A DNA stretch of 64,000 nucleotides from an uncultured bacterium (GCA_905479655.1 CAJQNK010000121.1:14732-78731), one strand, 5' to 3'. Shown: positions 1 to 64,000, counted from the first letter of the stretch. Made by a program: numbers and translations. Notes: a model not told the origin generated them from the letters alone.

Positions 1-2
1 CG

Positions 3-1781
3 CCCCTGATCATCTCGCCCCACTCCCCGACCCGCCTTTACTACGCCTCCCAGCGTCTGTTCCGCTCGGACGACCGGGGCGACTCGTGGACGGCCATCTC
101 CGGGGATCTGAGCCGGCAGCTCGACCGCGACCAGCTCGAGGTCATGGGTCGCCTGTGGGAGATGGACGCGGTGCACAAGAACATCTCGACCTCCGACTAC
201 GGCAACATCGTGGCGATCAGCGAGTCGCCGTTGGTGGAGGGCCTGATCTACGTCGGCACGGACGACGGCCTGATCCAGGTGACCGAGGACGGCGGCGGCG
301 CCTGGCGCAAGGTGGAGAGCGTGCCCGGCGTGCCGGAACGGACCTACATCAGCGACGTCGAGGCCTCCCTGCACGACGCCGACACGGTCTACGCCACCTT
401 CAACAACAAGAAGATGGGCGACTTCACGCCCTACGTGGCGGTCAGCCGCGACCGCGGACGCACCTGGTCGTCCATCGTCGGCGGCCTGCCGGACCGCCAG
501 ATCGCCTACACCCTGATCCAGGACCACGAGAAGCCGGAGCTGCTCTTCCTCGGCACCGAGTTCGGCCTCTTCGCGACTCTCGACGAGGGCGGAAGCTGGC
601 TGCAGCTTCAGGGCGGCCTGCCGACGATCCAGGTGCGGGACCTCGACATCCAGAGGGAGTGGAACGACCTGGCGGTGGCCTCCTTCGGCCGCGGCTTCTT
701 CATCCTGGACGACTACACCCCGCTGCGGGAGCTGTCCGAGGAGCGGCTGGCGGAGCAGGAGGCGATCCTCTTCCCGGCCCGGCAGGCGCTTCGCTACATG
801 GAGAAGAGCGACCGCGTCATGTCCCGCGGCGCCGCCTTCTGGACCGCCCCGAATCCGCCTTACGGCGCGGTCTTCACCTACTGGCTGCGCGACGGTCTCG
901 AGACCCTGCGCGAGCGGCGGATCGAGGCCGAGAAGGAGGCGCGGGAGGCGGAGGCGGACCCGCCGCTCCCCTCCATGGACGAGCTGCGCGCGGAGGACCT
1001 GGAGGTCGCCCCGGCGCTGTTCCTGGTGGTCCGCGACGACACCGGCGAGGTGGTGCGGCGGGTGAGCGTGGACCGGGAGGCGGGGCTGCACCGGGCGGCC
1101 TGGGATCTGCGCTGGCCGGCGGCGTCGCCGACGGACCTGCGACCGCCCTCCGACCTCATGCCGTGGGAGGAGCCGGACCGGGGCCCGCTGGTCGTGCCCG
1201 GGGTCTACGCCGTGAGTCTCGAGAGCCGCGTCGCGGGGGCGACCGAGGTGCTATCGGGCCCGGTCGATGTCGACGTGGTGCCGCTGGAGCTCGCCACCCT
1301 CGCCGCCGGGGACAAGGCGGCGGTGATGGCGTTCCAGAAGGAGGTGCGGGAGCTGCGACGCGCCGTGCTCGGCGCCGAGCATTTCACCGGCGAGGTCGGC
1401 GGGCGGGTGCGCCACCTGCGCCGGGCCTTGGCCGACACCCCGGCGGCCGGCGCCGCCCTGATGGTGGAGCTCGAGGGGGTGAAGGGTCGTCTCGACGAGA
1501 TCCGCCTCGCCCTGGTCGGCAACCCGACGAAGGCCGAGCGCAACGTCTTCCAGCCGCCGTCGATCCAGGAGCGCGTGGATCGCATCACCTGGGATCTCTG
1601 GTACCACACCCAGCCGCCCACCGAGACCCACCGCAAGGCCTATCGCTGGGCGGCGGACGCCTTCGCCGGGCAGTTGGCCGCCCTCGAGGTCCTGGCGACG
1701 GATCTGGCGGCCCTGGAGGCGAAGGCGGAGGCGGCGGGAGCGCCGTGGACGCCAGGGCGGATGCCGACCTGGAAGGAGTAG
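3..1781 (+). CDS. BNR/sortilin(VPS10)-like beta-propeller glycosidase-like protein, C-terminal part (5' end lies outside the window)
   Basis: The frame of the 144..1781 ORF stays open back to base 3 with no stop (PLIISPHSPTRLYYASQRLFRSDDRGDSWTAISGDL...). The motif 'YYASQRLFRSDDRGDSWTAISGDL' matches 'IYVGAQVLFRSLDGGASWETISPDL' in the paralog at 51635..54598. Repeated D-x-G-x-SW-type BNR-like segments (TEDGGGAWRKV, SRDRGRTWSSI, LDEGGSWLQL). Confidence 0.8.
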   Translation, partial: PLIISPHSPTRLYYASQRLFRSDDRGDSWTAISGDLSRQLDRDQLEVMGRLWEMDAVHKNISTSDYGNIVAISESPLVEGLIYVGTDDGLIQVTEDGGGAWRKVESVPGVPERTYISDVEASLHDADTVYATFNNKKMGDFTPYVAVSRDRGRTWSSIVGGLPDRQIAYTLIQDHEKPELLFLGTEFGLFATLDEGGSWLQLQGGLPTIQVRDLDIQREWNDLAVASFGRGFFILDDYTPLRELSEERLAEQEAILFPARQALRYMEKSDRVMSRGAAFWTAPNPPYGAVFTYWLRDGLETLRERRIEAEKEAREAEADPPLPSMDELRAEDLEVAPALFLVVRDDTGEVVRRVSVDREAGLHRAAWDLRWPAASPTDLRPPSDLMPWEEPDRGPLVVPGVYAVSLESRVAGATEVLSGPVDVDVVPLELATLAAGDKAAVMAFQKEVRELRRAVLGAEHFTGEVGGRVRHLRRALADTPAAGAALMVELEGVKGRLDEIRLALVGNPTKAERNVFQPPSIQERVDRITWDLWYHTQPPTETHRKAYRWAADAFAGQLAALEVLATDLAALEAKAEAAGAPWTPGRMPTWKE

Positions 1782-1787
1782 CGGGAT

Positions 1788-1819
1788 CCGGCGCGGCGGG
1801 GCCGTCCCGCCGCGCCCGG
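1788..1819 (+). terminator. GC-rich stem-loop immediately after the stop codon (putative terminator; no clear U-tract)
   Basis: CCGGCGCGGCGGGG cgtc CCGCCGCGCCCGG forms an inverted repeat starting 7 nt after the TAG at 1779-1781. Confidence 0.35.
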
Positions 1820-2027
1820 CTCTCGGCTGTCCGCGCGGACCCCGGACCGACCGGTGGGAGCGGCGGCGCCCGTGGCCGCCGTCGCATTCGACCCTCCGGC
1901 TCGGACCTCGATTCCGGAGCGTGAAACTGCCCTCCACGCCGCGTCCCGCCCGGTCCGGCACCGGACGGCGAGCCGCCGGGACGGAGGTGCGTCCCGGCCC
2001 TCGGCTATGTGAGACAATCCCCGGACC

Positions 2028-4538
2028 ATGAACCGACTCCCGTCAGTGCGGCCCCATCTCCTCGTCGTCCTCGTCGCAGCTCTGCTGCTGTTCCCGGGGG
2101 TGCTCGCGGCCGCTGACGCCCCCTGGCCGATCTTCCGGGGGCCTCATGGCACCGGGGTGGCGGCCGAGGGTCTGCCGGCGGGCGACGGGCCGCTCGGACT
2201 CGACCTGGCCTGGAAGCGGCCGCTCGGCAGTGGCTACTCGGCGATCTCCGTCGCCGAAGGTCTCCTGGTGACGGCCTTCCAGGCGGGGGAGCGGGACGTC
2301 GTGGCGGCTTTCGACCCGGCGTCGGGCGACGAGCGGTGGCGGATCGACCTGTCGAAGACCCATGTCGGCCACGACGGCTCCCACGACGGCCCGATGGCCA
2401 CTCCGGCGATCGCCGCGGGAAGGGTCTTCATGGTCGGAGGCTGGGGGGACGTGGTCGCCCTCGAGACCCGCACCGGAAGGGAGATCTGGCGGATCGACCT
2501 GGTCGAGGATCTGGGCTGCGAGCCGCCGTACTACGGCTTCGCGAGCTCGCCGGCGCTGATCGGCGAGAGGGTCGTGCTGCAGGTGGGCGGACCGGAGGCG
2601 GCAGTGGTGGCTCTCGCCGCCGCGACCGGTGAGCTGCTCTGGCGGACCGAGGTGGGCGGGGAGGTGGGGGCGCAGTCGCCGATCGTGGCCGAGCTGGCGG
2701 GGAAGCTCCAGATCCTGACGATGGGGACGAGCGAGGCGGTGGGCCTCGACGCGTCGGACGGCTCGATCCTGTGGCGGTACGAGCACGGCGGAGGCGAGTC
2801 GGGGACGGGTGCCTACACGTCGTCCCCCCTGCCCGTGGGCGGCGACCGCCTCCTCCTCAAGCACGACGGCGAGGCCTCCGCGGTGGTCACCGTGACGGCG
2901 CCGGAAGGCTCCTCGAGCGAGGGGGGATCCGGAGGGGGCCTCGGGGTCGCTCACCTGGCGGACAGCCGTGCGATGTCGCGCAGCTACAGCCCGGCGACCG
3001 TGGCGGAGGGGACGGTCTACGGCTACACCGCCCGCTTCCTGAGCGCGGTCGACCCGGCGACCGGCGACCTCCTGTGGCGCAGCCGGGAAGTGGGAGACGG
3101 CTTCGTCATCATGATCGACGGCCATCTGTTGGTGCTCGAGAAGACGGGCGGCCTGCACCTCGGGGTCGTCACTCCCGAGGGCTGGAGTGAGGTCACGACG
3201 CTCGACCTGTTCGCGGACGACCTGGCCTGGACCCCGCCGAGCTACGCCGACGGCGCCGTCTACGCTCGCAGCCTGGGCGAGATCGCCCGCATCGACGTGG
3301 TGCGTGGGCCGGTGACGCGCCTGGCCTCCGCGCGCCGGCAGGAGATGCCGGCCCTGCTCACCGGGCTGGCGGCGACCGTCGGCGCGGCCGACGAGCCCGC
3401 GGGGGTCGTCGACGACTTCCTGGCCGGTCGCGATCTGCCGCTGGTCGACGGCGAGGACGTGGTCTTCCTGTGGCGCGGGGAGGCCGAGGATGTGGCCGTC
3501 GCGGGGGACATGATCGGCATGCGCCGCGAGGAGCCGATGCGTCGCCTCGAAGGAACCGACCTCTGGTGGTGGCACACGCGGCTCGACCGCCGCGCGCACA
3601 TCAGCTACCGCTTCTACGTCGACTACCAGGCGACCCTCGATCCGGCGCACGACCGCACCGTCGTCTCGACGGTCCTGGGATCCGACATGAACTGGAACCG
3701 GGGGGAGCCGGCGGAGATGTCGTGGTTCGCCATGCCCGAGTGGCCCGGCTCGGCCTCCGCGATCGGCGGAGCCGTGACCCCGGAGGCGGGCGGCCGCCTC
3801 GAGACCTTCGAGGTCACGCTCGAGCGCACGGCCCCGGAGGGCGAGGAGGCCCTGGAGCCGCTTCCTCTGCCGCTCGAGGTCTGGGTGCCGCCCGGCTACG
3901 ACGAAGGGGACGAGCGTTACCCGGTCGTCTTCGTCCACCACGCGGCGGCCCGCGAGCCGGGGCGCTGGGTCGAGAGTCTCGACGCGGGAGTGGGGCGGTC
4001 CTTCGCCCCGGTGATCGTCGTCTTCGTCGACTATCCGCGCGCGCCGGGCCTCAGCGGCACCTTCGTGGGCCAGGTCGTTCCGGCGATCGACGGGCACTAC
4101 CGCACCCTCGACGAGCGGGGCGCCCGCGCCAACGTGGGCATGGGCTGGCCGGGCTTCTCGGCGGCGCGGCTCACCTTCTCCCATCCGGAGACCTTCGGCG
4201 TCCTCGGGGTGCAGAGTCTCTACCTTCTCGAGGAGCAGATGGGGATGCTCGAGGCCGCCATCGACGAGGGCGGCGCCGCGCGACAGCCGATGCGCATCTA
4301 CCTGGAGTGGGGCCGCTGGGATCTGGTGAGTCCCCACGAGGAGATGGACTTCCGCTACTCGTCCCGCTGGGCGTGGGATCTGTTCGAGGAGAAGGGCTGG
4401 GAGCCGACCGGCGGCGAGGTCTGGGACTCGACCGACTTCGCGAGCTGGGGGAACCGGACCGGGGTCCTGCTCGGCGAGCTGTTCCCGGCGGAGGGCGGGG
4501 AGAGCGGCCTCGACCGCTGGCTCACGGCGTCGCGATAG
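2028..4538 (+). CDS. Secreted PQQ-like beta-propeller repeat protein fused to a C-terminal enterochelin-esterase-like (putative esterase) domain
   Basis: Signal peptide (LLVVLVAALLLFPGVLAAADA). PQQ/BamB-like repeats (LWR/IWR-containing blades). The C-terminal region has 'LWWWHTRLDRRAHISYRFYVDYQ' and 'YPVVFVHH...VIVVFVDYP', typical of the enterochelin esterase / esterase D family. The expected GxSxG nucleophile is not obvious (GMGWPG). Confidence 0.75.
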   Translation: MNRLPSVRPHLLVVLVAALLLFPGVLAAADAPWPIFRGPHGTGVAAEGLPAGDGPLGLDLAWKRPLGSGYSAISVAEGLLVTAFQAGERDVVAAFDPASGDERWRIDLSKTHVGHDGSHDGPMATPAIAAGRVFMVGGWGDVVALETRTGREIWRIDLVEDLGCEPPYYGFASSPALIGERVVLQVGGPEAAVVALAAATGELLWRTEVGGEVGAQSPIVAELAGKLQILTMGTSEAVGLDASDGSILWRYEHGGGESGTGAYTSSPLPVGGDRLLLKHDGEASAVVTVTAPEGSSSEGGSGGGLGVAHLADSRAMSRSYSPATVAEGTVYGYTARFLSAVDPATGDLLWRSREVGDGFVIMIDGHLLVLEKTGGLHLGVVTPEGWSEVTTLDLFADDLAWTPPSYADGAVYARSLGEIARIDVVRGPVTRLASARRQEMPALLTGLAATVGAADEPAGVVDDFLAGRDLPLVDGEDVVFLWRGEAEDVAVAGDMIGMRREEPMRRLEGTDLWWWHTRLDRRAHISYRFYVDYQATLDPAHDRTVVSTVLGSDMNWNRGEPAEMSWFAMPEWPGSASAIGGAVTPEAGGRLETFEVTLERTAPEGEEALEPLPLPLEVWVPPGYDEGDERYPVVFVHHAAAREPGRWVESLDAGVGRSFAPVIVVFVDYPRAPGLSGTFVGQVVPAIDGHYRTLDERGARANVGMGWPGFSAARLTFSHPETFGVLGVQSLYLLEEQMGMLEAAIDEGGAARQPMRIYLEWGRWDLVSPHEEMDFRYSSRWAWDLFEEKGWEPTGGEVWDSTDFASWGNRTGVLLGELFPAEGGESGLDRWLTASR

Positions 4539-4678
4539 GGCCGTCGCTCGTCCGGCCTCCGCGCTCCCGCACTCCCGGTGCGCCGGCCGGAGGACGTAAG
4601 AAGGGGCCGTCGGCTCCGTAGTTCCTGGGAGGGGACCCCCCGGCTGACCGCGGTGGTCCCGCCGGAGGAGCTGCCTCC

Positions 4679-5347
4679 ATGACCACGACCCCGCGCCGTC
4701 TCCGCGTCTGCTGCCTCGTTCTGGGCCTCGTTCCGGGTTTCCTGTCCAGCCCTCTTCCCGCGGCCGCCGAGTCGACGCTCGAGGTGCGGCCCTTCCCCTC
4801 GGACCCGATCCCGGCCTGGCCGGCGGCGCAGGACGGGGCACCGCCGACCCTGGCTCCCGGAGAGGCGGCGGTGGCGCGGGAGGTCTACCTGGCGGCGCCG
4901 AGGCTGCCCGACGAGGTGGTGGTGACCGCGGTCGGGGATGGCGACGCGATGGCCCGTGCGGAGATTGCGGTCCTGGCGCCGCCCGAGCCGCTCTGGAAGA
5001 TGCCCCTCGAGGGGGTCTGGCTCACCAGCTCCCTGCCGTCGCCGGCGAGTCACCACCGGTTCCACTGGCAGACGGAGTTCGCCGTCGACTTCTGGAACGT
5101 CGGCCCGGACGGCCTCCACACCGCCTACGGTCATCTGCGGACGGGGAGCGTCCGCGTCCGGGTGGGCGACGAGGCGGAAGCCGGGCAACCCATCGCGGAG
5201 GTGGGCGACACGGGCGACACCCCGCTCGTCCACCTCCACTTCCAGGTCAACGCCGGACCCGACCCTCTCGCCTCGCGCAGCCTGCCCTTCCGCTTCACCG
5301 ACACGCGGGCGCGAATCGACCCGGGAGTGTTCCTGGGGACGGAGTAG
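4679..5347 (+). CDS. Peptidase M23 (LytM-domain) family protein, secreted
   Basis: Signal peptide (RLRVCCLVLGLVPGFLSSPLPAAAES). M23 motifs 'HTAYGHL', 'GDTGDT' and 'LHFQV' (H-x-H). Confidence 0.8.
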   Translation: MTTTPRRLRVCCLVLGLVPGFLSSPLPAAAESTLEVRPFPSDPIPAWPAAQDGAPPTLAPGEAAVAREVYLAAPRLPDEVVVTAVGDGDAMARAEIAVLAPPEPLWKMPLEGVWLTSSLPSPASHHRFHWQTEFAVDFWNVGPDGLHTAYGHLRTGSVRVRVGDEAEAGQPIAEVGDTGDTPLVHLHFQVNAGPDPLASRSLPFRFTDTRARIDPGVFLGTE

Positions 5348-5376
5348 GAGCCGCGCGCCGCGGCGCGCCGCCCCGC

Positions 5377-6723
5377 TCAGCGCCCCTGGCTCACGAGCCG
5401 GAGCTTGCTCCCCACGACCTGCCGGCCGACCTCCCTCCCGAGGTCTACCCCCGCCACCGAGTCGTAGCGGAAGTGGATGCCGAGGTAGAGCCTCGACAGG
5501 CCACACTCCGTCGCCGCTTCGGAGAAGCTCGCGAACGACCGGCTCGGAGGGTCCATCGGGATCTTCTCCGACATCGGCCCCGCCGCGTCCACCTCGGGGA
5601 TCGTCATGGTGACCGGCCGGTCCGCGCCGAAGACCTCCGCCATGACGGTCATGGCCGCCGCGCAGGCGGTGCCGTGGGCCGACGGATAGGAGGGGAAGGC
5701 GTAGGTGTGCCGGTGCAGGTTGTTCCACTCCGGGTCGGGCTCGGTGTCGGGGTTCCCGTCGTTGGCGGCCCACCGGATCGCCGTGTACGGACGCCAGTGG
5801 TTGTAGTGGAACTTGTCGTCGAAGACCGTCAGGTAGCCGTCGAAGATGCTGGCCTCGAGCAGGGCGAAGAGCCGCGCCGTCTCCCAGGCGTCGAGTCCCT
5901 CCTCGGCGGCGAGCTCGCGGGCGAGGCGGCTGTGGGAGCTCTCCACGAACTCCTTCCACCACATGGCGAGATGCGTCTGGTCGGCCGTGCGGGTTGCGCT
6001 CTCGTGGCGCCCCACCTCCTTGACCTCGTCGAAGGCTCGCGTGTAGGCCTCGCTCGAGATCTCCGGTGGGGGCGGCGCCCGGAGCTGGTCCGGCGCGTCG
6101 AGCACGAAGGGTCGGGCGGTGGCCCAGCCGGCTCCGAAGACGAAGCCCTCCGGGGTGCCGCTGTGCTCGGAGAACTCGGCGTAGACGCCGGGCCCCATGG
6201 GATGCCAGCGGTACTCGGCTTCGCTGTCCCAGCCGTCGCCCCGGCGCTCGGCCAGGATCCGGGCGGCGCTCGCGTCGCCGATCTCGACGCCGAGTCGCCG
6301 GGCGTCGCCCGGCTCGGCCTCGGAGAGCCAGCGCCCCAGCTCCTCGGCGAAGGTCGCCTCCCGGTCCGGGTACTGGTCGACGGCCACCGCGTAGGCCGCT
6401 CGGGCGGCGGCGGCGAGCGGGTCGGCCCGCCGGGCGGAGTCGCCAGCCGGTTGGGCCATCACGAACGTCTCGTAACGAGGGTCGATCGTGTTGAGCGCGT
6501 CGTGCTGGGCCAGGTGGGCCATGGTGGCGGTCCGCAACCCCTTCAGCGTGAGGAAGTGGTCCTCGGCCTCGGCCGCCTCCAGAATCCGGTCGTTGAAGGC
6601 TCGGATGACCTCGCCCGAGACGAGCTCGGTCGACGTCTCCGACACCGCGGGGGGCGGGGTACTGGATGGGCATCCGGCCAGGGCGAGCGCCGCGATCCAG
6701 GTCGCGTGTCTGGGGTTTATCAT
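5377..6723 (-). CDS. PAP2-superfamily vanadium-dependent haloperoxidase-like lipoprotein
   Basis: Lipobox 'ALALAGC'. PAP2/vHPO motifs: K-x6-RP (DKFHYNHWRP), PSYPSAHG, SRLYLGIHFRYD (SR-x5-H-x3-D). Confidence 0.8.
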   Translation of the reverse strand: MINPRHATWIAALALAGCPSSTPPPAVSETSTELVSGEVIRAFNDRILEAAEAEDHFLTLKGLRTATMAHLAQHDALNTIDPRYETFVMAQPAGDSARRADPLAAAARAAYAVAVDQYPDREATFAEELGRWLSEAEPGDARRLGVEIGDASAARILAERRGDGWDSEAEYRWHPMGPGVYAEFSEHSGTPEGFVFGAGWATARPFVLDAPDQLRAPPPPEISSEAYTRAFDEVKEVGRHESATRTADQTHLAMWWKEFVESSHSRLARELAAEEGLDAWETARLFALLEASIFDGYLTVFDDKFHYNHWRPYTAIRWAANDGNPDTEPDPEWNNLHRHTYAFPSYPSAHGTACAAAMTVMAEVFGADRPVTMTIPEVDAAGPMSEKIPMDPPSRSFASFSEAATECGLSRLYLGIHFRYDSVAGVDLGREVGRQVVGSKLRLVSQGR

Positions 6724-6914
6724 CCGTCTCCTCGTGCTCGGGTCTCTTTCGGCCGGGTGGGCGCGGGACGTCTACGAGCGCGACGCCGGCGGACCGGCGG
6801 CTCGGCCGGGGGGCCGGAAGCCGGTTCGCGCCGGCCAACGCTCGAATTTCGGGTGAGTGGGAAAAATCTACCACTCCGACCGGGCGGAGAGCCATCGGGG
6901 TCCGGCCCCGGACC

Positions 6915-8213
6915 TCAGCCGCGCCGCCGGTGGTCCGTGAAGCGCCGGGCCTTCAGGTCGAAGCGGGGGAGCGTGCCCCGGAGCACCGGTTCGACGCCGC
7001 AGCGGATGCCGATGGAGTTGCGGAGCTCTTCGCGCAGGGCCGCGGCGGCGGCATCCGGGTCGTCGTCCGCCACCTCGATCCGGATCTCGAGTTCGTCGAG
7101 CTCCTCGCGGCGGTGGATATCGACCGCGAACTCTCCGACCTGCGGGAAACGGCGTACGACGTTCTCGATGGCCGAGGGGAAGATGTTGATGCCGCGGACG
7201 GTGAGCGCGTCGTCCACGCGGCCGATGACGCCCCCCTCGAGTCGTCGGTAGGTGCGGCCGTCCGGGGAGGGGGTCGTCGCGAGTCGCACCCGGTCGCCGG
7301 TGCGGTAGCGGATCACCGGGAAGCCGAGGCGACCCAGGTTCGTGATCACCAGCTCGCCCTCGTTCGCCGCCTCGCCGGTCGCGGGGTCGATCACCTCGAA
7401 GACGAACTCACCCTCGTTGAGGTAGAGGCCGTCCTGGGCCAGGGACTCGTAGCCCCAGGCGCCCACCTCCGTCGCCCCGGCGTGGTCGTAGGCCAGGGCG
7501 CCCCAGGCCCGCTGGATGCGCGAGCGCGTGCCCGGCAGGCTGGCCCCGGGCTCGCCCGCGTGGATGGTGACGCGCACGGGAGAACGGGCGAGGTCCAGAC
7601 CCTCCTCCTCGGCCACCTCCGCGAGGTGCAGGGCGTAGGTGGGCGTGCACACCAGCACCGTGACCTCGTGGGTCAGGAGGGCCCGGACCCGTTGCAGCGA
7701 CGACATGCCGCCGCCGGGCAGCGCCAGGGCGCCGATGCGGCGGGCACCGTCGTAGGCGCTCCAGAAGCCGACGAACGGTCCGAACGAGAAAGCGAAGAAG
7801 ATCCGGTCCCGGGGTGTCACGCCGACGGCTCGGTAGACCGAGGCCCAGCAGCGGCACCACCAGGCCCAGCTCTCGTCGGTGTCGGGGCAGACGAGGGGCT
7901 GGCCCGTCGTGCCGGAGGTCTGGTGGATCCGGGTGTAGCGGTCACGGGGCCAGGTCAGGTTGCTGCCGTAGGGTGGATGGGCCGCCTGGTCGTCCGTGAG
8001 CTCCTGCTTGGTGGTGAAGGGCAGCCGCCGGAAGTCTTCCCAGGAGGCCACGTCGGCCGGCGACTCCACGCCCGCGCCCGCGAGCCGACTCCGGTGGAAC
8101 CGGTTGTGCTCCAGCACCGGTTCCAGGGCGTGGCGGAAGCGGTGGAGCTGGAGCTCCTCGAGCGCCGCGCGGCCGAGGGTCTCGAGGAAGGGGTCGGAGA
8201 ATCGTTCGCTCAT
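6915..8213 (-). CDS. Phenylacetate-CoA ligase (PaaK) / coenzyme F390 synthetase family adenylate-forming enzyme
   Basis: AMP-binding motif 'TSGTTGQP'. The PaaK-family architecture is kept along the full length (...VRGINIFP...). Size 432 aa. Confidence 0.8.
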   Translation of the reverse strand: MSERFSDPFLETLGRAALEELQLHRFRHALEPVLEHNRFHRSRLAGAGVESPADVASWEDFRRLPFTTKQELTDDQAAHPPYGSNLTWPRDRYTRIHQTSGTTGQPLVCPDTDESWAWWCRCWASVYRAVGVTPRDRIFFAFSFGPFVGFWSAYDGARRIGALALPGGGMSSLQRVRALLTHEVTVLVCTPTYALHLAEVAEEEGLDLARSPVRVTIHAGEPGASLPGTRSRIQRAWGALAYDHAGATEVGAWGYESLAQDGLYLNEGEFVFEVIDPATGEAANEGELVITNLGRLGFPVIRYRTGDRVRLATTPSPDGRTYRRLEGGVIGRVDDALTVRGINIFPSAIENVVRRFPQVGEFAVDIHRREELDELEIRIEVADDDPDAAAAALREELRNSIGIRCGVEPVLRGTLPRFDLKARRFTDHRRRG

Positions 8214-8246
8214 CTCGGGTCTCTCGGGGTCTCGTCGCGGAGGGTC

Positions 8247-8849
8247 TCAGTGGTGCGAGGGCAGGGTGTCGTCGCCGATCGGGAACTTCTCCTGGATCAG
8301 CATCCAGGGCCGGCCCGCGGCCAGGATGCGGTAGGTGCGGCAGAGCAGAGCTCCGGGGGGCGCTCCGGGTGGCGCCGGCTCCGGCGACTCGCGGCCATAC
8401 CAGAGGATCTCCCTGCGGGTCTCCAGGTGGGCGTCGGCGAGGATCCTCCCCAGGCCCTGCGGATGGACGCGGAGCTGGTCTTGGAGCTCCTCGGGCAGCC
8501 TCTCCACCAGCACGAGGGAGGCGGCGAAGGCGTAGAAGCGGTTCGTATGGCGACCGCGGAGCACCACTTCCCGGGCGAGGATCGGCGAGCCCGCCGGCGC
8601 CTCGAGCCAGTCGTGGTCGTCGGGCAGCTCCCGCCGCTCCTGACTCACCACGGTGACCTGCACCGGCTCCATGCGGAACGCCTCGATGAAGCGGGTGACC
8701 GTCCCGTCGATCGACAGGAGGGCCCTCTGAAAAGGGGAGAGGGCGCGCAGGTTCACCGGCTTGAGCTCGGCGGGACGGGCGAACTGCGCGACGAACAGCT
8801 CCTCGAGGGGGTCCGCCTCGCGCCCGGGCCTGGAGTGCGGAAAGCTCAC
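8247..8849 (-). CDS. Chorismate-lyase-like (UbiC/DUF98 fold) protein; start probably GTG at 8849
   Basis: 'LSIDGTVTRFIEAF...VVSQE...ILAREVVLRG...LPEELQDQL...GLGRIL' resembles the Chor_lyase family. The upstream part of the 8247..9086 ORF is Arg/Pro-rich and looks non-coding. The GTG at 8849 is the first plausible in-frame start. Confidence 0.55.
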   Translation of the reverse strand: MSFPHSRPGREADPLEELFVAQFARPAELKPVNLRALSPFQRALLSIDGTVTRFIEAFRMEPVQVTVVSQERRELPDDHDWLEAPAGSPILAREVVLRGRHTNRFYAFAASLVLVERLPEELQDQLRVHPQGLGRILADAHLETRREILWYGRESPEPAPPGAPPGALLCRTYRILAAGRPWMLIQEKFPIGDDTLPSHH

Positions 8850-9475
8850 GGCCGAGGGCCCCCGGAGAGCCCGGGCGGGAGCGGGCCGATGGCCTCCCGG
8901 TGGCGGGAGGTCGGTGGCGGGATGACCACCGCGAAGGGGGACGCGGCGACGACCGATGACATGAGAACCTCCAAACGCGAGTTCCGAAACTAGCACGTCG
9001 GGTGGCCGTCGGGCGACCGATGGCTCGCGTCGGCAGGGGGTCACGAGTGTGTGGCTGCGGCTTGGCGCGGTTCTCCGAAGCTCCACCGCCGGTCGGTGAA
9101 GCCAGCCGCCATCACGCGCGTCGTGCCGCTCAGGATCCCATCAGACCCTTACCAAGCTGCAGAAGGCGAAGAAGACTGCCGGTGACGCCCGGTGCTCCCG
9201 CCAGCACTCGCTGAACGCGGTGGTTAGCCGAACGACGCTCACACCTCTAGGTCCCCAGCTTGTCATCTCTCAGCGTCTCACTTGGACCCGTGATAGGCTC
9301 CAGCGCGCCCCATGGGAAGAGCTGGCTGCCGATTCCGGTTCCTGAAATGGCGGAGGCAGCGGGGGATCGAAGCTTGGCCGTAGCCGGTCCTGTCACCCTG
9401 AGCTCGCCCGGTGCAGCAACAGCTACCCCCTCCACCGCCCCACCTTGCAGGGCTTAACCCACTCAAGACTTGACT

Positions 9476-9495
9476 GAGCTTAACCCGGGAGTTAA
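9476..9495. promoter_or_regulatory. Perfect palindrome GCTTAAC-ccggga-GTTAAGC, candidate HigA-type operator upstream of the toxin gene
   Basis: Inverted repeat seen directly in the sequence, inside the lower-GC intergenic/leader region just before the HigB-like ORF. Confidence 0.4.
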
Positions 9496-9556
9496 GCTAC
9501 GCTTAGTCCGTCTCGGCCATAAGGTCTGGGAGGTGCTAGCCGTGCTGGACGAGAGT

Positions 9557-9925
9557 ATGAACTGCCCCGTCCTCGATGGCCTGGAGGGACTGGATCCCAA
9601 GAAGCACGTAGAAGCTCTTCACCACATTCTCTTTGACCGAGTCCCAGATGCTGGTCCGACAAGGGAGGCCGTCGGTCGGTGGGTCTCTCGCAGCTTGGGT
9701 GACGCTGTTTTCGAGTTCTGCAAGGGGCCCCGTCGAGGTGCAAAGCTCCGAGTTACGTGGTTCTACGGCCGACCGCCACGGCACAAGCAGACGATCATCT
9801 GCGTGAGCGCCTTCAAGAAGAGAGACCAGACACCAAAGCATGAGAAGGCGCTAGCAGTAGAAACTCGAAGGCGATACCTAGTAGCGCCGGACTCGGTGAA
9901 GGTCTTCGACCTGGAGGATCTATGA
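9557..9925 (+). CDS. higB: HigB/Gp49-like (RelE/ParE superfamily, PF05973-like) toxin; alternative upstream start at 9470
   Basis: C-terminal 'VTWFYG..RHKQTIICVSAFKKRDQTPKHEKALAVETRRRY' matches the Gp49/HigB signature (h-G-F-x-KK-x-Q-K-T-P). A 4-bp ATGA overlap with the downstream XRE gene. Lower GC than the surroundings. Confidence 0.65.
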   Translation: MNCPVLDGLEGLDPKKHVEALHHILFDRVPDAGPTREAVGRWVSRSLGDAVFEFCKGPRRGAKLRVTWFYGRPPRHKQTIICVSAFKKRDQTPKHEKALAVETRRRYLVAPDSVKVFDLEDL

Positions 9926-10389
9926 GTTCCAGATATGTCCACTTGAAGGAGAGGGTCCGCAGCAAACTCTCGTACTGGGTTGGCCTGGCTCGGATGGAGT
10001 TCACCGGGGATCTGCATCGCCTGATGGAGCAGCAGGGCATCAACCGAGCTGAGTTGGCACGGCGGCTTGAAACTTCGCAGGCCTACGTCACGAAGGCTCT
10101 CGCTGGGAACACCAACTTCACCCTCAAGACGATGGCGAAGCTGGCTCGCTCCATGGATGCAGTCCTTCACGTCAGGCTGACGACGGATGAAGACGTGGTG
10201 AGGATCGTCGATCCGCGAACCGCGTCACTACTTGATGCTGGGGTGCGCCCTTCGGGGGCTTCTGACCAAGCAACTGACGCCCGCGTCTTCGTAGTGCCCG
10301 TGCCGGTCCCGTACCGAATTGCAGGCGAGCTGGACCTCCCAGCGGGGGCCTCTGACTCCAGAATCGTCAGCGCCGAGCTAGTGAACTGA
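9922..10389 (+). CDS. higA: XRE-family HTH antitoxin (HigA-like)
   Basis: HTH 'INRAELARRLETSQAYVTKALAGNTNFTLKTMAKLARSMDAVLHVRL'. Translationally coupled to the upstream toxin gene. Confidence 0.65.
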   Translation: MSSRYVHLKERVRSKLSYWVGLARMEFTGDLHRLMEQQGINRAELARRLETSQAYVTKALAGNTNFTLKTMAKLARSMDAVLHVRLTTDEDVVRIVDPRTASLLDAGVRPSGASDQATDARVFVVPVPVPYRIAGELDLPAGASDSRIVSAELVN

Positions 10390-10396
10390 GCAGGCT

Positions 10397-10852
10397 ATGG
10401 CTGAACATCTTTGGTCTGTGCTGTGCGGACGTGCCGTCATCGACAAGTACACCGGCACGCTGAGCATCTTCGATGTTCGAGAGGCGATTACTGTCGGGGT
10501 CCCCGAGGAGGCACCGCAGCCGATCATCGTTCCCATCCCTATAACGATGGCGAGCCTGTGGCTGCGATCCGAGACTGATATAGGGGAGACGGGGACAGCC
10601 CGATTCAGGATGGTGCGGCCGGACGGAACCGCTGGCCCCCCGCAGGAACTCGAAGTCAATCTCGATACTGGCCCCCGCAGCCGAACCCTCTTCTATGCAA
10701 ATGCAATGCAGGTCGGAGGTTCCGGGACATACCACTTCACCGTGGAGTACAAAGGCGCGGACGAGCCGGACGATGCGTGGGTGGAGGTGGCCAGACACCC
10801 CTTGGTGGTCACGGTCGAGACCACGCCTCCTCAAGAGGTCGCCATAGACTAG
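10397..10852 (+). CDS. Hypothetical protein; possible third gene of the toxin-antitoxin cassette
   Basis: 151-aa ORF starting 8 bp after higA with the same lower GC. No motif recognised. Confidence 0.4.
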   Translation: MAEHLWSVLCGRAVIDKYTGTLSIFDVREAITVGVPEEAPQPIIVPIPITMASLWLRSETDIGETGTARFRMVRPDGTAGPPQELEVNLDTGPRSRTLFYANAMQVGGSGTYHFTVEYKGADEPDDAWVEVARHPLVVTVETTPPQEVAID

Positions 10853-10962
10853 ACCGCCAGGTCGCCTCTCTTCGCCGTGAGTGAGGCAACACCCCCACCC
10901 ACAGACACTTTGGCTCGCTACTCTCACGCCGGGCGGCGTCGGCCGGCGCGCGGCGCTCCCCG

Positions 10963-13269
10963 TCACCCGGTTCCCGCCGCGATGGGGGCGCCGAGGACGG
11001 CGGGCTCCAGCCCGAAGGCCTCCACCAGGCCGCCGGCCGCGGGGCGCAGCTCCCCGCACAGCTGGTTGACCAGCGTGCGGATCGCCCGGCTCTTGGTCGG
11101 GTCGAAGATGCCGTGCTCGAGGAAGAACCCCTTGCGGGTCTCGAGGGTGGTCAGGGCGTGGAGGTCGCCGACCGTGACCAGCAGGGCCCGGACGGGCTCC
11201 GCCGCCTCCCGGGTCCAACGGTCATAGGCCTCGAGCACGACCCGCTCCACGAAGGCTTGCGCTGCCTCGAGCACGTGGTCCTGGCATTCCGAGAGCGCCT
11301 CGAAGGTGTCGAGGCCGCGGTCGAGGCGGGCCTTCAGCCGGCGGGCGAGGGTGTGGAGCAGGCGCTCCTGACGCCACTCGAGGAGCCTCCGGTGAAGCTC
11401 CCGGTCCCGGAGATGGTCCGCGTCGGTGCGGCGGGTGACGAAGGGGTTGTGCTCCGCGAGGTCCGAGGCCGCGCGGCCGACCACCCATCGCACCAGGTCG
11501 AACGTGCCCATGTCGTGGAACTGGCGTCGGTACCCCGCCAGGAGTCCCTTGGCGACCAGCTGGAGCAGGACGGTGTTGTCGCCCTCGAAGGTCGTGAAGA
11601 TGTCGGTGTCGGCCTTGAGCGCGGAGAAGCGGTTCGCAGCGAGGTATCCCTGCCCGCCGCAGGCTTCGCGACACGCCTGGATGGTGTCGGTGGCGTGCCA
11701 GGTGGCGATGGCCTTCAGGCCGGCGGCCAGGGTCTCGAGCTCGCGGCGGTCGTCGTCGACCTCGACCCGTGAGTACTTCGTGGCGAGCTCGCGGAGGGCG
11801 GCGTGGAGCGCGTAGGTCTTCGCGAGGCGGGGCAGCAGGCGCCGCTGGTGGCTGAGGTAGTCGAGGAGCCGCACCTCGGCCTCGCCCTCGGGTCCGAACT
11901 GGCGCCGTTTCTCGCCGTAGCGCACGGCGATGGCCAGGGCGCTCTTGGCGGCGGCGTTGCCCGCGAGCGCGACGCTGATCCGGCCCCCGACGAGGGTGCC
12001 CAACATGGTGAAGAAGCGCTTGGACGGGCTGGAGATCGGGCTCCGATAGTGCCCCTGGTCGTCGATGGTGCCGAAGCGGTCGAGGAGATGGCCGCGGGGC
12101 ACGCGCACTCCGTCGAAGCTCAGGCGGCCGTTGTCGACGCCGTTGAGCCCCATCTTGGGCCCGTCGTCCTCGACCGAGACCCCCGGTAGCGGCTGGCCGG
12201 CGTCGTTCCGGATCGGCACCAGGACGGCGTGGACGCCGTGATGCCGTCCTCCCACGTGGAGCTGCGCGAAGACTGTGGCCATGCGGCCGTGACAGGCGGC
12301 GTTGCCGATGTAGTCCTTGCGGGCATCGGGCCCCGGCGTGTGGACGACGATCTCGTCGCTCTCGGGCTCGTAGGTCGCGGTCGTCCGCAGATCGGCGACG
12401 TTGGAGCCGTGGCCGGTCTCGGTCATCGCGAAGCACCCGGGAAGCTCCAGTGTGCCCACCACCGGCAGGAGATCGCGATGGTGCCGGGCGGTCCCGAGGT
12501 GGAGGATGCTGCCCCCGAAGAGGCCGAACTGGACCCCGAACTTGATCAGCGTGGAGAGGTTGCCGTGGCCGAGGGTCTCGAAGATGGCCATGAAGCGGCC
12601 CGTGTCGCCCGAGCCGCCGCCCTCCGGCGGGAAGGAGACGGCCCCCCAGCCGAGATCGGCCAGGGCGCGGCAACGGTCGAGCACATGCTCACGGTAGGCG
12701 GCCCGCTCCGGTTCGAGAGGCCGCTCGAAGGCCGGATCGGCCAGGACCGCGAGGACCTCTCGCCGCACCTCGGGGTGGGGCCGGTCGAGCTCCTCCCGCA
12801 GGGTCGCCACGTCGACCACCGTCCTCTCCGGCCCGGGCGCCGGATCGGGTCTGGCCGAGGCGAGCAGGCGGGCGCTGGTCTCCTCCGGCGCGAGCCCGAG
12901 AGCCCGTTCCACGTCGACCAGGGCCGCCATCTCCTCGGCGCTGGGCTCGTGGCCGGCCCGTCGCGCCATGGCGGCTCCCAGGGTCGAGAGGTCCCGTCGC
13001 TCGGTGGCTTCGAGCCCGTGCGCGGAGTTTCGAACGGCGTATAGGAGGTCCGCGAGCTCCTCGGCCGAAGGTGGCGCCGTCGGGTCCAGCCAGTGGCCCA
13101 GGAGGTCCTCGCATCTCTCGTCCGGCGCCTCGCGCTGGATCCGTGAGCACAGCGCGCGGATCTCCCCCGGTCGCAGCTCGCTGTCCGCCCACGCAACATA
13201 GAGCATGGGCAGAAAGGCCCGGAGACGGGGGTCTTCGGGGAGCTGACGGCGGGTGAGTGGCTCGGTCAT
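10963..13269 (-). CDS. Acyl-CoA oxidase / acyl-CoA dehydrogenase family protein with an N-terminal extension
   Basis: ACAD/ACOX core motifs (FAMTETGHGSNV, GLNGVDNGRLSFDGVRVP, CGGQGYLAANRFSALKADTDIFTTFEGDNTVL). C-terminal ACOX-type helical domain. Confidence 0.8.
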   Translation of the reverse strand: MTEPLTRRQLPEDPRLRAFLPMLYVAWADSELRPGEIRALCSRIQREAPDERCEDLLGHWLDPTAPPSAEELADLLYAVRNSAHGLEATERRDLSTLGAAMARRAGHEPSAEEMAALVDVERALGLAPEETSARLLASARPDPAPGPERTVVDVATLREELDRPHPEVRREVLAVLADPAFERPLEPERAAYREHVLDRCRALADLGWGAVSFPPEGGGSGDTGRFMAIFETLGHGNLSTLIKFGVQFGLFGGSILHLGTARHHRDLLPVVGTLELPGCFAMTETGHGSNVADLRTTATYEPESDEIVVHTPGPDARKDYIGNAACHGRMATVFAQLHVGGRHHGVHAVLVPIRNDAGQPLPGVSVEDDGPKMGLNGVDNGRLSFDGVRVPRGHLLDRFGTIDDQGHYRSPISSPSKRFFTMLGTLVGGRISVALAGNAAAKSALAIAVRYGEKRRQFGPEGEAEVRLLDYLSHQRRLLPRLAKTYALHAALRELATKYSRVEVDDDRRELETLAAGLKAIATWHATDTIQACREACGGQGYLAANRFSALKADTDIFTTFEGDNTVLLQLVAKGLLAGYRRQFHDMGTFDLVRWVVGRAASDLAEHNPFVTRRTDADHLRDRELHRRLLEWRQERLLHTLARRLKARLDRGLDTFEALSECQDHVLEAAQAFVERVVLEAYDRWTREAAEPVRALLVTVGDLHALTTLETRKGFFLEHGIFDPTKSRAIRTLVNQLCGELRPAAGGLVEAFGLEPAVLGAPIAAGTG

Positions 13270-13402
13270 GGGACCTCCGATCGGGTGAGAAGTCTGTCGA
13301 GGATACGGCGAGCGCGTCCCGTGCGGATTGTGGAGCCCGGACCCCGCCGTCGGCTCGTTCTGCGGGTCGGGCCCCGAGAACGCCGCTCCGAACCCCGGCC
13401 TG

Positions 13403-13585
13403 CTAGCCTGACCTTCTCACCAACTATCTACTACGAGACCGTATGTACCTGAATCTGCAGCGTTACGCTCTGCTCGGGCTCCTCGACGTACAGACAGTAC
13501 GACTGCGTCGCCCTCGGTCGCAAGCCTTGCATCTCCAGGCACCTACGGCCTCTCGCAACGACACCCGGTGAGAACGTCAGGCTAG
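13403..13585 (+). mobile_element. MITE-like element, copy A (183 bp, 19-bp terminal inverted repeats, no ORF)
   Basis: Left end CTAGCCTGACCTTCTCACC and right end GGTGAGAACGTCAGGCTAG. The 183-bp body is about 95% identical, in inverse orientation, to 27584..27766. Confidence 0.75.
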
Positions 13586-13696
13586 GGTCGCGACATCGAC
13601 TTTGCGCCCCGCACGGGTCGCGACCCGGGTTCGACCCACCCGCCCCTCGACGCTCTGTCGTCGGGAGTCGCCCACACGGCAGAGGCACGGAGGGCA

Positions 13697-13903
13697 TTGG
13701 AGACAAGGATGATGCCCGCGCGAAGCTGCATCCTGAAGACGTTGTGCCTGCTCCTTCTCCTCGCACCCGCGAGCGCGGCGAGCGGCGTACCGTTCGGAGG
13801 GGCCTGCTGGATCGACGAGCTGGCCTACACCGTCACGGACGGAGCGTGTGGGTTCGCGCCGGACCGCAGCGGCAGCTCGCTGTTCTCGTCGGTCGACCGG
13901 TAG
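13697..13903 (+). CDS. Small secreted Cys-containing peptide (hypothetical)
   Basis: 68-aa ORF with a clear signal peptide (ILKTLCLLLLLAPASAASG) and 3 Cys in the mature part. Lower-GC island. No homology assessed. Confidence 0.3.
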   Translation: METRMMPARSCILKTLCLLLLLAPASAASGVPFGGACWIDELAYTVTDGACGFAPDRSGSSLFSSVDR

Positions 13904-14006
13904 ACCGGTAGACCCTCAGCGACCCGGCGTCTGCCGGGGCACCCTATCGGGTGTCCCGGCCGGGGCTGGCCTCAGAGGGCAGCGATCTCCCAACCCGTGG
14001 GGTCGC

Positions 14007-14552
14007 TCAGGACCCCTCCCCGATGCTGCGGTAGGCGCAGAGGAGCTGCCCCTCGAGGAGGAAGATCCCGAGGCGGGCCGACCCCTCGGGGGCCTCGCCA
14101 CGGAGCAGGCAGCTGACCTCGGTGGCGTCGACGTCCGTCAGGGTCACGTCCAGGCTCCGGGGGAGCCTCTTCTTCCCGGTGACCGTCCACGGCAGCCAGC
14201 CGTTGGGAGCCGTTTCGACGTCGGCCTTCTTGCCCGCGTCGATGGCGGCGATCTTCTCCTTCTCCAGGATCTTGAAGCGCCAGGCGCTCCCGTCCTCCGG
14301 CGCCACGTCCAGCCGGAGCCAGGCGACCGCCTCCTCCCGCCACTCGTCGTCGCCCAGCTCGGCGAGACCGCGCTCGAAATCCTTGATCTTCTCGAGCGCC
14401 AGGGCCTGATCCTGCTGCCAGACTGCGCCCTCGCGGCCGAGCGGGGTCGGTCCGGCTCCGCCGCCACCGCGCTGAGCCGAGGCGGGCGGGTTCACGGTGA
14501 GAACCAGGATCATCAACAGCAACAGCGGAATCAGACGGTGGGGCGCTTTCAT
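14007..14552 (-). CDS. Secreted hypothetical protein
   Basis: Signal peptide (MKAPHRLIPLLLLMILVLTVNPPASAQ). Plausible GGAG-type RBS. Codon usage consistent with the lower-GC island. No recognised domain. Confidence 0.5.
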   Translation of the reverse strand: MKAPHRLIPLLLLMILVLTVNPPASAQRGGGGAGPTPLGREGAVWQQDQALALEKIKDFERGLAELGDDEWREEAVAWLRLDVAPEDGSAWRFKILEKEKIAAIDAGKKADVETAPNGWLPWTVTGKKRLPRSLDVTLTDVDATEVSCLLRGEAPEGSARLGIFLLEGQLLCAYRSIGEGS

Positions 14553-15237
14553 GGGGATCTCCTCTCAACGGGTCGGGGCGAGGGGGCTTCCGATTCGATC
14601 TCGACGTTGCTCAGGGGTCTCTTCGAAGGGATGGGACGGCGTCGCTGGGACCGCGCGGGCAAGGGCTGGGCGAGCGATCCTCTCCTCACCAGACAACGAC
14701 CTCTACGTCGGTCGAGGTGACGAGATTCCCCTCGCCGTCCTCGGGCACGAGCCTGCCGGTCGCCAGGGTTCGCGTGGCGACGAGGCCGGCTACCGGAGGG
14801 CGGAGCGACCGAGGGCTGAGCTCGTGAACGGAACGCTGCGGAAGAGAGGCTGCCATTCGCACGCCCCCGAGTCTATGACGATCCAGGGTCCGACCGCTCC
14901 CTCGCAGGGACGAGCCGCTCGCCGCCAAGGACCTGTCGCGCCGCCCGCGCCCGAAGCCGGGCCCTCGTCGCCTCCCGGGCGACGATCCACGGCTCCCGGC
15001 GCGAAGGGCCGGCGGCGCCGCGTCCGAGCCCGTCGGCGCCCGAGGGCGGACTAAGGTGTTGAGCCAAGAGAGAGATACGCCGACGAGGGGCGCCTCGACG
15101 AGCAGCCCGGCCGCGCGCCGCCGAGATTTGAACGATTCACGTTACAGGCGAATGTGGCTCGTCATCGTAGACTCGTCGCATCCGAGGAGCAGGCGGTCAA
15201 TGGAGGGCGTCGCGCGTCCTTGGAGAGGAGTTGTGCC

Positions 15238-15357
15238 ATGGCTCGTTGGTTTCTCCCGCTCTTCATCGCCTTGCTCGCCGGACTCGAGGTTGAGCCAGGG
15301 TTGATCGGCAGTCCCGGGGACCTCATGGGGCAGGGCTCGCGGATCGAGACCGACTGA
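15238..15357 (+). CDS. Candidate small hydrophobic peptide ORF (39 aa) convergent on the TPR-regulator gene
   Basis: ATG preceded by GGAGAGGAG 8 nt upstream. MARWFLPLFIALLAGLEVEPGLIGSPGDLMGQGSRIETD. Speculative. Confidence 0.25.
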   Translation: MARWFLPLFIALLAGLEVEPGLIGSPGDLMGQGSRIETD

Positions 15358-15361
15358 GGAC

Positions 15362-16648
15362 TCAGTCGTTCAGTTGTCCCCTTCTTGATCGGATCGCACG
15401 TGCGACGGCCTGGATTGTCTGGGCCGTCGCGACTTCCTCCTGGGCTGCTCGCAGGAAGAGCCCAGCCGCAGCCAGGGCCTCACGACCCAGATTGCGGGCT
15501 TCGAGCGTAGGTACGATTCCCTCGGCGATCCTCTTGACCTCGCCCAGTTCCCCTAGCCTGAGATGGGTGATCGCGGCATCGAGCGAGCAGAGCGCGGCCT
15601 CAACGGTCATCCCCATTCTCAAGAGTCCATCTCGGGCCGAACGAAAAGCCTGCCCGGCATCGCGGAGCTTGCCGCTGGCCGCGAGGACTCGCGCCTCTGT
15701 CCAGCGAACAATGACACGGTCCACCGGTGTGGCGAAGAGTTCGTACGCCGGCATGGCGGCCCGGATTAGCTCGAGAGCCCTCCCCTTCTGCCCGGTTTCG
15801 AGAAGGGACTCGAGGAGATTGTGAGCGATGGCGAACGCGAGACGCCCATCGTCGAGAGCATCCGTGAGATCTAGAGAGCGCGTCAGAACCCTGGCCTCTC
15901 GGTTGGGTTCATCGACTTCAGACCAAGCTCGAGCGAGCCGATGTAGAACCCGTCCGACCGCCGAATAGTGACCCTGAGAGAGGTAGACTCTCGCCGCCTC
16001 TCTGAAGCTCTCCCTCGCGCGGCCCAGTTGCTTTGAGTGTGAGTAGAGTTCCCCAGCCTCTTCGCACAGCCGCGCCAGATCCACGGGGTCATTGGTGCCG
16101 CTCTTCAGCAACTCTCGCGCTTCAGTGAGGGCTAATTCAGCCTCTCGGTATGCGGAGGTTCGACGCAGCGAGAGGGCCAAAGTGATGCGGGCACGCCCAC
16201 GGGTGTCCAACAAGAGAGCTTGGCCATAGTCGTCCTCAGAAAGGCGATCCGCTGCCTCGGTCGCTAGCTCTGCGAGGTGAACAGCTTCTGCAGGGTCGGT
16301 GCCCAGGCTCCGTCTCGACGCTTCCTCGAGGCTCTCAACAAGTGGTGGAGATTGGTACTGCCATGAGTTCCTGACCAGCGTTAGCTGTCGTCCTCGCGGA
16401 TGTCTCAAGAGGCGACTGACCAGTACCGGTGCGATCTCTCGCTCGATGTCAGCTCTTGCGGACGCTCCGTCAAGGCGAGCCAGGAGTGCGGAAGTGGCCC
16501 CACCAAACCCTGAGTAATCAGACGGTCCGATTGCGTTCGAGAGCTCGCGGCGGCATTCCCCGCAGCCCCGGAGCAGGTGAGCGATGCCTTCCTGCGACTT
16601 CTTGCCAGCGAGGAGTTCACGCACTGGTGGTTTGTTTCGATCGCTCAC
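15362..16648 (-). CDS. TPR-repeat regulatory protein with an N-terminal Cys-rich (CGECRRE) segment
   Basis: Multiple TPR-like helical repeats (...AIAHNLLESLLETGQKGRALELIRAAM...). 4-bp ATGA overlap with the upstream HTH gene. Lower GC. Confidence 0.6.
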   Translation of the reverse strand: MSDRNKPPVRELLAGKKSQEGIAHLLRGCGECRRELSNAIGPSDYSGFGGATSALLARLDGASARADIEREIAPVLVSRLLRHPRGRQLTLVRNSWQYQSPPLVESLEEASRRSLGTDPAEAVHLAELATEAADRLSEDDYGQALLLDTRGRARITLALSLRRTSAYREAELALTEARELLKSGTNDPVDLARLCEEAGELYSHSKQLGRARESFREAARVYLSQGHYSAVGRVLHRLARAWSEVDEPNREARVLTRSLDLTDALDDGRLAFAIAHNLLESLLETGQKGRALELIRAAMPAYELFATPVDRVIVRWTEARVLAASGKLRDAGQAFRSARDGLLRMGMTVEAALCSLDAAITHLRLGELGEVKRIAEGIVPTLEARNLGREALAAAGLFLRAAQEEVATAQTIQAVARAIRSRRGQLND

Positions 16649-17268
16649 GAACGCTCCCGGTCTTCTGGTTGATCTCGCGCGGGACTTTCCGTCGGCCGAC
16701 CGATCTCGCTCGTCGCCCGCATCACCAGGGACCTCAGCAACCCCAGCGCCCGCTCGAACTCCTGGTCGGAGATGGGCTCCTCGGGGTCGGAGTGCGCCAG
16801 GTCCTCGGCCTCGTTCCAGAGGCGGCGGGCGTCGCTGGCCACCAGGTTCTCCAGGCCGTCGACGGCCTGTCGGAGACCGGCGACCGTGCGGTCGAGATCC
16901 TCGGCGGAGCGGTCGGTGACGAGCTTGCGGGCCTCGGACAGGAGGCGTCGGGAGTCCTGGAGGAGGTCGACGGGGCGCGGGATGTGGCGGAGGCCGGTGA
17001 GATGGGAGACGGGCGAGCTCGTCTCGTCCGGCGACGAGGCCGCGAGCTCGTTCATCGCCCGCAGGAGGTCCCGCAGGTCGGCGCCCATTCCGCGCAGGCA
17101 GGCGACGGTGCTCTCGAGGTCGCTGCGGCGGCCCGCGAGGACCTCGTTGACCACGTCGGGAGGCAGATCGGCGCGTTGCGCCAGGTCCGCCTCGGAGGTC
17201 AGCCCGCTACGCTCGAAGAGCGCCCGGACGCCGTCGGAGAGCCTCTCCTTCGGATTCACACGATGCAT
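16645..17268 (-). CDS. HTH (XRE-like) DNA-binding protein; start at MHRVNPKE (the ORF track's upstream extension is unlikely)
   Basis: N-terminal 'LTSEADLAQRADLPPDVVNEVLAGRRSDLESTVACLRGMG' resembles an XRE HTH. Translationally coupled to the TPR gene. Confidence 0.55.
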   Translation of the reverse strand: MHRVNPKERLSDGVRALFERSGLTSEADLAQRADLPPDVVNEVLAGRRSDLESTVACLRGMGADLRDLLRAMNELAASSPDETSSPVSHLTGLRHIPRPVDLLQDSRRLLSEARKLVTDRSAEDLDRTVAGLRQAVDGLENLVASDARRLWNEAEDLAHSDPEEPISDQEFERALGLLRSLVMRATSEIGRPTESPARDQPEDRERS

Positions 17269-17409
17269 CGTACTGACGCATCGTGAGGCGGTCAAACCTT
17301 GATAGTTGTGATTTCTTCGGGCCTCGCGCGGGCCGGGCGTGTGCCTGCGGGTCAGGGGAAGTCCACCCGACGGCGATCGGGTGAGATGTCGCACCCCCGT
17401 CGGGGCGGC

Positions 17410-20400
17410 TCAGCTCAACAGCATGCGGAGCTCTTTGGCGGTGAGCTCCTTCGGTTCCTCGCCCTCTTCGCCTTCGAGGACCGCGTCGGCGATCTGACGC
17501 TTCGCCTTCTGGAGCTGGAGGATCTTCTCCTCGACCGTGTCCTGCGCGATGAGGCGGTAGGCGAAAACGGGCTGGGTCTGGCCGATGCGGTGGGCGCGGT
17601 CGATGGCCTGGGCTTCGACGGCCGGGTTCCACCACGGGTCGAGGAGGAAGACGTAGCCCGCGGCGGTCAGGTTGAGCCCGACGCCTCCCGCCTTCAGGCT
17701 GATGAGGAAGAGGTTGGTGTTCGGGTCCTTCTGGAACTGCTCCACGACCTTCCTGCGGTTGCGGGTCTGGCCGTCCAGATAGGCGTAGGGCAGGCCCTGT
17801 TCGTCGAGGCGCTGGCGCACGAATCCCAGGAGCTTGGTGAACTGCGAGAAGACGATCGCCTTGTGGCCCTCCTCCAGGACCTCGCCGACGAGCTCGAACA
17901 CGGTGTCGAGCTTGGCGCTGCCGGCGTCCGCCCACTCGTCGCGCACCAGTCCGGGATGGCAGGCGATCTGCCGCAGGCGCAGAAGCGCCGCCAGGACCTC
18001 GATGTGATTGGCCGGCTTGCCACCCTCCGCGCTCGCGAGCAGGTTCTGCTGGAAGCTGGCGCGGAGCTGGTCGTAGAGCTCCCGCTGCCGGTCGTTGAGC
18101 GTGGTGTGGAGGATCTGCTCGGTCTTGGGCGGCAGGTCCTTGAGCACGTGGGCCTTGGTGCGGCGGAGGATGAAGGGGCGGATCCCCTGGCGGATGCGCT
18201 CGAGCTCGGACTTGCTCGCGGCCCGGCCCGTCATGAGGGCCTCGAGCGTCGGAAGCTGCCCGAGCAGCCCGGGGTTCAGGAACTCGAAGATCGATCCCAG
18301 CTCCCCGAGGTGGTTCTCGATCGGCGTACCGGTGAGGGCTAGGCGGTGGTCGGCCTGGAGCAGGCGGGCCGCCTTGGCGCCCTGGGAGTCACGGTTCTTG
18401 ATCGCCTGCGCCTCGTCGAGGATGATCGTGTCGAACTCCACGGTGGCGAGGAATCCCACGTCCCGGCGGAGCGTGCCGTAGGTCGTCACGATGACGTCGT
18501 AGTCCTCGAGGTGGTCGTGCAGCGCCTCCCGGCCCGGGCCCCCGTACTCCACGACCTTGAGGTCGGGCGTGAAGCGGTTCGCCTCGTCGATCCAGTTGTA
18601 GAGCAGACTCCGCGGCACGACGACCAGGTAGGGCAGGCCGGTGCTCTTGCTCTTCGTCCGGTGGGCCCGCATGAGGGCCAGCACCTGGACCGTCTTGCCC
18701 AGACCCATGTCGTCGGCCAGGACGCCACCCAGCCCGTACTCGCGCAGGAAGTCGAGCCAGCCGAGGCCCTCGCGCTGGTAGCCACGGAGCGTGCCCTTGA
18801 AGCTCCGGGGCTCCTTCTTCGGCTTGATGCTCTCGAAAGAGCTGAGCTTCTCGCGCAGCTTCGAGAAGGCCTCGTCCACCGCTGCCGGCGGCATTTCGAC
18901 GAGGAGGGAGTCGACCAGCAGCGCCTGGGAGGAGAGGAAGCGGAGGTTGCCTCCTTCCCCCTCCTCGTGGGCGAGCTCAGCCAGCGATCCGTAGGTCTCG
19001 GTCCAAGCCGAGGGCAGGAGACCGGCGGAACCGTCCTTCAGCCGCACGAAGCGGTCGCCCCGCGAGACGGCGTCCAGGATCTCCTTCATGTCGATCTCGT
19101 CACCGTCGAAGTCGGCGCTGCCCGAGAGCTCGAACCAGTCCATGCCGCTCTCGATGCGCATCGACGGCGGGTTGGGAGAGCGGACCGAGCGGCCCTGGAC
19201 CTCCACGATCCAGCCGTCGGCCAGCAGCGGCTCGGCGACGGACGGCACTTCCTGCCGACGCACCTCGAGCTGGTGTCCCTCGCTCGCCTGGAGTGGCCGC
19301 GCTCCGGACTCGAGCAGGCGGACCAGGGCCTTGTGCTCCCCCTCGAGGTCCCTCTTCAGCATGCGTCGCTCGGACCAGTCGACCACGGTGGATCGGGTGT
19401 CGCCGGCGCCGACCTCCACGTCGCCGTAGAGGAACGAGAGCTCGGCGATGAGCGGCGGGTCCGGCAGCACCGATTGGTCATCCTTGCTCAGGACGAGCCG
19501 GGGCTGGAGGTTCTCCGTCTCCTTGGAGAGCGAGAGCTCGTCCGGGATTCCCAGCTCGGGCAGGTCCGGGATGTCGAACAGCTCGGCGTAGGCCTCTTCG
19601 AGGTCCCGGCGCGGAATGATGATCTCGTTGGCCTCGCGGAGCCGAGTGATCCACTGCAGGTCTCTCGGGCTGCGGGTCTCGAGCCGCGCGAGCGATCCGC
19701 CGACGACCATCAGGGAGGGGCGGTCGCCCTCGCCGCGCAGAACGAGGAGTGGATCGCTGACGGAGACCTTGTGGCTGTTGCGCTCGAGGGTCCCCTCCAG
19801 ACGCATGGTGCCGGTGGAGGTCTCTTCGAGATGGAGCGACAGCTTCCAGGGCCGGCTGTCGTCCCAATCGAGGTCCTTGCCGCCGCCCGGCCTGCGGCCA
19901 TCCCACCAGCCCAACGCGTCGTTGGAGGCGAGGTGCGGCAGCACCGAGTGGTAGAGGGATGGTGGCAGGCGGACCTGCTGGATGCCGGGGCGACCGGTCG
20001 CCTTCCCTCGCTTGCCGCGGCTGCGGCTGGGCGGGGGAGCGGAGAAGCCGGCGACGAAGGCGGAGGCCGAGTCGCGCCTCTCGGCGACGCTCGGCGGGAG
20101 CAGAATGCGGGGCAGGCTCTCGGGATCGACGTCGGAGCGTCGGAAGCGGCCCGGTTTGCCGCCGGGGCCGTTGCGGCGGAGGAAGACGTCGAGGAGAACG
20201 GCCTCGTCCGGCACGCTGTCCTTGACGTTGATGAGGAAACGCAGCCCGTCCGGCACTACACCCTGCGCCGGGCCCTTGGCCTCGTCCTTCGATGTCTCTT
20301 CTTCGCCGCCGTCGCGAACCGCGGCGAAGAGCGCCCTCCAGGCACTGGTCCCCGGCGGGCCGGTGGCGGGGCCCCTGCGTCCCCGCGGTCGTGCCGTCTG

Positions 20401-20904
20401 CACCCGGGATCGCGGCTGCGGCTCCTGGGAGGGCGGCTTGCCCTCGGGCTCGACCCCGAGATCCCCCCAGCGGTCGGGTCGGTCCCTGCGCAGCGAGACC
20501 CGGTCTCCGCCGGGAGGCTGGCTGTCCGGGGCCTCGCGGTCTACGGCCACCAGGACCGACCAGACGTGCTCGCAGATCTCGCCGGAGGTGAAGCTGGGGC
20601 ACTCGCAGAAGACGTGCAGAGCGCGCTTCTCGGGCACACGGGACCACTCCAGACCGACCCGATAAGCCTTGGGGTCCGCCTGCCGCACCAGCGCGCGAGC
20701 GCGGGTACCTTCGACCTCGAGTTGCACGCGTCCCGCTTCGACATGATCCTCACCGCGCTCTCGGACAGGCGGAGGGAAATGAGAGCTGCTCCGCTTGAAG
20801 AGAGGGGCGAGTGGGGTGTCGGGGGAGCGCCGGCGTTTTCTGCCGCGACGTCGGGTCGGACGTCGAGTCCTCCTAGCCGCACACACTGGCGCGGAGATTA
20901 ACAT
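17410..20904 (-). CDS. SNF2-family helicase with an N-terminal SWIM zinc finger (RapA/YwqA-like); start uncertain (ATG 20904 or an internal GTG)
   Basis: SWIM '[19 protein letters not shown]'. SNF2 motifs '[12 protein letters not shown]', 'DEAQAIKN', and a helicase C-terminal domain ([24 protein letters not shown]). Confidence 0.85.
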
Positions 20905-21199
20905 GAGGTACGCGCGTTGGGGAAGGGCTCGAGACGAATCCCGTCTTTTCTCCTCGGGCGCGGATGGCGTGTCAATCTCCGCAGGGCGCGGTCCAGGTGA
21001 CGGGGCCGCCCCCCGCGGCGGCCAGGGTGGCGGCTTCCACGGCGTCGAGCTCGCGGCCGTCAGGGCCGCGAGTCCGTCGAACGGATCCTGCGGCGGCCTC
21101 GTCCCCGCGCTCGAGGCCGGGTACACTCTCGCCAGCGGCGCCCCCCGCGGCGCAGCTCCCGCCTCGGCCACCATTCCCTTCCGCAGGACAGGAGATCCC

Positions 21200-21628
21200 A
21201 TGAAGACAGCGACGATCGAGACCGCCCGGGGCACGATTCGCCTCGAGCTGCACGACGACAAGGCACCGAAGACGGTGGCCAACTTCGAGAAGCTGGCAGG
21301 ACAGGGGTTCTACGACGGCCTGAAGTTCCACCGGGTGATCGCCGACTTCATGGTCCAGGCCGGCTGTCCCCAGGGCACCGGCACCGGCGGCCCCGGCTAC
21401 ACCTTCGAAGACGAGATCCACCCGGAGCTGCGCCACGACGGCCCCGGGGTCCTCTCCATGGCGAACGCGGGTCCCAACACGAACGGCTCCCAGTTCTTCG
21501 TCACCCACGTGGCGACACCGTGGCTCAACGGCAAGCACTCGGTCTTCGGCCGCGTCACGGAGGGGCAGGACGTCGTCGACGCGATTCGTCAGGGCGACAC
21601 GATGAGCGAGGTCAAGATCGACGGGTAG
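21200..21628 (+). CDS. Peptidyl-prolyl cis-trans isomerase, cyclophilin type
   Basis: '[30 protein letters not shown]...[14 protein letters not shown]' cyclophilin signature. GGAGA RBS at 21191-21195. Confidence 0.9.
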
Positions 21629-21633
21629 TCGGG

Positions 21634-23178
21634 CTAGGACTCCAGCAGCCCGTGGCGGTCGAGGATCTCCTCCAGCTGAGTCTCGAAGGTGCTCTGGCTG
21701 AAGCGTCGGACCTCGTTCATGGCCAGCCGACTCCGCTCGGCCAGCCGGCCCGTGCCGAGCTCGCTCATGAGGCTCGTCGTGATCGCGGCGAGCTCGCGGC
21801 CGTTGCGGAACAGGAATCCCGACTCTCCGTCCCGAACGATCTCGAGCTGGCCGGCCTTGGCGATGACGACCGGAACGGCGCCCGCGCTCATGGCCTCGCA
21901 GGTCGTGAGACCGAAGTGCTCCAGCTTCTCGGGGTGCCGTCTCTCGCTTTCGCCCCAGCCCGCCGCGTGCCAGAAGATCGACGCTTTTCGGTACTCGTCG
22001 CGGAGGCTGTCGAACGGCAGGTCGGGCAGCAGACGGATCGGGTAGCCGCGCGCCAGGCGCTCGACATCGGCGTAGTGCTCGAGGTCCTCCAGACGGTTGC
22101 GGTGGACCGTCCCGGCGAGTCTCAGCTCCCACCCCCGTGGCACTTCGCCCCGGTCGCACATCCTGCGGAAGACGCGGGCCATCTCGACGTGCTTCTTGTT
22201 GTGCGAACCGTGGAAGAACCGTCCCACCGCCAGGATCACGGGCCGCTTCTCCCGCGGGTCTTCGCAGCGGAAGGCCTCGATGTCCACCGGCGGCGCGAGC
22301 ACCTCGTCGCGTAGGCCCCAGCGCCTCCGCACCCATCGACTGGTGAACTCCGAGATCGACAGCGCGAGGTCGTAGGTCTCCAGGAAGGCGGAGTCCCAGC
22401 GGGCGGAGGCCCGGACCATGCGGGTCAGGAAGCTGCCGGCCGCCCGCCGAGCTCGGGAGGTCGTGAACTGGATGCACAGGCCGAGTTGCCGCGGGTCGTT
22501 GGTCAGACCGCTCTGCCGCGGCACGAAGGTGCGGCTGCTCAGCGTGACGGGAACCGGGCTTCGGGGCTTCCGTGGCGCCGTCAGGACCAACGTGTCGTCC
22601 TCGATCGCCCAGGTCAGCCCCTCGCACTCGACGTCTTCCAGCATCTCTCCGGCCGGGTGGGACGGCGGGTTCGCGAACAGGATGCGTGCGGTGCGCCCCT
22701 GGAAGGCCCGCGGGAAGACCAGCATCTCCGCCCGCTCCCGCGTCCAGGCCCGACCGCCCTCCTCGGAGTGGAAGCCGCCTTGCGGCACGATCGGTGAGCG
22801 GAGGGACGGCTCCAACCGCCGCAGGGTTCGCAGCCACGGGTCGAGGAGGCCGCCGCCGGCCACCTTCTGGGGGAAGAAGACGACGTACGCGGAGCGCCGG
22901 GCCTGGGACGCCAGGGTGGAGCTGAAGGTCGAGTTGACGAACAGGTCGTAGTCGGCCGAGCGCGGCGCCAGCCGGGCCTCGTCGATCCCGGGCCAGCGGC
23001 GGAAGGTGGTCCGCGAGAGATCGATCCCCAGGTGCTCGCCCAGCTCTTCGGGGTCGATGGACTCGACGCCGATGAGCTCCACCTCTTGATTCTTGGCCAG
23101 CGTCGCAGCCAGGGTCGCCGCATAGCGCTCCCCTCCGCCGCGAGTGCTCCAGTAACGGTTGTAGATTCCGATGCGCAC
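21634..23178 (-). CDS. Glycosyltransferase family 1 (GT4-like)
   Basis: N-terminal 'MRIGIYNRYWSTRGGGERY', C-terminal GT1 E-x7-E region (...HAAGWGESERRHPEKLEHFGLTTCEAMSAG). Confidence 0.8.
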   Translation of the reverse strand: MRIGIYNRYWSTRGGGERYAATLAATLAKNQEVELIGVESIDPEELGEHLGIDLSRTTFRRWPGIDEARLAPRSADYDLFVNSTFSSTLASQARRSAYVVFFPQKVAGGGLLDPWLRTLRRLEPSLRSPIVPQGGFHSEEGGRAWTRERAEMLVFPRAFQGRTARILFANPPSHPAGEMLEDVECEGLTWAIEDDTLVLTAPRKPRSPVPVTLSSRTFVPRQSGLTNDPRQLGLCIQFTTSRARRAAGSFLTRMVRASARWDSAFLETYDLALSISEFTSRWVRRRWGLRDEVLAPPVDIEAFRCEDPREKRPVILAVGRFFHGSHNKKHVEMARVFRRMCDRGEVPRGWELRLAGTVHRNRLEDLEHYADVERLARGYPIRLLPDLPFDSLRDEYRKASIFWHAAGWGESERRHPEKLEHFGLTTCEAMSAGAVPVVIAKAGQLEIVRDGESGFLFRNGRELAAITTSLMSELGTGRLAERSRLAMNEVRRFSQSTFETQLEEILDRHGLLES

Positions 23179-23190
23179 GGGAGTTCCCGG

Positions 23191-24480
23191 TCAGTCCTCG
23201 AGCCAGTCCCAGCGCTTGCGCAGGGCCCTGGGGATCTGTCGCACCAGGCTGCGATGGACTTGGAGGCGGGTCTCGAGATCGCGGCGGCTGGTGCCGTCGC
23301 CCCGCAACCCGTCGCGGAAGGTGCGGCCCGTGAGTCGGGCGAGAACCCCCAGCTCCCGGGCATAGCCTCGCAGGAAGCGGCCGGGGGAGGCGTTCTTCGC
23401 CAGGGTCAGCACGCGGTTTCGCGCGGTGTAGAAGTCGAAGGTGGGAGAGCGCTCGACGCTCGAGGCCGCGTGCAGATGACGCACGACCGCCGACGGCTCG
23501 TAGCGGATGCGCCAGCCGTCGGCCCGCAGTCGCCACGAGAGGTCGGTGTCCTCGTAGTACATGAAGAAGTCGCGGTCGAACAGGCCGACCCGGTCCAGGG
23601 CGGCGCGTCGGAGCAGGACGGCCGCACCACACATGGCAGGCACGTCCACGGCCTCCTCGTACTGTCCGACGTCGATCTCGTGGATCCCCCGGTCCGCCGG
23701 GTCTCCACGGTCGTCGAGGATGGTGCCGACGTTGTTGATCACGCCGACCGCAGCGGCCCGCGCGAGCTCGGCCGGGAGCCCGATGCGGAGTCGGTCGGCT
23801 CGGCCAGGCACCTCCAGCGTCGCCACGGGCCGGCCGTCCACCTCGACCTCGGCCTCCCCGGGCCGCTCACCCGTGGCGACGAGCTCCAGGTTCAGACGGA
23901 CCTCGGAGCCGGGCTCGGGCTCACCCAGGGGTACGAGGAGCTCGGCCTGCCCCTCCACGACGCGACCGAGGACGCCGCCGGCCGCCGCCCAACCGCCGAA
24001 TCCGTCGCCGAAGAGGAGCTTGTCGTAGTCGCAGCCGTCGAACGAGCACCGGGGGCCGACGACGATCCGGCCGTGGCTCCCGGCTCCTCGCGAGCGGAGG
24101 AGGACGGGCACGAACGGGCGGTCGAAGAGGATCTTGGAGGTCACGGCCCCGATCGTCTCGTCCTCGCCGGCCGCGGCCAGGAGACGTTCGAGCCAGTCCG
24201 GCTCGGGGAAGGCGTCGTTGTTGATGAGGGCGACGAAGGGAGCGCTCGTCTCCCGGATCCCCAGGTTGTTGCCGCCCGCGAACCCGAGGTTGCCGGACGC
24301 CTGGATCAACCGGACCCAGGGATGGCCTTCGCGCACCAGCTCGACCGAGGCGTCGCTCGAGCGGTTGTCGACGACGACGGTCTCGAACGACGGGCAGGTC
24401 AGGCGGCGCAGGCTCTCCAGCAGCCTGGGGAGGAGACGAGACCCGTTGTAGTTGACCGTGATGACGCTGACTTCGTGCAA
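23191..24480 (-). CDS. Glycosyltransferase family 2
   Basis: 'VSVITVNYNGSRLL...VVDNRSSD...GFAGGNNLG...INNDAFPEPDWL' GT2 motifs. Confidence 0.85.
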   Translation of the reverse strand: MHEVSVITVNYNGSRLLPRLLESLRRLTCPSFETVVVDNRSSDASVELVREGHPWVRLIQASGNLGFAGGNNLGIRETSAPFVALINNDAFPEPDWLERLLAAAGEDETIGAVTSKILFDRPFVPVLLRSRGAGSHGRIVVGPRCSFDGCDYDKLLFGDGFGGWAAAGGVLGRVVEGQAELLVPLGEPEPGSEVRLNLELVATGERPGEAEVEVDGRPVATLEVPGRADRLRIGLPAELARAAAVGVINNVGTILDDRGDPADRGIHEIDVGQYEEAVDVPAMCGAAVLLRRAALDRVGLFDRDFFMYYEDTDLSWRLRADGWRIRYEPSAVVRHLHAASSVERSPTFDFYTARNRVLTLAKNASPGRFLRGYARELGVLARLTGRTFRDGLRGDGTSRRDLETRLQVHRSLVRQIPRALRKRWDWLED

Positions 24481-24505
24481 GCCGCTCGGCTCCCCGATCG
24501 CAGCG

Positions 24506-24760
24506 CTACCGCCCGCGCAGGCGGCGCCACAGCCGGCGCGCGGCGCGCGTGTAACGGAAGGTCCGGCTCGAGAGGATCGAGGTGAGGTGGCTCTGCACCT
24601 GGTCGAGCTGCTCCCGCGTGCGGACCACCTCGCGGCGCAGCCGGGCGTTCTCGACCTGCATCCGTTCCAGCTCCGCCTGCGGAGGCTCGTCTCCGGACCG
24701 CTTCACCTCGGCGGCGACCGGCTTGATCTTCGATGCGGTGCGCCCCGTCGCTTGGGTCAT
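24506..24760 (-). CDS. Small coiled-coil hypothetical protein (84 aa)
   Basis: Internal ATG with a strong GGGAGG RBS 7 nt upstream. Heptad-like 'ELERMQVENARLRREVVRTREQLDQVQSHL'. Confidence 0.4.
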   Translation of the reverse strand: MTQATGRTASKIKPVAAEVKRSGDEPPQAELERMQVENARLRREVVRTREQLDQVQSHLTSILSSRTFRYTRAARRLWRRLRGR

Positions 24761-24887
24761 GGGTTCGCCTCCCGGCCCGGGTAGCCGGAGCGGGTTCGCT
24801 CCGGAGGCCGAGAAAACCAGTCCAGGCAATCTAGCACGCCGAGGAACGCGGCATGGCGGGGGGAGCCCGCCGGCGACGCCCGGCTCG

Positions 24888-26285
24888 TCAGTCGACGTAG
24901 CCCAGGGCCTCGAGGGCCTTCTTCTCCTCGTCCGTCAGGGTAACGGCCTCCTCGTCGCCGCCGCGCGTGAGCTCCTGGGCCAGCTGGCGGCTCTCCTCCA
25001 GACGTCGGCGCAGCTCGCGCGCCAGCCGGTTGGCGCGCTGCCGCTCCTCCGGCGCCAGGTCGTGGCGCTCCTCCGGGTCGGCGAGCAGGTCGTAGAGCTC
25101 GACGGTTCCTTGACCGAGGTCGACACGGACCTTCTCGTCGTCCGTCCGCAGGCCGTACTTCTTCGCGTTGATCGAGTTCTGGCTGAACGTGGAGCGCTTG
25201 TGGCGCTCGCCGCCCGCGATCAACGCCAGCAGGCTCTCCCCCTGGATTCGGGCCGGGGGCTCGACGCCCAGGAGCTCGGCCAGGGTCGGGAGCACGTCCA
25301 CCGTCTCGACGACGTGGTCGATCCTCCGCCCGGCCCCCTCTCCGCCGGGCATCTTGATGACCAGTGGGATCCTGGCCGTCTCCTCGAAGGTCTGCGAGTG
25401 CAGCCAGCGGCCGTGCTCGCGGAACTCCTCGCCGTGGTCGGCGGTGAGGACGATCAGGGCCTCGTCGTACATCCCGCGGTCCCGCAGGCCCTGAAGGAGC
25501 TGGCCGATCTCCTCGGCGAGATACCGTGCACCCGCTCGGTAGAGGCCCTCGATCCGCGCCCGGATCTCCTCGCTCACCTGCGTCCGGTTGCGATCCGTCC
25601 CGATGAGGAAGCTGGTGGCGCAGTTGCCCTCGTCGTCGCAGAACTCGCTGCCGTCCCCGCTGACCCCCAGGCCCTCGCGCAACGGCTCGGGGGCGAAGTA
25701 GGGCAGCTTGTTGTCGGAGCCCTGGGAGAAGTCGGAGTGGGCGTCGTAGTAGTGCAGGAAGAGGAACAACGGCTCCCCGGACTCGTTCCCGGCGTCGATC
25801 CGTTCGAGGGCGGCGCTGTTGACGCGCGGCGCGTAGGTCGGGCGGTGGGGGAGCCGGCGGTAGTCGTCGAAGCCGCGATCGAAACCCCACTTCGGATCGA
25901 GCCACTCCGTCGTGACGATCGCGGAGGTGGTGTAGCCGGCCTCCTTCACCAACTCGCCCAGGACCGGGATGGTCGCGGTGAGGGGGGCTCCTCCCGGGCG
26001 CACGGTGTGCGCCTCGGGGTAGAGCCCGGTGAACAGCGACATGTGGGACGGCAGCGTGTGCGGGATCTGGCACACCGCCTCCTCGAACAGCACGCCGTCC
26101 GCCACCAGGCGGTCGAGCGCCGGAGTCGGCGAGGATTCCGCCCCCGAGAGGGCCCCGAGGGCATCCGCGCGGAAGGTGTCGAGAGAGATCAGCACCACCA
26201 GCCGCGGCGGCGTCGCCTCGGGAGGCGCGCCGCAGGCGCACGGCGCGAACGCGAGGAGGAGCGGTAGGCCTTGCAGGAACCTCAT
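24888..26285 (-). CDS. Sulfatase-like hydrolase/transferase (alkaline-phosphatase superfamily), secreted
   Basis: Signal peptide. 'VVLISLDTFRADAL' metal/nucleophile motif with Ser/Thr instead of Cys. 'LTADHGEEF' and 'HYYDAH' motifs. Confidence 0.8.
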   Translation of the reverse strand: MRFLQGLPLLLAFAPCACGAPPEATPPRLVVLISLDTFRADALGALSGAESSPTPALDRLVADGVLFEEAVCQIPHTLPSHMSLFTGLYPEAHTVRPGGAPLTATIPVLGELVKEAGYTTSAIVTTEWLDPKWGFDRGFDDYRRLPHRPTYAPRVNSAALERIDAGNESGEPLFLFLHYYDAHSDFSQGSDNKLPYFAPEPLREGLGVSGDGSEFCDDEGNCATSFLIGTDRNRTQVSEEIRARIEGLYRAGARYLAEEIGQLLQGLRDRGMYDEALIVLTADHGEEFREHGRWLHSQTFEETARIPLVIKMPGGEGAGRRIDHVVETVDVLPTLAELLGVEPPARIQGESLLALIAGGERHKRSTFSQNSINAKKYGLRTDDEKVRVDLGQGTVELYDLLADPEERHDLAPEERQRANRLARELRRRLEESRQLAQELTRGGDEEAVTLTDEEKKALEALGYVD

Positions 26286-26467
26286 CGGGGACTCGTGGCG
26301 GATGCTCCGCGAGCCGGACCCGCTCTTTCCGGGGCGAATCGTCTCTCGGAGGGGGTCGAGGGTAGCATGAGCCGAGGTCCGCCCGGGTGGCCCGTCTCGG
26401 GTCCGCCGGGCGGGACCGCGTCGCGGAAGGCGACGGGGCGGAGCACGGATCGAGGGGAGCCAGCGGG

Positions 26468-27439
26468 ATGCGAGCGGCCGAACGGGTGACGGTGATCGTG
26501 CCCACCTTGGGTGCGAGTCCCCATCTGGAGGAGTGCCTCGCCCGGCTCGGCGCGGAGGGAGTCGGTGCGGGGGGAGTCGGCGCGCCGGAGCGGATCGTGG
26601 TCGATCAGCGGCCGAGCCCCACCCCGATCGCCGGCGCGGATCGTCTCCTGACCCCCGGCCGGAACCTGGGTTTTGCCGGCGGGGTCGATCTCGGTCTCCG
26701 GGAAGCCGGGAGGGAGCTGGTGGCGGTCGTCAACGACGACCTCCTGCCCGAGCCCGGGTGGCTCGGCGAGCTCGTCGGGGTCCTGGATCGCCACCCGCGG
26801 GCGGCCGCGGCGCAGGGGGTCAACCTCGGCCTCGAAGACCCGAGCCGGGTCGATGGCTGCGGCATCGCCTTCAACCGCTTCTGGCGACCCGTCCAGATCG
26901 GCCAGGGCGTCGCGCCTCCGGCGACCGCGGAAGGGGTGCGGGAGGTCTTCGGCTGCTCGGCCACGGCCGTCCTCTACCGGCGTGAGGCGCTGGCCGCGGT
27001 GGCGGGGCCCGGGGGAGCCGTCTTCGACGAGCGCCTGGTCTCCTACTACGAGGACGTCGAGCTGGCGACGCGTCTGCGGGCGGCCGGATGGACGGCGCTG
27101 GTCGCCCTCGGGGCCCGGGCCCTGCACGCCGGCTCCGTCACCTCGCGCGGGATGCCCTGGCAGCGGCGCAAGCTCCACTTCGCCAACCGGTATCTCGTGT
27201 TGGCCTCTCTCCTCGGCCGGTCCCTCTGGCCGCGGCTGCCGGGCCTGCTGGCGCGCGACCTGGTCGAGATCCTCGGCGAGGTGGCCTCGGGCTCGCCCGT
27301 CGCTCTCGTCGCCGCGGTCGCCGGCTGGGGTCGGGCGGCGCGCCTCCTGGGTCGCTACGGGCCCCGGGGAGCTCCCGCGATCCCGATGTCGGAGCTGCGA
27401 CGGTTCCGGGTCCCGCGAGCCGCCTGGTGGCCCTGGTAG
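26468..27439 (+). CDS. Glycosyltransferase family 2
   Basis: 'VTVIVPTLG...LGFAGGVDLG...VNDDLLPEPGWL' GT2 motifs. Start at the second ATG (MRAAERV). Confidence 0.75.
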   Translation: MRAAERVTVIVPTLGASPHLEECLARLGAEGVGAGGVGAPERIVVDQRPSPTPIAGADRLLTPGRNLGFAGGVDLGLREAGRELVAVVNDDLLPEPGWLGELVGVLDRHPRAAAAQGVNLGLEDPSRVDGCGIAFNRFWRPVQIGQGVAPPATAEGVREVFGCSATAVLYRREALAAVAGPGGAVFDERLVSYYEDVELATRLRAAGWTALVALGARALHAGSVTSRGMPWQRRKLHFANRYLVLASLLGRSLWPRLPGLLARDLVEILGEVASGSPVALVAAVAGWGRAARLLGRYGPRGAPAIPMSELRRFRVPRAAWWPW

Positions 27440-27462
27440 GCCTGGACCGCGCGGCCACCCGG

Positions 27463-27587
27463 TTCGACGCGACGACACCCGGTGAGAAGGTCAGGCTAGT
27501 CCCGCTCCGGAAATTCCATACCCCCATCTCGGCCCCTTCTCCACCTACGGCCCCTCGCTACGACAACCGGTGAGAAAGGCAGGCTAG
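27463..27587 (+). repeat. Two nested right-end fragments of the MITE (each ending in GGTGAGAARGnCAGGCTAG)
   Basis: 27481-27499 GGTGAGAAGGTCAGGCTAG and 27569-27587 GGTGAGAAAGGCAGGCTAG, each preceded by sequence matching the inner right arm of copy A (cacctacggcc.ctcgc.acgaca.ccc). Confidence 0.6.
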
Positions 27588-27766
27588 CCTGACCTTCTCA
27601 CCGGATGTCGTTGCGAGAGGCCGTAGGTGCCTGGAGATGCAAGGCTTGCGACCGAGGGCGACGCAGTCGTACTGTTTGTACGTCGAGGAGCCCGAGCGGA
27701 GCGTAACGTCGCAGATTCAGGTACATACGGTCTCGTAGTAGACAGTTGGTGAGAAGGTCAGGCTAG
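27584..27766 (-). mobile_element. MITE-like element, copy B (183 bp, inverted relative to copy A); its terminal CTAG supplies the stop codon of the HEAT/pseudocaspase gene
   Basis: The reverse complement of 27584..27766 aligns with 13403..13585 with only a handful of mismatches. TIRs CTAGCCTGACCTTCTCACC / GGTGAGAAGGTCAGGCTAG. Confidence 0.75.
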
Positions 27767-30372
27767 TACTTCGACTGACTGCGGCGCCGCGGAGGCAGGG
27801 CCTCGACACCCCGGTTCAGGGCCTGGATCGCGGCCTCCTGGACCTCCGGTGACGGGTCGCCCTTGGCCATCCTCTCCAGGATGCCCCGGACCTCGTCGGT
27901 GTCGGCGAAGGGGCCGAGGGAGAGGGCGGCGAGCCGCCGCACCGAGGGAGCCGGGTCCCGGGCGGCCTCCAGGAGAGCGCCGACGGCCTCCGGGGCGATC
28001 CGCCTCCCCAGGGCTCGGACGGCGTCGGAGCGGACGGCGCTCGAGGGGTCGCGGGCCGCGGTGGCCAGGGCCTCGACGGCCAGGTCGTTGCCGCCCCGGT
28101 GGATCTCTCCGAGCACCTCGGCTGCGCTCCGGCGCGCGACCGGCTCCGCATCCGGCGTCAGGAGCACCTCGGCGACCCGCTCGGCCACCTGGGGATCGTC
28201 CGCGCTCTCGACGAGGCTGTCGACCGCTTCGGCCCGCGCGGTCGGGTCGGGGTCGCCCAGCCCCCGCAGCAGCACGGCCAGGGTCCGCTCGTCCAGGTAG
28301 GCGGCGCTCTTCTGGTAGGTGAGGCCCCGGAGGTAGTCCGACTTCTCCCGCACCTCGTCGGGGGCGGCCTCCTGGGCCAGCAGGGACGGGTCGAAGTCCC
28401 GACTCTCGAGCTGACGCCGGGCCTCGGCGCGGACGTAGGGATCCTCGTCGTCCGCGCGGGCCGAGAGGGCCTCGATCGCCGCCGGGGTACCGATCGCTCC
28501 CAGGGCCGAGACGGCCGCCCGCCGCAGTCCCACGGTCGCTCCCGCGGCAGCCTTCGCCGTCAGCTCCGGCACGGCGGAGGCGGCCCCCAGTTGGCCGAGG
28601 GCCTCGACGGTGGCCACCGCGACCTCCTCCGGAGGATCCGCCAGGAGGAGGTCGCGCAGCAGCGCTTCGGCCTCGGGGCCGCCGAGCCGCCCCAGGGAGG
28701 TGGCGGCCGCGGCGGCGACGGCCGGCCGATCGTCCCCGGTGGCGGCGGTCAGGACCTCGAGCACCACGTCGCGGGCCTCCTCGACGTAGACCCGGCCGAG
28801 GCTCAGAGCCGCGAGCTGGCGAACGTCGGGGTTGGGGTCGGTCAGGACCCGCTGGGCGAGGGCCTCGCTCGCCGCCGCCGACGGACCGAGGCGGCCCACC
28901 GCCGCCGTGGCCTCGCGTCGCACCTCTTCGTCCGGGTGCTCGAGGGAGTCCACGAACACGTCGCGGTCCTCCTGACGGCCGAGGGCGGAGAGCTCCTGGA
29001 GGGCGGCCAGGATCACGGTCGAGGTCTCGCCGTTGCGCCCGACGACGGCGCGCAGGAGCGCCGCGGTCTCCGGGTGTCCCGACACCGCGAGCGAGCGCAC
29101 CGCCGCCCAGCGGACGGACGGGTCCGGGTCCCCCAGCGCGGCGCGCAGGGCGGAGCGGTCCTCGGTTCGGGGGCTCTCGAACCGCGCGATGCGCCCCAGG
29201 GCGCGATTCCGCACGACGGCGGGGACGGTCGCCCCGGCGGCGACCTCCACGAGGGCGTCGCGGGCCGCGGTGGACTCCAGCTGTCCGAGGACCTCGATCG
29301 CCCAGGAGCGCATGCGAACCGCCTCGGGCCCCTCGAGGGCGACCCTCGGAAGGCCGGCTTCCGGGTCCAGGGCGATCTCTCGCAGCAACGCGACGAGGCC
29401 GGGATTGGCGCCCGGCTCCGCGGCGGCGAGGGCGGAGATCCGCTCCATGGTGAGCTGGGCGGACTCGAACGAGATGGCGCCGCGCCACTCGTGCCGGAGG
29501 GCGTCCGGCTCGGCCGTCGCCAGCAACCGGAACTCCGGCGCGGAGCGGGGCACCGTCAGGACGGCGAGGTCGAAGGTCCCGGGACCCTGGACCGCGGAGT
29601 GGGCGAGCGCCGTCGCCGCGGCCTCCCCGGCACCCCCGACCGCCTCGCTGCGGAGCGCCCGGGCCAGGGAGCGGGCGAAGGCGTCGCTGCCCCACAGACC
29701 GGACGCGCCGTCGGGCCTCCGCTCCCGGCGCTCCCTCTCCAGGTCGCAGACCAGGAAGGCGGTCACGGGCGCGCGTCGGCCCTCCTCCTCGAGGCGCTGC
29801 AGCATGGGATGGCGCGATACGAGGGTCCACCAGGCCTTCAGGTCGTCGCCGGCCTTCGACCGCACGCCGTACGGCAGCCGCTGACCGCAGGCCGGCAGGG
29901 TCAGGAGCACCTCCACCGCCGGGATCTCGCCCAGCCAGCTCCCGATCTCCTCGTCGGAGAGCAGGGTCCAGGGGCTCTCGCGGTCGCCGTCGGCCGGGAC
30001 GAAGCGGAGTCCGCGCCCGGTCTCCACCGGCAGGTTGAGATAGAGAACCAACTGGTCACCCGGGCTCGCCTGTCTCAGGAGCTCCCCGAGCGAGCGCGTC
30101 AACGCGCCGCGCGTCGCCTGTCTCGGCCCGAGGTAGGTGACATCGAAGCCGTAGGCGTCCTCGAGGGTCGCGGCCAGGCTCGCACCGCCGTCGCCGGCGC
30201 CGTCCGCGACCAGGGCCAGGTGCGCTCCGGGGGTCTGGGCCGACGGTTCCGAAGCCCTGGCCGTGTCCCGTGGGAGGAGCGCGAGGGCCGCCGGGAGGGC
30301 CAACGCCAGGATCAGCGCTCGGCGGAGGCGGCCGGCGCGACGGTGGGGCGTCACGATGCCGTGGGCTCTCAT
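27763..30372 (-). CDS. Secreted HEAT-repeat (PBS-lyase type) protein with an N-terminal caspase-like domain lacking the catalytic His (pseudocaspase)
   Basis: Signal peptide (ALILALALPAALALL). Caspase-like fold positions 'QLVLYLNLPVETGRG' (His replaced) and 'VLLTLPACGQR' (Cys kept). More than 10 HEAT repeats of the type 'DPDPSVRWAAVRSLAVSG' / 'DPNPDVRQLAALSLG'. Confidence 0.7.
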   Translation of the reverse strand: MRAHGIVTPHRRAGRLRRALILALALPAALALLPRDTARASEPSAQTPGAHLALVADGAGDGGASLAATLEDAYGFDVTYLGPRQATRGALTRSLGELLRQASPGDQLVLYLNLPVETGRGLRFVPADGDRESPWTLLSDEEIGSWLGEIPAVEVLLTLPACGQRLPYGVRSKAGDDLKAWWTLVSRHPMLQRLEEEGRRAPVTAFLVCDLERERRERRPDGASGLWGSDAFARSLARALRSEAVGGAGEAAATALAHSAVQGPGTFDLAVLTVPRSAPEFRLLATAEPDALRHEWRGAISFESAQLTMERISALAAAEPGANPGLVALLREIALDPEAGLPRVALEGPEAVRMRSWAIEVLGQLESTAARDALVEVAAGATVPAVVRNRALGRIARFESPRTEDRSALRAALGDPDPSVRWAAVRSLAVSGHPETAALLRAVVGRNGETSTVILAALQELSALGRQEDRDVFVDSLEHPDEEVRREATAAVGRLGPSAAASEALAQRVLTDPNPDVRQLAALSLGRVYVEEARDVVLEVLTAATGDDRPAVAAAAATSLGRLGGPEAEALLRDLLLADPPEEVAVATVEALGQLGAASAVPELTAKAAAGATVGLRRAAVSALGAIGTPAAIEALSARADDEDPYVRAEARRQLESRDFDPSLLAQEAAPDEVREKSDYLRGLTYQKSAAYLDERTLAVLLRGLGDPDPTARAEAVDSLVESADDPQVAERVAEVLLTPDAEPVARRSAAEVLGEIHRGGNDLAVEALATAARDPSSAVRSDAVRALGRRIAPEAVGALLEAARDPAPSVRRLAALSLGPFADTDEVRGILERMAKGDPSPEVQEAAIQALNRGVEALPPRRRSQSKY

Positions 30373-31559
30373 GGGCAGATCTCCCCCCAGTTGGCCGCCG
30401 TCGTCTCGGGTCGCAGGAGACACAGTTTCGAGACCAGGATCTCGGCCTTGACCTCGCCCGGCAGGCTCGCTCCCAGCTCGAAGAGTGTCTGGAGCTCCTC
30501 GACGATCTGCCGGTCGGTGGCCGACGGCTCGGCTCCCAGGGCCGACGCCTGCTCCCAGTCGTGGAGGGCGACGAAGCAGGCGTTGCGGACCTTCGGGTCG
30601 AGACCGGCCTGGAACTCCAGCTCGAGCAGCAGGCTCCGCAGCTCGGCCAGCGCCGGCCCCTGCACGTCCAGCAGGCCCAGGGAGAGGAGGTTGGTGCCCC
30701 GGACGATCTCGATCGGCGACTGGACGATCTGCCGGTCGGCGGTGAGCTGCGCGAGGAGGATCTTGGTCTTGCCGATGATCTCGCTCACCGACAGCTTGCC
30801 GTCGCCGTTCGCGTCGGCTGCGGGGTCGCGGAGCGTCTGGAGCAGGCTGTAGGTGAAGATGCCGTGACCCAGCTCCGGAAACTCGTAGGCCTCGGCCCGC
30901 GCGGCGCCGAGAACCACGAGGCCCGAACCGATCTGCTCCTCCACCGTCCGTTCGAAGCTCGCCTCGGGGAAGGCGTGGCGGGTGAGCCGCACGTCGCCCT
31001 CTCCGGCGCGGCTCGTGCCCGTGCCCGAGACCACGCTCTCGACGTCCCCGCTGTGGCAGTGGTCGAGGATCAGGACCTTGCGGTCCGCCGGGATGTCGCG
31101 CAGGTACTCCATCAGGTGGCTCAGGCGGATGCCGTCCACCGCGAGCTCGGCGATCGACGCGGTATGAGTGAGCCAGTAGGTGTGCTCGCCGGCGGTCAGG
31201 TCCTGCACCCCGTGGCCGGCGAAGTAGATCAGCACGGTGTCCTGTTGCCGGGCCCTTCTCGCCATTCGCACCAGCTCGCGGACGATGCGCCTGCGGGTCG
31301 CCTCGTCGTCGATCGCCGTCGCCACCTCCCAGCCCTGGTCCTCGAGGAGCTCCGCCATCTGCCGCGCGTCCGGTACCGCGAAGTCGAGCTCCGGCACGCC
31401 CTCGAGCTCCGCGAGGTAGGTGTTGATGCCGATGACCAGCGCGTAGCGCACCGGCGTCAGGTCCTCGGGTTGGGCCCGGACCCCGCTCGTGACGCCGCCG
31501 CCGACCAGGGCGATCGCGACGCCCCAGCGGGCGAGAGCGGAGAGGCGCCCTCGGCTCAC
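30369..31559 (-). CDS. Secreted caspase-domain (peptidase C14, orthocaspase-like) protein; GTG start at 31559
   Basis: Signal peptide (LSALARWGVAIALVGGGVTSGVRAQ). Catalytic dyad motifs 'VLIYFAGHGVQ' and 'VLILDHCHSGD'. 4-bp overlaps with both neighbouring genes. Confidence 0.8.
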   Translation of the reverse strand: MSRGRLSALARWGVAIALVGGGVTSGVRAQPEDLTPVRYALVIGINTYLAELEGVPELDFAVPDARQMAELLEDQGWEVATAIDDEATRRRIVRELVRMARRARQQDTVLIYFAGHGVQDLTAGEHTYWLTHTASIAELAVDGIRLSHLMEYLRDIPADRKVLILDHCHSGDVESVVSGTGTSRAGEGDVRLTRHAFPEASFERTVEEQIGSGLVVLGAARAEAYEFPELGHGIFTYSLLQTLRDPAADANGDGKLSVSEIIGKTKILLAQLTADRQIVQSPIEIVRGTNLLSLGLLDVQGPALAELRSLLLELEFQAGLDPKVRNACFVALHDWEQASALGAEPSATDRQIVEELQTLFELGASLPGEVKAEILVSKLCLLRPETTAANWGEICP

Positions 31560-34500
31560 GGGAGGGACGCCCGGAGGTCGGAGGAGAGGTCGCGCGAGCG
31601 GAGCCGTTCGCGGATCTCCTCCCAGGAGTCCGCGCTCCGGTTCAGCCCCGCGACGACGGCGTCGAAGGTGGCGGCCAGGAGCTCGTCGGTGGCGTAATGG
31701 TAGGCCACCTCCGCCTCGTAGACCGCCACCTCCTCGAGGTCGGTGCCTTCGTCGAGTCCGAAGAGGAGTCGGTAGTCGGCCTCCGCCGCGTCGCCGGCGG
31801 GACCCGGAGGGTAGAGCGAGCGCCACAGGGGCAGATCCACGATCGACTCGGCGTCGCGGGCGGCGCCGCGCGAGACGGCGACCGCGGGCAGTGGCGCCTC
31901 CAGGAGCCGCGCGGCGTCCAGGATGCCCGCGCCGTAGCGCTCCTCGTCCCAGGTCGCGTCGTCGCCGCAGTCCGCGCTCGCGGGGACTTTGTCCCCCCCC
32001 GGCTGCCAGGCCGTCTCGCGGGCCAGGAGCCGGAACGCGCGGGTCAGCTCGCCGGCGTCGCGCAGGACCTCGAAGTCCGGGTCGCCCCGGTGGCGGGCGA
32101 ACCAGAGGGCGGCGACGCCCGCCGTGGAGGAGGTCGCGTAGGTGGTCCCCGTTCCCATCCCCGTGACCCAGTCGTCCCCGTCGATAGTCGCTCGCCAGAC
32201 CGACTCGCCGGTGGCGGCGAAGTCCACCGCCGAGCCCCGGGAGCTATGGGCCCACGGCCGGCAGCCCACGTTGACCGCGGCCACGGCGATCACCGAGTCG
32301 AAGCGCGCCGGCCAGACGACGGTGCGCACGTAGTTGCCGGCGGCCGCGATGATCAGGTAGCCGCGCCGCTCGGCCGTCCGGACGGCCTTCCACAGCCGCC
32401 AGCTCGGCACCCCGCCCATGGCGATCGAGGCCAGGTCGGTGGCGACGCCGACCCGGGAGCGGTCGTCGCCCGCGAGGTCGAGGATGGCCTGGCTCATCCG
32501 CTCGGTGCTGAAGTTGATCACCGAGCTGTTGACCCGCAAGGGCACCAGCCGGGCGCCCCGCGCGACACCGGTGGGGCACTGCCTCTCGCCGTCCTCGTCA
32601 TCGAGCTGACAGCCGCTGGGCGAGACGATGGCGCTGCCGCTCCCGGTACCGTGGGCCGGGTTGTCCAGCGGCCGGTGCTTCACCCGCTCGTCCAGGGGGT
32701 CCTTGCGGTCGCGGGAGTAGTCCCAGCCGACCTCGACCCAGAGGGGGTCGTCGCCCGCGGGGTCGAGCAGCTCGGGGTGCGGCAGGTAGCCGGTGTCGGG
32801 GTGGGCGACGACCACACCCGCGGCCTCGGCGCCCTCCACGGCGCCGTGGGCGCGCAGAGCGGCCCAGGCCTCGGGCACCCGCAGGGTGCGGTGGCTCCAG
32901 AGGACGTCCGCGGCCGCCCGCTCGTCGTCGCCGGCGCCACCCGATCCGCGGGAGCCGGCGGCGTTCGGGTCGGGCGCGCTCTGCGAGCGGGGAATCGCGG
33001 CCTCCAGGACCGGCTCGGCGCGCCGGGCGCCCCACCTCTCCCGCTCGCGGTAGGCCTCCTGGAAGGCGCGTCCGACCGAGATCTCGCCGGCGTTCCCGGA
33101 CCGTTCGGCCGCGGTGCTCAGGACGACGACGGTGGAGTCGCCCGTGCCGGATGCCGCCGCGTCTCGGGCGCCACCGGCCGAGCGCACGCTCTCGGCGGCC
33201 GCCCGGGCCGCCGCCGGGTCGTCGAAGTGGAGGGCCACCCCCTCGCTGGCGACCTCGGACCGGTCGACGCGCACGGCCCGATGGACGACGGCCCAGTCGT
33301 CGACGACGACCGGCGCGCCGTGGCGGGTGAGGCCCTGGGCGGAGAGCCGCAGGAAGCGACCGAGCGCGTCCTCGTCGCCCCGGGTCTCCGGCACCGCCCC
33401 CCGTGCCGCCGGAGGGAGCGCGAAGAAGCCCGGGTCGAGCTCCCGGGTCGCGGCGATCATCTTGTACCGGTCGGTCGAGCTCGCCAGCTCGGGCGGCAGG
33501 AACGTCCTCACGAACACGGTGTCGCTACGGCCGGGCGCGATGGCCTCCCGGACCTGGCCCTGGGGGTAGACGAGCTGGTCGCCGCCGTCGGACCAGAGTC
33601 CCACCACCACCGCCCAGACCTCCCGGTCGGAGCGGTTGGTCAACGTGAGCTGGAGCCGGGTCCCGGGGGTCACGCTCTCCGGCACGGGCTCGCCGTCGGG
33701 ATCGTCGGCGAGGGAGATCTCCAGGTCGACGTCCAGGGCCGAGGCGGGGTTGCCGAGATTGAGCAACGCGTGCCAGCGACCCCAACGGGCGAGCTGCGCC
33801 TCCAGCTGTTCCAGAGCGTCGGGGTGCGCCGCGGGGACGTCCCCGAGGATGTCGAGGTCACGTCCCTCGAGGAGGTAGCGGTCGCCTTCGCGGCGTACCC
33901 GGATCTGCGCATCGACCCGCTCCGCCACCCGCTCCATCGACTCGAAGCCGTCCACGACGGCCTTCAGCGGCTCCAGGCCCGGGTCGTCGCCGACGTGGAC
34001 CGTGACCCGGTCGACCCTCGGGACGATCTCGTCGAGGACGGCCCGGGTGTGGGGTCCGACCGTGCCCTCGAGCACCTCGACCTCGGACTCGAAGGCCGCC
34101 GCCGAGACGACGCGCACGGTGGCGACCGCCGGCACGGAGCCGTCGAACTCGCGGGTGCCCTGCGGAAAGACCCGCAGCTCGGAGCCCGGCGCCACGCCGT
34201 AGGCCCGTCCCGCCGACAGGGTGGCCCGCTCCGTGCCGTCGCCCACCGGCTGGACCGGCACGAAGGCCCGGGGCCGTGCCACCTCCACGCCGAACAGCTC
34301 CTGGTCGATCCCGGTGCCTTCGATCTGGGGCGTCTGCGAGGGGAAGCGCTGGGAGACGTCGGAGCGCACCGGCTCCATGACGTCACGGTAGGTCGCGCCC
34401 GGCGACGCCTTCTGCAGCGCCCGGGCCAGGAACCAGGTCATGGCGCCGTGGCGGCGATCGTCGAACCGCGTCTCGTTCGAGAGCTGGTTGGCGCGACACC

Positions 34501-35179
34501 CCGAGATCAGGACGTAGCCGGCGCCCAGCGCGCGGAAGTCGTCCGGCCCCTCCACCGCGCGGCCCGCCCCGGGGTCCGGCGGCGGTGGCGGGCGCAGGTC
34601 CGGCGGTACCTGGCGCGGCACGGTGCCCGCCTCGGCCGCCCGCGCGGCGCTGCCGGAGTGACAGGAGTCGAGGATGAAGGTCACGTGGGGCGTCTTGGCG
34701 GCCAGCTCGGCCATGAGCCGGTTGATCTCGTCGTCGCGCAGGTCGCGCACGTCGCCTACCCGGGAGTCGTGGGGGACCAGGCTCTCGTCCCAGCCGTCGG
34801 GCTCGTCGCCCGAGTCGTCGAGCATCTGGGAGCCGTGCCCGCTGTAGTGGAGGACGACGACGTCGCCCGCCTCGGTCGGCTCGATGAGGCTCGTGCGGAT
34901 CGCGTCGAGGATGCCCTGCCGGGTCGCCTCGGCGTCGCGCAGGACGCGGACGTTCTCCGGTGGGAAGTCGAAGTCCCCCACCAGGACCGTCCGCATGAGC
35001 TCGACGTCGTTACCGCAGCCGCGCAGGTCCGAGAGTCCGGGCGCGAGGTAGTCGTCGATGCCGATCAGCAAGGCCCGGCGGGCGGCGCCCGCCGCCGGGG
35101 CCAGAGCGAGGAACAGGAGGAGGGTGGTGGCCGCTGCCAGCGCGGTCGGCAGGACGGCGGGTCGGGCTCCCTGGGTCAT
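31556..35179 (-). CDS. Secreted caspase (C14) - subtilisin-like (S8) protease fusion protein
   Basis: Signal peptide. N-terminal caspase motifs 'VVLHYSGHGSQ' and 'FILDSCHSGS'. C-terminal S8 motifs 'HGTGSGSAIVS' (His box) and 'GTGTTYATSSTAGVAAL' (Ser box). Confidence 0.8.
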   Translation of the reverse strand: MTQGARPAVLPTALAAATTLLLFLALAPAAGAARRALLIGIDDYLAPGLSDLRGCGNDVELMRTVLVGDFDFPPENVRVLRDAEATRQGILDAIRTSLIEPTEAGDVVVLHYSGHGSQMLDDSGDEPDGWDESLVPHDSRVGDVRDLRDDEINRLMAELAAKTPHVTFILDSCHSGSAARAAEAGTVPRQVPPDLRPPPPPDPGAGRAVEGPDDFRALGAGYVLISGCRANQLSNETRFDDRRHGAMTWFLARALQKASPGATYRDVMEPVRSDVSQRFPSQTPQIEGTGIDQELFGVEVARPRAFVPVQPVGDGTERATLSAGRAYGVAPGSELRVFPQGTREFDGSVPAVATVRVVSAAAFESEVEVLEGTVGPHTRAVLDEIVPRVDRVTVHVGDDPGLEPLKAVVDGFESMERVAERVDAQIRVRREGDRYLLEGRDLDILGDVPAAHPDALEQLEAQLARWGRWHALLNLGNPASALDVDLEISLADDPDGEPVPESVTPGTRLQLTLTNRSDREVWAVVVGLWSDGGDQLVYPQGQVREAIAPGRSDTVFVRTFLPPELASSTDRYKMIAATRELDPGFFALPPAARGAVPETRGDEDALGRFLRLSAQGLTRHGAPVVVDDWAVVHRAVRVDRSEVASEGVALHFDDPAAARAAAESVRSAGGARDAAASGTGDSTVVVLSTAAERSGNAGEISVGRAFQEAYRERERWGARRAEPVLEAAIPRSQSAPDPNAAGSRGSGGAGDDERAAADVLWSHRTLRVPEAWAALRAHGAVEGAEAAGVVVAHPDTGYLPHPELLDPAGDDPLWVEVGWDYSRDRKDPLDERVKHRPLDNPAHGTGSGSAIVSPSGCQLDDEDGERQCPTGVARGARLVPLRVNSSVINFSTERMSQAILDLAGDDRSRVGVATDLASIAMGGVPSWRLWKAVRTAERRGYLIIAAAGNYVRTVVWPARFDSVIAVAAVNVGCRPWAHSSRGSAVDFAATGESVWRATIDGDDWVTGMGTGTTYATSSTAGVAALWFARHRGDPDFEVLRDAGELTRAFRLLARETAWQPGGDKVPASADCGDDATWDEERYGAGILDAARLLEAPLPAVAVSRGAARDAESIVDLPLWRSLYPPGPAGDAAEADYRLLFGLDEGTDLEEVAVYEAEVAYHYATDELLAATFDAVVAGLNRSADSWEEIRERLRSRDLSSDLRASLP

Positions 35180-35402
35180 CGGCCTCCTCCCTTCGCCCCG
35201 GGGGCCAGGAAACGGAGACGGCCGGCGTCCCCCGAGCTCCGGCCGGAGCTCCGTCGGTTACGCCGGGCCGCTCGGTACGCGGGCACCTCGGCTCATGGAC
35301 AGGCGGACGGAACCGGCCAATCGTTTCAAACCGTCTTCGTCGATCCTACCGCTCGCCGCCCCATGGCCACAAGCGACGCCGTACGGTACGGACGGGTTCG
35401 GC

Positions 35403-37178
35403 TCAGACGGTGATCGTCTCGCCCGAGAACGTCGTGAGCGAGAAGCCGGCGAAGCTCTCCTGGTAGATCGCTCTCTCCTCGCGCAGGAGGCGCAGCGCGA
35501 TGGCCTCTCCGAGGAGGTTCCCCTCCCGGTCGTCGGAGCGCCAGTGGATCCCCGACATGTCCCGGCCCCACGTGAGGTTGTAGGCCAGCTTGTTGAGCTC
35601 GCCGCCGAGTGTCAGCTCCGGTCCGTCGACCCCCGTGATGTAGTCGACCAGCGCGGAGCCGTCGGGCGTCGGCTTCTTGGGCGACGGGAACGGCAACGAC
35701 TCGTCGAACCACGCCTTGAGCACCGTGACGCAGGCGCCCGCGGTGACGGCGTGGCCGGCCGGGAACGACGGATGGGTGGGGCAGCCGACCGGGAAGAGCT
35801 GGGGCAACATCCAGGAGCCGTTGTTGATGCTCAGGCGGGCGTTGTTGATGAGCAGGTTGCGGTCGAAAATGGAACCGAGCGTGATCGTGGCGTTCAACAG
35901 GTCCGAGTGGATCGGATGGCTGACCATGCCGGCGAGCGTCGCGTGCACCCGCGCGGCGTACTCCTCCGGGCGGAGGAACCGGTGGACGAACCACTTCTCG
36001 TACCAGCAGGAGCGCTCGGCCTTGTGGGCCTTGCCCAGAAGCTCGGCCAGGTGGGCGGCGCCGAAAGTCCCGAATCCGAGTTGCCGGCCGGAGTTCTGGT
36101 AGGGGTTGGCCTGATCGTAGCCGGACGCTCCGACCAACTGGTTGAGAATCAGGAAGGCCTTGAAGTAGGCCGAGAAGACCATGTCGCGTCCCGCGACGAA
36201 GCCGAGGGCTCGGGGGTCCGTGACGTAGCGGGACTTCGCCCGGCCCGGCGGCGGAGCCGGAGTGCCCCCCGGGAACCCCCGCTGGGACTCGAGCCACTCG
36301 TCGAAGGTGGTCAGGAAGTCGAACTCCCGCTTGCCCACGGTGACGCGCTGGCCGACCGGCGCCCCGTCGTAGCTGAACCCCTGGAGCAGGAACTGGGAGA
36401 CGAGATAGCCGTCCTGTACGCCCGGGTACTCGACGCGGAAGAGGTCGTTGGCGCGGATCTCGCCGGTCACCGGGTCCCGCGGGCCCCGGTAGCCGGAGAA
36501 CGTGGCCAGCTGCTCGCGGGCCTTGACGGCATCGGGGTGGGCCTCGAAGTCCTGGAAGTTGATGTCGCGCAGGATGGCCATCCAGTAGAGCTCGGCCATC
36601 TCGGCCGCGAGCTCGGCCGAGGCGAAGGCGGGCGGCGGGTTGGCGACGCCGATCGCCGGTGAGTCGGGTCCGTCGATGGAGTAGGCCAGGCCGCCGACGG
36701 GGTTCGCCAGACGCGACCCGCCGCCGGCCGGGACGGTCTCGAAGGCCTCGAACGTCCCGGCGGTGACGGCGGCCAGCAGAGCGTCGTAGGCCGCGGGGTC
36801 GACCTGTCCGAGGTCGTCGTGGGGCAGCGTCTTCGAGAAGTTGCCGATCCGGTTGGAGTAGAGCTCCTCGTCGCCGTTGGTCGCGTGCAGGGGCTCGGGC
36901 AGCGCGAGCTCGGCGTCGGCCGCCGCCACGCGGATGGCGTGGGCCTCGAGCTTACGGTCCTGGAGGTTCGCTCCGTGCGGCGGCGCGGGGGCGGTCGACC
37001 TCGGCGCCGCGGCTGCCGGCAGTCGGCCCGCGATCGCCCCGAGAGAGGCGGCGCCGAGCCCGCCGAGAAGACCCCGGCGGCTCAGTTCCGAGTGCTTGTG
37101 GGCCTCGCGACGAGGGTCGATCGACTTCGCATCGTCAGGGTGCGCCAAAGAACGGATGGGCAGATTCGAGTCCTTCAT
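35403..37178 (-). CDS. Tat-secreted vanadium-dependent haloperoxidase-like protein (PAP2 superfamily)
   Basis: Tat motif 'SRRGLLGGLGAASLGAIAG'. 'KWFVHRFLRPEE', 'CPTHPSFPAGHAVTAG', 'RDMSGIHWRSDD' (R-x5-H-x3-D). Confidence 0.8.
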   Translation of the reverse strand: MKDSNLPIRSLAHPDDAKSIDPRREAHKHSELSRRGLLGGLGAASLGAIAGRLPAAAAPRSTAPAPPHGANLQDRKLEAHAIRVAAADAELALPEPLHATNGDEELYSNRIGNFSKTLPHDDLGQVDPAAYDALLAAVTAGTFEAFETVPAGGGSRLANPVGGLAYSIDGPDSPAIGVANPPPAFASAELAAEMAELYWMAILRDINFQDFEAHPDAVKAREQLATFSGYRGPRDPVTGEIRANDLFRVEYPGVQDGYLVSQFLLQGFSYDGAPVGQRVTVGKREFDFLTTFDEWLESQRGFPGGTPAPPPGRAKSRYVTDPRALGFVAGRDMVFSAYFKAFLILNQLVGASGYDQANPYQNSGRQLGFGTFGAAHLAELLGKAHKAERSCWYEKWFVHRFLRPEEYAARVHATLAGMVSHPIHSDLLNATITLGSIFDRNLLINNARLSINNGSWMLPQLFPVGCPTHPSFPAGHAVTAGACVTVLKAWFDESLPFPSPKKPTPDGSALVDYITGVDGPELTLGGELNKLAYNLTWGRDMSGIHWRSDDREGNLLGEAIALRLLREERAIYQESFAGFSLTTFSGETITV

Positions 37179-37417
37179 GGAAGCCTACCTCCAGGTAGGG
37201 GGGATGGAGCGCCACAGGCCACCGCGCTCCGAGCACGAGAAAGGAATCAAGAAATACGTAGAAAATGATATCAGAAAGGAGAGCGTTCGGGGTCCCCTCG
37301 TTGCGGGCGACCGCCGGAGCAGTTCGGTTCCTGTCCGATGCCGCGGAATCCGGAGGCGGAGGGGCAAGGAGATCGAGCGGCGGAGCGTAGGCCCGGCGCC
37401 GGAACGGCGGTGGGTCT

Positions 37418-39553
37418 CTACGAACCGGGCGCGGTCGCCGCGAGCGCGCGCAGGAGCTCCGGGAGCTCGCCGGCGTCCTGGAAGCGGTCTTCGGGGCGCT
37501 TCGCGAGGAGGCGGCCCAGCGCCTCGTCCAGCCCGGGCGGCGCAGGCTGCCCACCGGGCAGGCGGAGTGGCGTCGGGTCGTCGTGGAGGACCTGGTAGAG
37601 GATGGCGTAGCGGCCCGGGCCCGAGAACGGCAGGTCCCCGGAGAGCATCTGGTAGAGCAGGACTCCCAGGGACCAGAGGTCGCTGGTCGGGGCCGCTACG
37701 CGCCCCCGGATCTGTTCGGGAGACATGTAGGCCGGGGTCCCGAGGCTCGCGTCGGCTTGTGTGATGCGGGACTCCTCCGCCATGAGCGCCAAACCGAAGT
37801 CGACGATGACGGGCCGGTCCTCCGACCGGAGGATGATGTTCGACGGCTTGATGTCCCGATGGACGATGCCGGCGCGGTGCGCCGCGTCCAGCGCCTCGGC
37901 GATCCGCGCGGCGATGGTCAGCGCACGGCCGGCGGGCAGGGGGCCGCCCTCCAGCACCTTGTTGAGGTCCCGGCCCTCGTAGTACGGGATCACCAGGAAC
38001 ATCCGACCGTCGGCCGTCTCTCCCAGGTCGTGGATGGCGCAGAGCCCCGGATGACCCAGGCGCGAGGCGGCCATCGCCTCCCGCAGCAGGCGGGTCCGCG
38101 CGAGCTCGTCCGGGGCGGGGGTGGGGGCCAGGAATTTGAGGGCGACGGTGCGCTGGAGGTGGAGGTCGCGCGCCAGGAAGACCTCGCCCATGCCGCCTCC
38201 GCCGAGGCGCTCGACGATTTCGTAGCGCGAGAGGCTTCGGCCCAGGATGGTGCCGGAAGGCGCCGACGCCGGCATCGGCGGCCGCTCCACGACGGCGGTC
38301 GGTTCCAGGAAGTCGTCCGCGCTCGCGTGGTGCTGCAGGAGCGACGAGACGAGCCGGTGGAGATCCGGGTCGTCCCCGCACTCGGTCGCCAGGAAGTCGT
38401 CGACCTGGGAGGGCTCCCGCCGGAGGGCCTCGCCGAAGGTCTCGCGCGCCTTGTCCCACAGGCGCCGCTCGGTCGAGGAGTCGGTTGGGGAGGGTGCCGC
38501 CGGGCCGCCTCGTTGGCGGAGGAAGTCCCGGAGGAAGCGGTGGCTCACGGCCAGAGTGCCGTCCTCCAGGCGCCGCAGGAGGCCCAGCGCCTCGAGCCTC
38601 CGGGGGCCCGCGCCGAATCCCTCCCCCGCGCCCCCTCGGGGGTCGTGGGTGAGTCTCTCCTCCTCTTGCTCCGAGAGTGGCCTCCCGCCGCGCGAGAGCT
38701 CGACCAGGAGCTCGCGCTCGCTCTCGGCGAGCAGGTCGAAGTCCACCGTGAACAGGTACTGAACCATCGGCTCGCTGTCCACCGCCTCGATGGCCTTCGA
38801 CAGGTCACCCAACTGCGAGAGCCGCTTCGCCAGGAGCTGGAGGAGATAGGGATGGCCGGCGCAGACGTCCGCCACCTCTTCGGCGAGCTCGGCGGACCAG
38901 TCCGGGCGGTCGCGGGCTCGCCGAGTCTGGAGGACGCACTCGACGGCGGCGACTCGTTCCAGCCCCGCGAGGTAGACGGGGGGGCCGAAGCCGTGGAGGA
39001 AGGGGGAGGTGGCGCTCCGCTGGTGGCGCAGCTCCCACAGCCGCACGGTCGAGGCCATGACGGTCCGGAGGTGGGAGCCTCCATGGATCAGCTTGCGGAG
39101 CTTCGGGAGCAGGCCGGCCTCGCGCTGCGAGACCTCGAGCAGGACCTCCGGCTCATCGATCAGCAGGAGCAACCGCCGATCCAGCCGGGCGACCTGCCGG
39201 GTCAGCCGGCGGAGGCAGTGGAACAGGTCGTCGTCGAGAACGTCGTCGATGCCGATCCCGAGCTCCGCCAGGTCTTCCTCCGCGTCCAGCAGCGCCTCGC
39301 GGACCTCCTGGTGGAGATCGGCCAGGTCGGTCGCGCCCTCCAGGTTCCAGAACAGCGGCAGATAGGGGAGACCGGGACGCTGCCGGGCGAGGTGCTCGAG
39401 CTGGCGCAGGAAGGAGGTCTTGCCGATCCGGCGCGAGCCCAGGACCCAGACCGCGTCGCTCATGTCCTCCATCGTCTCCGCCAGCTCGGCGTCCCGACCG
39501 TAGAAGGACTCCCCCCGGACCCACTGCCCGACGACGAACGGTGACGGGCTCAC
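37418..39553 (-). CDS. STAND/AAA_16-type ATPase fused to a C-terminal Ser/Thr protein kinase; GTG start at 39553 overlapping the upstream stop
   Basis: 'FYGRDAELAE...VLGSRRIGKTSFL' (Walker A), 'LLLIDEPE' (Walker B). Kinase 'RYEIVERLGGGGMGEVFLA...ALK', 'HRDIKPSNIIL', 'DFG', 'GTPAYMSPE'. Confidence 0.8.
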   Translation of the reverse strand: MSPSPFVVGQWVRGESFYGRDAELAETMEDMSDAVWVLGSRRIGKTSFLRQLEHLARQRPGLPYLPLFWNLEGATDLADLHQEVREALLDAEEDLAELGIGIDDVLDDDLFHCLRRLTRQVARLDRRLLLLIDEPEVLLEVSQREAGLLPKLRKLIHGGSHLRTVMASTVRLWELRHQRSATSPFLHGFGPPVYLAGLERVAAVECVLQTRRARDRPDWSAELAEEVADVCAGHPYLLQLLAKRLSQLGDLSKAIEAVDSEPMVQYLFTVDFDLLAESERELLVELSRGGRPLSEQEEERLTHDPRGGAGEGFGAGPRRLEALGLLRRLEDGTLAVSHRFLRDFLRQRGGPAAPSPTDSSTERRLWDKARETFGEALRREPSQVDDFLATECGDDPDLHRLVSSLLQHHASADDFLEPTAVVERPPMPASAPSGTILGRSLSRYEIVERLGGGGMGEVFLARDLHLQRTVALKFLAPTPAPDELARTRLLREAMAASRLGHPGLCAIHDLGETADGRMFLVIPYYEGRDLNKVLEGGPLPAGRALTIAARIAEALDAAHRAGIVHRDIKPSNIILRSEDRPVIVDFGLALMAEESRITQADASLGTPAYMSPEQIRGRVAAPTSDLWSLGVLLYQMLSGDLPFSGPGRYAILYQVLHDDPTPLRLPGGQPAPPGLDEALGRLLAKRPEDRFQDAGELPELLRALAATAPGS

Positions 39554-42060
39554 GCCTCGCCCCCGCCCGGCTCGCGCCGGACGGCCTCCAGGTCCTCGAT
39601 CGTTAGCACGCGGCGTCCGAGGCGGTGGCCGCGGTCGACCAGGGCGCGGCACAGACGCTGGATCTCGTAGGGGCGGCCCGAGGTCGCCTCGACGATCCTC
39701 TGCACCACCCGATCATCGACGCGGAAGAGCCCGCGCATCGGCTGGCGGACCAGTCTCTCAGCCTCCGATGCCGGCAGCGGCCGGACCGCGATCCCCTCGA
39801 AGAAGTTGAACCACGGGCTCCCCTCGAGCTCCCAGTCGCGTCGGATCTCGACGCCGGAGACGATCGCTCGCAGGCGTTGCGCGAAGGAGCGCATGAAGAG
39901 GGCGCGGAGCTTCTGGTTGATCCGCGGGTCGTAGCCGTTGAGCTCGTCGATCTCGTCGATGAGCAGGACCAGCCGGGGCTCGCGGTCGGACCGTTCGTCC
40001 AGGCGGCGGAGGACCGCTCGGAGGTCGGTGACGAGGTCCGTGTGGCCGTACCCCGGGTCCGAGGGCGGGTGGCACGGCGCCAGCCCCTCGAGCGTCGGGC
40101 CGAGCTGGTGGAAGACCTCCGCCGCCAGGGTGGCGAAGAGCCGCTCCCCCGGCGTCCCCTGCAGGTCCACGTAGACCGGATGGAAAAGGTACTCTGGATC
40201 GTCGATCTCCCGGAGCCGCTCCCGCAGGTGGTGCTGGATCGAGGTCTTGCCGATCCTCCTCTCCCCGTGGAGCAGGAGACTGTTGTTCGGCACCGCGGCC
40301 ACCACCTCCCGGATCAGATCCTCGCGACCGAAGAACTGCTCGCGGCCGAAGACCGGGGCTCCCGCGACGTACGGGTTGGGCCGGCGAGCCAGCGCCCGCG
40401 CCTCCCGCCGGCGACGAACGGCCAGGCCGAGACCCCCGGTCGCGAGCGAGAGGACGAGGACGCCGCCGAGGATCCAGGGCCGGCGCCACGGCGGGGCGCG
40501 GTACAGGAAGGAGTACTCGGAGACCGCCTCCAGGTCTCCGTCGTCGGCCGCCACGATGCGGTAGGTGGACGCTCCGGCGGCGAGTTCCACGTCGAGGTGG
40601 AACTGGGCGACGAAGACGTCCCCGTGCTGGTCCCCACGGGAGGCCACGGGGACCGGTTCGCCGCGCGGGTCCAGGGCGGACAGTCGCACGGGGCCCTCGT
40701 CGATCACCACGCCGACGATCCGCTCGGCGGGGTGGTCGACGACCTGCCGGACCGAGCCGTCCTCCATCGCCGCGCGGAGGTCGGTGAAGCGGATCGCCGG
40801 CGGCAGGTTGCCGTCGCCTCCCCCGTGGCGCACGAGCCTTCGGGCGATGCCGCGGTACGCGGTGGCGAGCTGGGCGATGGCCCGGGTGTCGTCCGGGTCG
40901 ATGGCCAGAGCGAGATTCACCGCGGCGAGCGCCGCGTCGTGGTCACCCGCGGCGAGCGCGACGGCGGCGGAGTCGACGAGGCGGTCGAGCTCGACCCGGC
41001 GCATCGCCGTCTGCCGTCGCTCGCTCTCCGCCTCCACCAGGGATCGACGCAGCGCAACGGCCTCCTCGTGATCCGGCTCGACCGCCAGGATGCCGCGCAG
41101 GAGATCCAGGGCCGCCGCCGGGCGCCCGTCCCGCGCGGCCGAGCGCGCGGCGTCGAGCCGATCCTCGATCATCGGAGCCGGGTCGGCCGCGGTCGCCTCG
41201 GGTCGATCGTCCCTTCGCTCGGCCGAGATCGCCTCGAGGGCTGTCGCCAGGGGGCCCTCGACGTCGGCTCGGGGGTCGAGAGCCCGGGCCTGCTCGAAAG
41301 CCGCAGCGGCCTCTCGGGGCTTCCCCTCGTCCAGCAGACGACGGCCGTCCCGCGCGAGCTCCGCGGCGGTATCGATGCGCTGCCTCTCGAGCTGTTCCGC
41401 GGCCAGGAGGTCGCGGAGCTCGGTCTCGAGCGCGACGGCGCCGGCGTCCGCTGGTTCGAGCGCGAGGACGTCCGCGAGCTCCGTCAGGGCCTCTTCCACC
41501 CGCCCCTGGTCGCGCAGCGATCGGACCCGGGCCAGGACCTCGGCGGTGATCTCTTCACCCACCTTCCGCTGCGCGCTCTCGATCTCCCGGATGCGCTCCC
41601 GGGCGCGCCCGCGGAACCGCTCGAGCTGCGCCAGGTCCGGCGGGGAGGAGGCGATGGCGCCGAGCCGCTCCTCGGTCTCGAACGCCCGGAGCGCGGCCGC
41701 CGGATCGTCCAGCTCCAGGTAGGCGATACCGAGCTTCAGGTAGGGAAAGTAGGAGGTGAACTGCATTCCGTAGGTCCGCGCGTTCGCGCTGGAGTCGCCC
41801 TTGCGCGCGACCGCCTCGTTGAGCTCTTCGACGGCACCCTCCCACTCCTCCCGCCCGAGTTTCTGCTTCGCTCGCTGGTAGTGGACGTACCAGGTGTCGG
41901 CGGCCGACGGTTGAGACAGGCCCAGGAGGAGCGCGGCGACGAGGGTGAGGAGCGTCCCCCACGACCGACGCCGGGCGCGGCCCCCGGGTCGCGGCCGACC
42001 GAGGCGGACGCCGTACTCGGCTCCCTCTGGGTCGGCGTCGTGTCGCGAGCGGCGGCTCAT
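39550..42060 (-). CDS. Membrane-anchored protein: signal peptide + periplasmic TPR repeats + TM segment + cytoplasmic STAND/AAA_16-type ATPase
   Basis: Signal peptide (LLTLVAALLLGLSQPSAA). TPR-like repeats. TM segment 'ILGGVLVLSLATGGLGLAV'. 'FFGREDLIREV...LLHGERRIGKTS' (Walker A), 'LVLLIDEIDE' (Walker B). Paralogous to the ATPase domain of the downstream kinase gene. Confidence 0.75.
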   Translation of the reverse strand: MSRRSRHDADPEGAEYGVRLGRPRPGGRARRRSWGTLLTLVAALLLGLSQPSAADTWYVHYQRAKQKLGREEWEGAVEELNEAVARKGDSSANARTYGMQFTSYFPYLKLGIAYLELDDPAAALRAFETEERLGAIASSPPDLAQLERFRGRARERIREIESAQRKVGEEITAEVLARVRSLRDQGRVEEALTELADVLALEPADAGAVALETELRDLLAAEQLERQRIDTAAELARDGRRLLDEGKPREAAAAFEQARALDPRADVEGPLATALEAISAERRDDRPEATAADPAPMIEDRLDAARSAARDGRPAAALDLLRGILAVEPDHEEAVALRRSLVEAESERRQTAMRRVELDRLVDSAAVALAAGDHDAALAAVNLALAIDPDDTRAIAQLATAYRGIARRLVRHGGGDGNLPPAIRFTDLRAAMEDGSVRQVVDHPAERIVGVVIDEGPVRLSALDPRGEPVPVASRGDQHGDVFVAQFHLDVELAAGASTYRIVAADDGDLEAVSEYSFLYRAPPWRRPWILGGVLVLSLATGGLGLAVRRRREARALARRPNPYVAGAPVFGREQFFGREDLIREVVAAVPNNSLLLHGERRIGKTSIQHHLRERLREIDDPEYLFHPVYVDLQGTPGERLFATLAAEVFHQLGPTLEGLAPCHPPSDPGYGHTDLVTDLRAVLRRLDERSDREPRLVLLIDEIDELNGYDPRINQKLRALFMRSFAQRLRAIVSGVEIRRDWELEGSPWFNFFEGIAVRPLPASEAERLVRQPMRGLFRVDDRVVQRIVEATSGRPYEIQRLCRALVDRGHRLGRRVLTIEDLEAVRREPGGGEA

Positions 42061-42329
42061 TCGGTGGTTCCGTCGGCCCGACGGTCCTCCCCGTCGGCAT
42101 CGGGTTCGCAGGGGGCCGAGTCGTCTTCCGGCCAGGGGTGAATCCCGTCGTCCGCGCGGCCGTGGGGTAAGTTGACAGCGGTTCGGCCCCCGCATATTCT
42201 CACCGCACTTCGAAGTTTGTCATCTGATTCGAGCCGGGACCCGAAGTCCGGCCCTCCTCCGATCCGCCAGGTTGGGAAGGTCCAGCACGGCCGCGTCGCT
42301 CTCGGCGCCGTCGACCCGGCGGAGACGGA

Positions 42330-43806
42330 GATGCTCGACAGAGAATCGAATCCCAGAAGGAGTTCGGCCTCTCGGGGCCGTGGAGTCCGGTCGGGAGCTC
42401 GATGGCTGTCGTGGGTTCTCGCAGCGTATCTCCTCTCGGCCTTCCTCCTCTCGGCCTTCCTCCTCTCCGCGGCCCACGCCCAGACGAACGACGAGGCCTT
42501 CGGCGAGCTGCGCTTCAACCTCGAGGCCCCCGGCGCTCGAAGCCTGGCCATGGGCGGGGCCTTCGTAGGCCTCGCGGACGACGCGACCGCGGCCTTCGCC
42601 AACCCGGCGGGCCTGCTGTGGCTGATGGAGCCCGAGGTCTCGCTCGAGGGCAGGTTCTCCAGAGCCCGCACCCGTTTCCTGGACGGCGGTCGGATCGAGT
42701 GCGAGCCCTCCGGGATCGGGCTGGACACGGCGGACCGGCCGTTGTTCTCGGAGTTCGAGGACGAGTCGGTCGCCCTCGGCTTCCTCTCCTACGCTCGGCC
42801 GGCCCGCTCCCGGCGCTGGGCCTTCTCCGTGTTCGCCCACCAGCCGGCCACGGTCGACCTGGCGGTGCGGAGCGAGGGGGCCTTCAACGGGGAGGTCCGG
42901 GTGCGGCCGGACGGCTCCGTCACGAGCGCCCGGATCGCCCCGATCCTCGGCGCCGTCGACATCGACATCCGCAGTCTCGGCGTCGCGCTCGCGTTGCGCG
43001 CCCGGGAGGGACTGTGGCTGGGCATGGCCCTCGCGCGTCACGAGATGACGCTGACGGCGTCGACGCGGCGCTTCGACCCGCGCCTCGAGGGGGACGGCTT
43101 CGGTCCGTCGCAGTACAGCCCGGAAAGCGAGTTCCTGCGCCGTGAGGCGACCGGCGACGACCACGACCTGACGCTCACGGCCGGCGTCCTCTGGCGACCC
43201 GGCGACGGCGACATGACGCTCGGGCTCGTCTACCGACGGGGGGCGGAATTCGCGATGAGCTCCCGGTTCACCTGGGGTCCCCTGGCCGTCGCCCTCGGCG
43301 GCGACGACCCGGAGGAGGCGGCGGCCCTGTCCGGCGCGACCGGTTTTCGGACCCCGTCGGTGCTGGGCCTCGGCGTCTCGTGGCGGGCGAGCGATCGGTT
43401 CCTCGTGTCGGTCGAGTTGGACCGGGTCGAGTTCTCCCGACTCGAGCCCCGCAGGAACGTCCTGCTGAGCGTGCTGCGCCGGGACGGAGTCGAGCTGGCG
43501 GACTTCCGGGTCGAAGACGTCCTCGAGCCCCGACTCGGGTTCGAGTACGTGTTCCTGTCTCCGTCGCCCGTGTCGCTGGCCGTGCGCTGGGGAGCCTGGC
43601 TCGAGCCGGATCACGGACTTCGCTTCGAGGGGCCCACCGAGGGCAACGAGGACCTGATGGCCCGGTTCCGCGGTGGGGACGAGGCTCTGCACGGGACCCT
43701 GGGCCTGGGCGTCGTCTGGGGAGGCGGCCGGCGCCAGGTCGATCTCGCCGTGGACGTGGCGGAGACGGGCGAGGTCGCGACGCTCTCCTGCGTGGTGCGT
43801 TTCTGA
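42330..43806 (+). CDS. FadL/TodX-family outer-membrane beta-barrel transporter
   Basis: Signal peptide. Hallmark 'SLAMGGAFVGLADDATAAFANPAGL'. C-terminal aromatic residue (...CVVRF). Confidence 0.75.
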
Positions 43807-44429
43807 TGACAGGTCTCGACGCACGGCGGGGGGGGTTCGCGGCGGCCGACCTGGAGATCACCGAGATCCTCGAGCGCTGGAGCGACGGCGACGAGGAGGC
43901 CCTCGATCTGCTGATCCCGCGGGTCTACGAGCAGCTCCACCGGATCGCCTCCCGGCGCCTGAGCCTGGAGGCGGCCGAGTCACTCCAGACGACGGGCCTG
44001 GTCCACGAGGTCTACCTCCGCCTCGTGGGTCAGCGGCGGGCCCAGTGGGAGAGCCGCGGCCACTTCTTCGCCATCGCCGCGCGGATGATGCGCCGCCTCC
44101 TGGTCGATCGGGCCCGACGCCGCCACGCCGCCAAGCGGGAGCCGCCTCCCGCGGAGGAGTTCCCGTTCCCGATGGTCAGCACTCCCGACATCGACCTGCT
44201 GGCCCTAGACGTGGCGCTCGACGAGCTCGCCTCGCGCTCGCCCCGGCAGGCCCGGGTGGTCGATCTGCGCCACTTCCTGGGCTTGACCATCCGCGAGACG
44301 GCCGATGCTCTCGGGCTCTCCGAACGGTCCGTCGGGCTCGACTGGACGATGGCCCGAGCCTGGTTGCACCAGCGCCTGGCTTCGGCGGGCGAAGGAACCC
44401 CGCAGGAGCCTCGACGAGGCCGTCGGTGA
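43806..44429 (+). CDS. ECF sigma factor (sigma-70 family, TIGR02999-like subgroup)
   Basis: N-terminal 'ITEILERWSDGDEEALDLLIPRVYEQLHRIA'. Region-4 HTH 'LTIRETADALGLSERSV'. ATG overlaps the FadL gene stop (TGATG). Confidence 0.8.
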   Translation: MTGLDARRGGFAAADLEITEILERWSDGDEEALDLLIPRVYEQLHRIASRRLSLEAAESLQTTGLVHEVYLRLVGQRRAQWESRGHFFAIAARMMRRLLVDRARRRHAAKREPPPAEEFPFPMVSTPDIDLLALDVALDELASRSPRQARVVDLRHFLGLTIRETADALGLSERSVGLDWTMARAWLHQRLASAGEGTPQEPRRGRR

Positions 44430-44703
44430 GGCGAACGAGGAGATCCCCCGGCGCGGCGCGCAGGGGCTCGGCCTCGAGAGTGCCGCCACCCGGAACCCGC
44501 CATCCGCGTCTCGAGGGGGCCGATCTGTGCGAGCGATCGTGAGAGTATAGAGGCGGAACCGACACCGAAACCGTCGGGGCGGGTGTCCTTTGGCGAGGGC
44601 TTCTCCGAGAGCCGCGAAGGATCCACCGGTTCGGCGCATCCAATCCGTAGAGGGGCGACCAGCACCCGGCGATCGGCCGTCACGCGGAGCCCCGGGAGAG
44701 ACC

Positions 44704-45369
44704 ATGACCGCCGCCTGGCGCAAGAAGGGGAGTGGACCGCGGGCCGAAAAGGCTCTGGTGCGGGCTCTGCTCGCCGGCGACGAGGCGGCCTTCGATACGC
44801 TCGTGGAAGAATACGTGCCCCCGATCTACCGCTATGCGCTGCGCCGGACCGGCGACCGGGAGACGGCCCGTGACCTCACGCAGACGACGATCTGCAAGGT
44901 CATCGCCAAGCTGCCCGGTTTCCGCGGCGAGGCCGGTCTCGGGACCTGGCTCTTCGCCTGCTGTCGCAACGAGATCGCCATGCACTTCCGGCGCCGGTCG
45001 AGCGCCGGCATCGAGGTGCCCTGGGCGCCGACGGAAGCCCGCGGAGACGAGCCGTCGGGTGTGCCGATGGTGCCGTGCTCCGCCGACGGCCCGGAGGAGA
45101 GCTTCCTGCGGGGGGAGCGCACGGCCCTCGTCCATCAGGCGTTGGACCAGCTCCCCGGCCACTACGGCAGGGCGCTCGAGTGGAAGTACATCGAAGGCCT
45201 GCCGGTGCGGGAGATCGCCCGCCGACTGGAGCTGGGAGAGAAGGCGGCTGAGTCGCTGCTCACCCGGGCGCGGGAGGCCTTCCGCGGTGGCTACCGCCGG
45301 CTCGTCGACGGCGCCCCGGACGGTTCCGGGCACGCTCCGGCCGCCGCTCTTCTGAGGACGACATCGTGA
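44704..45369 (+). CDS. ECF sigma factor (RpoE-like)
   Basis: Region 2 'ETARDLTQTTICKV', region 4 'LPVREIARRLELGEKAAESLLTRAR'. GGGAGAG RBS. Confidence 0.8.
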   Translation: MTAAWRKKGSGPRAEKALVRALLAGDEAAFDTLVEEYVPPIYRYALRRTGDRETARDLTQTTICKVIAKLPGFRGEAGLGTWLFACCRNEIAMHFRRRSSAGIEVPWAPTEARGDEPSGVPMVPCSADGPEESFLRGERTALVHQALDQLPGHYGRALEWKYIEGLPVREIARRLELGEKAAESLLTRAREAFRGGYRRLVDGAPDGSGHAPAAALLRTTS

Positions 45370-46406
45370 CCGACTCCCGCTCCCCCGACCGCCGCCCTCT
45401 CCTGGGGCCCGAGGGGCCCGCGGATCCGGACCGCGAGGTGCGCGAGCTCCTTCGCTCGGCGGGACCCCGGCTGGAGATGCGACCCGAGGATCTCGACATC
45501 GTGAAGCGGGCGGCGCGGGGCGAGTGGCGGAGGCTCGTCGACGAGCGGCCGCCGAAGCGCGGGTGGAGCCGGCGACCGCTCCTGGCCGCTGCCGCCGCTG
45601 CCGTCGCCGCCGTGGGGCTCGCCTGGTGGCTCCTGGCGGCCGGCGGACCGCCCGAGTCCGTCGCTGTCGTGGAGGTTCTCGACGGCTCCGGCGCCCTGGC
45701 GGGGTCGGACCCGCTGGAACTGGGCGATCCGGTCCTCGACGGCGCCTCGATCGCGGTGCCCGTCGGCGGCCGTCCCCTCGGGTTGCGCTGGCGCGACGGA
45801 CGCTCGGTCCGCCTGGCCCCGGGGAGTCGGATGACCGTCGCCTCGCCCTGGCGTCTCGAGTTGACGGTGGGCTCCCTCTACGTGGACACGCCGCCCTCCG
45901 TCGCGCCCGGGCGTCCGTTCACGGTGGCGACGCCCGCCGGCCTGGTGGTCGAGCGGGGCACCCAGTTCGAGGTCAATCTGGCGACTGTCGGAGCGCCGCT
46001 CCGGGTCCGGGTCCGGGAGGGAGTCGTGGAGGTGGACACCGCCGGTGGCGACGTGGCGGTCACCGCCGGTCAACAGTGGGTCCTCGGCCCGGACGGCGAG
46101 GGGTCGATCGAGTCCGTGGATCCCTGGGACGACTCCTGGTCCTGGGTGCTGCGCGCCGCGCCGACCCCGACGGTCGAGGGCTCGGACCTCGCCTCGTTCC
46201 TCGAGGAGGAGTGCCGCGAGGCCGGTTGGCGCCTGGTCTGGGAGAGCGCCGAGCTGGCCGCCGAGGCGGCCACGGTGGAGCTCCACGGCTCGGTCGACGG
46301 GATGACGCCGGACCAGGCCGTGGCGGTGATCCTGGCGGGCAGCCGTCTCGACTACCGGCTCGAAGAGGGGCGTCTGTTCGTCGGCAACGCCGGCGCCGGG
46401 CCGTAG
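45366..46406 (+). CDS. FecR-family transmembrane anti-sigma factor (GTG start overlapping the sigma gene stop)
   Basis: TM 'LLAAAAAAVAAVGLAWWLLAA'. FecR-domain motifs 'RLAPGSRMTV', 'VVERGTQFEV', 'VREGVVEV'. Confidence 0.7.
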   Translation: MTDSRSPDRRPLLGPEGPADPDREVRELLRSAGPRLEMRPEDLDIVKRAARGEWRRLVDERPPKRGWSRRPLLAAAAAAVAAVGLAWWLLAAGGPPESVAVVEVLDGSGALAGSDPLELGDPVLDGASIAVPVGGRPLGLRWRDGRSVRLAPGSRMTVASPWRLELTVGSLYVDTPPSVAPGRPFTVATPAGLVVERGTQFEVNLATVGAPLRVRVREGVVEVDTAGGDVAVTAGQQWVLGPDGEGSIESVDPWDDSWSWVLRAAPTPTVEGSDLASFLEEECREAGWRLVWESAELAAEAATVELHGSVDGMTPDQAVAVILAGSRLDYRLEEGRLFVGNAGAGP

Positions 46407-46469
46407 CTCGGCCGGCGTCGGCGAGCGTCGCTTCCGTCGGACCTCCCGCCGTGGGGACCCCCCCCTCGG

Positions 46470-49193
46470 TCAGAACTCGTAGCGCAACCCCGCGGAGGGC
46501 ACGAACCCGGGCCACTCCTCGAGCTCGAAGCCTAGCGTTCCCCGCTGGTCGTCGATCTGGAAGTCGAAACCGCCGACGTTCCTGCGGTCGTAGACGTTCT
46601 GCAGGTCGAGGAAGGCGACGAGCTCCCCGCCTCCGACCCGCCAGGAGCGGACGAGCCGCAGATCGAGACGGTGGTAGACGGGGAGGCGCTCGCTGTTGAG
46701 GGGGCCCAGGACGGGCACGAAGGTGCTCTCGCCGAGGTCGTCCTCGACCTCCTCGAGGCGGATGGGGGTGGTGGGCCAACCGCTGTGGAGGCGCCAGGCG
46801 AGACCGAGTCGCCAGTGGTGTCCGAGGCGCAGGTCGAGGGCCAGGTTGAACGCGTGACGCTGGTCGTACAGTCGCCGGGTCCAGCGGCCGTCGAGCCGAT
46901 CCTCCGTCGCGGCGAGGGCGTAGTTCACCCACCAGAGCAGCCGCTCGCCGGCCTGCCCCTGGAGGAACAGCTCGATGCCCTCCGCGCGGCTCTTCGAAGG
47001 GGCGAAGAGCACCCTCTCCGGCTCGACTTCGGGGAAGGTGTTGATGGGCTCGAACAGGTTCTCCCAGCGTGCGCGGGGATCGGAAATCACCTTCCGGTAG
47101 GCCTCGATCCGCAGGAGGATTCCGTCGTACCCTCCCGGAAGCCTGCGTTCGAGGCCCAGGATCCGGTGCTCGGAGCGCTCGACGGGCTGGAGCGTGGTCT
47201 CGCCGTCCTCGGCCTGGAGCTCGAACGGCCGATGACTCTGGTGGTACAGGCCCCAGGCGGCCCGCACCAGGGTCGAGGGCTCGAGACGCCAGACGAGGCC
47301 GAGCCGGGGGCTCCACACCGCCTGGTCGGTGCTCGAGTGGCGGTCCCATCGAAGGCCCGCCTCCAGGGTGACGGCCTCGGTGAGGCGCACCCGGTCCGTC
47401 AGGTAGAGGCCGGAGTCGGTGGACCGGAAGTCGTCGTGCACGCTCGTGACATGGGGCGGAGGATCGTCCCGGCCCGCTTCCCCGTCCGCCGGTACGCCAT
47501 CGAGGACGTCGGCGCCCGGCGGCTCCCGCGGTGGTGGTTGGGGACCACGAATCGAAGCCAGGGGCGTCTCGAAACGGCGCGAGCTGTCGTAGTCGATCCT
47601 CGTCTCGATCTCACGGACCCGCCAGCCCCAGGCGATCTCGTGGCGCCCCACCCGATGGTCCACGGACTGACGCAGCTCGCCGATGTCGGAGTCCCGGCGG
47701 TCGTCCACCTGGAAATCGCCGGTCTCCTCGGTCTCCAGGGCGACCCGGTCGCTCTCCATCCGCACGGTGGAGCCGGCGGTGGTGAGGAGGTGGTCCGCCC
47801 CCACGATGCGTTGGTGGGTGAGCCAGAGGTGGGTGTTGCGATAGTCGGTGTGGAAGCGCTTGAGGTCCGCGTCGATCCGCTCCCGGAAGTCCAGGCTGTC
47901 GCCGGCGGCGAGCGCGTGGACCCGCAGGCTGTCCCGCTCGCCGAGCCGCACCTCGCCCTTGAGGAAGGCGTCCCAGTACCTGGGGTCCTCGGAGTCGAGG
48001 AGCTGGCTGACGACGCCGATGGAGCCACGCCGCACCTCGGCGAGCCAGTGACCCCGCCCCTTCGGCAGCGGTCCGCCCCCGCCGACCTGCCCGCCCAGGA
48101 TCCCCACGCCCGCGCGCCCGTGGACCTCGCCCTCGGGCTCCCTCGTCGTCAGGTCGAGCACGCCGCCCATGCGGTCCCCCCGGGTCGCCGAGAAGCCTCC
48201 GGTGGAGAGCTCGGCGCCGGCCAGGGTCGAGGGAGCGACGAAGCTCGCCGCGTCGTCGTAGTCGCGGAGATGGAAGGCCTGGTAGAGCTCCTGGCCGTCG
48301 AGGAGGATCTTCGTCTCGTCCCGTCTTCCGCCCCGCACCTGGATCCGCGCCGTGACGTCGCCCGCGCTGATCCCCGGCAGCAGGCTCATGGCGCGGAAGA
48401 TGTCGTCTCCCAGGTGGGGGAGCGCCTGAAGCTGCTCGCGGGTGAGGCCGAGGCCCGCCGTCGGCTCCTCGCCCAGGAGCGAGACGAGGCTGGGGACGAC
48501 GACCACCTCCTCCATCACGAGGGTCGACGGCTCGAGGAGGAACACGACCTCCACCGGTCCCTCCCGCGGCGCGGCTCGGGTCCCGACTGTGGCCCGCGCC
48601 GGCAGGTACCCCTGCGCCCGCGCCTCCAGCGTCCGCAGCCCGTCTTCACCCGGGGCGAGCTCGAAGCGGCCGTCGCCGTCCGTGATGGCCTCCACGCCGC
48701 TGTCGACATCCCGCACCCGCGCCCCGGCCAGCGGGCCGGCGTCGGGCACGCCGACGACGGCGCCGCTCACGCCGCCGGGCTCGCGGTCCGCGGACCCCGC
48801 GGGAACGACGACCAGGGTCCCGTCGGGCCCCTCCAGCAGGTCCAGCCCGTGGGGTTCGAGGAGCTGGGCCAGGATCGCCCTCGCGTCGCCCGCCGGGTCG
48901 GGCTCCGCCTCGACCCGGAGGTCCGGCGTCACGACCCGACTCGTGTAGACGATCGGAAGGCCCCGTTCGCGGAGCTCGTCGAGCGCCTCCGAGAGGGGCC
49001 GGCCGCGGAGGCTGTCGTGGTCGTCCCGGGCGGCCCACGCCGGTCCGGAGACGATCGTCATCACCGCCGGGAGGGCCAGCAGGAGGAGCAGCACGAGGGG
49101 CAGCAGAGGCGAGCCGACACGGACCCGGCGCGGGCCGGTGCGGTTCCGGGGCGGTTGCGGCCGGGGCGGGCCGCCGTTGTTGCCAGTCTCCAT
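46470..49193 (-). CDS. TonB-dependent receptor-like outer-membrane protein with an N-terminal STN (secretin/TonB N-terminus) signalling domain and a carboxypeptidase-regulatory-like domain
   Basis: Signal peptide. STN 'LSEALDELRERGLPIVYTSRVV'. CarbopepD_reg-like 'GAVVGVPDAGPLAGARVRDVDSGVEAITDGDGRF'. Plug/barrel. Terminal '...GLRYEF'. Confidence 0.7.
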   Translation of the reverse strand: METGNNGGPPRPQPPRNRTGPRRVRVGSPLLPLVLLLLLALPAVMTIVSGPAWAARDDHDSLRGRPLSEALDELRERGLPIVYTSRVVTPDLRVEAEPDPAGDARAILAQLLEPHGLDLLEGPDGTLVVVPAGSADREPGGVSGAVVGVPDAGPLAGARVRDVDSGVEAITDGDGRFELAPGEDGLRTLEARAQGYLPARATVGTRAAPREGPVEVVFLLEPSTLVMEEVVVVPSLVSLLGEEPTAGLGLTREQLQALPHLGDDIFRAMSLLPGISAGDVTARIQVRGGRRDETKILLDGQELYQAFHLRDYDDAASFVAPSTLAGAELSTGGFSATRGDRMGGVLDLTTREPEGEVHGRAGVGILGGQVGGGGPLPKGRGHWLAEVRRGSIGVVSQLLDSEDPRYWDAFLKGEVRLGERDSLRVHALAAGDSLDFRERIDADLKRFHTDYRNTHLWLTHQRIVGADHLLTTAGSTVRMESDRVALETEETGDFQVDDRRDSDIGELRQSVDHRVGRHEIAWGWRVREIETRIDYDSSRRFETPLASIRGPQPPPREPPGADVLDGVPADGEAGRDDPPPHVTSVHDDFRSTDSGLYLTDRVRLTEAVTLEAGLRWDRHSSTDQAVWSPRLGLVWRLEPSTLVRAAWGLYHQSHRPFELQAEDGETTLQPVERSEHRILGLERRLPGGYDGILLRIEAYRKVISDPRARWENLFEPINTFPEVEPERVLFAPSKSRAEGIELFLQGQAGERLLWWVNYALAATEDRLDGRWTRRLYDQRHAFNLALDLRLGHHWRLGLAWRLHSGWPTTPIRLEEVEDDLGESTFVPVLGPLNSERLPVYHRLDLRLVRSWRVGGGELVAFLDLQNVYDRRNVGGFDFQIDDQRGTLGFELEEWPGFVPSAGLRYEF

Positions 49194-49483
49194 CGCGCAG
49201 CCCCCAGGCAGGGAATCGACGGTCTCGGTGGGCGAGAGAGTACCAGCCCGTTCCGGCGGCGGCGATCGCTCCGGGGCGGGGTGTCGGGCTCCTGGCCCGC
49301 GTCGTGCGACGCTCGCAGCCGTTTGGGTCTACCCGCTCGCGGTCCGCCAACTCCGCCCTGTTCCATCCGGGGTCGTCGCCTGTCTCACCCGACGACAGGA
49401 GGCCGCCGAGGCGTCGACCCCCGGCCGGGGGCGGCGCGGCCCGGCCCGACATCCACCCCATACCCACCCGAGGAGAATCGTCC

Positions 49484-51166
49484 ATGCCAGAGCAGCAATC
49501 TTCCGGCCGTCGCATCCACGGCCTCCTGTTCGCCGCCGCACTCGTCTTCCTGACGGGTCTCACCCCGGTGCGCGCCGAGACGGCCCCCGAGTGGGTCGCG
49601 AGCCTGCCCGTCGGCTCGTCCCTGAGCGCCGGGATCGGCGGCTTCGTCGTCGACGCGGCCGGCGTCTCCTACGCCACGGGGACCTCCGGTCCGTCGTTCA
49701 ACAACGACGTCACGACCGTTGCCTGGGCGCCGGATGGGACGCTCCTCTGGTCCGACACCTGGAACGGCGGCGGCGACTGGCACGACGCGGCCCACGACGT
49801 CGACCTGGCGGGGGACGGCACCCTCTGGGTCACGGGCAGCACCCCCGACCCGAACAAGTACGCCGACGTGATGCTGCTGCAGTACGACGCGGCCACGGGC
49901 GCCCTGCTCACCGAGATCGACTACACTCGCGGCCCGTTCCTCTCGGAGAGCGGCCGCCACGTGGCGGCGGACGGCTCGGCCGTCTTCGTCGCGGGCTCCA
50001 CCGTTGGGGACGGCGGCGATGCCCTGATCCTGAAGTTCGACGGCGGTCCGGTCCCCGTGTGGACCCAGGTGTGGGACGGCCCGGCCTTCGCGCCCTTCTC
50101 GCAGGACTCCTCGCAGGACCTGGAGCTGGACCCGGCGGGCAACCCGGTGGTGCTGATCCACGGCGTGATGTCCTCCCAGCACCCGGACTACGTGGTGGTG
50201 AAGTACCACCGCGACACCGGCGCGGTCCTGTGGGAGTCGACCTGGGGTGTCAGCGGCGGGGACTTCCCGACCGATCTCGAGATCGACTCCGTCGGCGACG
50301 TCTACGTGACCGGCACCGGCATCGACTTCACCGACAAGTACAGCACGGTGAAGTTCCGCGGTAGCGACGGCGTCCTCCTGTGGCAGGAGTACGACGCCGC
50401 CGGCCTCGACGATGCGGCCATCGCCCTGGCGCTGGACGGGCAGGGCGGCGTGATCGTCACCGGCCATGTGGATCCCGACGGCGACCGCTCGAACTTCAAC
50501 GACGACTTCTACACCGTGCGTCGCGACGCCGCGACCGGGGCGTTCGACTGGAGCCACCGGTACGGCGACCCGTGCGTCGGCTGCTTCGACGCCCCTTCCG
50601 ACGTCGCGGTGGATCCGGCGGGCCGGGTCTACGTGGCCGGATCGACCAGCTCCGCCCCGTACAGCGGCACCGTGATCCAGTTCGTCCTCGACCTCGCCAC
50701 CGGCGTCGAGAGCGACCGCGGGATCAGCGACCAGGGCGGCACCGGGTTCCTGCGCTTCGACGGCGACTTCGACCTGTTCGATGGCGGCCGCACGAGCCAT
50801 CCGAACACCGGCGAGGTGGAGATCAGCGCCGCGAAGTGGACCTCCCGGATGACGGGTCTGCCGACCCTCGAGGTCGCCGGCTTCGTCGCTGGCGGCATGG
50901 CCACGCTGACGGTCACGAACGTGACCCCGGGGGCGACCCAGTACGTCCTCGGCAGTGCCGCCGGTCTCGGCGTCACGCCGGTGCCGCAGCTCGGCGTCGA
51001 CCTCGACCTGCTGCAGCCCCGGCTGCTGGTCTCCGGAGTCGCGGACGCCTCGGGTACCTTCGAGGCGACGGTTCCGGTGCCGCCGGCCGCGGCGGGCCGG
51101 ACTCTCTGGCTCGAAGCGGCCGAAGACGGTGGCACCACGGCGCCGGTCTTCGTGCCCGTTCCGTAG
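49484..51166 (+). CDS. Secreted beta-propeller repeat protein (SBBP-like repeats)
   Basis: Signal peptide (IHGLLFAAALVFLTGLTPVRA). Repeats of the type 'DVDLAGDGTLWVTGST', 'DLEIDSVGDVYVTGTG', 'DVAVDPAGRVYVAGST'. AGGAGA RBS. Confidence 0.65.
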   Translation: MPEQQSSGRRIHGLLFAAALVFLTGLTPVRAETAPEWVASLPVGSSLSAGIGGFVVDAAGVSYATGTSGPSFNNDVTTVAWAPDGTLLWSDTWNGGGDWHDAAHDVDLAGDGTLWVTGSTPDPNKYADVMLLQYDAATGALLTEIDYTRGPFLSESGRHVAADGSAVFVAGSTVGDGGDALILKFDGGPVPVWTQVWDGPAFAPFSQDSSQDLELDPAGNPVVLIHGVMSSQHPDYVVVKYHRDTGAVLWESTWGVSGGDFPTDLEIDSVGDVYVTGTGIDFTDKYSTVKFRGSDGVLLWQEYDAAGLDDAAIALALDGQGGVIVTGHVDPDGDRSNFNDDFYTVRRDAATGAFDWSHRYGDPCVGCFDAPSDVAVDPAGRVYVAGSTSSAPYSGTVIQFVLDLATGVESDRGISDQGGTGFLRFDGDFDLFDGGRTSHPNTGEVEISAAKWTSRMTGLPTLEVAGFVAGGMATLTVTNVTPGATQYVLGSAAGLGVTPVPQLGVDLDLLQPRLLVSGVADASGTFEATVPVPPAAAGRTLWLEAAEDGGTTAPVFVPVP

Positions 51167-51262
51167 CGTGCCGTAGTCGGGGGCGGCCCACGGGGTCGTC
51201 CGGAGGAAAGAGCCCCGTCGCGGATCGCTCCCGCGTCGGGGACTCACTCCGTGGCGCCGGGC

Positions 51263-51481
51263 TCAGAGGGCGGGGGCGAGCCGCGGCCGTCCGTCGGCCA
51301 GCTCGACCCGGTAGCTGTCGAGAATGCCGAGCAGGGACCGTCCCGCCATCTCGGCCGGCAGCTCCACCTCGCAGCGCCAGCCACCGCGCGTGGGCTCGAG
51401 CTCGACCGGCCGGTGGCTGCCTCCGGAGGCGAAGAGGCCGGTGATGGTGCCGTCGGGTTCGTGGAAGACGGTAGCGCGCAT
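51263..51481 (-). CDS. Small hypothetical protein (72 aa)
   Basis: ORF in the gap between two real genes. No motif. Weak. Confidence 0.25.
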   Translation of the reverse strand: MRATVFHEPDGTITGLFASGGSHRPVELEPTRGGWRCEVELPAEMAGRSLLGILDSYRVELADGRPRLAPAL

Positions 51482-51634
51482 GGTGACTCTCCTCGGGCCG
51501 TTTCAAGGTACAGGCGAATCCCCCGTCCGGCTGTTACGCCGGTCGGAGGATCCACACCCGTCGGAGGGTCGAGGCCGCAGCTGGGGCCGCGGCCGAGGTC
51601 CCGGCGTGCCCGAGAGCCCGGGGAGCGCGGGGGC

Positions 51635-54598
51635 TCACTCCAGCAGGCCGAGGCTCCAGGACAGGACCGCGCGCTGGGGCGCGGTCGGCGGGGCGTCGCT
51701 GCGTTCGAGGTCGGCGGCGAGGTCGGTGAGGGCGCCGGCGGCCTCGCGGACCGCCTCGCTCTCGTCCTCCCGGACCGAGGTCACGGCGCGCTCCAGGGCC
51801 GCCGCCACCTCGAGCTGGAACGACAGGAGCTCGTCGAGGGCGCCCGCGGGCACCTGGACGCGGGGGTCCATCACGACCTGGAGGGGCTCGGTCGCGACCC
51901 GACCGCCGGCGTGGAGCCGGACCTCGTAGCTCCCGGGCGTCACGAAGGCGCCCTCGGGCTCCACCGGCGTGGGTCGACCGGGGACGGCGGCGATGGAGTA
52001 GGAGCCACCCAGGGTCTCCGGCGGGGCGAGACGCAGATCCCAGACGAAGCGGTGGTGCCCCGGGCCGGTGCCCGGGAGCGACGGCTCGCCCAGCCAGACG
52101 TCGGCGAAGTACACGCGGGCCTCGGGCTCCGCGGGGGCCTCGTCGCTCGAGAAGCGTCGGAGCACGCGACCGTCCGAGTCCGCGATCTCGATCGCCACGG
52201 GCCCCTCGATCCCGTCCGGGAGCAGGTAGTCGAGGACCGCGCCCACGGGCGGGTTCTCGCCCCGCGGCGCCTCCAGCGGCAGCGGCGTGTCGCGGTTCTG
52301 GTTGAAGCGCAGGCGCACGGCGGGAGCCGGCGGCACCAGGACCGGGTCACCGCCCAACCGCGGGCCCGCCGCCAGGTGGCGCAGGGGCGCGATCGCGTCG
52401 AGCGCCCAGATGCCGCGGCCCTCGGTCGCCAGGATCACGTCGTCCTGGTGCACCAGCAGGTCGTTGATGCCGGTGGTGGGCAGGTCGAGCTGGAGGCTCG
52501 CCCAGCTCGCGCCGTCGTCGAACGAGACGTGGACGCCCCGGTTCGTGCCGGCGAAGAGAAGCCCGGGCGCCTCGGGGTCGTGACGCACGACGCCGACCCA
52601 CTCGTCGGTCGGCAGGCCGGCGTCGATACGGCTCCAGGTGGCGCCGAAGTCGCGGGTCTTCCAGGCCAGGGGGCGACGGTCGTCGAGGCGGTGGCGGTCC
52701 GCCGAGAGGTACGCCGTCGCCGGGTCCGTGGGCGACGGGTCGACGAAGTTGACCTTCGTCCAGTCGTCCATGTCCGGGGGCGTCGCGTCCGTCCAGCTCG
52801 TGCCGCCGTCGCGGGTGAGCTGGACGCGGCCGTTGGTCGTCCCCACCCACACCTGTCCATCCGCGGCCGTCGAGGGCGCGATCGCGAAAATCACCCCGAA
52901 GCCGCAGGCCGTCGCGCGCTCCACCGGCACGTCGCCCTCGCATCCGGCCGTGCCCTCCACGGTCCCGGTGAGATCCGGGCTGATGGTCTCCCAGCTCGCG
53001 CCGCCGTCCAGCGAGCGGAAGAGGACCTGGGCGCCCACGTAGATCGGGTGGGGCGGCCGCTTGGAGATCGCCAACGGCGTGATCCAGTCGTAGCGGTAGC
53101 GGGTGGTTCCGGGGCGGGCGGCGTAGCTCGAGACGGGCCAGGGGGAGACGTTCTGCACCTGGCCGGTGCGCCGATCCCACTTCGAGATCCGGCCTCCCAG
53201 GCCCGCGCCGAAGACGATGTCCGGGTCCGCCGGGTGGGGGACGTCGCCGTCGCGCTCGTCGCCGCCCACGGGGCTCCAGTCGCGGAACGTGATCTGCCCG
53301 TAGTCGCTGCGGCTGGCGATGCCCACGGTGCCCGAGTCCTGCTGGCCGCTGTAGACGCGGTAGGGGAAGGCGTCGTCCGCCGCCAGCCGGTAGAACTGGC
53401 CCGTGGGCTGGTTGTACCAGGAGCTCCAGGTGGCGCCACCGTTGAGGGTGACGACGGCGCCCTGGTCGGCGCCCGTGATCATGTGGCTCGGGTCGGTGGG
53501 GTCGATCCACAGGGCGTGGTAGTCGTCGCCGCCCGGCGAGCTGCGGACGATCGGGAAGGTGGCCCCGCCGTCGGTGGAGCGGCGCAGCGGTTGACCGCCG
53601 GCCCAGAGCGTCTCGGGGTCGCTCGGGTGGGGGACGAGGAAGCTCATGTAGCTGCCGGCGAGGCTCGCGTCCGGGTTGACCTGTCGCCAGCTCCCGCCGC
53701 CGTCCTCGGAGCGCCACAGGCCGCCGCCGTCGGCGGTCTCCACCGCGGCCCAGAGTTGCCGCGCCTCCGTCCCCGGCGCGACCGCGAGTTCGATCCGGCC
53801 CAGCGGCCCGGCCGGCAGGCCGTCGCCCGCCACGGCGCTCCAGGTGCGTCCGCCGTCGGTCGACCGGTGGATGCCGCTGCCCGGCCCGATGGTGGGCTGG
53901 AAGTAGTCGAGCCACGGCCAGCGGCGCACCTGCCAGAGGGAGGCGTAGATCACGTCGGGCAGCGCCGCGTCGGCGGCCAGGCTCACGGCGCCGGTGTCGT
54001 CGTCGAGGAAGAGGACCCGGGTCCAACTGGCGCCGGCGTCCTCGGTGCGGAAGACGCCGCGCTCGCCGCCGGGTCCGAACACGGGTCCGAGAGCGGCGAC
54101 GAGGGCCGTGTCGGCGCTCCGCGGGTCGACCCAGAGGTCGCCGATGTGACGGCTCTCCGGCAGGCCCACCCAGCTCCAGGTCTCGCCGCCGTCGGTGGAG
54201 CGGTAGATGCCGTCGCCGTCCACGATGTCCCAGCGCTGGTGCACCTGCCCGGTGCCGATCCACAACACCCGGGGGTCGGAGGGGGCCACCGCCAGCGCGC
54301 CGATCGAGGCGCTGCCGTAGTCGTCGAAGAGCGGCCGCCACGTGGTGCCGACGTCGTCGGTCCGCCAGACGCCGCCGTCGGCGGCGCCGAGGTAGAAGGT
54401 CGCCGGATCACCGGGGATGCCGGCCACCGCCGTCGCCCAGCCGCCGCGGTGGGGACCCACCAGGCGCCAGTGGAGGTCGTTTGGCAGGTCGAGCGCCGCG
54501 GCTGGAGCCAGGCTCGACAGTAAGGCGATCACGAGGCACGAGAGGGCGAAGCCCCTCGGGGCCCCGGTGGCAGCGAGGGCGTGACGGAATCGGGTCAT
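51635..54598 (-). CDS. Secreted BNR/sortilin(VPS10)-like beta-propeller glycosidase-like protein; paralog of the gene at the window start
   Basis: Signal peptide. Many BNR-like 'S.DGG.TW' segments (STDGGETWSWV, TEDAGASWTRV, STDGGRTWSAV, SEDGGGSWRQV, STDGGATF, SLDGGASWETIS, TRDGGTSWT). Confidence 0.85.
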   Translation of the reverse strand: MTRFRHALAATGAPRGFALSCLVIALLSSLAPAAALDLPNDLHWRLVGPHRGGWATAVAGIPGDPATFYLGAADGGVWRTDDVGTTWRPLFDDYGSASIGALAVAPSDPRVLWIGTGQVHQRWDIVDGDGIYRSTDGGETWSWVGLPESRHIGDLWVDPRSADTALVAALGPVFGPGGERGVFRTEDAGASWTRVLFLDDDTGAVSLAADAALPDVIYASLWQVRRWPWLDYFQPTIGPGSGIHRSTDGGRTWSAVAGDGLPAGPLGRIELAVAPGTEARQLWAAVETADGGGLWRSEDGGGSWRQVNPDASLAGSYMSFLVPHPSDPETLWAGGQPLRRSTDGGATFPIVRSSPGGDDYHALWIDPTDPSHMITGADQGAVVTLNGGATWSSWYNQPTGQFYRLAADDAFPYRVYSGQQDSGTVGIASRSDYGQITFRDWSPVGGDERDGDVPHPADPDIVFGAGLGGRISKWDRRTGQVQNVSPWPVSSYAARPGTTRYRYDWITPLAISKRPPHPIYVGAQVLFRSLDGGASWETISPDLTGTVEGTAGCEGDVPVERATACGFGVIFAIAPSTAADGQVWVGTTNGRVQLTRDGGTSWTDATPPDMDDWTKVNFVDPSPTDPATAYLSADRHRLDDRRPLAWKTRDFGATWSRIDAGLPTDEWVGVVRHDPEAPGLLFAGTNRGVHVSFDDGASWASLQLDLPTTGINDLLVHQDDVILATEGRGIWALDAIAPLRHLAAGPRLGGDPVLVPPAPAVRLRFNQNRDTPLPLEAPRGENPPVGAVLDYLLPDGIEGPVAIEIADSDGRVLRRFSSDEAPAEPEARVYFADVWLGEPSLPGTGPGHHRFVWDLRLAPPETLGGSYSIAAVPGRPTPVEPEGAFVTPGSYEVRLHAGGRVATEPLQVVMDPRVQVPAGALDELLSFQLEVAAALERAVTSVREDESEAVREAAGALTDLAADLERSDAPPTAPQRAVLSWSLGLLE

Positions 54599-54719
54599 AG
54601 TGTCTCCTCTTTCTCCGAGGCGAGCATACCGGGCTCCGGGGGTCCTGCGCCCGTTCCCTGCGTCGGCGTAGCGGGTCGAGGTGCTTGACGAAGAAAAGTA
54701 GCGATGTTGTTTTTCTCTC

Positions 54720-55355
54720 GTGCTGAGGGAGCCGACCCAGGAACGGAGTCAGAGGAGTCTCGAGCGACTTCTCGACGCGGCGGAGGAGCTGGTCGAGGAG
54801 CGTGGCTTCGAGGCCACGAGCCTGCGCGCCCTGTGCGATCGAGCGGGCCTCACCAGCGGTGCCTTCTATGCCCGGTTCGTGCGCAAGGAGGACCTGATCC
54901 TCGCGCTGGTCGAGCGGCTGGAGCGACGCCTCCTCCGGCCGGTTCTCGAGCTGGAGCGGGTGGCGGAGGACGGTCGTCCGGTGGCGGCCGTCCGGGCGCT
55001 GCTCCTCGCAGCCGCCGACCTCTACCGAGGGCACCCCGGACTCTTCCGTTCCCTGACCTCGCTGGCGCGCCGGGATCCGGAGGTGGCGACCGCCCTGCGC
55101 CGCCTCAACGATCGCACCCTCGAACGTGTCCAGGCGGCGGCCGGGTCGATCGTCGCCCGGGCCGACCACCCGCGGCCCGAGCTGGCGCTTCGCCTGGGCC
55201 TCGTCGCGACGACCGTCACGCTGCGGGAGCTCGTCCTCGAACGCAACCTGTTCGACGACGCGCCGGCGCTGCCGGACGAGCTCCTGGTGGACGAGCTCGT
55301 CGCGATGCTGTTCGGTTACCTCGAAGAGGGGCGTCGTGCCGTCATCCGGGACTGA
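54720..55355 (+). CDS. TetR-family transcriptional regulator (GTG start)
   Basis: N-terminal HTH 'RSLERLLDAAEELVEERGFEATSLRALCDRAGLTSGAFYARF'. Confidence 0.75.
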   Translation: MLREPTQERSQRSLERLLDAAEELVEERGFEATSLRALCDRAGLTSGAFYARFVRKEDLILALVERLERRLLRPVLELERVAEDGRPVAAVRALLLAAADLYRGHPGLFRSLTSLARRDPEVATALRRLNDRTLERVQAAAGSIVARADHPRPELALRLGLVATTVTLRELVLERNLFDDAPALPDELLVDELVAMLFGYLEEGRRAVIRD

Positions 55356-56793
55356 TCGCCGCGGGGAGCGTCGGAGCCGGCGTTGGCGGCGCTTCGGGGT
55401 TGCGCTGGCCGTGGTGACAGCGATCTCGGGCGCGATCGTGGCCTGGGCCCTGGCCGGCGTGTCGCCGGATCCGTGGCACGATGCCGGGCCTGCGCCCGCG
55501 CAGCCAGCGGGAGAGCGATCGGCCTCGATCGAAGTCGTGGTCGAGCCCTCGGCGTCCCGGATCGACGAGACTCTGTCGATCTCGGTGTCCGGCCTGGTTC
55601 CGAGTGAAGAGGTCGTTCTGAGTCTCTCGACGGAGGACGCGGAAGGGGTCGAGTTCGTCGCCTGGGCTCGCTACCGGGTCGACGGGGAGGGTCGCGTCGA
55701 CCCGTCGACCCGGGCGCCCCTCGGTGGCACCTACCGCGGCCTCGACGGTCAGGGGCTCCTGTGGTCGGGACGGGCGGGTGGGGAGCGATCGTTCGCTCAT
55801 TCGGCCAGCTGGGGCCGTCGAACCTACCGGTTGCGGGCGGAGTCCGGTGCGGGCTTCGCCGAGGCGTCGTTCGAGCGCCGCTATCCCTGGCCCCGGGTGC
55901 GCCACGAGCCCGTCCGCGAAGGGGGCGTCGTCGGGGAGCTCTGGCTGCCCGGCCCCGAGGGCGCGTTCGACGAGTTGGCGCAGGGCGGCGCTGCCATCCT
56001 CCTCCTGGGTGGATGGGGCGACGGCCCCGCCCCCCTGCGCTCCGCGCTCCTGGCCGACCGGGGCTTCGTCGTTCTGAACCTGGGCTTCCACGGCTGGGAG
56101 GGTCTGCCGCCGAACCTCGTGCAGATCCCCGTGGAGACGGTGACCCGAGCTCTCGATCTCCTGCGCTCCCGCCCGGAGGTGGGCGAGGCCCCGGTCGGCC
56201 TTTTCGGTGTCTCCAAGGGCGCCGAGCTGGCGCTCCTCGCCGCCAGCGCCGACGATCGGATCTCCGCCGTTGCCGCCTGGGTCCCGGCCTCCGTCACCTT
56301 CGCCGGGATCGACCTCCGCGACCCGACACCGGGTTGCTCCTGGACCTGGCGGGGCGAGCCGGTGCCCTGCGCGCCTCCCCGGCTCGGACTGCCCGAGATC
56401 CGCAACACCGTCCGGCTCCTGCTCGGCTGGCCGGTGTCCTTCCGCCACGGCTACCTCGCGGCCTTGGAGGCGACGCCGCCGGAGGCCCGGATTGCCGTCG
56501 AGAGGATCGCGGGCCCGGTGCTGCTCGCCTCCGGCGGCGACGACCGGCTCTGGCCCAGCGCCGAGATGGCCAGGGAGGTTGAGGACCGGCTCCAGGCCCG
56601 GGGGTTCCCGCACCCGGTGGTGAACCACGTCTTCCGCGAGGCGGGTCATGGCCTCGCCCCCGCCCTGTGGCCTCAGGGCGGAGGCCCCTCGCGCTTCCTG
56701 ATCCGGGGCGGCGACGCGACGGCGAACCACCTCGCGGGCCGCCAGGCGTGGGCCGAGACGGTGGCCTTCCTGGACTCCGCCCTCGGCGACTGA
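55336..56793 (+). CDS. Acyl-CoA thioesterase / BAAT-family alpha/beta-hydrolase with an N-terminal membrane anchor; start uncertain (GTG 55336 or 55411)
   Basis: BAAT N-terminal-like region followed by 'GLFGVSKGAELAL' (GxSxG) and 'AEMAREVED...REAGHG'. No ATG between the TetR stop and the TM segment 'FGVALAVVTAISGAIVAWALAGV'. Confidence 0.6.
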   Translation: MPSSGTDRRGERRSRRWRRFGVALAVVTAISGAIVAWALAGVSPDPWHDAGPAPAQPAGERSASIEVVVEPSASRIDETLSISVSGLVPSEEVVLSLSTEDAEGVEFVAWARYRVDGEGRVDPSTRAPLGGTYRGLDGQGLLWSGRAGGERSFAHSASWGRRTYRLRAESGAGFAEASFERRYPWPRVRHEPVREGGVVGELWLPGPEGAFDELAQGGAAILLLGGWGDGPAPLRSALLADRGFVVLNLGFHGWEGLPPNLVQIPVETVTRALDLLRSRPEVGEAPVGLFGVSKGAELALLAASADDRISAVAAWVPASVTFAGIDLRDPTPGCSWTWRGEPVPCAPPRLGLPEIRNTVRLLLGWPVSFRHGYLAALEATPPEARIAVERIAGPVLLASGGDDRLWPSAEMAREVEDRLQARGFPHPVVNHVFREAGHGLAPALWPQGGGPSRFLIRGGDATANHLAGRQAWAETVAFLDSALGD

Positions 56794-56889
56794 GCTCGTC
56801 GTCGTCTTTCTCCGTTTTCGGGGAATCGCGGCTCCCTCGTCCGTCCCCAGGGGTGAGCCCGACGATCCCTACGATGGAGGACGAGACCG

Positions 56890-57978
56890 ATGGAGACCCG
56901 AGGATCCAACCAGCAGCTCCGGCATGGACAGGAGGCCCGGTTCGAGAGGCGCCCCCGAACGAGCGAGCCGGAGGCCGCCGCCCTGTCGGCGGCCGACGAG
57001 TTCGTGGCCTACGCCCTCGGGTTCGACCGGGACCATCGCCGGGCCGGACGGACCGTGCCGGAGGCGCCGGAACGACGCGAGTTCGTCGACTCGTTCTGGA
57101 CTTTCGTGGAGCGGTTGGAGACGGCGGTGGGCGGCCGGCCGGCCTCGGCCCTGCCGGAGCTCCGCAGGGCCGTGGTCGAACGGGTCGGCCCGGTGCTCTT
57201 CCGCTCCCGGCCCATCGCGCGTTCGTACTGGAAGCCCCACGGCTACACCGGCGACTTCCGCACGATGGAGCTGATCTACGACCTCGAGGAGCGAGCGGGC
57301 CTGGATCCTACGCAGCCCGCCCTGGTCAACGGCCTCGACTTCTTCTACTCGACGCTGCACTCGGTGCGCGGCGTGTGGGAGCGGCGGTGGGCGTTCCGGG
57401 ACCTCCTGTCGCGGCGGCTGGAGGAGAGCGCAGGGCGAGCCGAAGGGGAGGGCGGCGGCCTCGCCGTGCTGGACGTGGCGTGCGGCGGCGCTCGCTATAT
57501 TCGGGACGTCGTGGCGTCGGAGCTCGACACGTCGCGGCTCGAGCTCCTGGCGATCGACCAGGACGCGGCGGCGATCGAGGCGCTGCGGCGCGGCCTCGCC
57601 AGCCTGGGCCCGCGGTTGCAGGCCGTCTCGATCCCGATCACGGCGCTCCCCGGCGCCGTCGGGGAGCGGACGTTCGACGTCGCCCTCTCGTCGGGTCTCT
57701 TCGACTACCTGGACGACGACTCGGCCCGGAGGTTGCTGGCCCTCATGGCGTCGCGCCTGCGCCCGGGCGGCACCCTGGCGATCACGAACTTCCACCCGGA
57801 CGACCCGTCCGCGTTCTGCAAGGACTGGCTCGGCGACTGGCAGCTCGTCTTCCGCCGGGAGGCCGAGGTCCGCGACCTGTTCCCCTCCGATCTCGAGGTG
57901 ACCACCCGACGCTCCGGGGACGGCTCCCTCGTGCTCGCGTTCGGGCGACGAGCGAGCGCCGTCGGAGGCGAGCGATGA
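56890..57978 (+). CDS. Class I SAM-dependent methyltransferase with a ~180-aa N-terminal extension
   Basis: Motif I 'VLDVACGGARY'. Post-I acidic 'LAIDQD'. Motif II 'FDVALSSGLFDYL'. ATGA overlap with the downstream desaturase gene. Confidence 0.65.
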   Translation: METRGSNQQLRHGQEARFERRPRTSEPEAAALSAADEFVAYALGFDRDHRRAGRTVPEAPERREFVDSFWTFVERLETAVGGRPASALPELRRAVVERVGPVLFRSRPIARSYWKPHGYTGDFRTMELIYDLEERAGLDPTQPALVNGLDFFYSTLHSVRGVWERRWAFRDLLSRRLEESAGRAEGEGGGLAVLDVACGGARYIRDVVASELDTSRLELLAIDQDAAAIEALRRGLASLGPRLQAVSIPITALPGAVGERTFDVALSSGLFDYLDDDSARRLLALMASRLRPGGTLAITNFHPDDPSAFCKDWLGDWQLVFRREAEVRDLFPSDLEVTTRRSGDGSLVLAFGRRASAVGGER

Positions 57979-58886
57979 GCACGGGGGTGAAGCGCCTCGA
58001 GGGGGCGACGCTGCGCTCCTGGCGGGTGACGGTCGGCGCCGTGGTGCTGGTACCGTTCCTCGGCTTCCTCGCGGCCGTCGTCCATCTCTGGGGCGAGGTT
58101 CTGCGGCCGGCGGACCTGCTCTCGTTCCTCGGCTTCTACCTCTTCACGGGCTTCGGCATCACCGTGGGCTACCACCGTCTGTTCACCCACCGGGGGTTCG
58201 TCGCGGTCGGACCGCTCCGCTGGTTGCTCGCGGTGGCGGGCTCCATGGCGGTGCAGGGACCGATCCTCCGGTGGGCCGCCGACCATCGACGCCACCACCG
58301 GCACAGCGACCAGCCCGGAGATCCCCACAGCCCCCACGTCGGCGAGGAGGACGACCTCCTCGGGCTCCTCCGGGGCTTCGCGTGGGCCCATCTCGGCTGG
58401 TTCTTCGACGCGGAGAAGAGCCGCGCGAGCGTCTACGCCCCGGACCTGCTGCGCGACCCTCTGGTCCGCCGGGTCGACCGGCTCTACCCGCTATGGATCG
58501 CCCTCTCCCTCGGCCTGCCGACGTGGGTCGGCTGGCTGGCGACCGGGAGCGCGGACGGGGCGTTGCGGGGTCTCCTCTTCGCGGGCTTCGCGCGGGTCTT
58601 CTTCGTGCAGCACGTCACGTGGAGCGTCAACTCGGTCTGTCATCTCTTCGGGAGCCGCGGGTACCGCACTCGGGACGAGAGCCGGAATCACCGCCCGATG
58701 GCGATCCTGGCGCTGGGCGAGGGCTGGCACAACAACCACCACGCCTTCCCGGGCTCGCCCCGGCACGGCCTCGACCGGGGGCAGTGGGACCCGTCCTGGT
58801 GGCTGATCCGTGGCCTGGAGAGGCTTGGCCTCGTGCGCGAGGTCAGGCTGCCGAGCCCTGCTGCACTGGAGGGTCGCCGCCGCTAG
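57975..58886 (+). CDS. Membrane acyl-CoA/acyl-lipid delta-9 desaturase (stearoyl-CoA desaturase family)
   Basis: Three His boxes 'HRLFTH', 'HRRHHRH', 'HNNHH'. Two pairs of TM helices. Confidence 0.85.
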   Translation: MSTGVKRLEGATLRSWRVTVGAVVLVPFLGFLAAVVHLWGEVLRPADLLSFLGFYLFTGFGITVGYHRLFTHRGFVAVGPLRWLLAVAGSMAVQGPILRWAADHRRHHRHSDQPGDPHSPHVGEEDDLLGLLRGFAWAHLGWFFDAEKSRASVYAPDLLRDPLVRRVDRLYPLWIALSLGLPTWVGWLATGSADGALRGLLFAGFARVFFVQHVTWSVNSVCHLFGSRGYRTRDESRNHRPMAILALGEGWHNNHHAFPGSPRHGLDRGQWDPSWWLIRGLERLGLVREVRLPSPAALEGRRR

Positions 58887-58903
58887 CCAGCGCGGCAGGA
58901 GGG

Positions 58904-59167
58904 CTACCCGCCGGCCGCCGGATCCTCGCTGAGCTGGTGGCTGTCCTCGGCCCCCAGGTCGAGGCCGTAGACCTCCTTGAGGCTGCGGATCTTCGCCAGG
59001 GAGTCGTCGCCGAAGGGGGCCTTGCCCTCGAAGGCGTGGAGGACGATGCCCTCCAGCAGGTCGCCCAGCGTGATGTCGTGGACCTCGGCCAGGGCCTTCA
59101 AGACCTTGAGGATGCGCTTCTCGATCCGCACCCCGGTCTGGACGCGCTCGACCCGCTTCGCGGTCAT
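58904..59167 (-). CDS. Small ribbon-helix-helix-like DNA-binding protein (hypothetical)
   Basis: 87-aa ORF 'MTAKRVERVQTGVRIEKRILKVLKALAEVHDITLGDLLEGIVLHAF' (beta-strand + two helices pattern). ATGA overlap with the upstream gene. Confidence 0.45.
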   Translation of the reverse strand: MTAKRVERVQTGVRIEKRILKVLKALAEVHDITLGDLLEGIVLHAFEGKAPFGDDSLAKIRSLKEVYGLDLGAEDSHQLSEDPAAGG

Positions 59168-59619
59168 GGGTTCACCCCCTGGCCCGCGACGGCGGTCTCC
59201 AGCGGTGGCGGCGGCGTCGCGGCGCGGTCCGGCAGCACGAACTCCCGGCGCGCCCGGTCGCTGGCCAGGAGCTCCGGGCTGTAGTGCAGACCGAGCAGGG
59301 CCGGGCCGTCGGTGAAGAGGTCCGGGTTGCGCCCGGCGAAGTCGGGCCACGCCTCGGCCTCGGGGTGGCGCCGGATCCGCTCGCGGACCAGGAGCACCCA
59401 GGCCCAGGTCAGCGTGGCGTGGTAGTGCTCGGGCGCCCCGGCTCGCCGGGCGAGCCCCTGGAGCCCGGCCTCGATCCGGGCGAGGACCTCCGGCAGGCCG
59501 TGCCGACGCAGGAGCAGCCAGGCGATGCGGACGTGCTCGCGGTGGTCGAAGAGAGCGGGGTCGAGGGTGTCGTCGGAGAACCCGGCGAGGAGGTCGTTGT
59601 CGCTGAGGCGAGGCGTCAT
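59164..59619 (-). CDS. Hypothetical protein; start probably at MTPRLS (GGGAG RBS) rather than 59643
   Basis: ORF with typical composition. No recognised motif. Forms a 2-gene operon with the RHH-like gene. Confidence 0.4.
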   Translation of the reverse strand: MTPRLSDNDLLAGFSDDTLDPALFDHREHVRIAWLLLRRHGLPEVLARIEAGLQGLARRAGAPEHYHATLTWAWVLLVRERIRRHPEAEAWPDFAGRNPDLFTDGPALLGLHYSPELLASDRARREFVLPDRAATPPPPLETAVAGQGVNP

Positions 59620-59645
59620 GGTCAGGCTCCCGGTGTCCGTCATTA

Positions 59646-59667
59646 GTTATCTATGTACCAAGATAAC
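59646..59667. promoter_or_regulatory. AT-rich palindromic operator candidate GTTATCT-N8-AGATAAC in front of the minus-strand two-gene operon
   Basis: Perfect 7-bp inverted repeat in a locally AT-rich patch (rare in this genome), 25-50 bp upstream of the likely start codon. Confidence 0.4.
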
Positions 59668-59792
59668 ACACCTGCGGCAAGAGGCCCGGCCACCGAGGCC
59701 GACGTCCATCCGGTCCATCCCGTCCATCTCCGTCCAGCTCGACCCGACCCCTCCACGCCGCCCACGGGCCGGCGCTCGCCCCGGAGGGGGCT

Positions 59793-59843
59793 CGGGAGGC
59801 CGGCTTTGCTCGGCGGCTGACGAGCGTCGCTCAGCCGGCCTCC
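59793..59843. other. Long GC hairpin (12-bp perfect stem GGGAGGCCGGCT/AGCCGGCCTCCC with a nested 5-bp stem) in the 450-bp leader upstream of the SIR2-NACHT gene
   Basis: Seen directly. No adjacent U-tract, so not a canonical intrinsic terminator. Confidence 0.4.
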
Positions 59844-60089
59844 CGATCCCCTGGGGCGGGGGGGCGTGTTGGTTTCGGGGTTGTGCATCGGGAGGGGCTC
59901 CCCGGGTGTCGTCCTGAGTGGAGGCCCGTGAGGGCCGGAGTCGAAGGACCCCGTGCCAGGGTGGCTGGAAAGGGGTGTGGTGTTGGGCGCAGCGGCGTGA
60001 CGGGTCTCGGACCGCGCGGGCTCGACCCGGGACCGGTATCATCAACCGGCGCCCCCAGGCCGGCTCTCCGGAGCCGATCTTTCTCGACG

Positions 60090-63000
60090 ATGACTGCCGA
60101 CGCCCACGCCCGGTTGCGAGACGCCGTCCGCGAAGGACTGGCGGTGGTCGTCGTGGGCTCGGGGATCACCTTCGGGGCGACGAGGGCCGCCACCGCGCGC
60201 TGGGACGGGCTGCTGGAGGACGGAATCGCCTGGTGTGATAAGCGGGTGCCGGGGCTGCCCGACGGCTGGGCCGAGGTTCAGGGCAGGGTCCTCGCGCTGG
60301 GGCGCGGCGGCGACCTGGACTCCCTCCTCTCGGTCGCCGAGACCGTGCGCACGAAGCTCGAGGCGAAGTCTGCGGAGTTCGACCGGAAGGACGCTGACGA
60401 CCTACCGTTCTTCAAATGGCTCGAGGCCGCGGTGGGCCGATTTCGCTACGCCAACCTCCAGGCCGAACGCCGGGGCGCCTTGGACGCCCTGGCCGGGCTT
60501 CCCTGCCCGCTTTCCACCACCAACTACGACGGCCTGCTCCGTCAGGCCACCGGCCGCCCCGTCCTGACCTGGCGCCACCCCCAGGCGTCCAACGAGGCCG
60601 TTCGACTCCTCCGGGAGCCGCAGAGTGCCGTGCTCCATCTCCACGGCCACTGGCGGGATCCGGGCTCCGTCGTCCTCGGGATCCGGGACTACCAGGAGCT
60701 GCGCGATCACCGGAAGATGCAGGCCTTCCAACAGGCCGCCGGAGCTACCCGGTCGTTCGTCTTCGTCGGCTGTGGCGGCACGGTCCACGACTCGAACCTG
60801 GGTGCGCTGTTGCGCTGGCTGCGCGACCACTTCTCCCAGGGGAGGCACTACCTGGTGGTCACAGACGGCGACCTGGACGACACGCCGGAGCGGCCGAGTC
60901 TCTACCGGGAGCTCTTCGACTCCGTCCTCGAGCCGGTCTCGTGTGGGCCCTCCTGGAGTGAGCTCCCGGGCTTTCTCGAGGGCCTGGCTCCGGGGCCGGG
61001 ACCCACAGCGGAGGGCGCCCCGCCGCCGCCCGACTTCCCTCCTGCCGTGGCGGCCTACCGCGCCTGGGCGCAGACCCGGCACGCGACGCTCTACATGGTG
61101 GGCGTCGGCGCCGGCGACCTCGAGCTCCGCCTGGACGAGGTCTACGTGCCGCTGCGCCTGGCGGCGGGACCGCGGGGATTCCATCGGGGTCTCGCGGGCA
61201 AGAGCGGGGTCGAGGAGGCAGGGCCGGGCGAACCCGCCCACGGCCTTCCCGGCGCCGAGGCGGAGGAGCTCGGCCTCGTGGGCGACGGCGACCTGCGGTT
61301 GGAGCGCATCCTGCGCATCGCCGAGGCGCAGGGGGGCCGCCACGCCGTGATCCTTGGTGATCCGGGGACCGGCAAGACGACCGCGCTACGCAAGCTCCAT
61401 CGGGTCTGCTGCGCGCCGGGGGAGGGGCCGCGGCTCGGCCTCGGCCTGCCGGAAGAGACCCTGCCGGTCCTCCTTCGGCTGCGCGCCGTGGAACCCTCCG
61501 ACCTGGCCGAGGGCCTCGAGAGGGTCATCGGTCGGGAGCTGAAGGGGCAGTCCGAAGACGAGGGCTTCGCCGCCGCCGGACCGGCCCTCTGGGAGCACGG
61601 AAGCGTCCTCCTGCTCCTCGACGGGCTCGACGAGATCCCCGCCGCCGGCCACCGGCGGGCCGTCTGCCGCTGGCTCGAGCGGGAGCTGGCCGCGGCGCCC
61701 GCGGGTGTTCGCGCGGTGGTCACCACCCGCCGCTCCGGCTGGGACGGTCTGCCCTCCGAGCGCGATCCCCGGCCGGTGGCGGAGCGGGTGGTGCTCGACC
61801 CCGGGGTCTTCCAGGCGTTCGACGTCCGGCCCCTGGACCTGCCGCAAATCGCCGCCCTGGCCGGCAAGTGGTTCGACGCCGCCATCGCCGCGGGCGCGGG
61901 CTCGGCGGCGAGCCTCGCCGAGGCCCGGGACCACCTGCTGAAGGCCCTGAGGGCTTCGACCTACGCCGGCCACCGCTGGCGCGAGATGGTGTCGAACCCG
62001 CTGTTGCTGACCCTGCTGTGCGTGATCAGCGTTCGCGGCAAGGTCCTGCCCCGGGAGCGCACCGAGTTCTACGACGAGTGCCTGACGATGCTCCTGGGGA
62101 GCTGGGTCGAGCGGGAGCACGGCGAGACCCCCCCGATCTCCCCGGTCGACGCCCTGGAGCTCCTCCGTCCGGTGGCGTGGCGGCTCCACGAGGACTCGGC
62201 GCAGAACGAGATCCACGAAGCCGAGCTCGTGGACCATCTCCAGGAGGGGCTCGAGGCCCGGCGCCGCGACGTGGACCCCTTCGAGCTGGCTGACTGGCTG
62301 CACCACCGCGCCGGCGTCCTCACGAGCTTCGGCCCGCACCGGCTCGGCTTCTTCCACCTGGGCGTGCAGGAGTACCTGGCCGCCCTGCACGCGGCCGTGG
62401 AAGGGGAGGGGCTCCTCCGCCGCCTGGCCGCGGCGGCGCTCTCCCCGGACACGGGCGAGCGCTGGGACCAGGTCGTCCGCCTGGCCGCCGGTCTTCCCCA
62501 CGGCCAGGGGGCCTTTGTACCCCTGGCCGAGGCCCTGATCGCCGGTGGCGGCCTGCTCTCCCGTCCGCGACTGATGGAGGAGCTGCTGGACGAGGCCCGC
62601 CAGATGGATGTCGGCCCCTTCCTCCCCAAGCTGGAGCCCGGGGCCGAGGTGAGCGAGGAGGAGCGGGCCGCCGCGCTACGCCTGCTGCTGCGGGTGCCGC
62701 GGGACGAGCGGCTCCTCGCGGTCGCCGAGGCCCTCCGGGACCGGCCCGGCGACGTCGGCTCCCTGGCCCGCCAGCTCCTGGAGAACGCCCGCCGGGTCTC
62801 CGAGGGAGTACCCGGGGTCCGGCGGCCCGTGTTCCTGGTCGTCGGGCCGGCCGCCGAGAGGGCGGGCGGCGAGCTGGTCGACCGGTTGGAGGCGCGGGGC
62901 CGGGCCGTCAATCCCGTCCCGACCGCCCGCTGGGAGCACCGCATGAAGGAGATTGAGGAGGCGGGCGCCCTGGCCTTCCTCGGTGGCCCGATGGACCCGC

Positions 63001-64000
63001 CGTGGGCCGAGGCGGGCATCGCCGGCCTGGTCCGCATCGCCCGCAGGCGAGAGCTGCCTGTCCTGGCTCTGCTCTTGGGAGGCGAGGGGCTCCATGGCTG
63101 GCCCGAAGGCCTCGAGCCTCCCGTCGCGGTAGGCCTGCCCGAGGATCTGCAGCCCGGAGCCAGTGGTTCCGACGAGGCCCTGGGAGAGATCGAGGCGGCT
63201 TTGCGCGAGGGCGGGTCGCTCGGGAAGAGCCGCGGCGTCCGTCTGGAAGGCACGCCGGTTAGTCTTCGCCTCGAAGGGCAGCCAGCGGTCGTGGAGGCCG
63301 GCGGGGGCCCTGCCATCGTGGACGCCGCCCACCCGCCGACGCCCGGCGAGAGCTTCACCGAGCCCCTCACCGGCCTCCGCTTCCTCTGGGTCCCCGGCGG
63401 CCGGTTCGAGATGGGAGCCGAGGACATCCGCGACGAAGAGCGGCCGGTTCACCCCGTCCGCGTCTCCCCCTTCTGGTTGGCTGAAACGGCGGTGACCAAT
63501 GCCCAGTACCGGCGGTTCCTGGAGGCGTGGGAGGACGACGACCGGCCCGAGGAGCCGAGGTTCTGGCGCGACCGGCGCTTCTCGGACGAGGCCCAGCCCG
63601 TGGTGGGCGTCTCGTGGCACGACGCCGAGAGGTTCTGCGCCTGGCTCCGGGAGGCCGGAGGCCTCGAGGCGTCGCTGCCGAGCGAGGCGCTGTGGGAGTT
63701 CGCGGCCCGGGGAGAGGATGGCCGGCCGTATCCGTGGGGGAAGGAGCTGCCGTCGGAGCGCCGCGCACGATATGGGCAGGAGTTCCAGAGCGGGAGCCCG
63801 GCCGCGGTGGGGAGCTATCCGGACGGCGCCGGGCCGTTCGGCCACCTGGACCTGGCGGGGAACGTCTGGGAGTGGTGCCTCGACGTTTGGGACCCCAAGG
63901 CATACGAGAAGCGTGCGCCGTCCGGCGAGGCCCTCGACCCGGTCGTCGAGGAGGGGGACGAGGGCAGGCGGGGGCTCCGGGGCGGCGGCTGGAGCTACTC
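60090..64000 (+). CDS. STAND NTPase: N-terminal SIR2-like domain + NACHT NTPase + C-terminal FGE-sulfatase (SUMF1/DUF323-like) domain; 3' end lies outside the window
   Basis: Frame 0 is open from 60090 to the window end (the ORF track lists no stop in this frame). SIR2_2-like 'VVVVGSGITFGA', 'LSTTNYDGLL', 'VLHLHGHW'. NACHT Walker A 'ILGDPGTGKTT' and Walker B 'LLLLDGLDE'. FGE domain 'FEMGAEDIRDEERPVHPVRVSPFWLAETAVTNAQYRRF', 'PVVGVSWHDAERFCAWL', 'LPSEALWEFAARG'. Confidence 0.8.
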   Translation, partial: MTADAHARLRDAVREGLAVVVVGSGITFGATRAATARWDGLLEDGIAWCDKRVPGLPDGWAEVQGRVLALGRGGDLDSLLSVAETVRTKLEAKSAEFDRKDADDLPFFKWLEAAVGRFRYANLQAERRGALDALAGLPCPLSTTNYDGLLRQATGRPVLTWRHPQASNEAVRLLREPQSAVLHLHGHWRDPGSVVLGIRDYQELRDHRKMQAFQQAAGATRSFVFVGCGGTVHDSNLGALLRWLRDHFSQGRHYLVVTDGDLDDTPERPSLYRELFDSVLEPVSCGPSWSELPGFLEGLAPGPGPTAEGAPPPPDFPPAVAAYRAWAQTRHATLYMVGVGAGDLELRLDEVYVPLRLAAGPRGFHRGLAGKSGVEEAGPGEPAHGLPGAEAEELGLVGDGDLRLERILRIAEAQGGRHAVILGDPGTGKTTALRKLHRVCCAPGEGPRLGLGLPEETLPVLLRLRAVEPSDLAEGLERVIGRELKGQSEDEGFAAAGPALWEHGSVLLLLDGLDEIPAAGHRRAVCRWLERELAAAPAGVRAVVTTRRSGWDGLPSERDPRPVAERVVLDPGVFQAFDVRPLDLPQIAALAGKWFDAAIAAGAGSAASLAEARDHLLKALRASTYAGHRWREMVSNPLLLTLLCVISVRGKVLPRERTEFYDECLTMLLGSWVEREHGETPPISPVDALELLRPVAWRLHEDSAQNEIHEAELVDHLQEGLEARRRDVDPFELADWLHHRAGVLTSFGPHRLGFFHLGVQEYLAALHAAVEGEGLLRRLAAAALSPDTGERWDQVVRLAAGLPHGQGAFVPLAEALIAGGGLLSRPRLMEELLDEARQMDVGPFLPKLEPGAEVSEEERAAALRLLLRVPRDERLLAVAEALRDRPGDVGSLARQLLENARRVSEGVPGVRRPVFLVVGPAAERAGGELVDRLEARGRAVNPVPTARWEHRMKEIEEAGALAFLGGPMDPPWAEAGIAGLVRIARRRELPVLALLLGGEGLHGWPEGLEPPVAVGLPEDLQPGASGSDEALGEIEAALREGGSLGKSRGVRLEGTPVSLRLEGQPAVVEAGGGPAIVDAAHPPTPGESFTEPLTGLRFLWVPGGRFEMGAEDIRDEERPVHPVRVSPFWLAETAVTNAQYRRFLEAWEDDDRPEEPRFWRDRRFSDEAQPVVGVSWHDAERFCAWLREAGGLEASLPSEALWEFAARGEDGRPYPWGKELPSERRARYGQEFQSGSPAAVGSYPDGAGPFGHLDLAGNVWEWCLDVWDPKAYEKRAPSGEALDPVVEEGDEGRRGLRGGGWSY

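Follow-up and report, generated by a model that had tools for sequence, protein, structure and literature searches.

The window analyzed here, a 64,000-nucleotide stretch of DNA from an uncultured bacterium (GCA_905479655.1 CAJQNK010000121.1:14732-78731), contains two inverted copies of a 183-nt repeat placed 14 kb apart. An acyl-CoA oxidase gene lies to the left of the first copy (copy A), and a HEAT-repeat protein gene, convergent with a family-2 glycosyltransferase gene, has its stop codon at the second (copy B), with two end fragments of the same repeat in the spacer between them. The features are as follows, with positions counted from the first nucleotide of the window.

10963–13269, minus strand: acyl-CoA oxidase gene, ribosome binding site GGAGG, with its start codon, not its stop, towards copy A
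13284–13294, plus strand: 11-mer GGTGAGAAGTC, described in an earlier note as a TIR remnant
13403–13585, minus strand (the one with the better single-strand fold): copy A of the MITE, 183 nt, with CTAG at both 13403–13406 and 13582–13585; 15-bp TIRs at 13407–13421 (CCTGACCTTCTCACC) and 13567–13581
26387–27439, plus strand: family-2 glycosyltransferase (GT2) gene, the left gene of the convergent spacer with the HEAT-repeat gene
27468–27499, plus strand: solo right-arm end fragment, 32 nt, 94% identical to copy A 13554–13585, with CTAG at its end
27542–27587, plus strand: right-arm end fragment, 46 nt, 89% identical to copy A 13540–13585
27584–27766, plus strand: MITE copy B, 183 nt, 96% identical to copy A in inverse orientation
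27763–30423, minus strand: HEAT-repeat protein gene, its TAG stop inside the right-hand CTAG of copy B (27763–27766)

Copy A sits 133 nt upstream of the oxidase start codon (13269). It also follows the stop codon of the minus-strand ORF at 14007–14552 by 421 nt; the sole match of this ORF in a look-up was a 711-bp scaffold. In the convergent spacer between the GT2 and HEAT-repeat genes, 257 of the 323 nt are derived from the repeat (27468–27499, 27542–27583, plus 179 nt of copy B, up to the HEAT-repeat stop), and the solo fragment follows the GT2 stop codon by 29 nt. The stop codon of the HEAT-repeat gene is provided by, or coincident with, the CTAG at the right-hand end of copy B. Exact look-ups of the HEAT-repeat protein and of the sulfatase encoded between the copies found neither on record.

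Inverted copies and nested end fragments

The earlier note on this DNA had described two inverted copies of 183 bp, and our comparisons agree: pairwise alignment of the two 183-nt copies gave seven mismatches, with the similarity stopping at the terminal CTAGs, and a repeat search recovered the same unit as an inverted repeat (arms 13403–13585 and 27584–27766, 183 nt, 96% complementary). Together with the CTAG, the 15-bp TIR forms a terminal 19-mer, CTAGCCTGACCTTCTCACC, which is present with at most one mismatch at all four ends of copies A and B. Allowing up to two mismatches, we found six matches to it in the window (at 13403 and 27584 on the plus strand and at 13567, 27481, 27569, and 27748 on the minus strand), in comparison with 0.03 expected from shuffled sequences.

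The two extra right-end fragments reported earlier do exist but are longer than the 27481–27499 and 27569–27587 then given, covering 27468–27499 and 27542–27587. The second was correctly said to abut copy B: the two meet head-to-head, with one CTAG (27584–27587) common to both, and the near-palindrome formed by the fragment and the edge of the copy spans 50 nt (90%) rather than 34 bp. Such a layout would be expected had copy B entered the flanking CTAG of a resident copy, of which the fragment would be a remnant. The same head-to-head arrangement of fragment and copy is seen in another genome (locus L026, 6290–6308 and 6305). Another assembly from this population (ENA SOLA22-1 scaffold_294) is 100% identical to the window up to position 13456 and then terminates within copy A.

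We found no support for the 11-mer at 13284 as a part of the element. The sequence is present, but its place is 15 nt before the start of the oxidase gene and not after the stop of that gene, it is one G short of an exact match to the TIR, and it is indistinguishable from chance; a scan for the 19-mer at up to four mismatches did not flag the site.

A dispersed noncoding element in Acidobacteriota

A scan of one genome per species with the terminal 19-mer matched at least 83 stretches, nearly all of them in Acidobacteriota MAGs. Among the matches listed, about 15 MAGs are represented, belonging to Thermoanaerobaculia, Ca. Multivoradales, Bryobacteraceae, and Acidiferrales, with at least 16 loci in a single MAG (CALZJC01), and many matches are located at contig ends. 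We collected 34 full-length copies (copies A and B and 32 others) of 174–193 nt, and these occur in unrelated gene contexts; genes in the loci were called with a crude GC3-based caller. Copies within a genome are 90–97% identical in six other MAGs, the A/B pair being at 96%, and several 8-kb loci from other genomes (L013, L048, and L077) hold two or three separate copies each. The last of these was also considered as a full-length IS, its ends being 1.59 kb apart, but was rejected as a MITE and a solo end around an ordinary receiver-LpxC gene.

The element has no coding capacity. The ORF at 13431–13766, which spans copy A, gave no match in a Pfam search, and a small protein from the 33-aa ORF of copy A was discarded after alignment of the copies, in which ATA replaces the ATG in many of them and the frame is shifted by indels. 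The description as a MITE-like element with TIRs and CTAG at both ends thus stands, now for a multicopy, noncoding repeat with many copies in many genomes. A purely local duplication, seen only here and with no IS of matching TIR, had been named as what would speak against mobility; the repeat is instead found across many genomes, and its end is shared by an IS.

An end shared with IS1380-type insertion sequences

The search for a transposase with matching TIRs, proposed earlier as a check, was answered in part: an IS with a matching right end was found, but it comes from another lineage and its left end differs. The Bryobacteraceae sequence OZ255821.1 carries four IS copies of 1672 bp, the right end of which (GGTGAGAAGGTCAGG followed by CTAG) agrees with the MITE end at every position of the 15 bp and the CTAG, while the left end (CCGCAATTTCTCAC) differs from the MITE TIR. 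The host of this IS is of another family of Acidobacteriota. The single 464-aa ORF of the IS codes for an IS1380-family transposase (PF13701, 500 bits, E = 4e-150; NCBIfam NF033539, 381.4 bits with a cut-off of 180). Members of the IS1380 family are ∼1.6–2 kb long and have IRs beginning with CC and direct repeats of 4–5 bp. Among 52 related IS from metagenomes, measuring 1664–1765 bp between the flanks and having the IR consensus CCCGNATTTCTCAC, the IRs begin with CC in all 52, and the MITE TIR (CC.G...TTCTCACC) lies inside the range of IR variation of these IS1380-clade elements.

Past about 20 terminal nucleotides, we found no convincing similarity between the IS interior and the MITE. We considered and rejected an origin of the MITE by foldback of the IS right end that was sampled: only the ∼20 terminal nt align convincingly, and an 84-nt match of 67% dissolves in a multiple alignment. 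A tblastn search with the IS1380 transposase matched the four Bryobacteraceae IS copies only; neither the window (64 kb) nor the loci with MITE copies gave a match. We found no cognate transposase of the same genome, the IS1380 transposase being absent from the window and from beside the MITE copies in Thermoanaerobaculia loci.

CTAG flanks and gene stop codons

The tetranucleotide CTAG is observed 22 times in the window in comparison with 164 times expected from base composition, an about sevenfold depletion, and 5 of the 22 are MITE ends. CTAG is found at most ends of the 34 aligned copies, and in at least 17 of these, copy B with the HEAT-repeat gene included, the TAG stop codon of a flanking ORF lies inside the terminal CTAG. 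As CTAG is strongly avoided in these high-GC genomes and carries TAG on both strands, the usable targets would often be gene stop codons, and such a rare, stop-containing target would steer insertions to just behind genes, where the element could build up with the stop re-created, the reading frame intact, and little harm done.

The flanks of the 52 related IS show YTAR at 103 of 104 ends, 61 of these being CTAG, and nonpalindromic flank pairs are direct in nine cases and inverted in three. About 34 of the IS fit a 4-bp duplication and about 35 fit a TA-only duplication with a longer repeat, the two being inseparable in the flanks because CTAG is palindromic. For the Bryobacteraceae IS, deletion of the element together with one CTAG from the sequence of locus L027 rebuilds an FtsX permease ORF, as for a clean insertion, with the Pfam FtsX profile running across the junction over positions 2–120 of 120. 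When the 400-nt flanks of 35 MITE copies were blasted against all fetched loci, the orthologous sites recovered (L013/L042 and L006/L031) were filled and none was empty; the mobility of the MITE and the duplication of its CTAG are therefore what we infer.

A hairpin maintained by compensatory substitutions

The whole element is predicted to form one long imperfect hairpin, with a fold of −104.7 kcal/mol for copy A (z = −10.6). The 54 consensus pairs are paired in 93.4% of cases across the copies in comparison with 32–41% in slid controls, and 26 of them show compensatory double changes, a number reached by none of 500 shuffles. As the pairing is held by compensatory substitutions, the fold itself is under constraint. 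The same strand gives the better fold in 33 of the 34 copies (mean −109.5 vs. −94.1 kcal/mol), and G–U cells outnumber A–C cells by 147 to 28, a count that is biased by the structure having been predicted on that same strand. A nearly invariant internal loop (GGAGAUGC and GCAGAUUC) has tandem G–A/A–G mismatches on the better-folding strand only. Internal-deletion derivatives of 46–79 nt were also seen; judged by eye from their sequences, they apparently retain the foldback form.

Transcript-level roles have been proposed for ERIC, REP, and Correia elements, and the present element may likewise serve, or have come to serve, as a structured RNA signal where genes end, the hairpin protecting, processing, or insulating transcripts. 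Such a role would supplement the transposon origin and is compatible with it. It would account for the conserved pairing with its compensatory changes, and it is in keeping with the strand asymmetry, with the excess of G–U over A–C, with the near-invariant loop confined to one strand, with the location of most copies next to the 3' ends of genes or in spacers between convergent genes, and with the shape that the short derivatives seem by eye to keep. On the other hand, copies in tandem-gene contexts show no orientation preference relative to transcription (five codirectional vs. seven antidirectional), and the prediction bias weakens the G–U count. The hairpin is not followed by a U-tract, and terminator-like sites spanning it are absent; the terminator scan was negative at copy A and at copy B returned only a 5-bp internal stem distinct from the element hairpin. 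Searches against Rfam 15 gave no match across the window at gathering scores and none around copy A at E values up to 10; a sigma-70 promoter scan was also negative. Furthermore, the pairing could descend from palindromic master copies in genome-specific subfamilies, or the hairpin might act in transposition at the DNA level. Weighing these, we consider an RNA role a tentative reading that is rather less probable than its absence. Its fullest form, a mobile stop-codon-seeking hairpin domesticated as a regulatory RNA module, which an IS1380/piggyBac-like transposase would spread and whose fold would be selected across Acidobacteriota lineages for a transcript function at gene ends (stabilizing, processing, or insulating mRNAs), strikes us as slightly more doubtful still; if it were true, the tandem G–A loop would be a protein- or RNA-recognition site.

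Copies A and B and the segment between them

The earlier note had also proposed that the two copies could mediate an inversion or border an acquired block. If they acted jointly on the 14-kb segment, they would be either the ends of a composite transposon carrying the SNF2/glycosyltransferase/sulfatase block or inversion substrates for homologous recombination. Their inverted placement at 96% identity around 14.0 kb would suit both, as would the outward-facing ends that any two MITEs in principle present; the segment also holds a lower-GC stretch at 15.0–16.5 kb (GC 0.61–0.66) and genes of unknown function, and relatives lack the synteny upstream of the oxidase gene (71–76% protein identity, with an aldehyde dehydrogenase there). 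However, 96% is a normal within-genome identity, and close pairs are common in other genomes, as the 8-kb loci with two or three copies (L013, L048, and L077) demonstrate. The GC content of the block, about 0.67–0.75, overlaps that of the flanks, the cumulative GC skew climbs steadily through both copies with no composition break at 13.4 or 27.7 kb, and seven of the eight block genes are on the minus strand, as are both flanking genes. Beyond copy B on the right, the sequence, with genes for the HEAT-repeat protein, a caspase, a subtilase, and STAND-like ATPases, looks as accessory as the block itself, so the copies do not form a core/accessory boundary. The CTAG flanks, being common to all insertions, carry no information here, a 183-bp substrate is short for RecA-dependent inversion, and, as the nearest oxidase homologues found (71–76% identity) are nonsyntenic, the synteny test is silent on the block borders. 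Joint action is thus quite unlikely; the spacing of the two copies is most likely a coincidence and not the border of a mobile block, and we have dropped the idea of the segment as a bounded unit that moves or inverts.

Membership in another CTAG- or TA-targeting family, either the IS5/IS427 group named earlier or IS630, which inserts at CTAG and duplicates TA, is highly improbable: CTAG at both ends would be compatible with such families and the flank data leave room for a TA-only duplication, but all elements found to carry both this terminus and a transposase are of the IS1380 family and none is IS5-type, the MITE TIR fits the IR variation of the 52 IS1380-clade elements, and no IS5- or IS630-type ORF was seen beside any matching end.

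Proposed origin and significance

We therefore consider it very probable that the repeats are a ∼183-bp nonautonomous MITE spread in Acidobacteriota, with IS1380-type ends and insertion at CTAG, of which copies A and B are independent insertions. In the mechanism that we propose, an IS1380-family transposase coded elsewhere in the genome would move the MITE in trans via its 15-bp TIRs (CCTGACCTTCTCACC), and insertion into CTAG, or YTAR across the wider IS clade, would leave CTAG at both ends of the element. Each insertion would add new CTAGs at its ends for further insertions, which could explain the nested and head-to-head remnants beside copy B. The constraint on the hairpin may serve transposition or a transcript role, and the two copies would be independent arrivals that chance placed 14 kb apart.

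A repeat that breaks Acidobacteriota MAG assemblies, as seen in the scaffold ending in copy A and in the copies at contig ends, can now be given a name and a candidate mechanism. The family is tied to the IS1380 clade through its ends, and its YTAR/CTAG target echoes the TTAA of piggyBac, the eukaryotic relative of that clade. The strong covariation of the hairpin is a lead for a role at the level of RNA or single-stranded DNA.

Comparison with known systems

The bacterial MITEs reviewed previously include Correia/NEMIS of Neisseria, ERIC/MITEEc1, RUP, Nezha, and MITEAba12 (PMC10969869). Like these, the present element is short (183 bp), has TIRs, is noncoding, and occurs in many dispersed and mostly intergenic copies that cluster, insert beside one another, and can fold into a stable hairpin. 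It differs from them in sequence family and host phylum (Acidobacteriota), in having ends that match an IS1380-type IS, and in insertion sites that are very often TAG stop codons; in the literature searched, we found no MITE attributed to the IS1380 family. With the ERIC and REP palindromes, it shares a long imperfect palindrome located in transcribed intergenic regions, with one strand folding more stably, and for those a role in mRNA stability has been proposed. Unlike them, it has clear IS-type ends and target flanks and no detected orientation bias relative to transcription, and there is no sequence similarity.

In its termini, the element resembles the IS1380 clade of 1.66–1.76-kb elements from Acidobacteriota and other soil and sediment metagenomes, which have the same CC....TTCTCAC tip and YTAR/CTAG flanks. 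In contrast to these IS, the element in the window lacks a transposase and has about a ninth of their length; each of its two ends corresponds in type to the IS right end, and its interior bears no relation to the IS ends sampled. The piggyBac transposases have been treated as relatives of IS1380, with IS1380 as the outgroup (PMC10813416). PiggyBac transposons occur in eukaryotes, have a longer transposase, and are known to excise precisely and to generate a true duplication of 4 bp, whereas we infer the CTAG duplication here. The two nevertheless share a palindromic tetranucleotide target with a central TA that flanks the element on both sides, TTAA in piggyBac and YTAR, mostly CTAG, here.

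Copies of the repeat in the window and in other genomes

As we searched the window for inverted repeats, the longest had its arms at copies A and B, each 183 nt long, 96% complementary and 13,998 nt apart. The near-identical inverted pair described in the earlier note was thus confirmed over its full length; in pairwise alignment, the copies show seven mismatches, and similarity ends exactly at the terminal CTAGs. We found six matches to the terminal 19-mer CTAGCCTGACCTTCTCACC in the window at two or fewer mismatches, against 0.03 expected: four are the ends of copies A and B, and two belong to solitary right ends beside copy B.

Features of the window
10963-13269, minus: acyl-CoA oxidase gene, ATG with GGAGG ahead
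13403-13585: copy A
27468-27499: solo right end, 32 nt, 94% identity with that of copy A
27542-27587: solo right end, 46 nt, 89% identity with that of copy A
27584-27766: copy B, inverted relative to copy A
Between copies A and B: three ORFs of unknown function, SNF2 helicase, GT4, GT2, sulfatase, second GT2
27763-42195, minus: gene run with HEAT-repeat, caspase-domain, caspase+subtilase (1207 aa), AAA/protein-kinase and AAA/TPR genes

The two solo ends had been noticed before, with shorter lengths than the 32 and 46 nt found here. The 46-nt end and copy B have one common CTAG and form a 50-nt palindrome at 90%. A TIR remnant had also been proposed at 13284; the 11-mer at 13284-13294 is present without one TIR base, is not above chance and lies just upstream of the acyl-CoA oxidase start codon rather than after the stop. 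An independent short-read assembly of the same population (ENA ERZ23498415, SOLA22-1 scaffold_294, 69 kb) matches the left part of the window at 100% identity and terminates within copy A at window position 13456 (positions 1-54 of locus L084 equal 13403-13456), indicating that the element breaks assemblies. As the scaffold stops there, the junction across copy A has no second assembly supporting it.

A 19-mer scan with CTAGCCTGACNTTCTCACC over one genome per species matched at least 83 stretches, almost all in Acidobacteriota MAGs; Thermoanaerobaculia, Ca. Multivoradales, Bryobacteraceae and Acidiferrales were represented among the matches listed. Many of these are no more than about 150 nt from the end of their contig, as an assembly-breaking repeat should be. 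BLAST of copy A against the fetched loci identified 32 further full-length copies (174-193 nt, 68-83% identity to copy A) among unrelated genes, and many truncated ones besides, so the element is multi-copy well beyond this locus. Derivatives shortened to 46-79 nt by internal deletion retain both terminal repeats and the CTAG flanks (L017 6752-6805, L076 3729-3783, L079 6455-6521, L030 2621-2695, L057 45-123 and L058 890-935, all among the fetched loci). Judged by eye, they apparently keep a short foldback interior, and the palindromic layout seems to survive the deletions.

An IS1380-family relative

Extending outward from each matching end, we found four copies in the Bryobacteraceae MAG OZ255821.1 that align over 1672 nt, each with a single 464-aa ORF. 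This ORF matches Pfam PF13701 (4e-150) and scores 381 bits against the NCBIfam equivalog "IS1380 family transposase" (cut-off 180). On the right, the IS has GGTGAGAAGGTCAGG and then CTAG, which matches the MITE end exactly; on the left, CTAG precedes CCGCAATTTCTCAC. The IS family of the MITE is thus indicated by direct evidence to be IS1380, and the attribution to the IS5/IS427 group is not supported, as the IS with the identical right end encodes an IS1380-family transposase. The earlier note proposed a search for a transposase with matching TIRs; the Bryobacteraceae IS matches at its right end. No partner IS was found in the window or adjoining any MITE in the Thermoanaerobaculia loci, and the MITE interior shows no resemblance to the sampled IS ends past about 20 nt.

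In L027, a locus from another genome, the IS interrupts a permease gene. Removing the IS and one CTAG in silico gives an unbroken ORF in which the FtsX Pfam profile spans the junction (2 to 120 of 120), so this is a clean insertion, with one CTAG at the empty site. We fetched 80 related IS from metagenomes and recognised both ends in 52, which are 1.66-1.76 kb long with the IR consensus CCCGNATTTCTCAC. The MITE TIR, CCTGACCTTCTCACC, falls inside their IR variation; the metagenome locus L086 agrees with it at 12 (left end) and 13 (right end) of the 15 positions. YTAR was present at 103 of 104 flanks (CTAG 61, CTAA 19, TTAG 17, TTAA 6), and the flank pairs were identical in 34 of the 52 IS. The nonpalindromic pairs, nine direct and three inverted, lean toward a 4-bp duplication. 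About as many cases can be explained if only TA is duplicated and the repeat is one base longer.

Insertion at stop codons

CTAG, which carries TAG on both strands, occurs 22 times in the window, against 164 expected from base composition (about sevenfold depletion) and 69 from a Markov estimate, and 5 of the 22 are MITE ends. According to a crude GC3-based gene caller applied to 34 copies, the usual position is at gene 3' ends or between convergent genes, and in at least 17 copies the TAG stop of a flanking ORF lies within the terminal CTAG. Copy B is one such case: its right-hand CTAG holds the stop of the HEAT-repeat gene (27763-30423, minus). On the simplest reading, the transposase would require CTAG/YTAR as its target, and in a 70% GC genome such sites would persist mainly as stop codons and in spacers. 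An insertion would restore the stop codon and thus be tolerated. Each would also generate new CTAGs at both ends, giving rise to arrangements such as that of copy B, which adjoins a truncated, older copy and has one CTAG in common with it; the same layout is found in another genome (L026).

MAGs of different species carry the MITE at orthologous positions (L013 2258 and L042 2345; L006 2618 and L031 95), with flanking genes about 77% identical. Either these are old, vertically inherited insertions or one stop-codon CTAG was struck twice. A search with the flanks of MITE copies turned up filled orthologous sites and no empty one among the fetched loci. In L077 (4656-6245), one gene lies between a full copy and a 56-nt solo end; by eye, it encodes a receiver domain joined to an LpxC-like deacetylase (438 aa). 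Both neighbouring genes have their stop codons inside element CTAGs. In L059 (5370-5425), two short left-end stubs (CTAGCCTAGCCTGACC...CCTAGCCTGACC) immediately precede a full copy; they could be footprints, or earlier insertions into that CTAG that were later truncated.

A hairpin under constraint

Copy A folds into one hairpin over its entire length; the predicted energy is -104.7 kcal/mol (z = -10.6) for the minus strand and -72.0 for the plus strand. Of 34 copies, 33 fold more stably on the strand that corresponds to the minus strand of copy A (means -109.5 versus -94.1 kcal/mol). The consensus structure of 31 copies on this strand has 54 pairs, with 93.4% of all cells paired and two-sided changes at 26 pairs. 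None of 500 shuffles attained any of five measures, and a control with partners slid by 1-3 columns gave 32-41% pairing. The subterminal and apical stems are variable and covary between genome-specific subfamilies, and two internal segments are near-invariant across the genomes (alignment columns 45-80 and 108-145, about 13445-13480 and 13508-13545 in copy A). Part of these segments is a symmetric 2x2 internal loop of tandem G-A/A-G mismatches, present on the better-folding strand only; it may be a binding site. G-U outnumbers A-C by 147 to 28 cells, a count biased by predicting the structure on that same strand.

We conclude that the fold is under constraint, which may act on DNA during transposition or on a transcript. 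A simple RNA role is at odds with the tandem-gene contexts (5 co-directional and 7 anti-directional to transcription), the lack of a U-tract after the hairpin and the lack of a match to any Rfam family.

The segment between the copies

The earlier note had considered the copies as borders or inverters of an acquired 14-kb block. Inversion or joint mobilisation by copies A and B is formally possible, but identity, spacing, composition, gene strand, neighbourhood, relatives and flanks lend it no support. The 96% identity of copies A and B is ordinary, as 90-97% is typical within genomes (six MAGs; the between-genome average is 71%), and two or three separate copies also occur in several 8-kb loci of other genomes. 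Inside GC overlaps flank GC save for a lower-GC stretch at 15.0-16.5 kb, cumulative GC skew climbs smoothly across both copies, and the block genes other than the second GT2 have the orientation of both flanking genes. The DNA right of copy B is equally accessory-looking; its gene run resembles a conflict- or defence-type cluster. The nearest oxidase homologues (71-76% identity) are non-syntenic on both sides, and block borders cannot be placed from them. The CTAG flanks are no composite-transposon signature, since every insertion has them.

Two lower-GC stretches, 8990-10849 (9-11 kb) and 15553-16264 (15.5-16.3 kb), hold 10 of the 22 CTAGs and carry low-GC3 ORFs (e.g., 15362-16648, GC3 0.65, no confident family); they may be recently acquired DNA. 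ARAGORN predicted an 89-nt tRNA-Ser(cga) at 21063-21151 (minus), within the N-terminal region of the ORF for the SNF2 helicase (17410-21282), and the Rfam scan of the whole window at gathering score gave no tRNA or other family. We regard the prediction as a probable false positive; if the tRNA is real, translation of the helicase begins further downstream.

Relation to known elements

With its size, TIRs, lack of coding capacity and many dispersed copies, the element is a MITE by the descriptive criteria for bacterial MITEs. In the literature searched, of partial coverage, we found no MITE ascribed to IS1380 and none for Acidobacteriota, and a 2024 review of prokaryotic MITEs mentions neither CTAG targeting nor stop-codon targeting. 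The closest autonomous relatives of the element are IS1380-family elements, and piggyBac transposases are regarded as related to IS1380 (PMC10813416). The YTAR flanks of the IS1380 clade found here, most often CTAG, resemble the TTAA at which the eukaryotic piggyBac inserts.

Follow-up and report, generated by a model that had tools for sequence, protein, structure and literature searches.

Bacterial homologs of caspases are usually treated as cytoplasmic proteases of cell death or defence. Narrow specificity is usual among caspase-family enzymes, and active caspases are regulated by inactive caspase paralogs. Two further groups of proteins are of interest here. The FecA-FecR-FecI system signals across the envelope: its outer-membrane beta-barrel works with an inner-membrane protein, which spans the membrane once and has a periplasmic domain, and with a regulator in the cytoplasm. 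Haem and vanadium haloperoxidases have hypohalous-acid chemistry in common. Among the prokaryotic metacaspases a minority with N-terminal membrane helices or signal peptides has already been noted in a 2012 survey (PMC3501461). Described pseudo-orthocaspases, where Tyr and Ser replace His and Cys, are tied to photosynthetic organisms in two papers (PMC3501461, PMC6426788). The clostridial Csp germination proteases comprise an active CspB and the pseudoproteases CspA and CspC (PMC3567191, PMC7200643). NTP-dependent conflict and caspase-effector systems (PMC7159879, PMC8195603, PMC12642450) are cytoplasmic, and in them sensor NTPase and protease are fused or strictly linked.

In this study we analysed a 64,000-nt stretch of DNA from an uncultured bacterium (GCA_905479655.1, CAJQNK010000121.1:14732-78731), which we call the window. 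Six minus-strand open reading frames between 27763 (the stop of gene F) and 42060 (the start of gene A) are real genes (Table 1). Their GC3 is 0.85-0.95, compared with 0.67-0.83 for the plus-strand shadow reading frames, and all six products, with the starts as we chose them, were matched exactly in a public protein collection, on one 87,073-bp NCBI/ENA contig. A first-pass annotation had described six co-directional genes with these domains and with 4-bp overlaps or short gaps, which is borne out by the reading frames, Pfam and the exact public proteins. It had also coupled the genes into one system. From what can be observed directly, namely gene structure, domains, catalytic residues, synteny and export-type N-termini, we conclude that the 14-kb stretch is probably a juxtaposition of three independently conserved modules, one of which (D-E-F) would be an extracytoplasmic proteolytic complex or short cascade.

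Table 1. Features of the locus, with positions counted from the first nucleotide of the window
Feature	Position	Strand	Description
Palindrome	27542..27629	.	88 nt, near-perfect; downstream of F, between convergent genes
Gene F	27763..30372	-	869 aa; signal peptide, pseudocaspase (about residues 50-300), HEAT-repeat array; ATG start overlaps E stop
Gene E	30369..31559	-	396 aa; signal peptide, caspase (H116, C168), helical C-terminal region of ∼130 aa; GTG start overlaps D stop
Gene D	31556..35179	-	1207 aa; signal peptide, caspase (H115, C173), beta-sandwich/Ig-like domains, I9-like propeptide unit, S8, helical C-terminal region
Codon ACC for Thr1013 of D	32141..32143	-	position of the subtilase catalytic Ser
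Gene C	35403..37178	-	591 aa; vanadium-dependent haloperoxidase family with twin-arginine (Tat) signal
B-C intergenic region	37179..37417	-	239 bp; AT-richer stretch just upstream of C (ctttctgatatcattttctacgtatttcttgattcctttc)
Gene B	37418..39553	-	711 aa; NTPase paralogous to that of A, Hanks-type Ser/Thr kinase; start overlaps A stop (GTGA)
Gene A	39550..42060	-	836 aa; signal-peptide-like N-terminus, ∼480 aa TPR, membrane helix, STAND-like P-loop NTPase
Outer-membrane protein gene	42172..43806	+	FadL/Toluene_X-like; divergent from A, beyond the interval first annotated

Six co-directional genes are unremarkable in themselves. The only direct sign of coupling are the 4-bp overlaps, and these join A to B (GTGA) and D to E to F (GTGA for D/E, ATGA for E/F) only; the GTGA and ATGA overlaps within the modules are also kept in homologs. 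Gene C is set off by gaps of 239 bp towards B and 223 bp towards D. By consensus scan, the only sigma-70-like promoter matches between 27 and 43 kb lie in the divergent intergenic region between A and the outer-membrane protein gene; the minus strand from A to F has no terminator-like site, and no promoter match was obtained upstream of C or D. Because of these two negative scans it is possible that all six genes are transcribed together locally. The B-C region has neither a sigma-70 match nor a terminator in the same scan, and its AT-richer stretch could be a candidate promoter for C alone. The palindrome downstream of F has 44-nt arms that are 89% complementary (RNA fold −80 kcal/mol, z = −10.4), occurs once in the window and perhaps marks where transcription of the D-E-F unit ends.

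With D, C and A as anchors we compared 77 genome loci, 80 metagenome loci and 6 loci, respectively. Within 10 kb of the D homologs, homologs of A, of the B ATPase, of C and of the outer-membrane protein were found in 0 of the 77 genome loci. Likewise 0 of the 80 C-anchored loci, 26 of which are at least 12 kb long, contained A, the B ATPase, the S8 domain of D, E or F, and 0 of the 6 A-anchored loci contained C, D, E or F. These counts do not support the proposal of a single system in which STAND/kinase sensors and the haloperoxidase would be tied to the caspases. The claim that D, E and F belong together is upheld by them: the three genes are adjacent and co-directional in 11 other loci (L003, L004, L007, L015, L018, L019, L023, L030, L034, L080 and L081) from Acidobacteriota, Gammaproteobacteria and metagenomes, with flanks that vary by locus. 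One of these hosts is the cultured Pseudomarimonas salicorniae CAU 1642 (L018). In two more loci (L009, L011) the D homolog is directly preceded by genes for an E-like active caspase and for a caspase-fold protein that lacks the dyad, so that the trio has a changed gene order and a different pseudocaspase. The first-pass annotation had named lack of synteny in related genomes as the mark of a random juxtaposition; such a lack was found for the block of six genes but not for D-E-F.

The caspase domain of D is clearly recognized by Peptidase_C14 (4.5e-29, 102.2 bits against a gathering score of 21.4). In alignments of 29 and 63 homologs C173 is invariant and H115 is at least 90% conserved, and the domain is predicted to be active. 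The middle of D is made of Ig-like folds, a kind typical of extracellular proteins. For the C-terminal module both sequence and structural model indicate that it is in the S8 fold family: Peptidase_S8 matches with 9.4e-14 (51.8 bits, threshold 21.8), phmmer finds subtilisins at ∼1e-9, and Foldseek retrieves the fold from the model with E 1e-16 and a target TM of ∼0.8. The model also suggests a pro-subtilase layout, with a beta-alpha-beta-beta-alpha-beta unit at 597-696, a disordered linker at 700-717 (mature numbering) and then the S8 fold. Asp795, His843 and Asn949 are invariant, whereas the equivalent of Ser221 is Thr1013. The G-T-T motif is invariant in all 63 aligned full-length D homologs, and the Asp-His-Ser triad expected of subtilases is not found. 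With a Thr nucleophile in an otherwise classical triad the S8 domain may be inactive.

E is a smaller caspase (Peptidase_C14 3e-21, 76.6 bits against 21.4). The motifs YFAGHGV and LDHC.SG, with the dyad residues H116 and C168, do not vary among 11 homologs, and E is predicted to be an active enzyme. F matches HEAT_2 with 1.9e-59, while its pseudocaspase domain is not detected by Pfam; C14 was reported in 1 of the 11 family N-termini (E 0.025). Profile-profile alignment of the F family to the E family by hhalign gave a probability of 98% (E 2.4e-13), and 96.7% (E 3.4e-10) when signal peptides were trimmed, compared with E 0.19-0.85 for shuffled controls. All domain calls of the first-pass annotation hold, the difficult pseudocaspase of F included. 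In the alignment of 11 F homologs the position of the catalytic His is Pro in the window and variable otherwise, and Cys162, the equivalent of the catalytic Cys, is invariant together with Cys209. Half of the dyad is thus lost, and the invariant Cys may form a disulfide or act as a residual nucleophile. In nine of 10 F homologs the start codon overlaps the stop of E by 4 bp. Export signals were judged by eye from hydropathy and motifs. By this inspection N-termini resembling signal peptides are present in A, D, E and F and absent from B; all E homologs have them as well, and F homologs keep hydrophobic N-termini. To this extent the exports that had been claimed for A, D, E, F and (by its Tat motif) C agree with our analysis.

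Gene C, the second module, appears to be an ordinary stand-alone vanadium haloperoxidase with predicted Tat export. Pfam gives a weak PAP2 match only. Over residues 66-589 C matches the Ascophyllum vanadium bromoperoxidase 1QI9 with E 2.3e-85, and 5AA6 with 1.1e-79. Seventeen homologs share the vanadate-site residues K395, R403, H469, G475-H476, R539 and H545 without exception; in the S-G-H motif, both C and the consensus of its close homologs have Ala for Ser. Apart from this Ser, C has the vanadate-binding residues of vanadium haloperoxidases. It carries the Tat motif SRRGLLGG with a hydrophobic stretch behind it (SRRGLLGGLGAASLGAIAG), and R34-R35 vary little or not at all among the homologs. 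The family is very large, with 930 clusters at E<=1e-30.

The remaining module would be an envelope signalling system of Acidobacteriota, made up of the FadL-like outer-membrane protein, A and B. A (P0121 in the public collection) has Pfam matches to TPR_2, AAA_16 (33.9 bits, gathering threshold 32.6) and AAA_22. A Walker A motif (GERRIGKTS), a Walker B motif (LVLLIDE) and a GxP-like motif (SGRPYEIQ) can be read in the sequence. Hydropathy indicates a single membrane helix at residues 528-549; the predicted topology places the TPRs in the periplasm and the NTPase in the cytoplasm. All named members of its 58 orthologs (40-46% identity) are Acidobacteriota, and precomputed Pfam domains of A homologs include ATPase_2, nSTAND1, nSTAND6 and NACHT. 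B carries a well-supported kinase (Pkinase 1.6e-42, 146.2 bits; VALK Lys, HRDIKPSN, DFG and SPE motifs). In its ATPase part AAA_16, AAA_22 and nSTAND1-like matches all stay under threshold, and Walker motifs can be recognized by eye. Between the ATPase domains of A and B the identity is 30% (E 8e-10), in agreement with the paralogy first proposed. Neither A nor B has the cytoplasmic C-terminal sensor repeats that in STAND proteins follow the NTPase and helical module; the TPRs of A are N-terminal with the membrane helix between them and the NTPase, and in B the kinase follows the NTPase. The A-B pair with its 4-bp overlap was found in L083, L167, L168 and L169. The partner of the A homolog in L166 is a B-type ATPase without the kinase, that in L169 carries an ECF sigma domain, and other A-family loci have an FHA-GAF histidine kinase upstream. 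The pair recurs in Acidobacteriota only, often beside a FadL-like outer-membrane protein. The outer-membrane protein of the window (Toluene_X 8.2e-5, under the gathering threshold; weak N-terminal similarity to PorV/PorQ) has homologs of 32-35% identity that adjoin A homologs in L083 and L169, in two copies in the latter, and lie ∼4 kb away in L085; Toluene_X is among the Pfam annotations of these neighbours. Hence it probably belongs with A-B. Possibly a periplasmic cue would change the oligomeric state of the NTPase of A, which would recruit the NTPase of B and switch on the kinase. A signalling output would fit this module because of the ECF sigma partner or the upstream FHA-GAF histidine kinase in other genomes.

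It might be argued that the six genes form one regulated system after all, in which C, D, E and F would be an exported cascade under the control of membrane sensor A and kinase B. All six are co-directional with short gaps, terminator-like sites are absent between them and promoter-like matches lie upstream of A only; moreover exported proteases need regulation, for which a trans-membrane sensor would be plausible. However, the parts are never together in any of the other loci anchored on D, C or A. At least two phyla have D-E-F with no A-B beside it, and throughout Acidobacteriota A-B is found in the absence of caspases. The topology strains this explanation too, because B is a cytoplasmic kinase, its supposed targets D, E and F are exported and no transcription factor in the locus links them. 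As the divergent outer-membrane protein is also the better-supported partner of A-B, we regard such a system as unlikely. Another possibility joins only C with D-E-F and leaves A-B separate. The four proteins might then act on a common extracytoplasmic target, for example envelope or matrix proteins that would be cross-linked by oxidation or halogenation and matured or remodelled by proteolysis. C is directly upstream of D in the same direction, and a block that combines an animal-haem peroxidase (Pfam 1.5e-62, 8.7e-69) with a DyP-like peroxidase adjoins D-family genes downstream in L011, upstream in L017 and on both sides in L020, with a weak match in L027; the linkage is kept while the arrangement varies. 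Because of these blocks C is perhaps no innocent bystander. However, the three strong cases represent one homologous block, with peroxidases 63-67% identical to that of L011, and this block could have moved as an island. Vanadium haloperoxidases are present in 0 of the 11 other D-E-F loci, just as D-S8, E and F are missing from all 80 vanadium-haloperoxidase loci, and the only haloperoxidase locus with a related caspase (L165) has a pyruvate dehydrogenase E1 in between. Considering also the 223-239 bp gaps on both sides of C and its large, independent family, we give this arrangement a small chance.

The remaining alternatives concern D-E-F itself. It might act in the cytoplasm against phages or in programmed death, much as known caspase-effector defence systems do. 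In favour of this, E and D have sub-threshold matches to the NCBIfam model 'caspase, EACC1-associated type' (99.5 and 60.6 bits, cut-off 140) and to the PADLOC 'caspase' model. Related D-family loci contain a CHAT-TPR protein and several caspase paralogs, which recall the conflict-system neighbourhoods described in PMC7159879. Against this stand the signal-peptide-like N-termini of D, E, F and their homologs and the extracellular-type Ig folds in the middle of D. Conservation with D-E-F does not extend to any sensor NTPase, effector-associated adaptor domain, nuclease or pore-forming protein. No PADLOC or curated NCBIfam model matched at or above its cut-off; there were only generic kinase, caspase and HEAT matches, which for NCBIfam were below cut-off, and A and C had no PADLOC match. 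A defence role therefore seems very improbable to us. Plain secreted, degradative proteases of nutritional use would agree with the subtilase domain of D and with the M4 metallopeptidase and non-specific endonuclease, typical secreted hydrolases, that follow the trio in the closely related gammaproteobacterial loci L004, L030 and L081. These neighbours are limited to that one lineage, however. A coupled pseudo-enzyme with a HEAT scaffold, an invariant Thr in place of the efficient Ser and the narrow specificity of the caspase family all fit regulated processing better than bulk degradation, so that there is only a slim chance for a nutritional role.

We return to D-E-F as a translationally coupled cassette that would encode three exported caspase-fold proteins. 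For this trio we infer localisation, complex formation, cleavage order and substrates as follows. The HEAT solenoid of F would serve as scaffold or substrate adaptor, and its pseudocaspase domain would pair with the caspase domain of E or D. The pro-subtilase of D, that is the I9-like unit, the flexible linker and S8, might be freed by a cut in the linker, made by one of the caspases or by D itself. A bolder version, which is speculative and has perhaps a modest chance of being right, is that D-E-F forms an extracytoplasmic caspase machine of a kind so far unrecognised, a regulated proteolytic cascade of the bacterial envelope. A Cys-only pseudocaspase on a HEAT scaffold would assemble there with two active caspases, and together they would control a Thr-nucleophile pro-subtilase and act with exported (halo)peroxidases in some lineages (haem in L011, L017 and L020, vanadium here).

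Compared with known systems, D and E resemble the orthocaspases and metacaspase-like proteins of MEROPS C14 in their C14 domain with a His-Cys dyad, to which F is a dyad-defective paralog. F differs from the described pseudo-orthocaspases in that the His alone is lost, the Cys being invariant, and in its fusion to HEAT repeats. The text of the 2012 survey (PMC3501461) contains neither 'Peptidase_S8' nor 'subtilase', the one paper found to carry both Pfam names is unrelated, and a literature search found no published account of a conserved three-gene exported caspase cassette like D-E-F. The conflict and caspase-effector systems of PMC7159879, PMC8195603 and PMC12642450 share with our locus STAND-type NTPases, caspase/CHAT proteases, kinases, TPR and HEAT repeats and an occurrence in bacteria with complex lifestyles. 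Here, however, NTPases and caspases are unlinked in any other genome and the caspases have export signals, and a keyword reading of PMC7159879 gave no such cassette. C aligns nearly full length with the solved vanadium haloperoxidases (1QI9, 5AA6, 1QHB, 5LPC) and keeps the vanadate Lys, Arg, His, Arg and His; it differs in being bacterial, in its Tat signal and in the change of the Ser-Gly-His Ser to Ala. The layout of outer-membrane protein, A and B may be likened to FecA-FecR-FecI, the more so as the L169 partner even has an ECF sigma domain. Yet the two are not homologous: the sensor here combines TPRs with a P-loop NTPase, and a Hanks kinase would provide the output. The synteny comparison overturns the attractive reading of the adjacent genes as sensor plus kinase plus caspase cascade. 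It leaves a cross-phylum cassette whose three caspase-fold proteins all have export signals, which suggests that caspase-type proteolysis takes place in the periplasm or extracellularly. In its logic this cassette recalls the Csp proteases: active and dead paralogous proteases, a fusion protein and an extracytoplasmic signalling cascade, there of the subtilase type with prodomains retained. The Csp proteins are all subtilases of Firmicutes spores, whereas here the paralogs are caspase-fold and the subtilase is in D only, so the parallel would be one of logic, with no homology beyond the S8 domain and no membership. One member of D-E-F is a regulator-like pseudo-enzyme, and another is fused to a subtilase with an invariant Thr nucleophile. 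It might be possible to learn from D-E-F whether a natural Asp-His-Thr subtilase is catalytic, and the cassette would offer a tractable system for the regulation of active caspases by pseudo-caspases outside eukaryotes.

Comparison of sequences across genomes leads us to regard the six-gene 'system' as no genuine unit. The six minus-strand genes at 27763-42060, here called A to F from the most upstream to the last, had been read in the first-pass annotation as sensors and a haloperoxidase coupled to caspases, and these parts were never found together around D (77 loci), C (80 loci) or A (6 loci). In other genomes the synteny of the six-gene block fails, whereas D-E-F stays together as that annotation had grouped it, and A-B does so within Acidobacteriota. 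The latter synteny includes the gene of an outer-membrane protein, which lies outside the coordinates proposed at that time.

The window has 72% G+C, so that long open reading frames occur on both strands, and genuine genes were told from shadow ORFs by their codon-position G+C. GC3 was 0.85-0.95 in the six minus-strand ORFs (27763-42195) and 0.67-0.83 in the overlapping plus-strand ORFs. The starts of B, E and F were set from the gene junctions: the GTG of B overlaps the stop of A and the GTG of E that of D (both GTGA), and the ATG of F overlaps the stop of E (ATGA). B and C are 239 bp apart, C and D 223 bp. Exact copies of all six products are present in a public protein collection, on an 87,073-bp NCBI/ENA contig. 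Coordinates and gene structure had been given correctly in the first-pass annotation. The host phylum, Acidobacteriota, is deduced from the taxonomy of the A family and of the best relatives of D-E-F. Two ENA metagenome contigs of ~2.4 kb from other assemblies (L001, L002; L-numbers denote comparison loci from other genomes or metagenomes) carry the end of B and a complete C at 100% amino-acid identity, hence the same organism or strain was present in several samples. An Rfam scan of 27-44 kb of the window gave no RNA family. Where F and a glycosyltransferase gene converge, the gap contains a near-perfect palindrome, single-copy in the window, with 44-nt arms that are 89% complementary (as RNA, -80 kcal/mol, z = -10.4); this may be a terminator that works in both directions, or else a small palindromic element.

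Coordinates of the genes and elements discussed, in the window and in the comparison loci
Feature	Source	Coordinates	Strand	Length	Remark
A, TPR + NTPase	window	39550-42060	minus	836 aa	
B, NTPase + kinase	window	37418-39553	minus	711 aa	
C, vanadium haloperoxidase	window	35403-37178	minus	591 aa	
D, caspase + S8 subtilase	window	31556-35179	minus	1207 aa	
E, caspase	window	30369-31559	minus	396 aa	
F, pseudocaspase + HEAT repeats	window	27763-30372	minus	869 aa	
FadL/Toluene_X-like outer-membrane protein	window	42172-43806	divergent from A		homologs beside A homologs elsewhere
Palindrome	window	27542-27629		88 nt	
ECF sigma, FecR-like and TonB-receptor genes	window	44590-49328			
SIR2_2-NACHT ORF	window	59667-63998	plus	at least 1444 aa	runs off window end
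Second PAP2-superfamily protein	window	5377-6771	minus	464 aa	
NTPase-Pkinase-ECF sigma fusion	L169	12409-14961		850 aa	
Peroxidase block	L011	13851-22376			three arrangements over L011, L017 and L020, in Gammaproteobacteria and Desulfocapsa
Peroxidase block	L017	223-8856			
Peroxidase block	L020	4436-8701, 15542-18919			
CHAT gene	L081	7507-8949			
CHAT genes	L008	6298-9549, 15412-18957			
CHAT gene	L054/L057/L065/L067/L075/L078	~8.5-9.1 kb			
PD40 family member	L015	7280-9205			
PD40 family member	L023	5869-8529			
PD40 family member	L034	8372-9628			
PD40 family member	L010	16536-18257			

One conserved part of the locus is D-E-F. D belongs to a family of more than 60 full-length C14+S8 proteins with 35-52% identity. 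Scanning one genome per species (185,579 species) with D as anchor yielded 77 loci, taken with as much as 10 kb of flanking sequence to left and right, which were compared by tblastn with all window proteins and, for 25 of them, by unbiased all-against-all ORF clustering, with results that agree. Homologs of D, E and F are adjacent and co-directional in Acidobacteriota (L003, L015, L023, L034) and in Gammaproteobacteria (L004, L007, L018, L019, L030), the cultured Pseudomarimonas salicorniae among them. The same arrangement returns on two long metagenome contigs, L080 and L081/L082, where precomputed calls are C14+S8, C14 and HEAT_2 and where E and F overlap by 4 bp. Near D, all 77 loci lack homologs of A and C as well as of the B NTPase and the outer-membrane protein, and the flanks are wholly lineage-specific (polyketide-type genes, CHAT, M4 peptidase plus endonuclease, M48 peptidase, cytochrome c, transporters).

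Further caspase-fold genes accompany other members of the D family. Upstream of the D homologs of L009 and L011 we found an active caspase resembling E, and a second protein of caspase fold with neither dyad residue; hence the composition of two active and one inactive caspase-fold protein recurs and is no peculiarity of a single lineage. L021 has three or four C14 paralogs, and L008 has CHAT-TPR proteins. In about 25 loci a CHAT gene, often with TPRs, lies directly upstream of shorter D relatives made of a caspase and the middle domain. In the D-related family, caspase-fold proteases normally come in pairs or larger sets. A CHAT gene of this kind is absent from the window. The window also lacks a member of a protein family (~560-890 aa) with PD40 beta-propeller repeats. 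Of the four other Acidobacteriota loci, three have such a protein beside D-E-F, and it is present in a Rhodobiaceae locus as well.

The domain calls of the first-pass annotation were borne out, the caspase folds of D and E by Pfam and that of F by profile-profile comparison. Pfam recognises Peptidase_C14 in both D and E, and by these matches the two are assigned to family C14. It also recognises Peptidase_S8 in D and six stretches of HEAT_2 in F. As judged by hydropathy and motif inspection only, all three N-termini are basic, then hydrophobic, with small residues at the end. The caspase dyad is kept in D (C173 invariant, H115 at least 90% conserved) and in E (H116 and C168, both invariant). 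AlphaFold models of D from 95- and 63-sequence alignments were confident, with pLDDT 88.5 for residues 292-790 and, for the mature protein, pLDDT 85.8 and pTM 0.85. In mature numbering, the caspase domain has a low-confidence loop past the catalytic Cys (~141-190), at the equivalent of which caspases carry their intersubunit linker. A beta-alpha-beta-beta-alpha-beta unit at 597-696 looks of the kind of a subtilase I9 propeptide, as read from the secondary-structure string and not from a fold search. The linker that follows is disordered (700-717, about 732-749 in the precursor) and leads to a domain of subtilisin fold (Foldseek E 1e-16, target TM ~0.8) and a helical C-terminal region. This S8 module retains Asp795 (HPDTG), His843 (HGT) and the oxyanion Asn949 (AAAGN). 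However, D has the fold of the S8 subtilases but not their Ser: the residue aligned with subtilisin Ser221 is Thr1013 in a G-T-T motif, invariant in 63 of 63 homologs. Since Thr is a poor replacement for Ser in classical triads, the module might be an unusual Thr protease or a pseudo-protease with its other active-site residues kept.

Residues ~1-300 of F are not recognised by Pfam. A search of this domain in a database of 5.8 billion proteins gave no match at E<=1e-3, and BLASTP found no match to E and a weak in-register match to D (E 0.044). A profile of ten F homologs gathered from related loci matched the E-family profile with 98% probability (E 2.4e-13). With the signal peptides removed the values were 96.7% and E 3.4e-10 over 187 columns, against E 0.19-0.85 for five column-shuffled controls. 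In the profile alignment the catalytic His of E faces a Pro of F in a column that is not conserved, and the catalytic Cys faces Cys162, invariant in the F family as is C209, the only other Cys of F. F would thus be a caspase-fold protein missing half of the dyad. For none of the six proteins was there a curated NCBIfam or PADLOC family above its cut-off.

A and B form a second module. Pfam finds TPRs and AAA_16/AAA_22 in A, and in B an AAA_16/nSTAND-like region and a Pkinase domain (1.6e-42) that places B, by sequence, among the Hanks kinases. The NTPase domains of both are paralogous (30% identity over 264 residues, E 8e-10). Inspection of hydropathy and motifs only gave A an N-terminus that is basic, then hydrophobic, with small residues at the end, and B no export signal. 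From hydropathy A has one further membrane helix (528-549) followed by an arginine run, hence its TPRs are predicted outside and its NTPase inside the cytoplasm. We found 58 orthologs of A (40-46% identity), all named ones in Acidobacteriota, and read six of their neighbourhoods, with tblastn in addition. A B homolog with NTPase and Pkinase adjoins the A homolog with a 4-bp overlap in L083, L167 and L168; in L166 the partner is a B-type NTPase without kinase, and L085 has B-like fragments at a distance of a few kb. In the Acidobacteriota contig L169 the partner, again with a 4-bp overlap, joins a B-type NTPase (tblastn), Pkinase and ECF sigma-70 in one protein, through which kinase signalling would reach transcription directly. 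Homologs of the outer-membrane protein adjoin A homologs in L083 and L169 (two copies) and are nearby in L085, and in L083 an FHA-GAF histidine kinase gene overlaps the start of the A homolog. No haloperoxidase or caspase was near A in the six loci. Domain order and these partners suggest that outer-membrane protein, A and B might constitute a trans-envelope signalling device, in which the paralogous NTPase domains would link the periplasmic TPR sensor with the cytoplasmic kinase.

Just past the outer-membrane protein gene, A-B has a classical set for trans-envelope signalling as neighbour: genes for an ECF sigma factor and an anti-sigma protein of FecR type, and the oppositely oriented gene of a TonB-dependent receptor that contains a CarboxypepD_reg domain. 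The only canonical STAND protein of the window is encoded ~17 kb from the locus by a giant ORF (SIR2_2 4e-17, NACHT 5.7e-8, FGE-sulfatase 3.3e-44), which by its domains looks like a typical NLR-like conflict or defence protein.

Could C nevertheless belong with the caspases? Its Pfam PAP2 match is marginal, but C aligns with the Ascophyllum bromoperoxidase structure 1QI9 at E 2.3e-85 (residues 66-589), and 17 homologs without exception keep the vanadate-binding Lys, Arg, His, Gly-His, Arg and His, so that sequence places it unambiguously among the vanadium haloperoxidases. Motif inspection only shows a nearly invariant twin-arginine (Tat) motif before a hydrophobic stretch. Another protein of the PAP2 superfamily (PAP2 1.6e-12) is encoded ~29 kb from C. 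In several D-family loci a peroxidase block adjoins the D gene; it consists of an animal-haem peroxidase (Pfam 1.5e-62, 8.7e-69), three genes without Pfam matches and a DyP-like peroxidase. The block lies downstream of D in L011, upstream in L017 (Desulfocapsa) and split on both sides in L020, with a weak echo in L027, which suggests a functional link of peroxidase and caspase. Haem and vanadium haloperoxidases are unrelated but have their chemistry in common, hence C beside D might be a non-homologous form of this pairing, and C and D-E-F a functional unit. We consider this improbable: the 11 other D-E-F loci all lack a vanadium haloperoxidase, and the pairing is likewise missing from 80 haloperoxidase loci. 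With 930 clusters at E<=1e-30 in a set of 50%-identity representatives the C family is very large, and a metagenome scan with an alignment of the homologs nearest to C gave these 80 loci (26 of at least 12 kb); near C, all of them lack A and the B NTPase as well as E, F and the S8 domain of D. L165 seemed at first another instance of C-D linkage, as the haloperoxidase is preceded there by a CHAT-TPR gene and by a short caspase of related type; a pyruvate dehydrogenase E1 gene intervenes, and we therefore dropped it as incidental. The region upstream of C is AT-richer and its own, and the position of C in the locus is probably incidental.

For the reading as one system speaks the transcriptional layout. 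A consensus scan found no terminator-like site on the minus strand within the locus, which in a 72% GC genome is uninformative on co-transcription, and sigma-70-like matches only in the gap from which A and the outer-membrane protein gene diverge; read-through transcription is thus possible in this organism. Against this stands the separation of the modules in all other loci compared.

Returning to D-E-F as a module of its own, its translational coupling is conserved, as expected of subunits that are made together, and the conserved export-type N-termini and extracellular-type folds argue for action outside the cytoplasm. In the best model the trio would be a complex for proteolysis, or a short proteolytic cascade, in the periplasm or outside the cell. 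The HEAT solenoid of F could serve as scaffold or substrate adaptor, its pseudocaspase domain might pair with a caspase domain, either that of E or that of D, and cleavage in the disordered linker of D might release or regulate its pro-subtilase-like module. What is left after the cascade reading of the locus falls is a conserved, predictedly exported caspase-fold cassette of three members, among them a Cys-only pseudocaspase-HEAT protein and a pro-subtilase with invariant Thr. The cassette is unusual, and it is open to experiment in a cultured bacterium.

How does this compare with known systems? A 2012 survey of prokaryotic caspase homologs described N-terminal helices, possibly signal peptides, and one NACHT-HEAT_PBS-caspase; the C14+S8 architecture is not named in its text, where neither 'Peptidase_S8' nor 'subtilase' occurs (PMC3501461). 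The caspases of conflict-system papers are cytoplasmic and NTPase-linked (PMC7159879, PMC8195603, PMC12642450). A and B carry STAND-like NTPases, but without canonical STAND architecture. F is a pseudocaspase of another kind than the Tyr/Ser pseudo-orthocaspases (PMC6426788). No description of C14+S8 fusions, periplasmic metacaspases or Thr-subtilases was found in the searched literature, which is weak evidence as most subscription journals lie outside its coverage. In that literature the Pfam names Peptidase_C14 and Peptidase_S8 meet in a single paper, on an unrelated subject. In conclusion, we rate D-E-F, by its domains, as a probable variant of bacterial caspase-homolog operons, and the closest functional analogy known to us, in logic only, is with the Csp subtilases of clostridia, of which some are active and others dead.

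Follow-up and report, generated by a model that had tools for sequence, protein, structure and literature searches.

Three overlapping genes lie on the minus strand of the window (the whole stretch of DNA analysed, 64,000 nucleotides), and all features given below lie on this strand. The first, p3 (31556..35179), encodes a 1207-residue caspase-subtilase (Pfam C14, 4.5e-29; S8, 9.4e-14), the second, p2 (30369..31559), a 396-residue orthocaspase (Pfam C14, 3e-21; identical to the called protein P0083), and the third, p1 (27763..30372 including the stop codon), an 869-residue pseudo-orthocaspase-HEAT protein that is read from an ATG start and is identical to the public called protein P0001. The GTG start of p2 overlaps the p3 stop codon (GTGA) and the p2 stop codon overlaps the p1 start (ATGA); p1, p2 and p3 are translationally coupled. 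A scan for promoters and terminators yielded no informative signal in this DNA, which has a GC content of 72%.

An earlier note on this DNA had placed p1 directly downstream of two active caspases that have GHG, and p2 and p3 do carry intact His and Cys motifs. The dyad of p2 is formed by His116 (FAGHGV) and Cys168 (LDHCHSG), accompanied by an EF-hand-like loop (DANGDGKLSVSE), and that of p3 by His115 (YSGHGS) and Cys173 (LDSCHSG). In alignments to subtilisins the S8 domain of p3 retains Asp, His and Asn with Thr1013 replacing the nucleophile Ser, and Thr occupies this position in all nine p3 orthologues (9/9). A middle region of about 470 residues in p3 has no known domain, and Pfam gave nothing useful for it or for the C-termini of p3 and p2. 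Membership of p2 and p3 in the EACC1-associated caspase subfamily was rejected on score (98.6 and 60.6 bits, respectively, vs a cut-off of 140) and is also contradicted by the signal-peptide-like N-termini carried by p1, p2 and p3.

In p1 a genuine but disabled bacterial caspase homologue is joined to a long HEAT-repeat scaffold, the order of segments being a signal-peptide-like stretch, a caspase-fold domain of about 240 residues, a helical linker and about 16 HEAT repeats. The first segment (residues 1-40; 30253..30372), read directly from the sequence, has RRAGRLRR as its basic n-region, ALILALALPAALALL as its hydrophobic core and an ARA motif followed by SEP; in the full-length AF2 model (pLDDT 86.3, pTM 0.72) residues 9-32 form a lone helix that leads into a low-confidence stretch. 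The N-termini are alike in all p1 relatives, and from their signal-peptide-like character we infer that proteins of the p1 family, p1 included, are exported (periplasmic or secreted) rather than cytosolic, as p2 and p3 would be too. The caspase-fold domain (residues 48-288; 29509..30231) is connected to the solenoid by a linker that is conserved in the family (residues 289-345; 29338..29508) and is modelled as three helices (289-297, 302-318 and 324-335), for which a Pfam scan gave nothing useful.

The solenoid (residues 348-856; 27805..29331) contains about 32 helices in the full-length model, or roughly 16 repeats, and is matched by Pfam HEAT_2 (E=1.9e-59), HEAT (4.7e-27) and HEAT_PBS (8.3e-8), in keeping with the more than ten PBS-lyase-type HEAT repeats counted earlier. 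These repeats are the sole Pfam domains detected downstream of the caspase-fold domain, and no p10 was found there. With the full-length model, Foldseek ranks alphaRep proteins, the PP2A A subunit, CAND1 and importin-beta highest. The PP2A A subunit (PR65) resembles p1 in its solenoid of 15-16 HEAT repeats, and PBS-lyase-type HEAT proteins in the strong HEAT_2 and HEAT_PBS profile matches, both likenesses being generic repeat similarity; the surroundings of p1 hold no phosphatase or phycobilisome context. Identification of p1 as a phycobilisome lyase or NblB was rejected, the NCBIfam equivalog cut-offs being missed by a wide margin (NblB 72 vs 300 bits, CpcE 32 vs 330, CpcF 28 vs 220).

A diverged C14 domain with a caspase fold

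The N-terminal domain of p1 is a diverged C14 (metacaspase/orthocaspase-like) domain with the caspase-hemoglobinase fold. The earlier note had called the domain caspase-like and had named structure prediction and alignment with the two neighbouring caspase domains as checks, and both bear the claim out. Comparison by hhalign of the p1 family profile (A1) with the caspase domains of the neighbours (A3) gave a probability of 98.6% and E=1.3e-15 over 209 columns, a match that spans the whole domain. Against PDB sequences the A1 profile reached metacaspase-4 (1.3e-5) and Yca1 (1.1e-3), these matches to solved metacaspases stopping exactly at the His motif. The AF2 model of the isolated domain (pLDDT 87.4, pTM 0.87) was compared with the PDB by Foldseek, and all 50 matches listed are caspase-fold proteins, including GSU0716 (7.4e-7), Yca1, MALT1, AtMC4, AtMC9 and TbMCA2.

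That the likeness arose by chance, or reflects generic Rossmann-like alpha/beta similarity in a domain that is not a C14 homologue, is extremely improbable. Pfam and NCBIfam give no C14 match for p1 (the gathering threshold of PF00656 is missed) and pairwise BLASTP against the neighbouring caspase proteins is insignificant (best E=0.087), as such a reading would expect; a phmmer search of the PDB with the single p1 domain sequence also returned nothing. Against it stand the strength of the profile-profile match across the entire domain, the exclusively caspase-fold character of the best 50 structural matches, the precise point at which the metacaspase matches end, and the weak matches to PF00656 attained by 4 of 29 p1 relatives (best E=3.8e-4). 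A phmmer search over the whole representative library likewise gets to true caspases at E<1e-3.

The family was found by exhaustive search of cluster representatives, which yielded 36 proteins at E<=1e-3, the query and three dyad-intact caspases included, and hence about 33 relatives. With some 33 representatives among 1.84 billion the family is rare, and it is known from metagenome-assembled contigs only; one relative, P0002, belongs to the Vicinamibacteria. Most relatives are 800-840 residues long and share the architecture of p1. A word-indexed homologue search found none with the p1 N-terminal domain alone and only two short members with the family alignment, and a search of genome contigs with the single p1 protein returned no relative.

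Loss of the catalytic dyad and retention of two cysteines

The strings quoted in the earlier note lie at residues 111-121 (YLNLPVETGRG) and 159-164 (LPACGQ) of p1. Structurally, the place of the catalytic His is taken by Pro115 (30028..30030), which sits directly after strand 107-113 in the models and falls in the segment 'sLPv' that hhalign pairs with 'aGHGv'. The earlier assignment of GRG to the GHG position is wrong, since Arg120 lies in a β-hairpin turn after strand 3 and it is NLPV that aligns with AGHG. The claim that the catalytic His is lost holds, Pro occupying its position in 23 of 25 relatives, with Lys or Arg in the remaining two; both glycines of the GHG motif are lost from p1 as well. 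As an alternative catalytic His, the most His-rich column of the domain (position 111) was rejected, with His in 11 of 25 relatives and Tyr in p1, and the first 300 residues of the relative P0051 contain no His. Neither of the two outcomes that would have spoken against a disabled caspase, a model lacking the caspase fold or an alternative His at the active site, was found for p1.

The equivalent of the catalytic Cys, Cys162 (29887..29889; hhalign pairs 'PsC' with 'LDxC'), is kept as the earlier note had it and is present in 25 of 25 relatives, so that p1 has Pro/Cys in place of the His-Cys dyad. Pro160 stands where the DxC motif has its S1-pocket Asp (Pro in 23 of 25 relatives), and the second S1 acid, the 'ND' Asp, has gone with the deletion of its loop, the column aligned with it by hhalign being unconserved. 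The acidic S1 pocket, defined by the equivalents of TbMC2 Asp95 and Asp211 (PMC6426788), is therefore absent from p1, and its dismantling weakens the suggestion made earlier that p1 is a decoy.

A second invariant cysteine, Cys209 (29746..29748; 25 of 25 relatives), lies at the end of strand 5 and aligns with the C of the metacaspase 'SGC' motif in p3 and AtMC4. Cys162 and Cys209 are the only cysteines in 11 of 25 full-length relatives (P0001 and 10 others), which makes a structural disulfide between them a likelier cause of their retention than catalysis. Most of the best-conserved p1 residues (L114, P115, P126, W135, P160, C162 and C209) are found on the former active-site face, suggesting that this face has been repurposed as a putative binding surface.

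The invariance of Cys162 could also be taken to mean that the domain is still a protease, with Cys162 as nucleophile and a non-canonical base or none, p1 being a third active caspase on a HEAT substrate-binding arm. Some precedent for this reading comes from cyanobacteria, in which active orthocaspases with fused HEAT repeats are known (Table 2 of PMC7475262). We nevertheless consider it very unlikely, given the substitutions at the His position, the want of a conserved His column anywhere in the domain, the loss of both GHG glycines, and an S1 pocket stripped of its DxC Asp and of the loop bearing its second Asp; moreover, in an exported and otherwise Cys-free protein a second invariant Cys points to a disulfide.

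Gene neighbourhood and proposed role

In each of the 11 contexts the gene immediately upstream of the p1-family gene, on its strand, is a C14 gene encoding a caspase of about 390 residues, and in at least 9 of them an S8 protein lies alongside. Wherever both motifs were readable in a neighbouring C14 that was examined, the dyad is intact, and stop/start codon overlaps are found in the window and at several other loci. Of six loci scored with the A1 HMM, the adjacent caspase of about 390 residues receives 14 bits in L002 and 27-40 bits in the five others, and the C14-S8 proteins receive 9-24 bits; judged by sequence, the p1 pseudo-domain is closest to the adjacent C14. Flanking genes differ at every locus and nothing is conserved beyond the module. 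Pfam gave nothing useful for the extra downstream genes of loci L001 and L008, and PADLOC returned generic caspase and HEAT domain matches only, with no defence-system assignment.

Because the p1 gene always lies right behind an intact caspase gene, we favour the reading (probability about 0.6) that p1 is a non-catalytic scaffold or regulator which forms a complex with the adjacent orthocaspase from the coupled operon. Such a role is consistent with the strict synteny, the translational coupling, the paralogy to the adjacent C14 and the PP2A-A-like HEAT part. The earlier note had likewise proposed a regulator or scaffold from the position of a dead paralogue beside caspases, a proposal that synteny and coupling strengthen; its 'cFLIP-style' label is retained as an analogy only.

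The p1 pseudo-domain would most likely have arisen by duplication of the orthocaspase gene immediately upstream, followed by loss of the general-base His, the GHG glycines, both S1 acids and the Ca-binding loop, while the former active-site face would have been reused for binding and Cys162 is most probably disulfide-bonded to Cys209. Coupling within one operon would yield p1 and the two dyad-intact orthocaspases in a fixed ratio; p1 may bind both, chiefly the adjacent 396-residue enzyme, and, as a subunit with no catalysis of its own, would position, activate or restrain the protease. The rigid solenoid of about 16 repeats, the C-terminal two-thirds of p1, would then hold substrates or the subtilase-bearing partner.

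The synteny marks a functional link without giving it a direction, and p1 as a substrate or product of the proteases is equally possible on that ground. As mainly a substrate or pro-protein of its neighbours, p1 would be cut, for example, within the linker or the basic loop that follows Cys209 (CDLERERRERRPDG), releasing or activating the HEAT part; the cutter would be the adjacent Arg/Lys-specific orthocaspase, and the parallel is the processing of TbMC4 by TbMC3 (PMC6426788). Strict synteny with a dyad-intact C14 suits this reading, as does the conservation of the basic loop ('CD.EA.R...RRPE') directly after strand 5 in the closer subfamily. The loop is, however, deleted in the more distant subfamily (P0002, P0065, P0059, P0063 and P0069) and hence not family-defining, and retention of a complete caspase fold with a conserved former active-site face would be left unexplained. 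We regard p1 as mainly a substrate as rather unlikely, while noting that cleavage is compatible with a scaffold role and does not exclude it.

It is more doubtful still that the pseudo-caspase domain is a relic, kept as a folding or structural module in a HEAT protein whose function is unrelated to proteases, for example as a periplasmic binding protein or adaptor. Most bacterial pseudo-orthocaspases have been argued to act independently of active ones (Klemencic et al. 2019, PMC6426788), and the differing flanks, with no conserved gene outside the module, would fit such independence. The unbroken association with a C14 gene directly upstream and the recurrent stop/start overlaps argue otherwise, as does the gathering of conserved residues on the former catalytic face and not in the core alone.

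An extended form of the scaffold reading would make the three gene products an extracytoplasmic multi-protease holoenzyme, in which p1 docks through its former active-site face and switches on or directs the adjacent orthocaspase, the p3 subtilase being a natural Thr-nucleophile enzyme or dead. We hold this assembly to be possible but unlikely.

Relation to known systems and implications

Like the pseudo-orthocaspases surveyed in PMC6426788, p1 combines a p20-type caspase fold lacking p10 with a substituted dyad, a signal-like N-terminus and an extra C-terminal domain, and both are conserved as families, hence presumably functional though inactive. While p1 thus has the features by which pseudo-orthocaspases are recognised (p20-like without p10, substituted dyad), it fits none of the described clades: the types reported are Tyr-Ser, Tyr-Asn, Tyr-Gly, Tyr-Ala, Phe-Ser (with TPR), Gln-Cys (with trypsin) and His-Ala (PMC6426788), whereas p1 has a Pro/Cys dyad and a HEAT C-terminus, and the word 'HEAT' is absent from that paper. 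p1 has lost the acidic S1 pocket that those variants were reported to conserve. They come from cyanobacteria and purple alphaproteobacteria, as against the Vicinamibacteria of P0002, and were argued to be mostly independent, whereas p1 stands in a fixed operon with dyad-intact orthocaspases. Cyanobacterial HEAT orthocaspases (Table 2 of PMC7475262) share with p1 an N-terminal p20-like domain followed by HEAT_2, HEAT_EZ or PBS-lyase-type repeats; in that table HEAT appears as an accessory domain of orthocaspases generally, and no inactive Pro/Cys form is described there. p1 differs from them in that its caspase domain is dead, apparently exported and operon-paired with separate dyad-intact enzymes. 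The literature on orthocaspases with HEAT repeats, on EACC1 and on caspase-subtilase operons yielded no description of the module.

In Raptor a HEAT/ARM solenoid follows an N-terminal caspase-like RNC domain; in separase a pseudo-protease and an active caspase-like domain share one chain with a helical solenoid. They resemble p1 in joining an inactive caspase fold to an α-solenoid, which in Raptor and separase recruits substrates as is proposed for p1, a likeness for which homology beyond the shared folds is unsupported; Pfam gave no Raptor_N (PF14538) match and no WD40 domain in p1, and Raptor and separase are absent from the best 50 Foldseek matches of either p1 model. cFLIP(L), with respect to caspase-8, is a dead paralogue produced by gene duplication, encoded next to the caspase and a modulator of it, as is proposed for p1. 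cFLIP, however, carries a tandem DED, retains neither residue of the His-Cys dyad, resides in the cytosol and works through the interface at which caspases dimerise, whereas p1 lacks a DED, retains the Cys, combines a metacaspase-like fold with a large HEAT solenoid, and is apparently exported; Pfam found no DED or other death-fold match in p1. Metacaspase-like domains are usually monomeric, and cFLIP-type heterodimerisation of p1, though plausible, is therefore not expected by default.

The Csp proteins of Clostridioides difficile are encoded at one locus. Two of them, CspA and CspC, are described in PMC7200643 as subtilisin-family pseudoproteases that work with an active family member, and the system (active CspB) resembles the p1 module as bacterial proteolytic signalling that pairs pseudoproteases with an active relative. 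It differs from p1 in belonging to another protease clan (S8), being spore-specific and having no HEAT domain. Other pseudo-proteases with active paralogues are TbMC4 with TbMC3 and cFLIP with caspase-8 (reviewed in PMC6426788).

Pseudo-proteases that control active paralogues are well known in animals (cFLIP) and in a few microbes (among them TbMC4 and C. difficile CspA/CspC). The only survey that we found on bacterial caspase pseudo-forms concluded that they are probably independent of active enzymes (PMC6426788); the p1 family is an exception, the dead copy always lying directly behind a dyad-intact relative and being translationally coupled to it. The divergence of the family puts it beyond the reach of the Pfam caspase model, so that surveys relying on HMMs in that way would overlook it and others like it. 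If the pseudo-domain is a mere structural relic, the gain is a routine one of annotation, from 'HEAT repeat protein' to 'pseudo-orthocaspase-HEAT protein'. The holoenzyme, if real, would be the bacterial equivalent, encoded in an operon, of the control of a caspase by its dead paralogue, its pseudo-caspase-HEAT subunit following a logic like that of Raptor, PP2A-A or cFLIP, and would lend itself to the study of how tandem duplicates give rise to pseudo-proteases. If the partnership of p1 with the adjacent orthocaspase is true, the module would offer a simple two- or three-gene system for how a duplicated protease turns into a regulator or scaffold, and a route to the role of exported orthocaspases and to the activity of the conserved Ser-to-Thr subtilase.

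Organization of the operon

Read from the sequence, the pseudo-orthocaspase-HEAT gene p1 (27763..30372, minus strand) starts with ATG and encodes 869 residues identical to the public protein P0001; its coordinates and the strings quoted in the earlier note (YLNLPVETGRG at residues 111-121, LPACGQ at residues 159-164) are thus real. Both genes directly upstream lie on the same strand: p2 (30369..31559, minus strand), a 396-residue orthocaspase identical in sequence to the called protein P0083, which confirms its start, and p3 (31556..35179, minus strand), a 1207-residue protein with Peptidase_C14 and Peptidase_S8 domains (Pfam). The caspase motifs of p2 (FAGHGV, LDHCHSG) and p3 (YSGHGS, LDSCHSG) are intact. 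The p3 stop overlaps the p2 start in a GTGA (31556-31559) and the p2 stop overlaps the p1 start in an ATGA (30369-30372), so that the three genes are translationally coupled; similar overlaps are found in L001, L003, L005, L006, L007 and L008, loci that carry p1 relatives.

Residues 249-260 of p2 form a canonical EF-hand-like loop (DANGDGKLSVSE) that is kept in orthologues (DANGDRKLSLDE, DTNHDGKLSLSE), a conservation suggesting that p2 may be regulated by Ca2+ as metacaspases are. The same loop is lost from the p1 pseudo-domain (hhalign of A1, the p1-family domain alignment, against A3, the neighbours' caspase domains). The subtilase domain of p3 (32096-32818, minus strand; residues 788-1028) retains the Asp (AHPDTG), His (HGTGS) and oxyanion Asn (AAAGN), and the nucleophile Ser of GTSMA is replaced by Thr (GTTYA; Thr1013, codon 32141-32143) here and in all 9 orthologues examined (L001-L006, L008, L009); judged from these motifs, the domain would be a subtilase that naturally uses a Thr nucleophile or else the operon's second pseudo-protease. 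Two further parts of p3 are without a Pfam match, a middle region of ~470 residues (300-770; 32870-34282, minus strand) and a C-terminal extension of ~180 residues (1030-1207; 31559-32092, minus strand) that is well conserved in orthologues (e.g. LPLW.SLYP, EAEV.YHYA). Directly upstream of p3, the gene at 35403-37178 (minus strand) encodes a 591-residue protein whose N-terminus is twin-arginine-like (SRRGLLGGLGAASLGA) and which matches the PAP2 superfamily weakly; it may be an exported enzyme resembling acid phosphatases or haloperoxidases. Of two large genes upstream of the module (37418-39652 and 39550-42195, both minus strand), one encodes a STAND-like AAA_16 ATPase fused to a Ser/Thr kinase, giving strong generic PADLOC kinase matches, and the other an AAA_16 and TPR protein; both are probably unrelated to the module, because they are not conserved beside it in other loci.

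Caspase-fold homology and the HEAT region

Pfam finds no match in residues 1-380 of p1, and single-sequence tests of caspase likeness are weak for this domain. BLASTP of p1 against p3 gives E=0.087, the aligned parts being exactly the His and Cys regions, and against p2 gives no meaningful match; phmmer against PDB and a word-indexed homologue search, both with the N-terminal domain, return nothing. When residues 1-380 were searched exhaustively with phmmer against 1.84 billion cluster representatives, 36 proteins were recovered at E<=1e-3, most of them 800-840 residues long and matching across the whole N-terminal region, with three genuine caspases carrying GHG and DxC among the lowest-ranked matches (E 1.6e-6 to 8.7e-4). 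The profile of the 29-sequence pseudo-domain alignment A1 matches Arabidopsis metacaspase-4 (1.3e-5) and yeast Yca1 (1.1e-3) among PDB sequences, in alignments that extend to, and end at, the HYSGHG motif, and hhalign of A1 against A3, which comprises the caspase domains of p1's neighbours and their orthologues, gives a probability of 98.6% (E=1.3e-15, 209 columns). An AlphaFold model of the domain built from A1 (pLDDT 87.4, pTM 0.87) has caspase-fold proteins as all 50 of its 50 best Foldseek matches in PDB (E down to 7e-7, TM ~0.5-0.6), including Geobacter GSU0716, Yca1, a Candida metacaspase, MALT1, AtMC4, AtMC9 and TbMCA2. Because the profile, hhalign and model lines, which are independent, agree, the N-terminal domain of p1 is assigned by sequence and predicted structure as a diverged C14 homologue. 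The caspase fold, on which the earlier note had made its pseudocaspase proposal depend, is present, and the evidence from profiles and fold rules out a chance likeness to caspases.

Between residues ~385 and 860, Pfam detects HEAT repeats only (HEAT_2 1.9e-59, HEAT 4.7e-27, HEAT_PBS 8e-8) and NCBIfam gives sub-threshold HEAT-type matches only. The full-length model (pLDDT 86.3, pTM 0.72) has a helical linker at 289-335 followed by ~32 helices between 348 and 856. In PDB it most closely matches classic scaffolds, namely alphaRep proteins, the PP2A A subunit, CAND1 and importin-beta; Raptor and separase are absent among its top 50 structural matches.

The former active site and its conserved face

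In the hhalign columns the p1-family lsLPv aligns with faGHGv, and PsC with LDxC. In the p1 model, strand 3 (107-113) is followed by L114-P115 and strand 4 (154-160) by A161-C162; alignment and model together place these two pairs at the canonical dyad positions, with Pro115 as the replacement of the catalytic His. The GRG (119-121) that had been read as the counterpart of GHG is rejected as such, since Pro115 aligns with the His and GRG is modelled as the turn of a β-hairpin between 116-118 and 122-124; its columns are variable across the family. The His is therefore gone and the Cys kept, as had been claimed, and the substitution lies at Pro115 rather than in GRG.

Across the 25 full-length relatives of p1 (alignment A4, P0001 numbering), the His equivalent at position 115 is Pro in 23 and otherwise Lys or Arg, position 160, the Asp of DxC, is likewise Pro in 23/25, and Cys is invariant (25/25) both at position 162, the catalytic Cys equivalent, and at position 209, the strand 5 end corresponding to the metacaspase SGC position. 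The DxC Asp is an S1-pocket residue in TbMC2 (PMC6426788), and the hhalign alignment shows that the pseudo-domain has lost, by deletion, the loop bearing the second S1 Asp (ND). No column of the domain has a conserved His among the 25 relatives, leaving p1 with no alternative active-site His: the most His-rich column, position 111, has His in 11/25 and Tyr in p1, and the first 300 residues of one relative, P0051, contain none. With a caspase fold, Pro at the His position and the S1 residues lost, the term pseudocaspase is right; the proposed decoy role is weakened, because the S1 pocket is lost. That p1 could still be a protease of a non-canonical kind is unlikely, since Pro occupies the place of the His, the pocket has gone and no base is conserved.

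Cys162 and Cys209 are the sole cysteines of the whole protein in 11/25 relatives, p1 among these, and the extra cysteines of most others fall within the first 30 residues, in a signal-like segment. A basic and hydrophobic, signal-peptide-like N-terminus is found in all p1-family members and in both caspase neighbours in every locus, and p1 is probably exported. In p1 the two cysteines are found where two neighbouring parallel strands reach their C-terminal ends. This placement, together with the putative export and the count of just two invariant cysteines, suggests that Cys162-Cys209 may be a structural disulfide, with Cys162 no longer a nucleophile. Fourteen residues of the pseudo-domain are at least 90% conserved, and 7 of these (L114, P115, P126, W135, P160, C162 and C209) sit on the former catalytic sheet edge, suggesting that this surface may have been repurposed for binding instead of merely decaying.

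Bacterial pseudo-orthocaspases are an established category, of which Klemencic et al. 2019 found 862, with dyads that include YS, YN, FS (with TPR) and QC (with trypsin) among others; their acidic S1 pocket is reported to be conserved, and they are suggested to act independently of active orthocaspases (PMC6426788). In contrast, p1 has a Pro/Cys dyad and a dismantled S1 pocket. HEAT is listed among the accessory domains of cyanobacterial orthocaspases in a further account (PMC7475262). Our literature search found no description of a Pro/Cys dyad with dismantled pocket, of such a domain escaping the Pfam model, of its export, or of a fixed operon that joins it to an unusual subtilase and two caspases with intact dyads.

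Synteny and the role of p1

A C14 gene (372-415 residues where complete) lies immediately upstream of the p1 homologue on the same strand in 11/11 contexts, comprising the window and 10 others (L001-L009 with DNA and one JGI contig without DNA), and the junction is a start-stop overlap in several loci or else a gap of at most ~12 nt. At least 9/11 contexts also have a subtilase-bearing protein encoded next to these genes. In the window and L002-L006 the subtilase shares a chain with a second caspase domain; in L005 the gene is divergently oriented, in L008 it is divided into two genes, and in L001 and L009 the contig ends within it. Every neighbouring caspase examined has GHG intact, and DxCxxG is matched in all except that of L009, for which the strict pattern alone was run. 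The genes flanking the module differ in every locus. Given the 11/11 synteny, a function of p1 unrelated to the neighbouring proteases is unlikely. The p1-family HMM scores the adjacent ~390-residue caspase at 27-40 bits in 5/6 loci, in matches spanning both dyad sites, and at 14 bits in L002, versus 9-24 bits for the caspase-subtilase proteins, consistent with an origin of the pseudo-domain by duplication of the adjacent caspase gene.

The more distant p1 subfamily, including the Vicinamibacteria relative, has further genes in the module (L001:1832-4384, L001:8069-9634, L008:7293-8735). L001, from a Vicinamibacteria MAG, has a TPR-CHAT gene inside the module, CHAT being another caspase-clan protease. 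In L001 and L008 alike, the gene that comes next downstream of the one for the pseudo-caspase-HEAT protein encodes an exported protein (480-521 residues) with no known domain; in L001 one more C14 gene follows. At L003:9909-11925, a few kb past the module on its downstream side, there are genes in which EAD1 (effector-associated domain 1) is fused to a trypsin-like protease, seen in none of the other loci; such fusions are reportedly hallmarks of the conflict systems of Kaur et al. 2020.

A conserved basic loop follows Cys209, as might be expected were p1 chiefly a substrate or pro-protein of the operon's proteases, but the loop is confined to the closer subfamily and we regard this role as improbable. 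The cFLIP-style mechanism proposed earlier would be an analogy: cFLIP, and likewise Raptor, separase, PP2A-A and the Csp pseudoproteases of C. difficile, are candidate functional parallels of p1, which is a member of none of their families. The accompanying proposal of a scaffold or regulator is plausible and has the synteny behind it, any complex with the proteases and the direction of regulation being presumptive. Of these readings, the evidence best supports p1 as a non-catalytic, probably exported paralogue of the orthocaspase encoded beside it, one that may scaffold or regulate the operon's proteases or act as their substrate adaptor.
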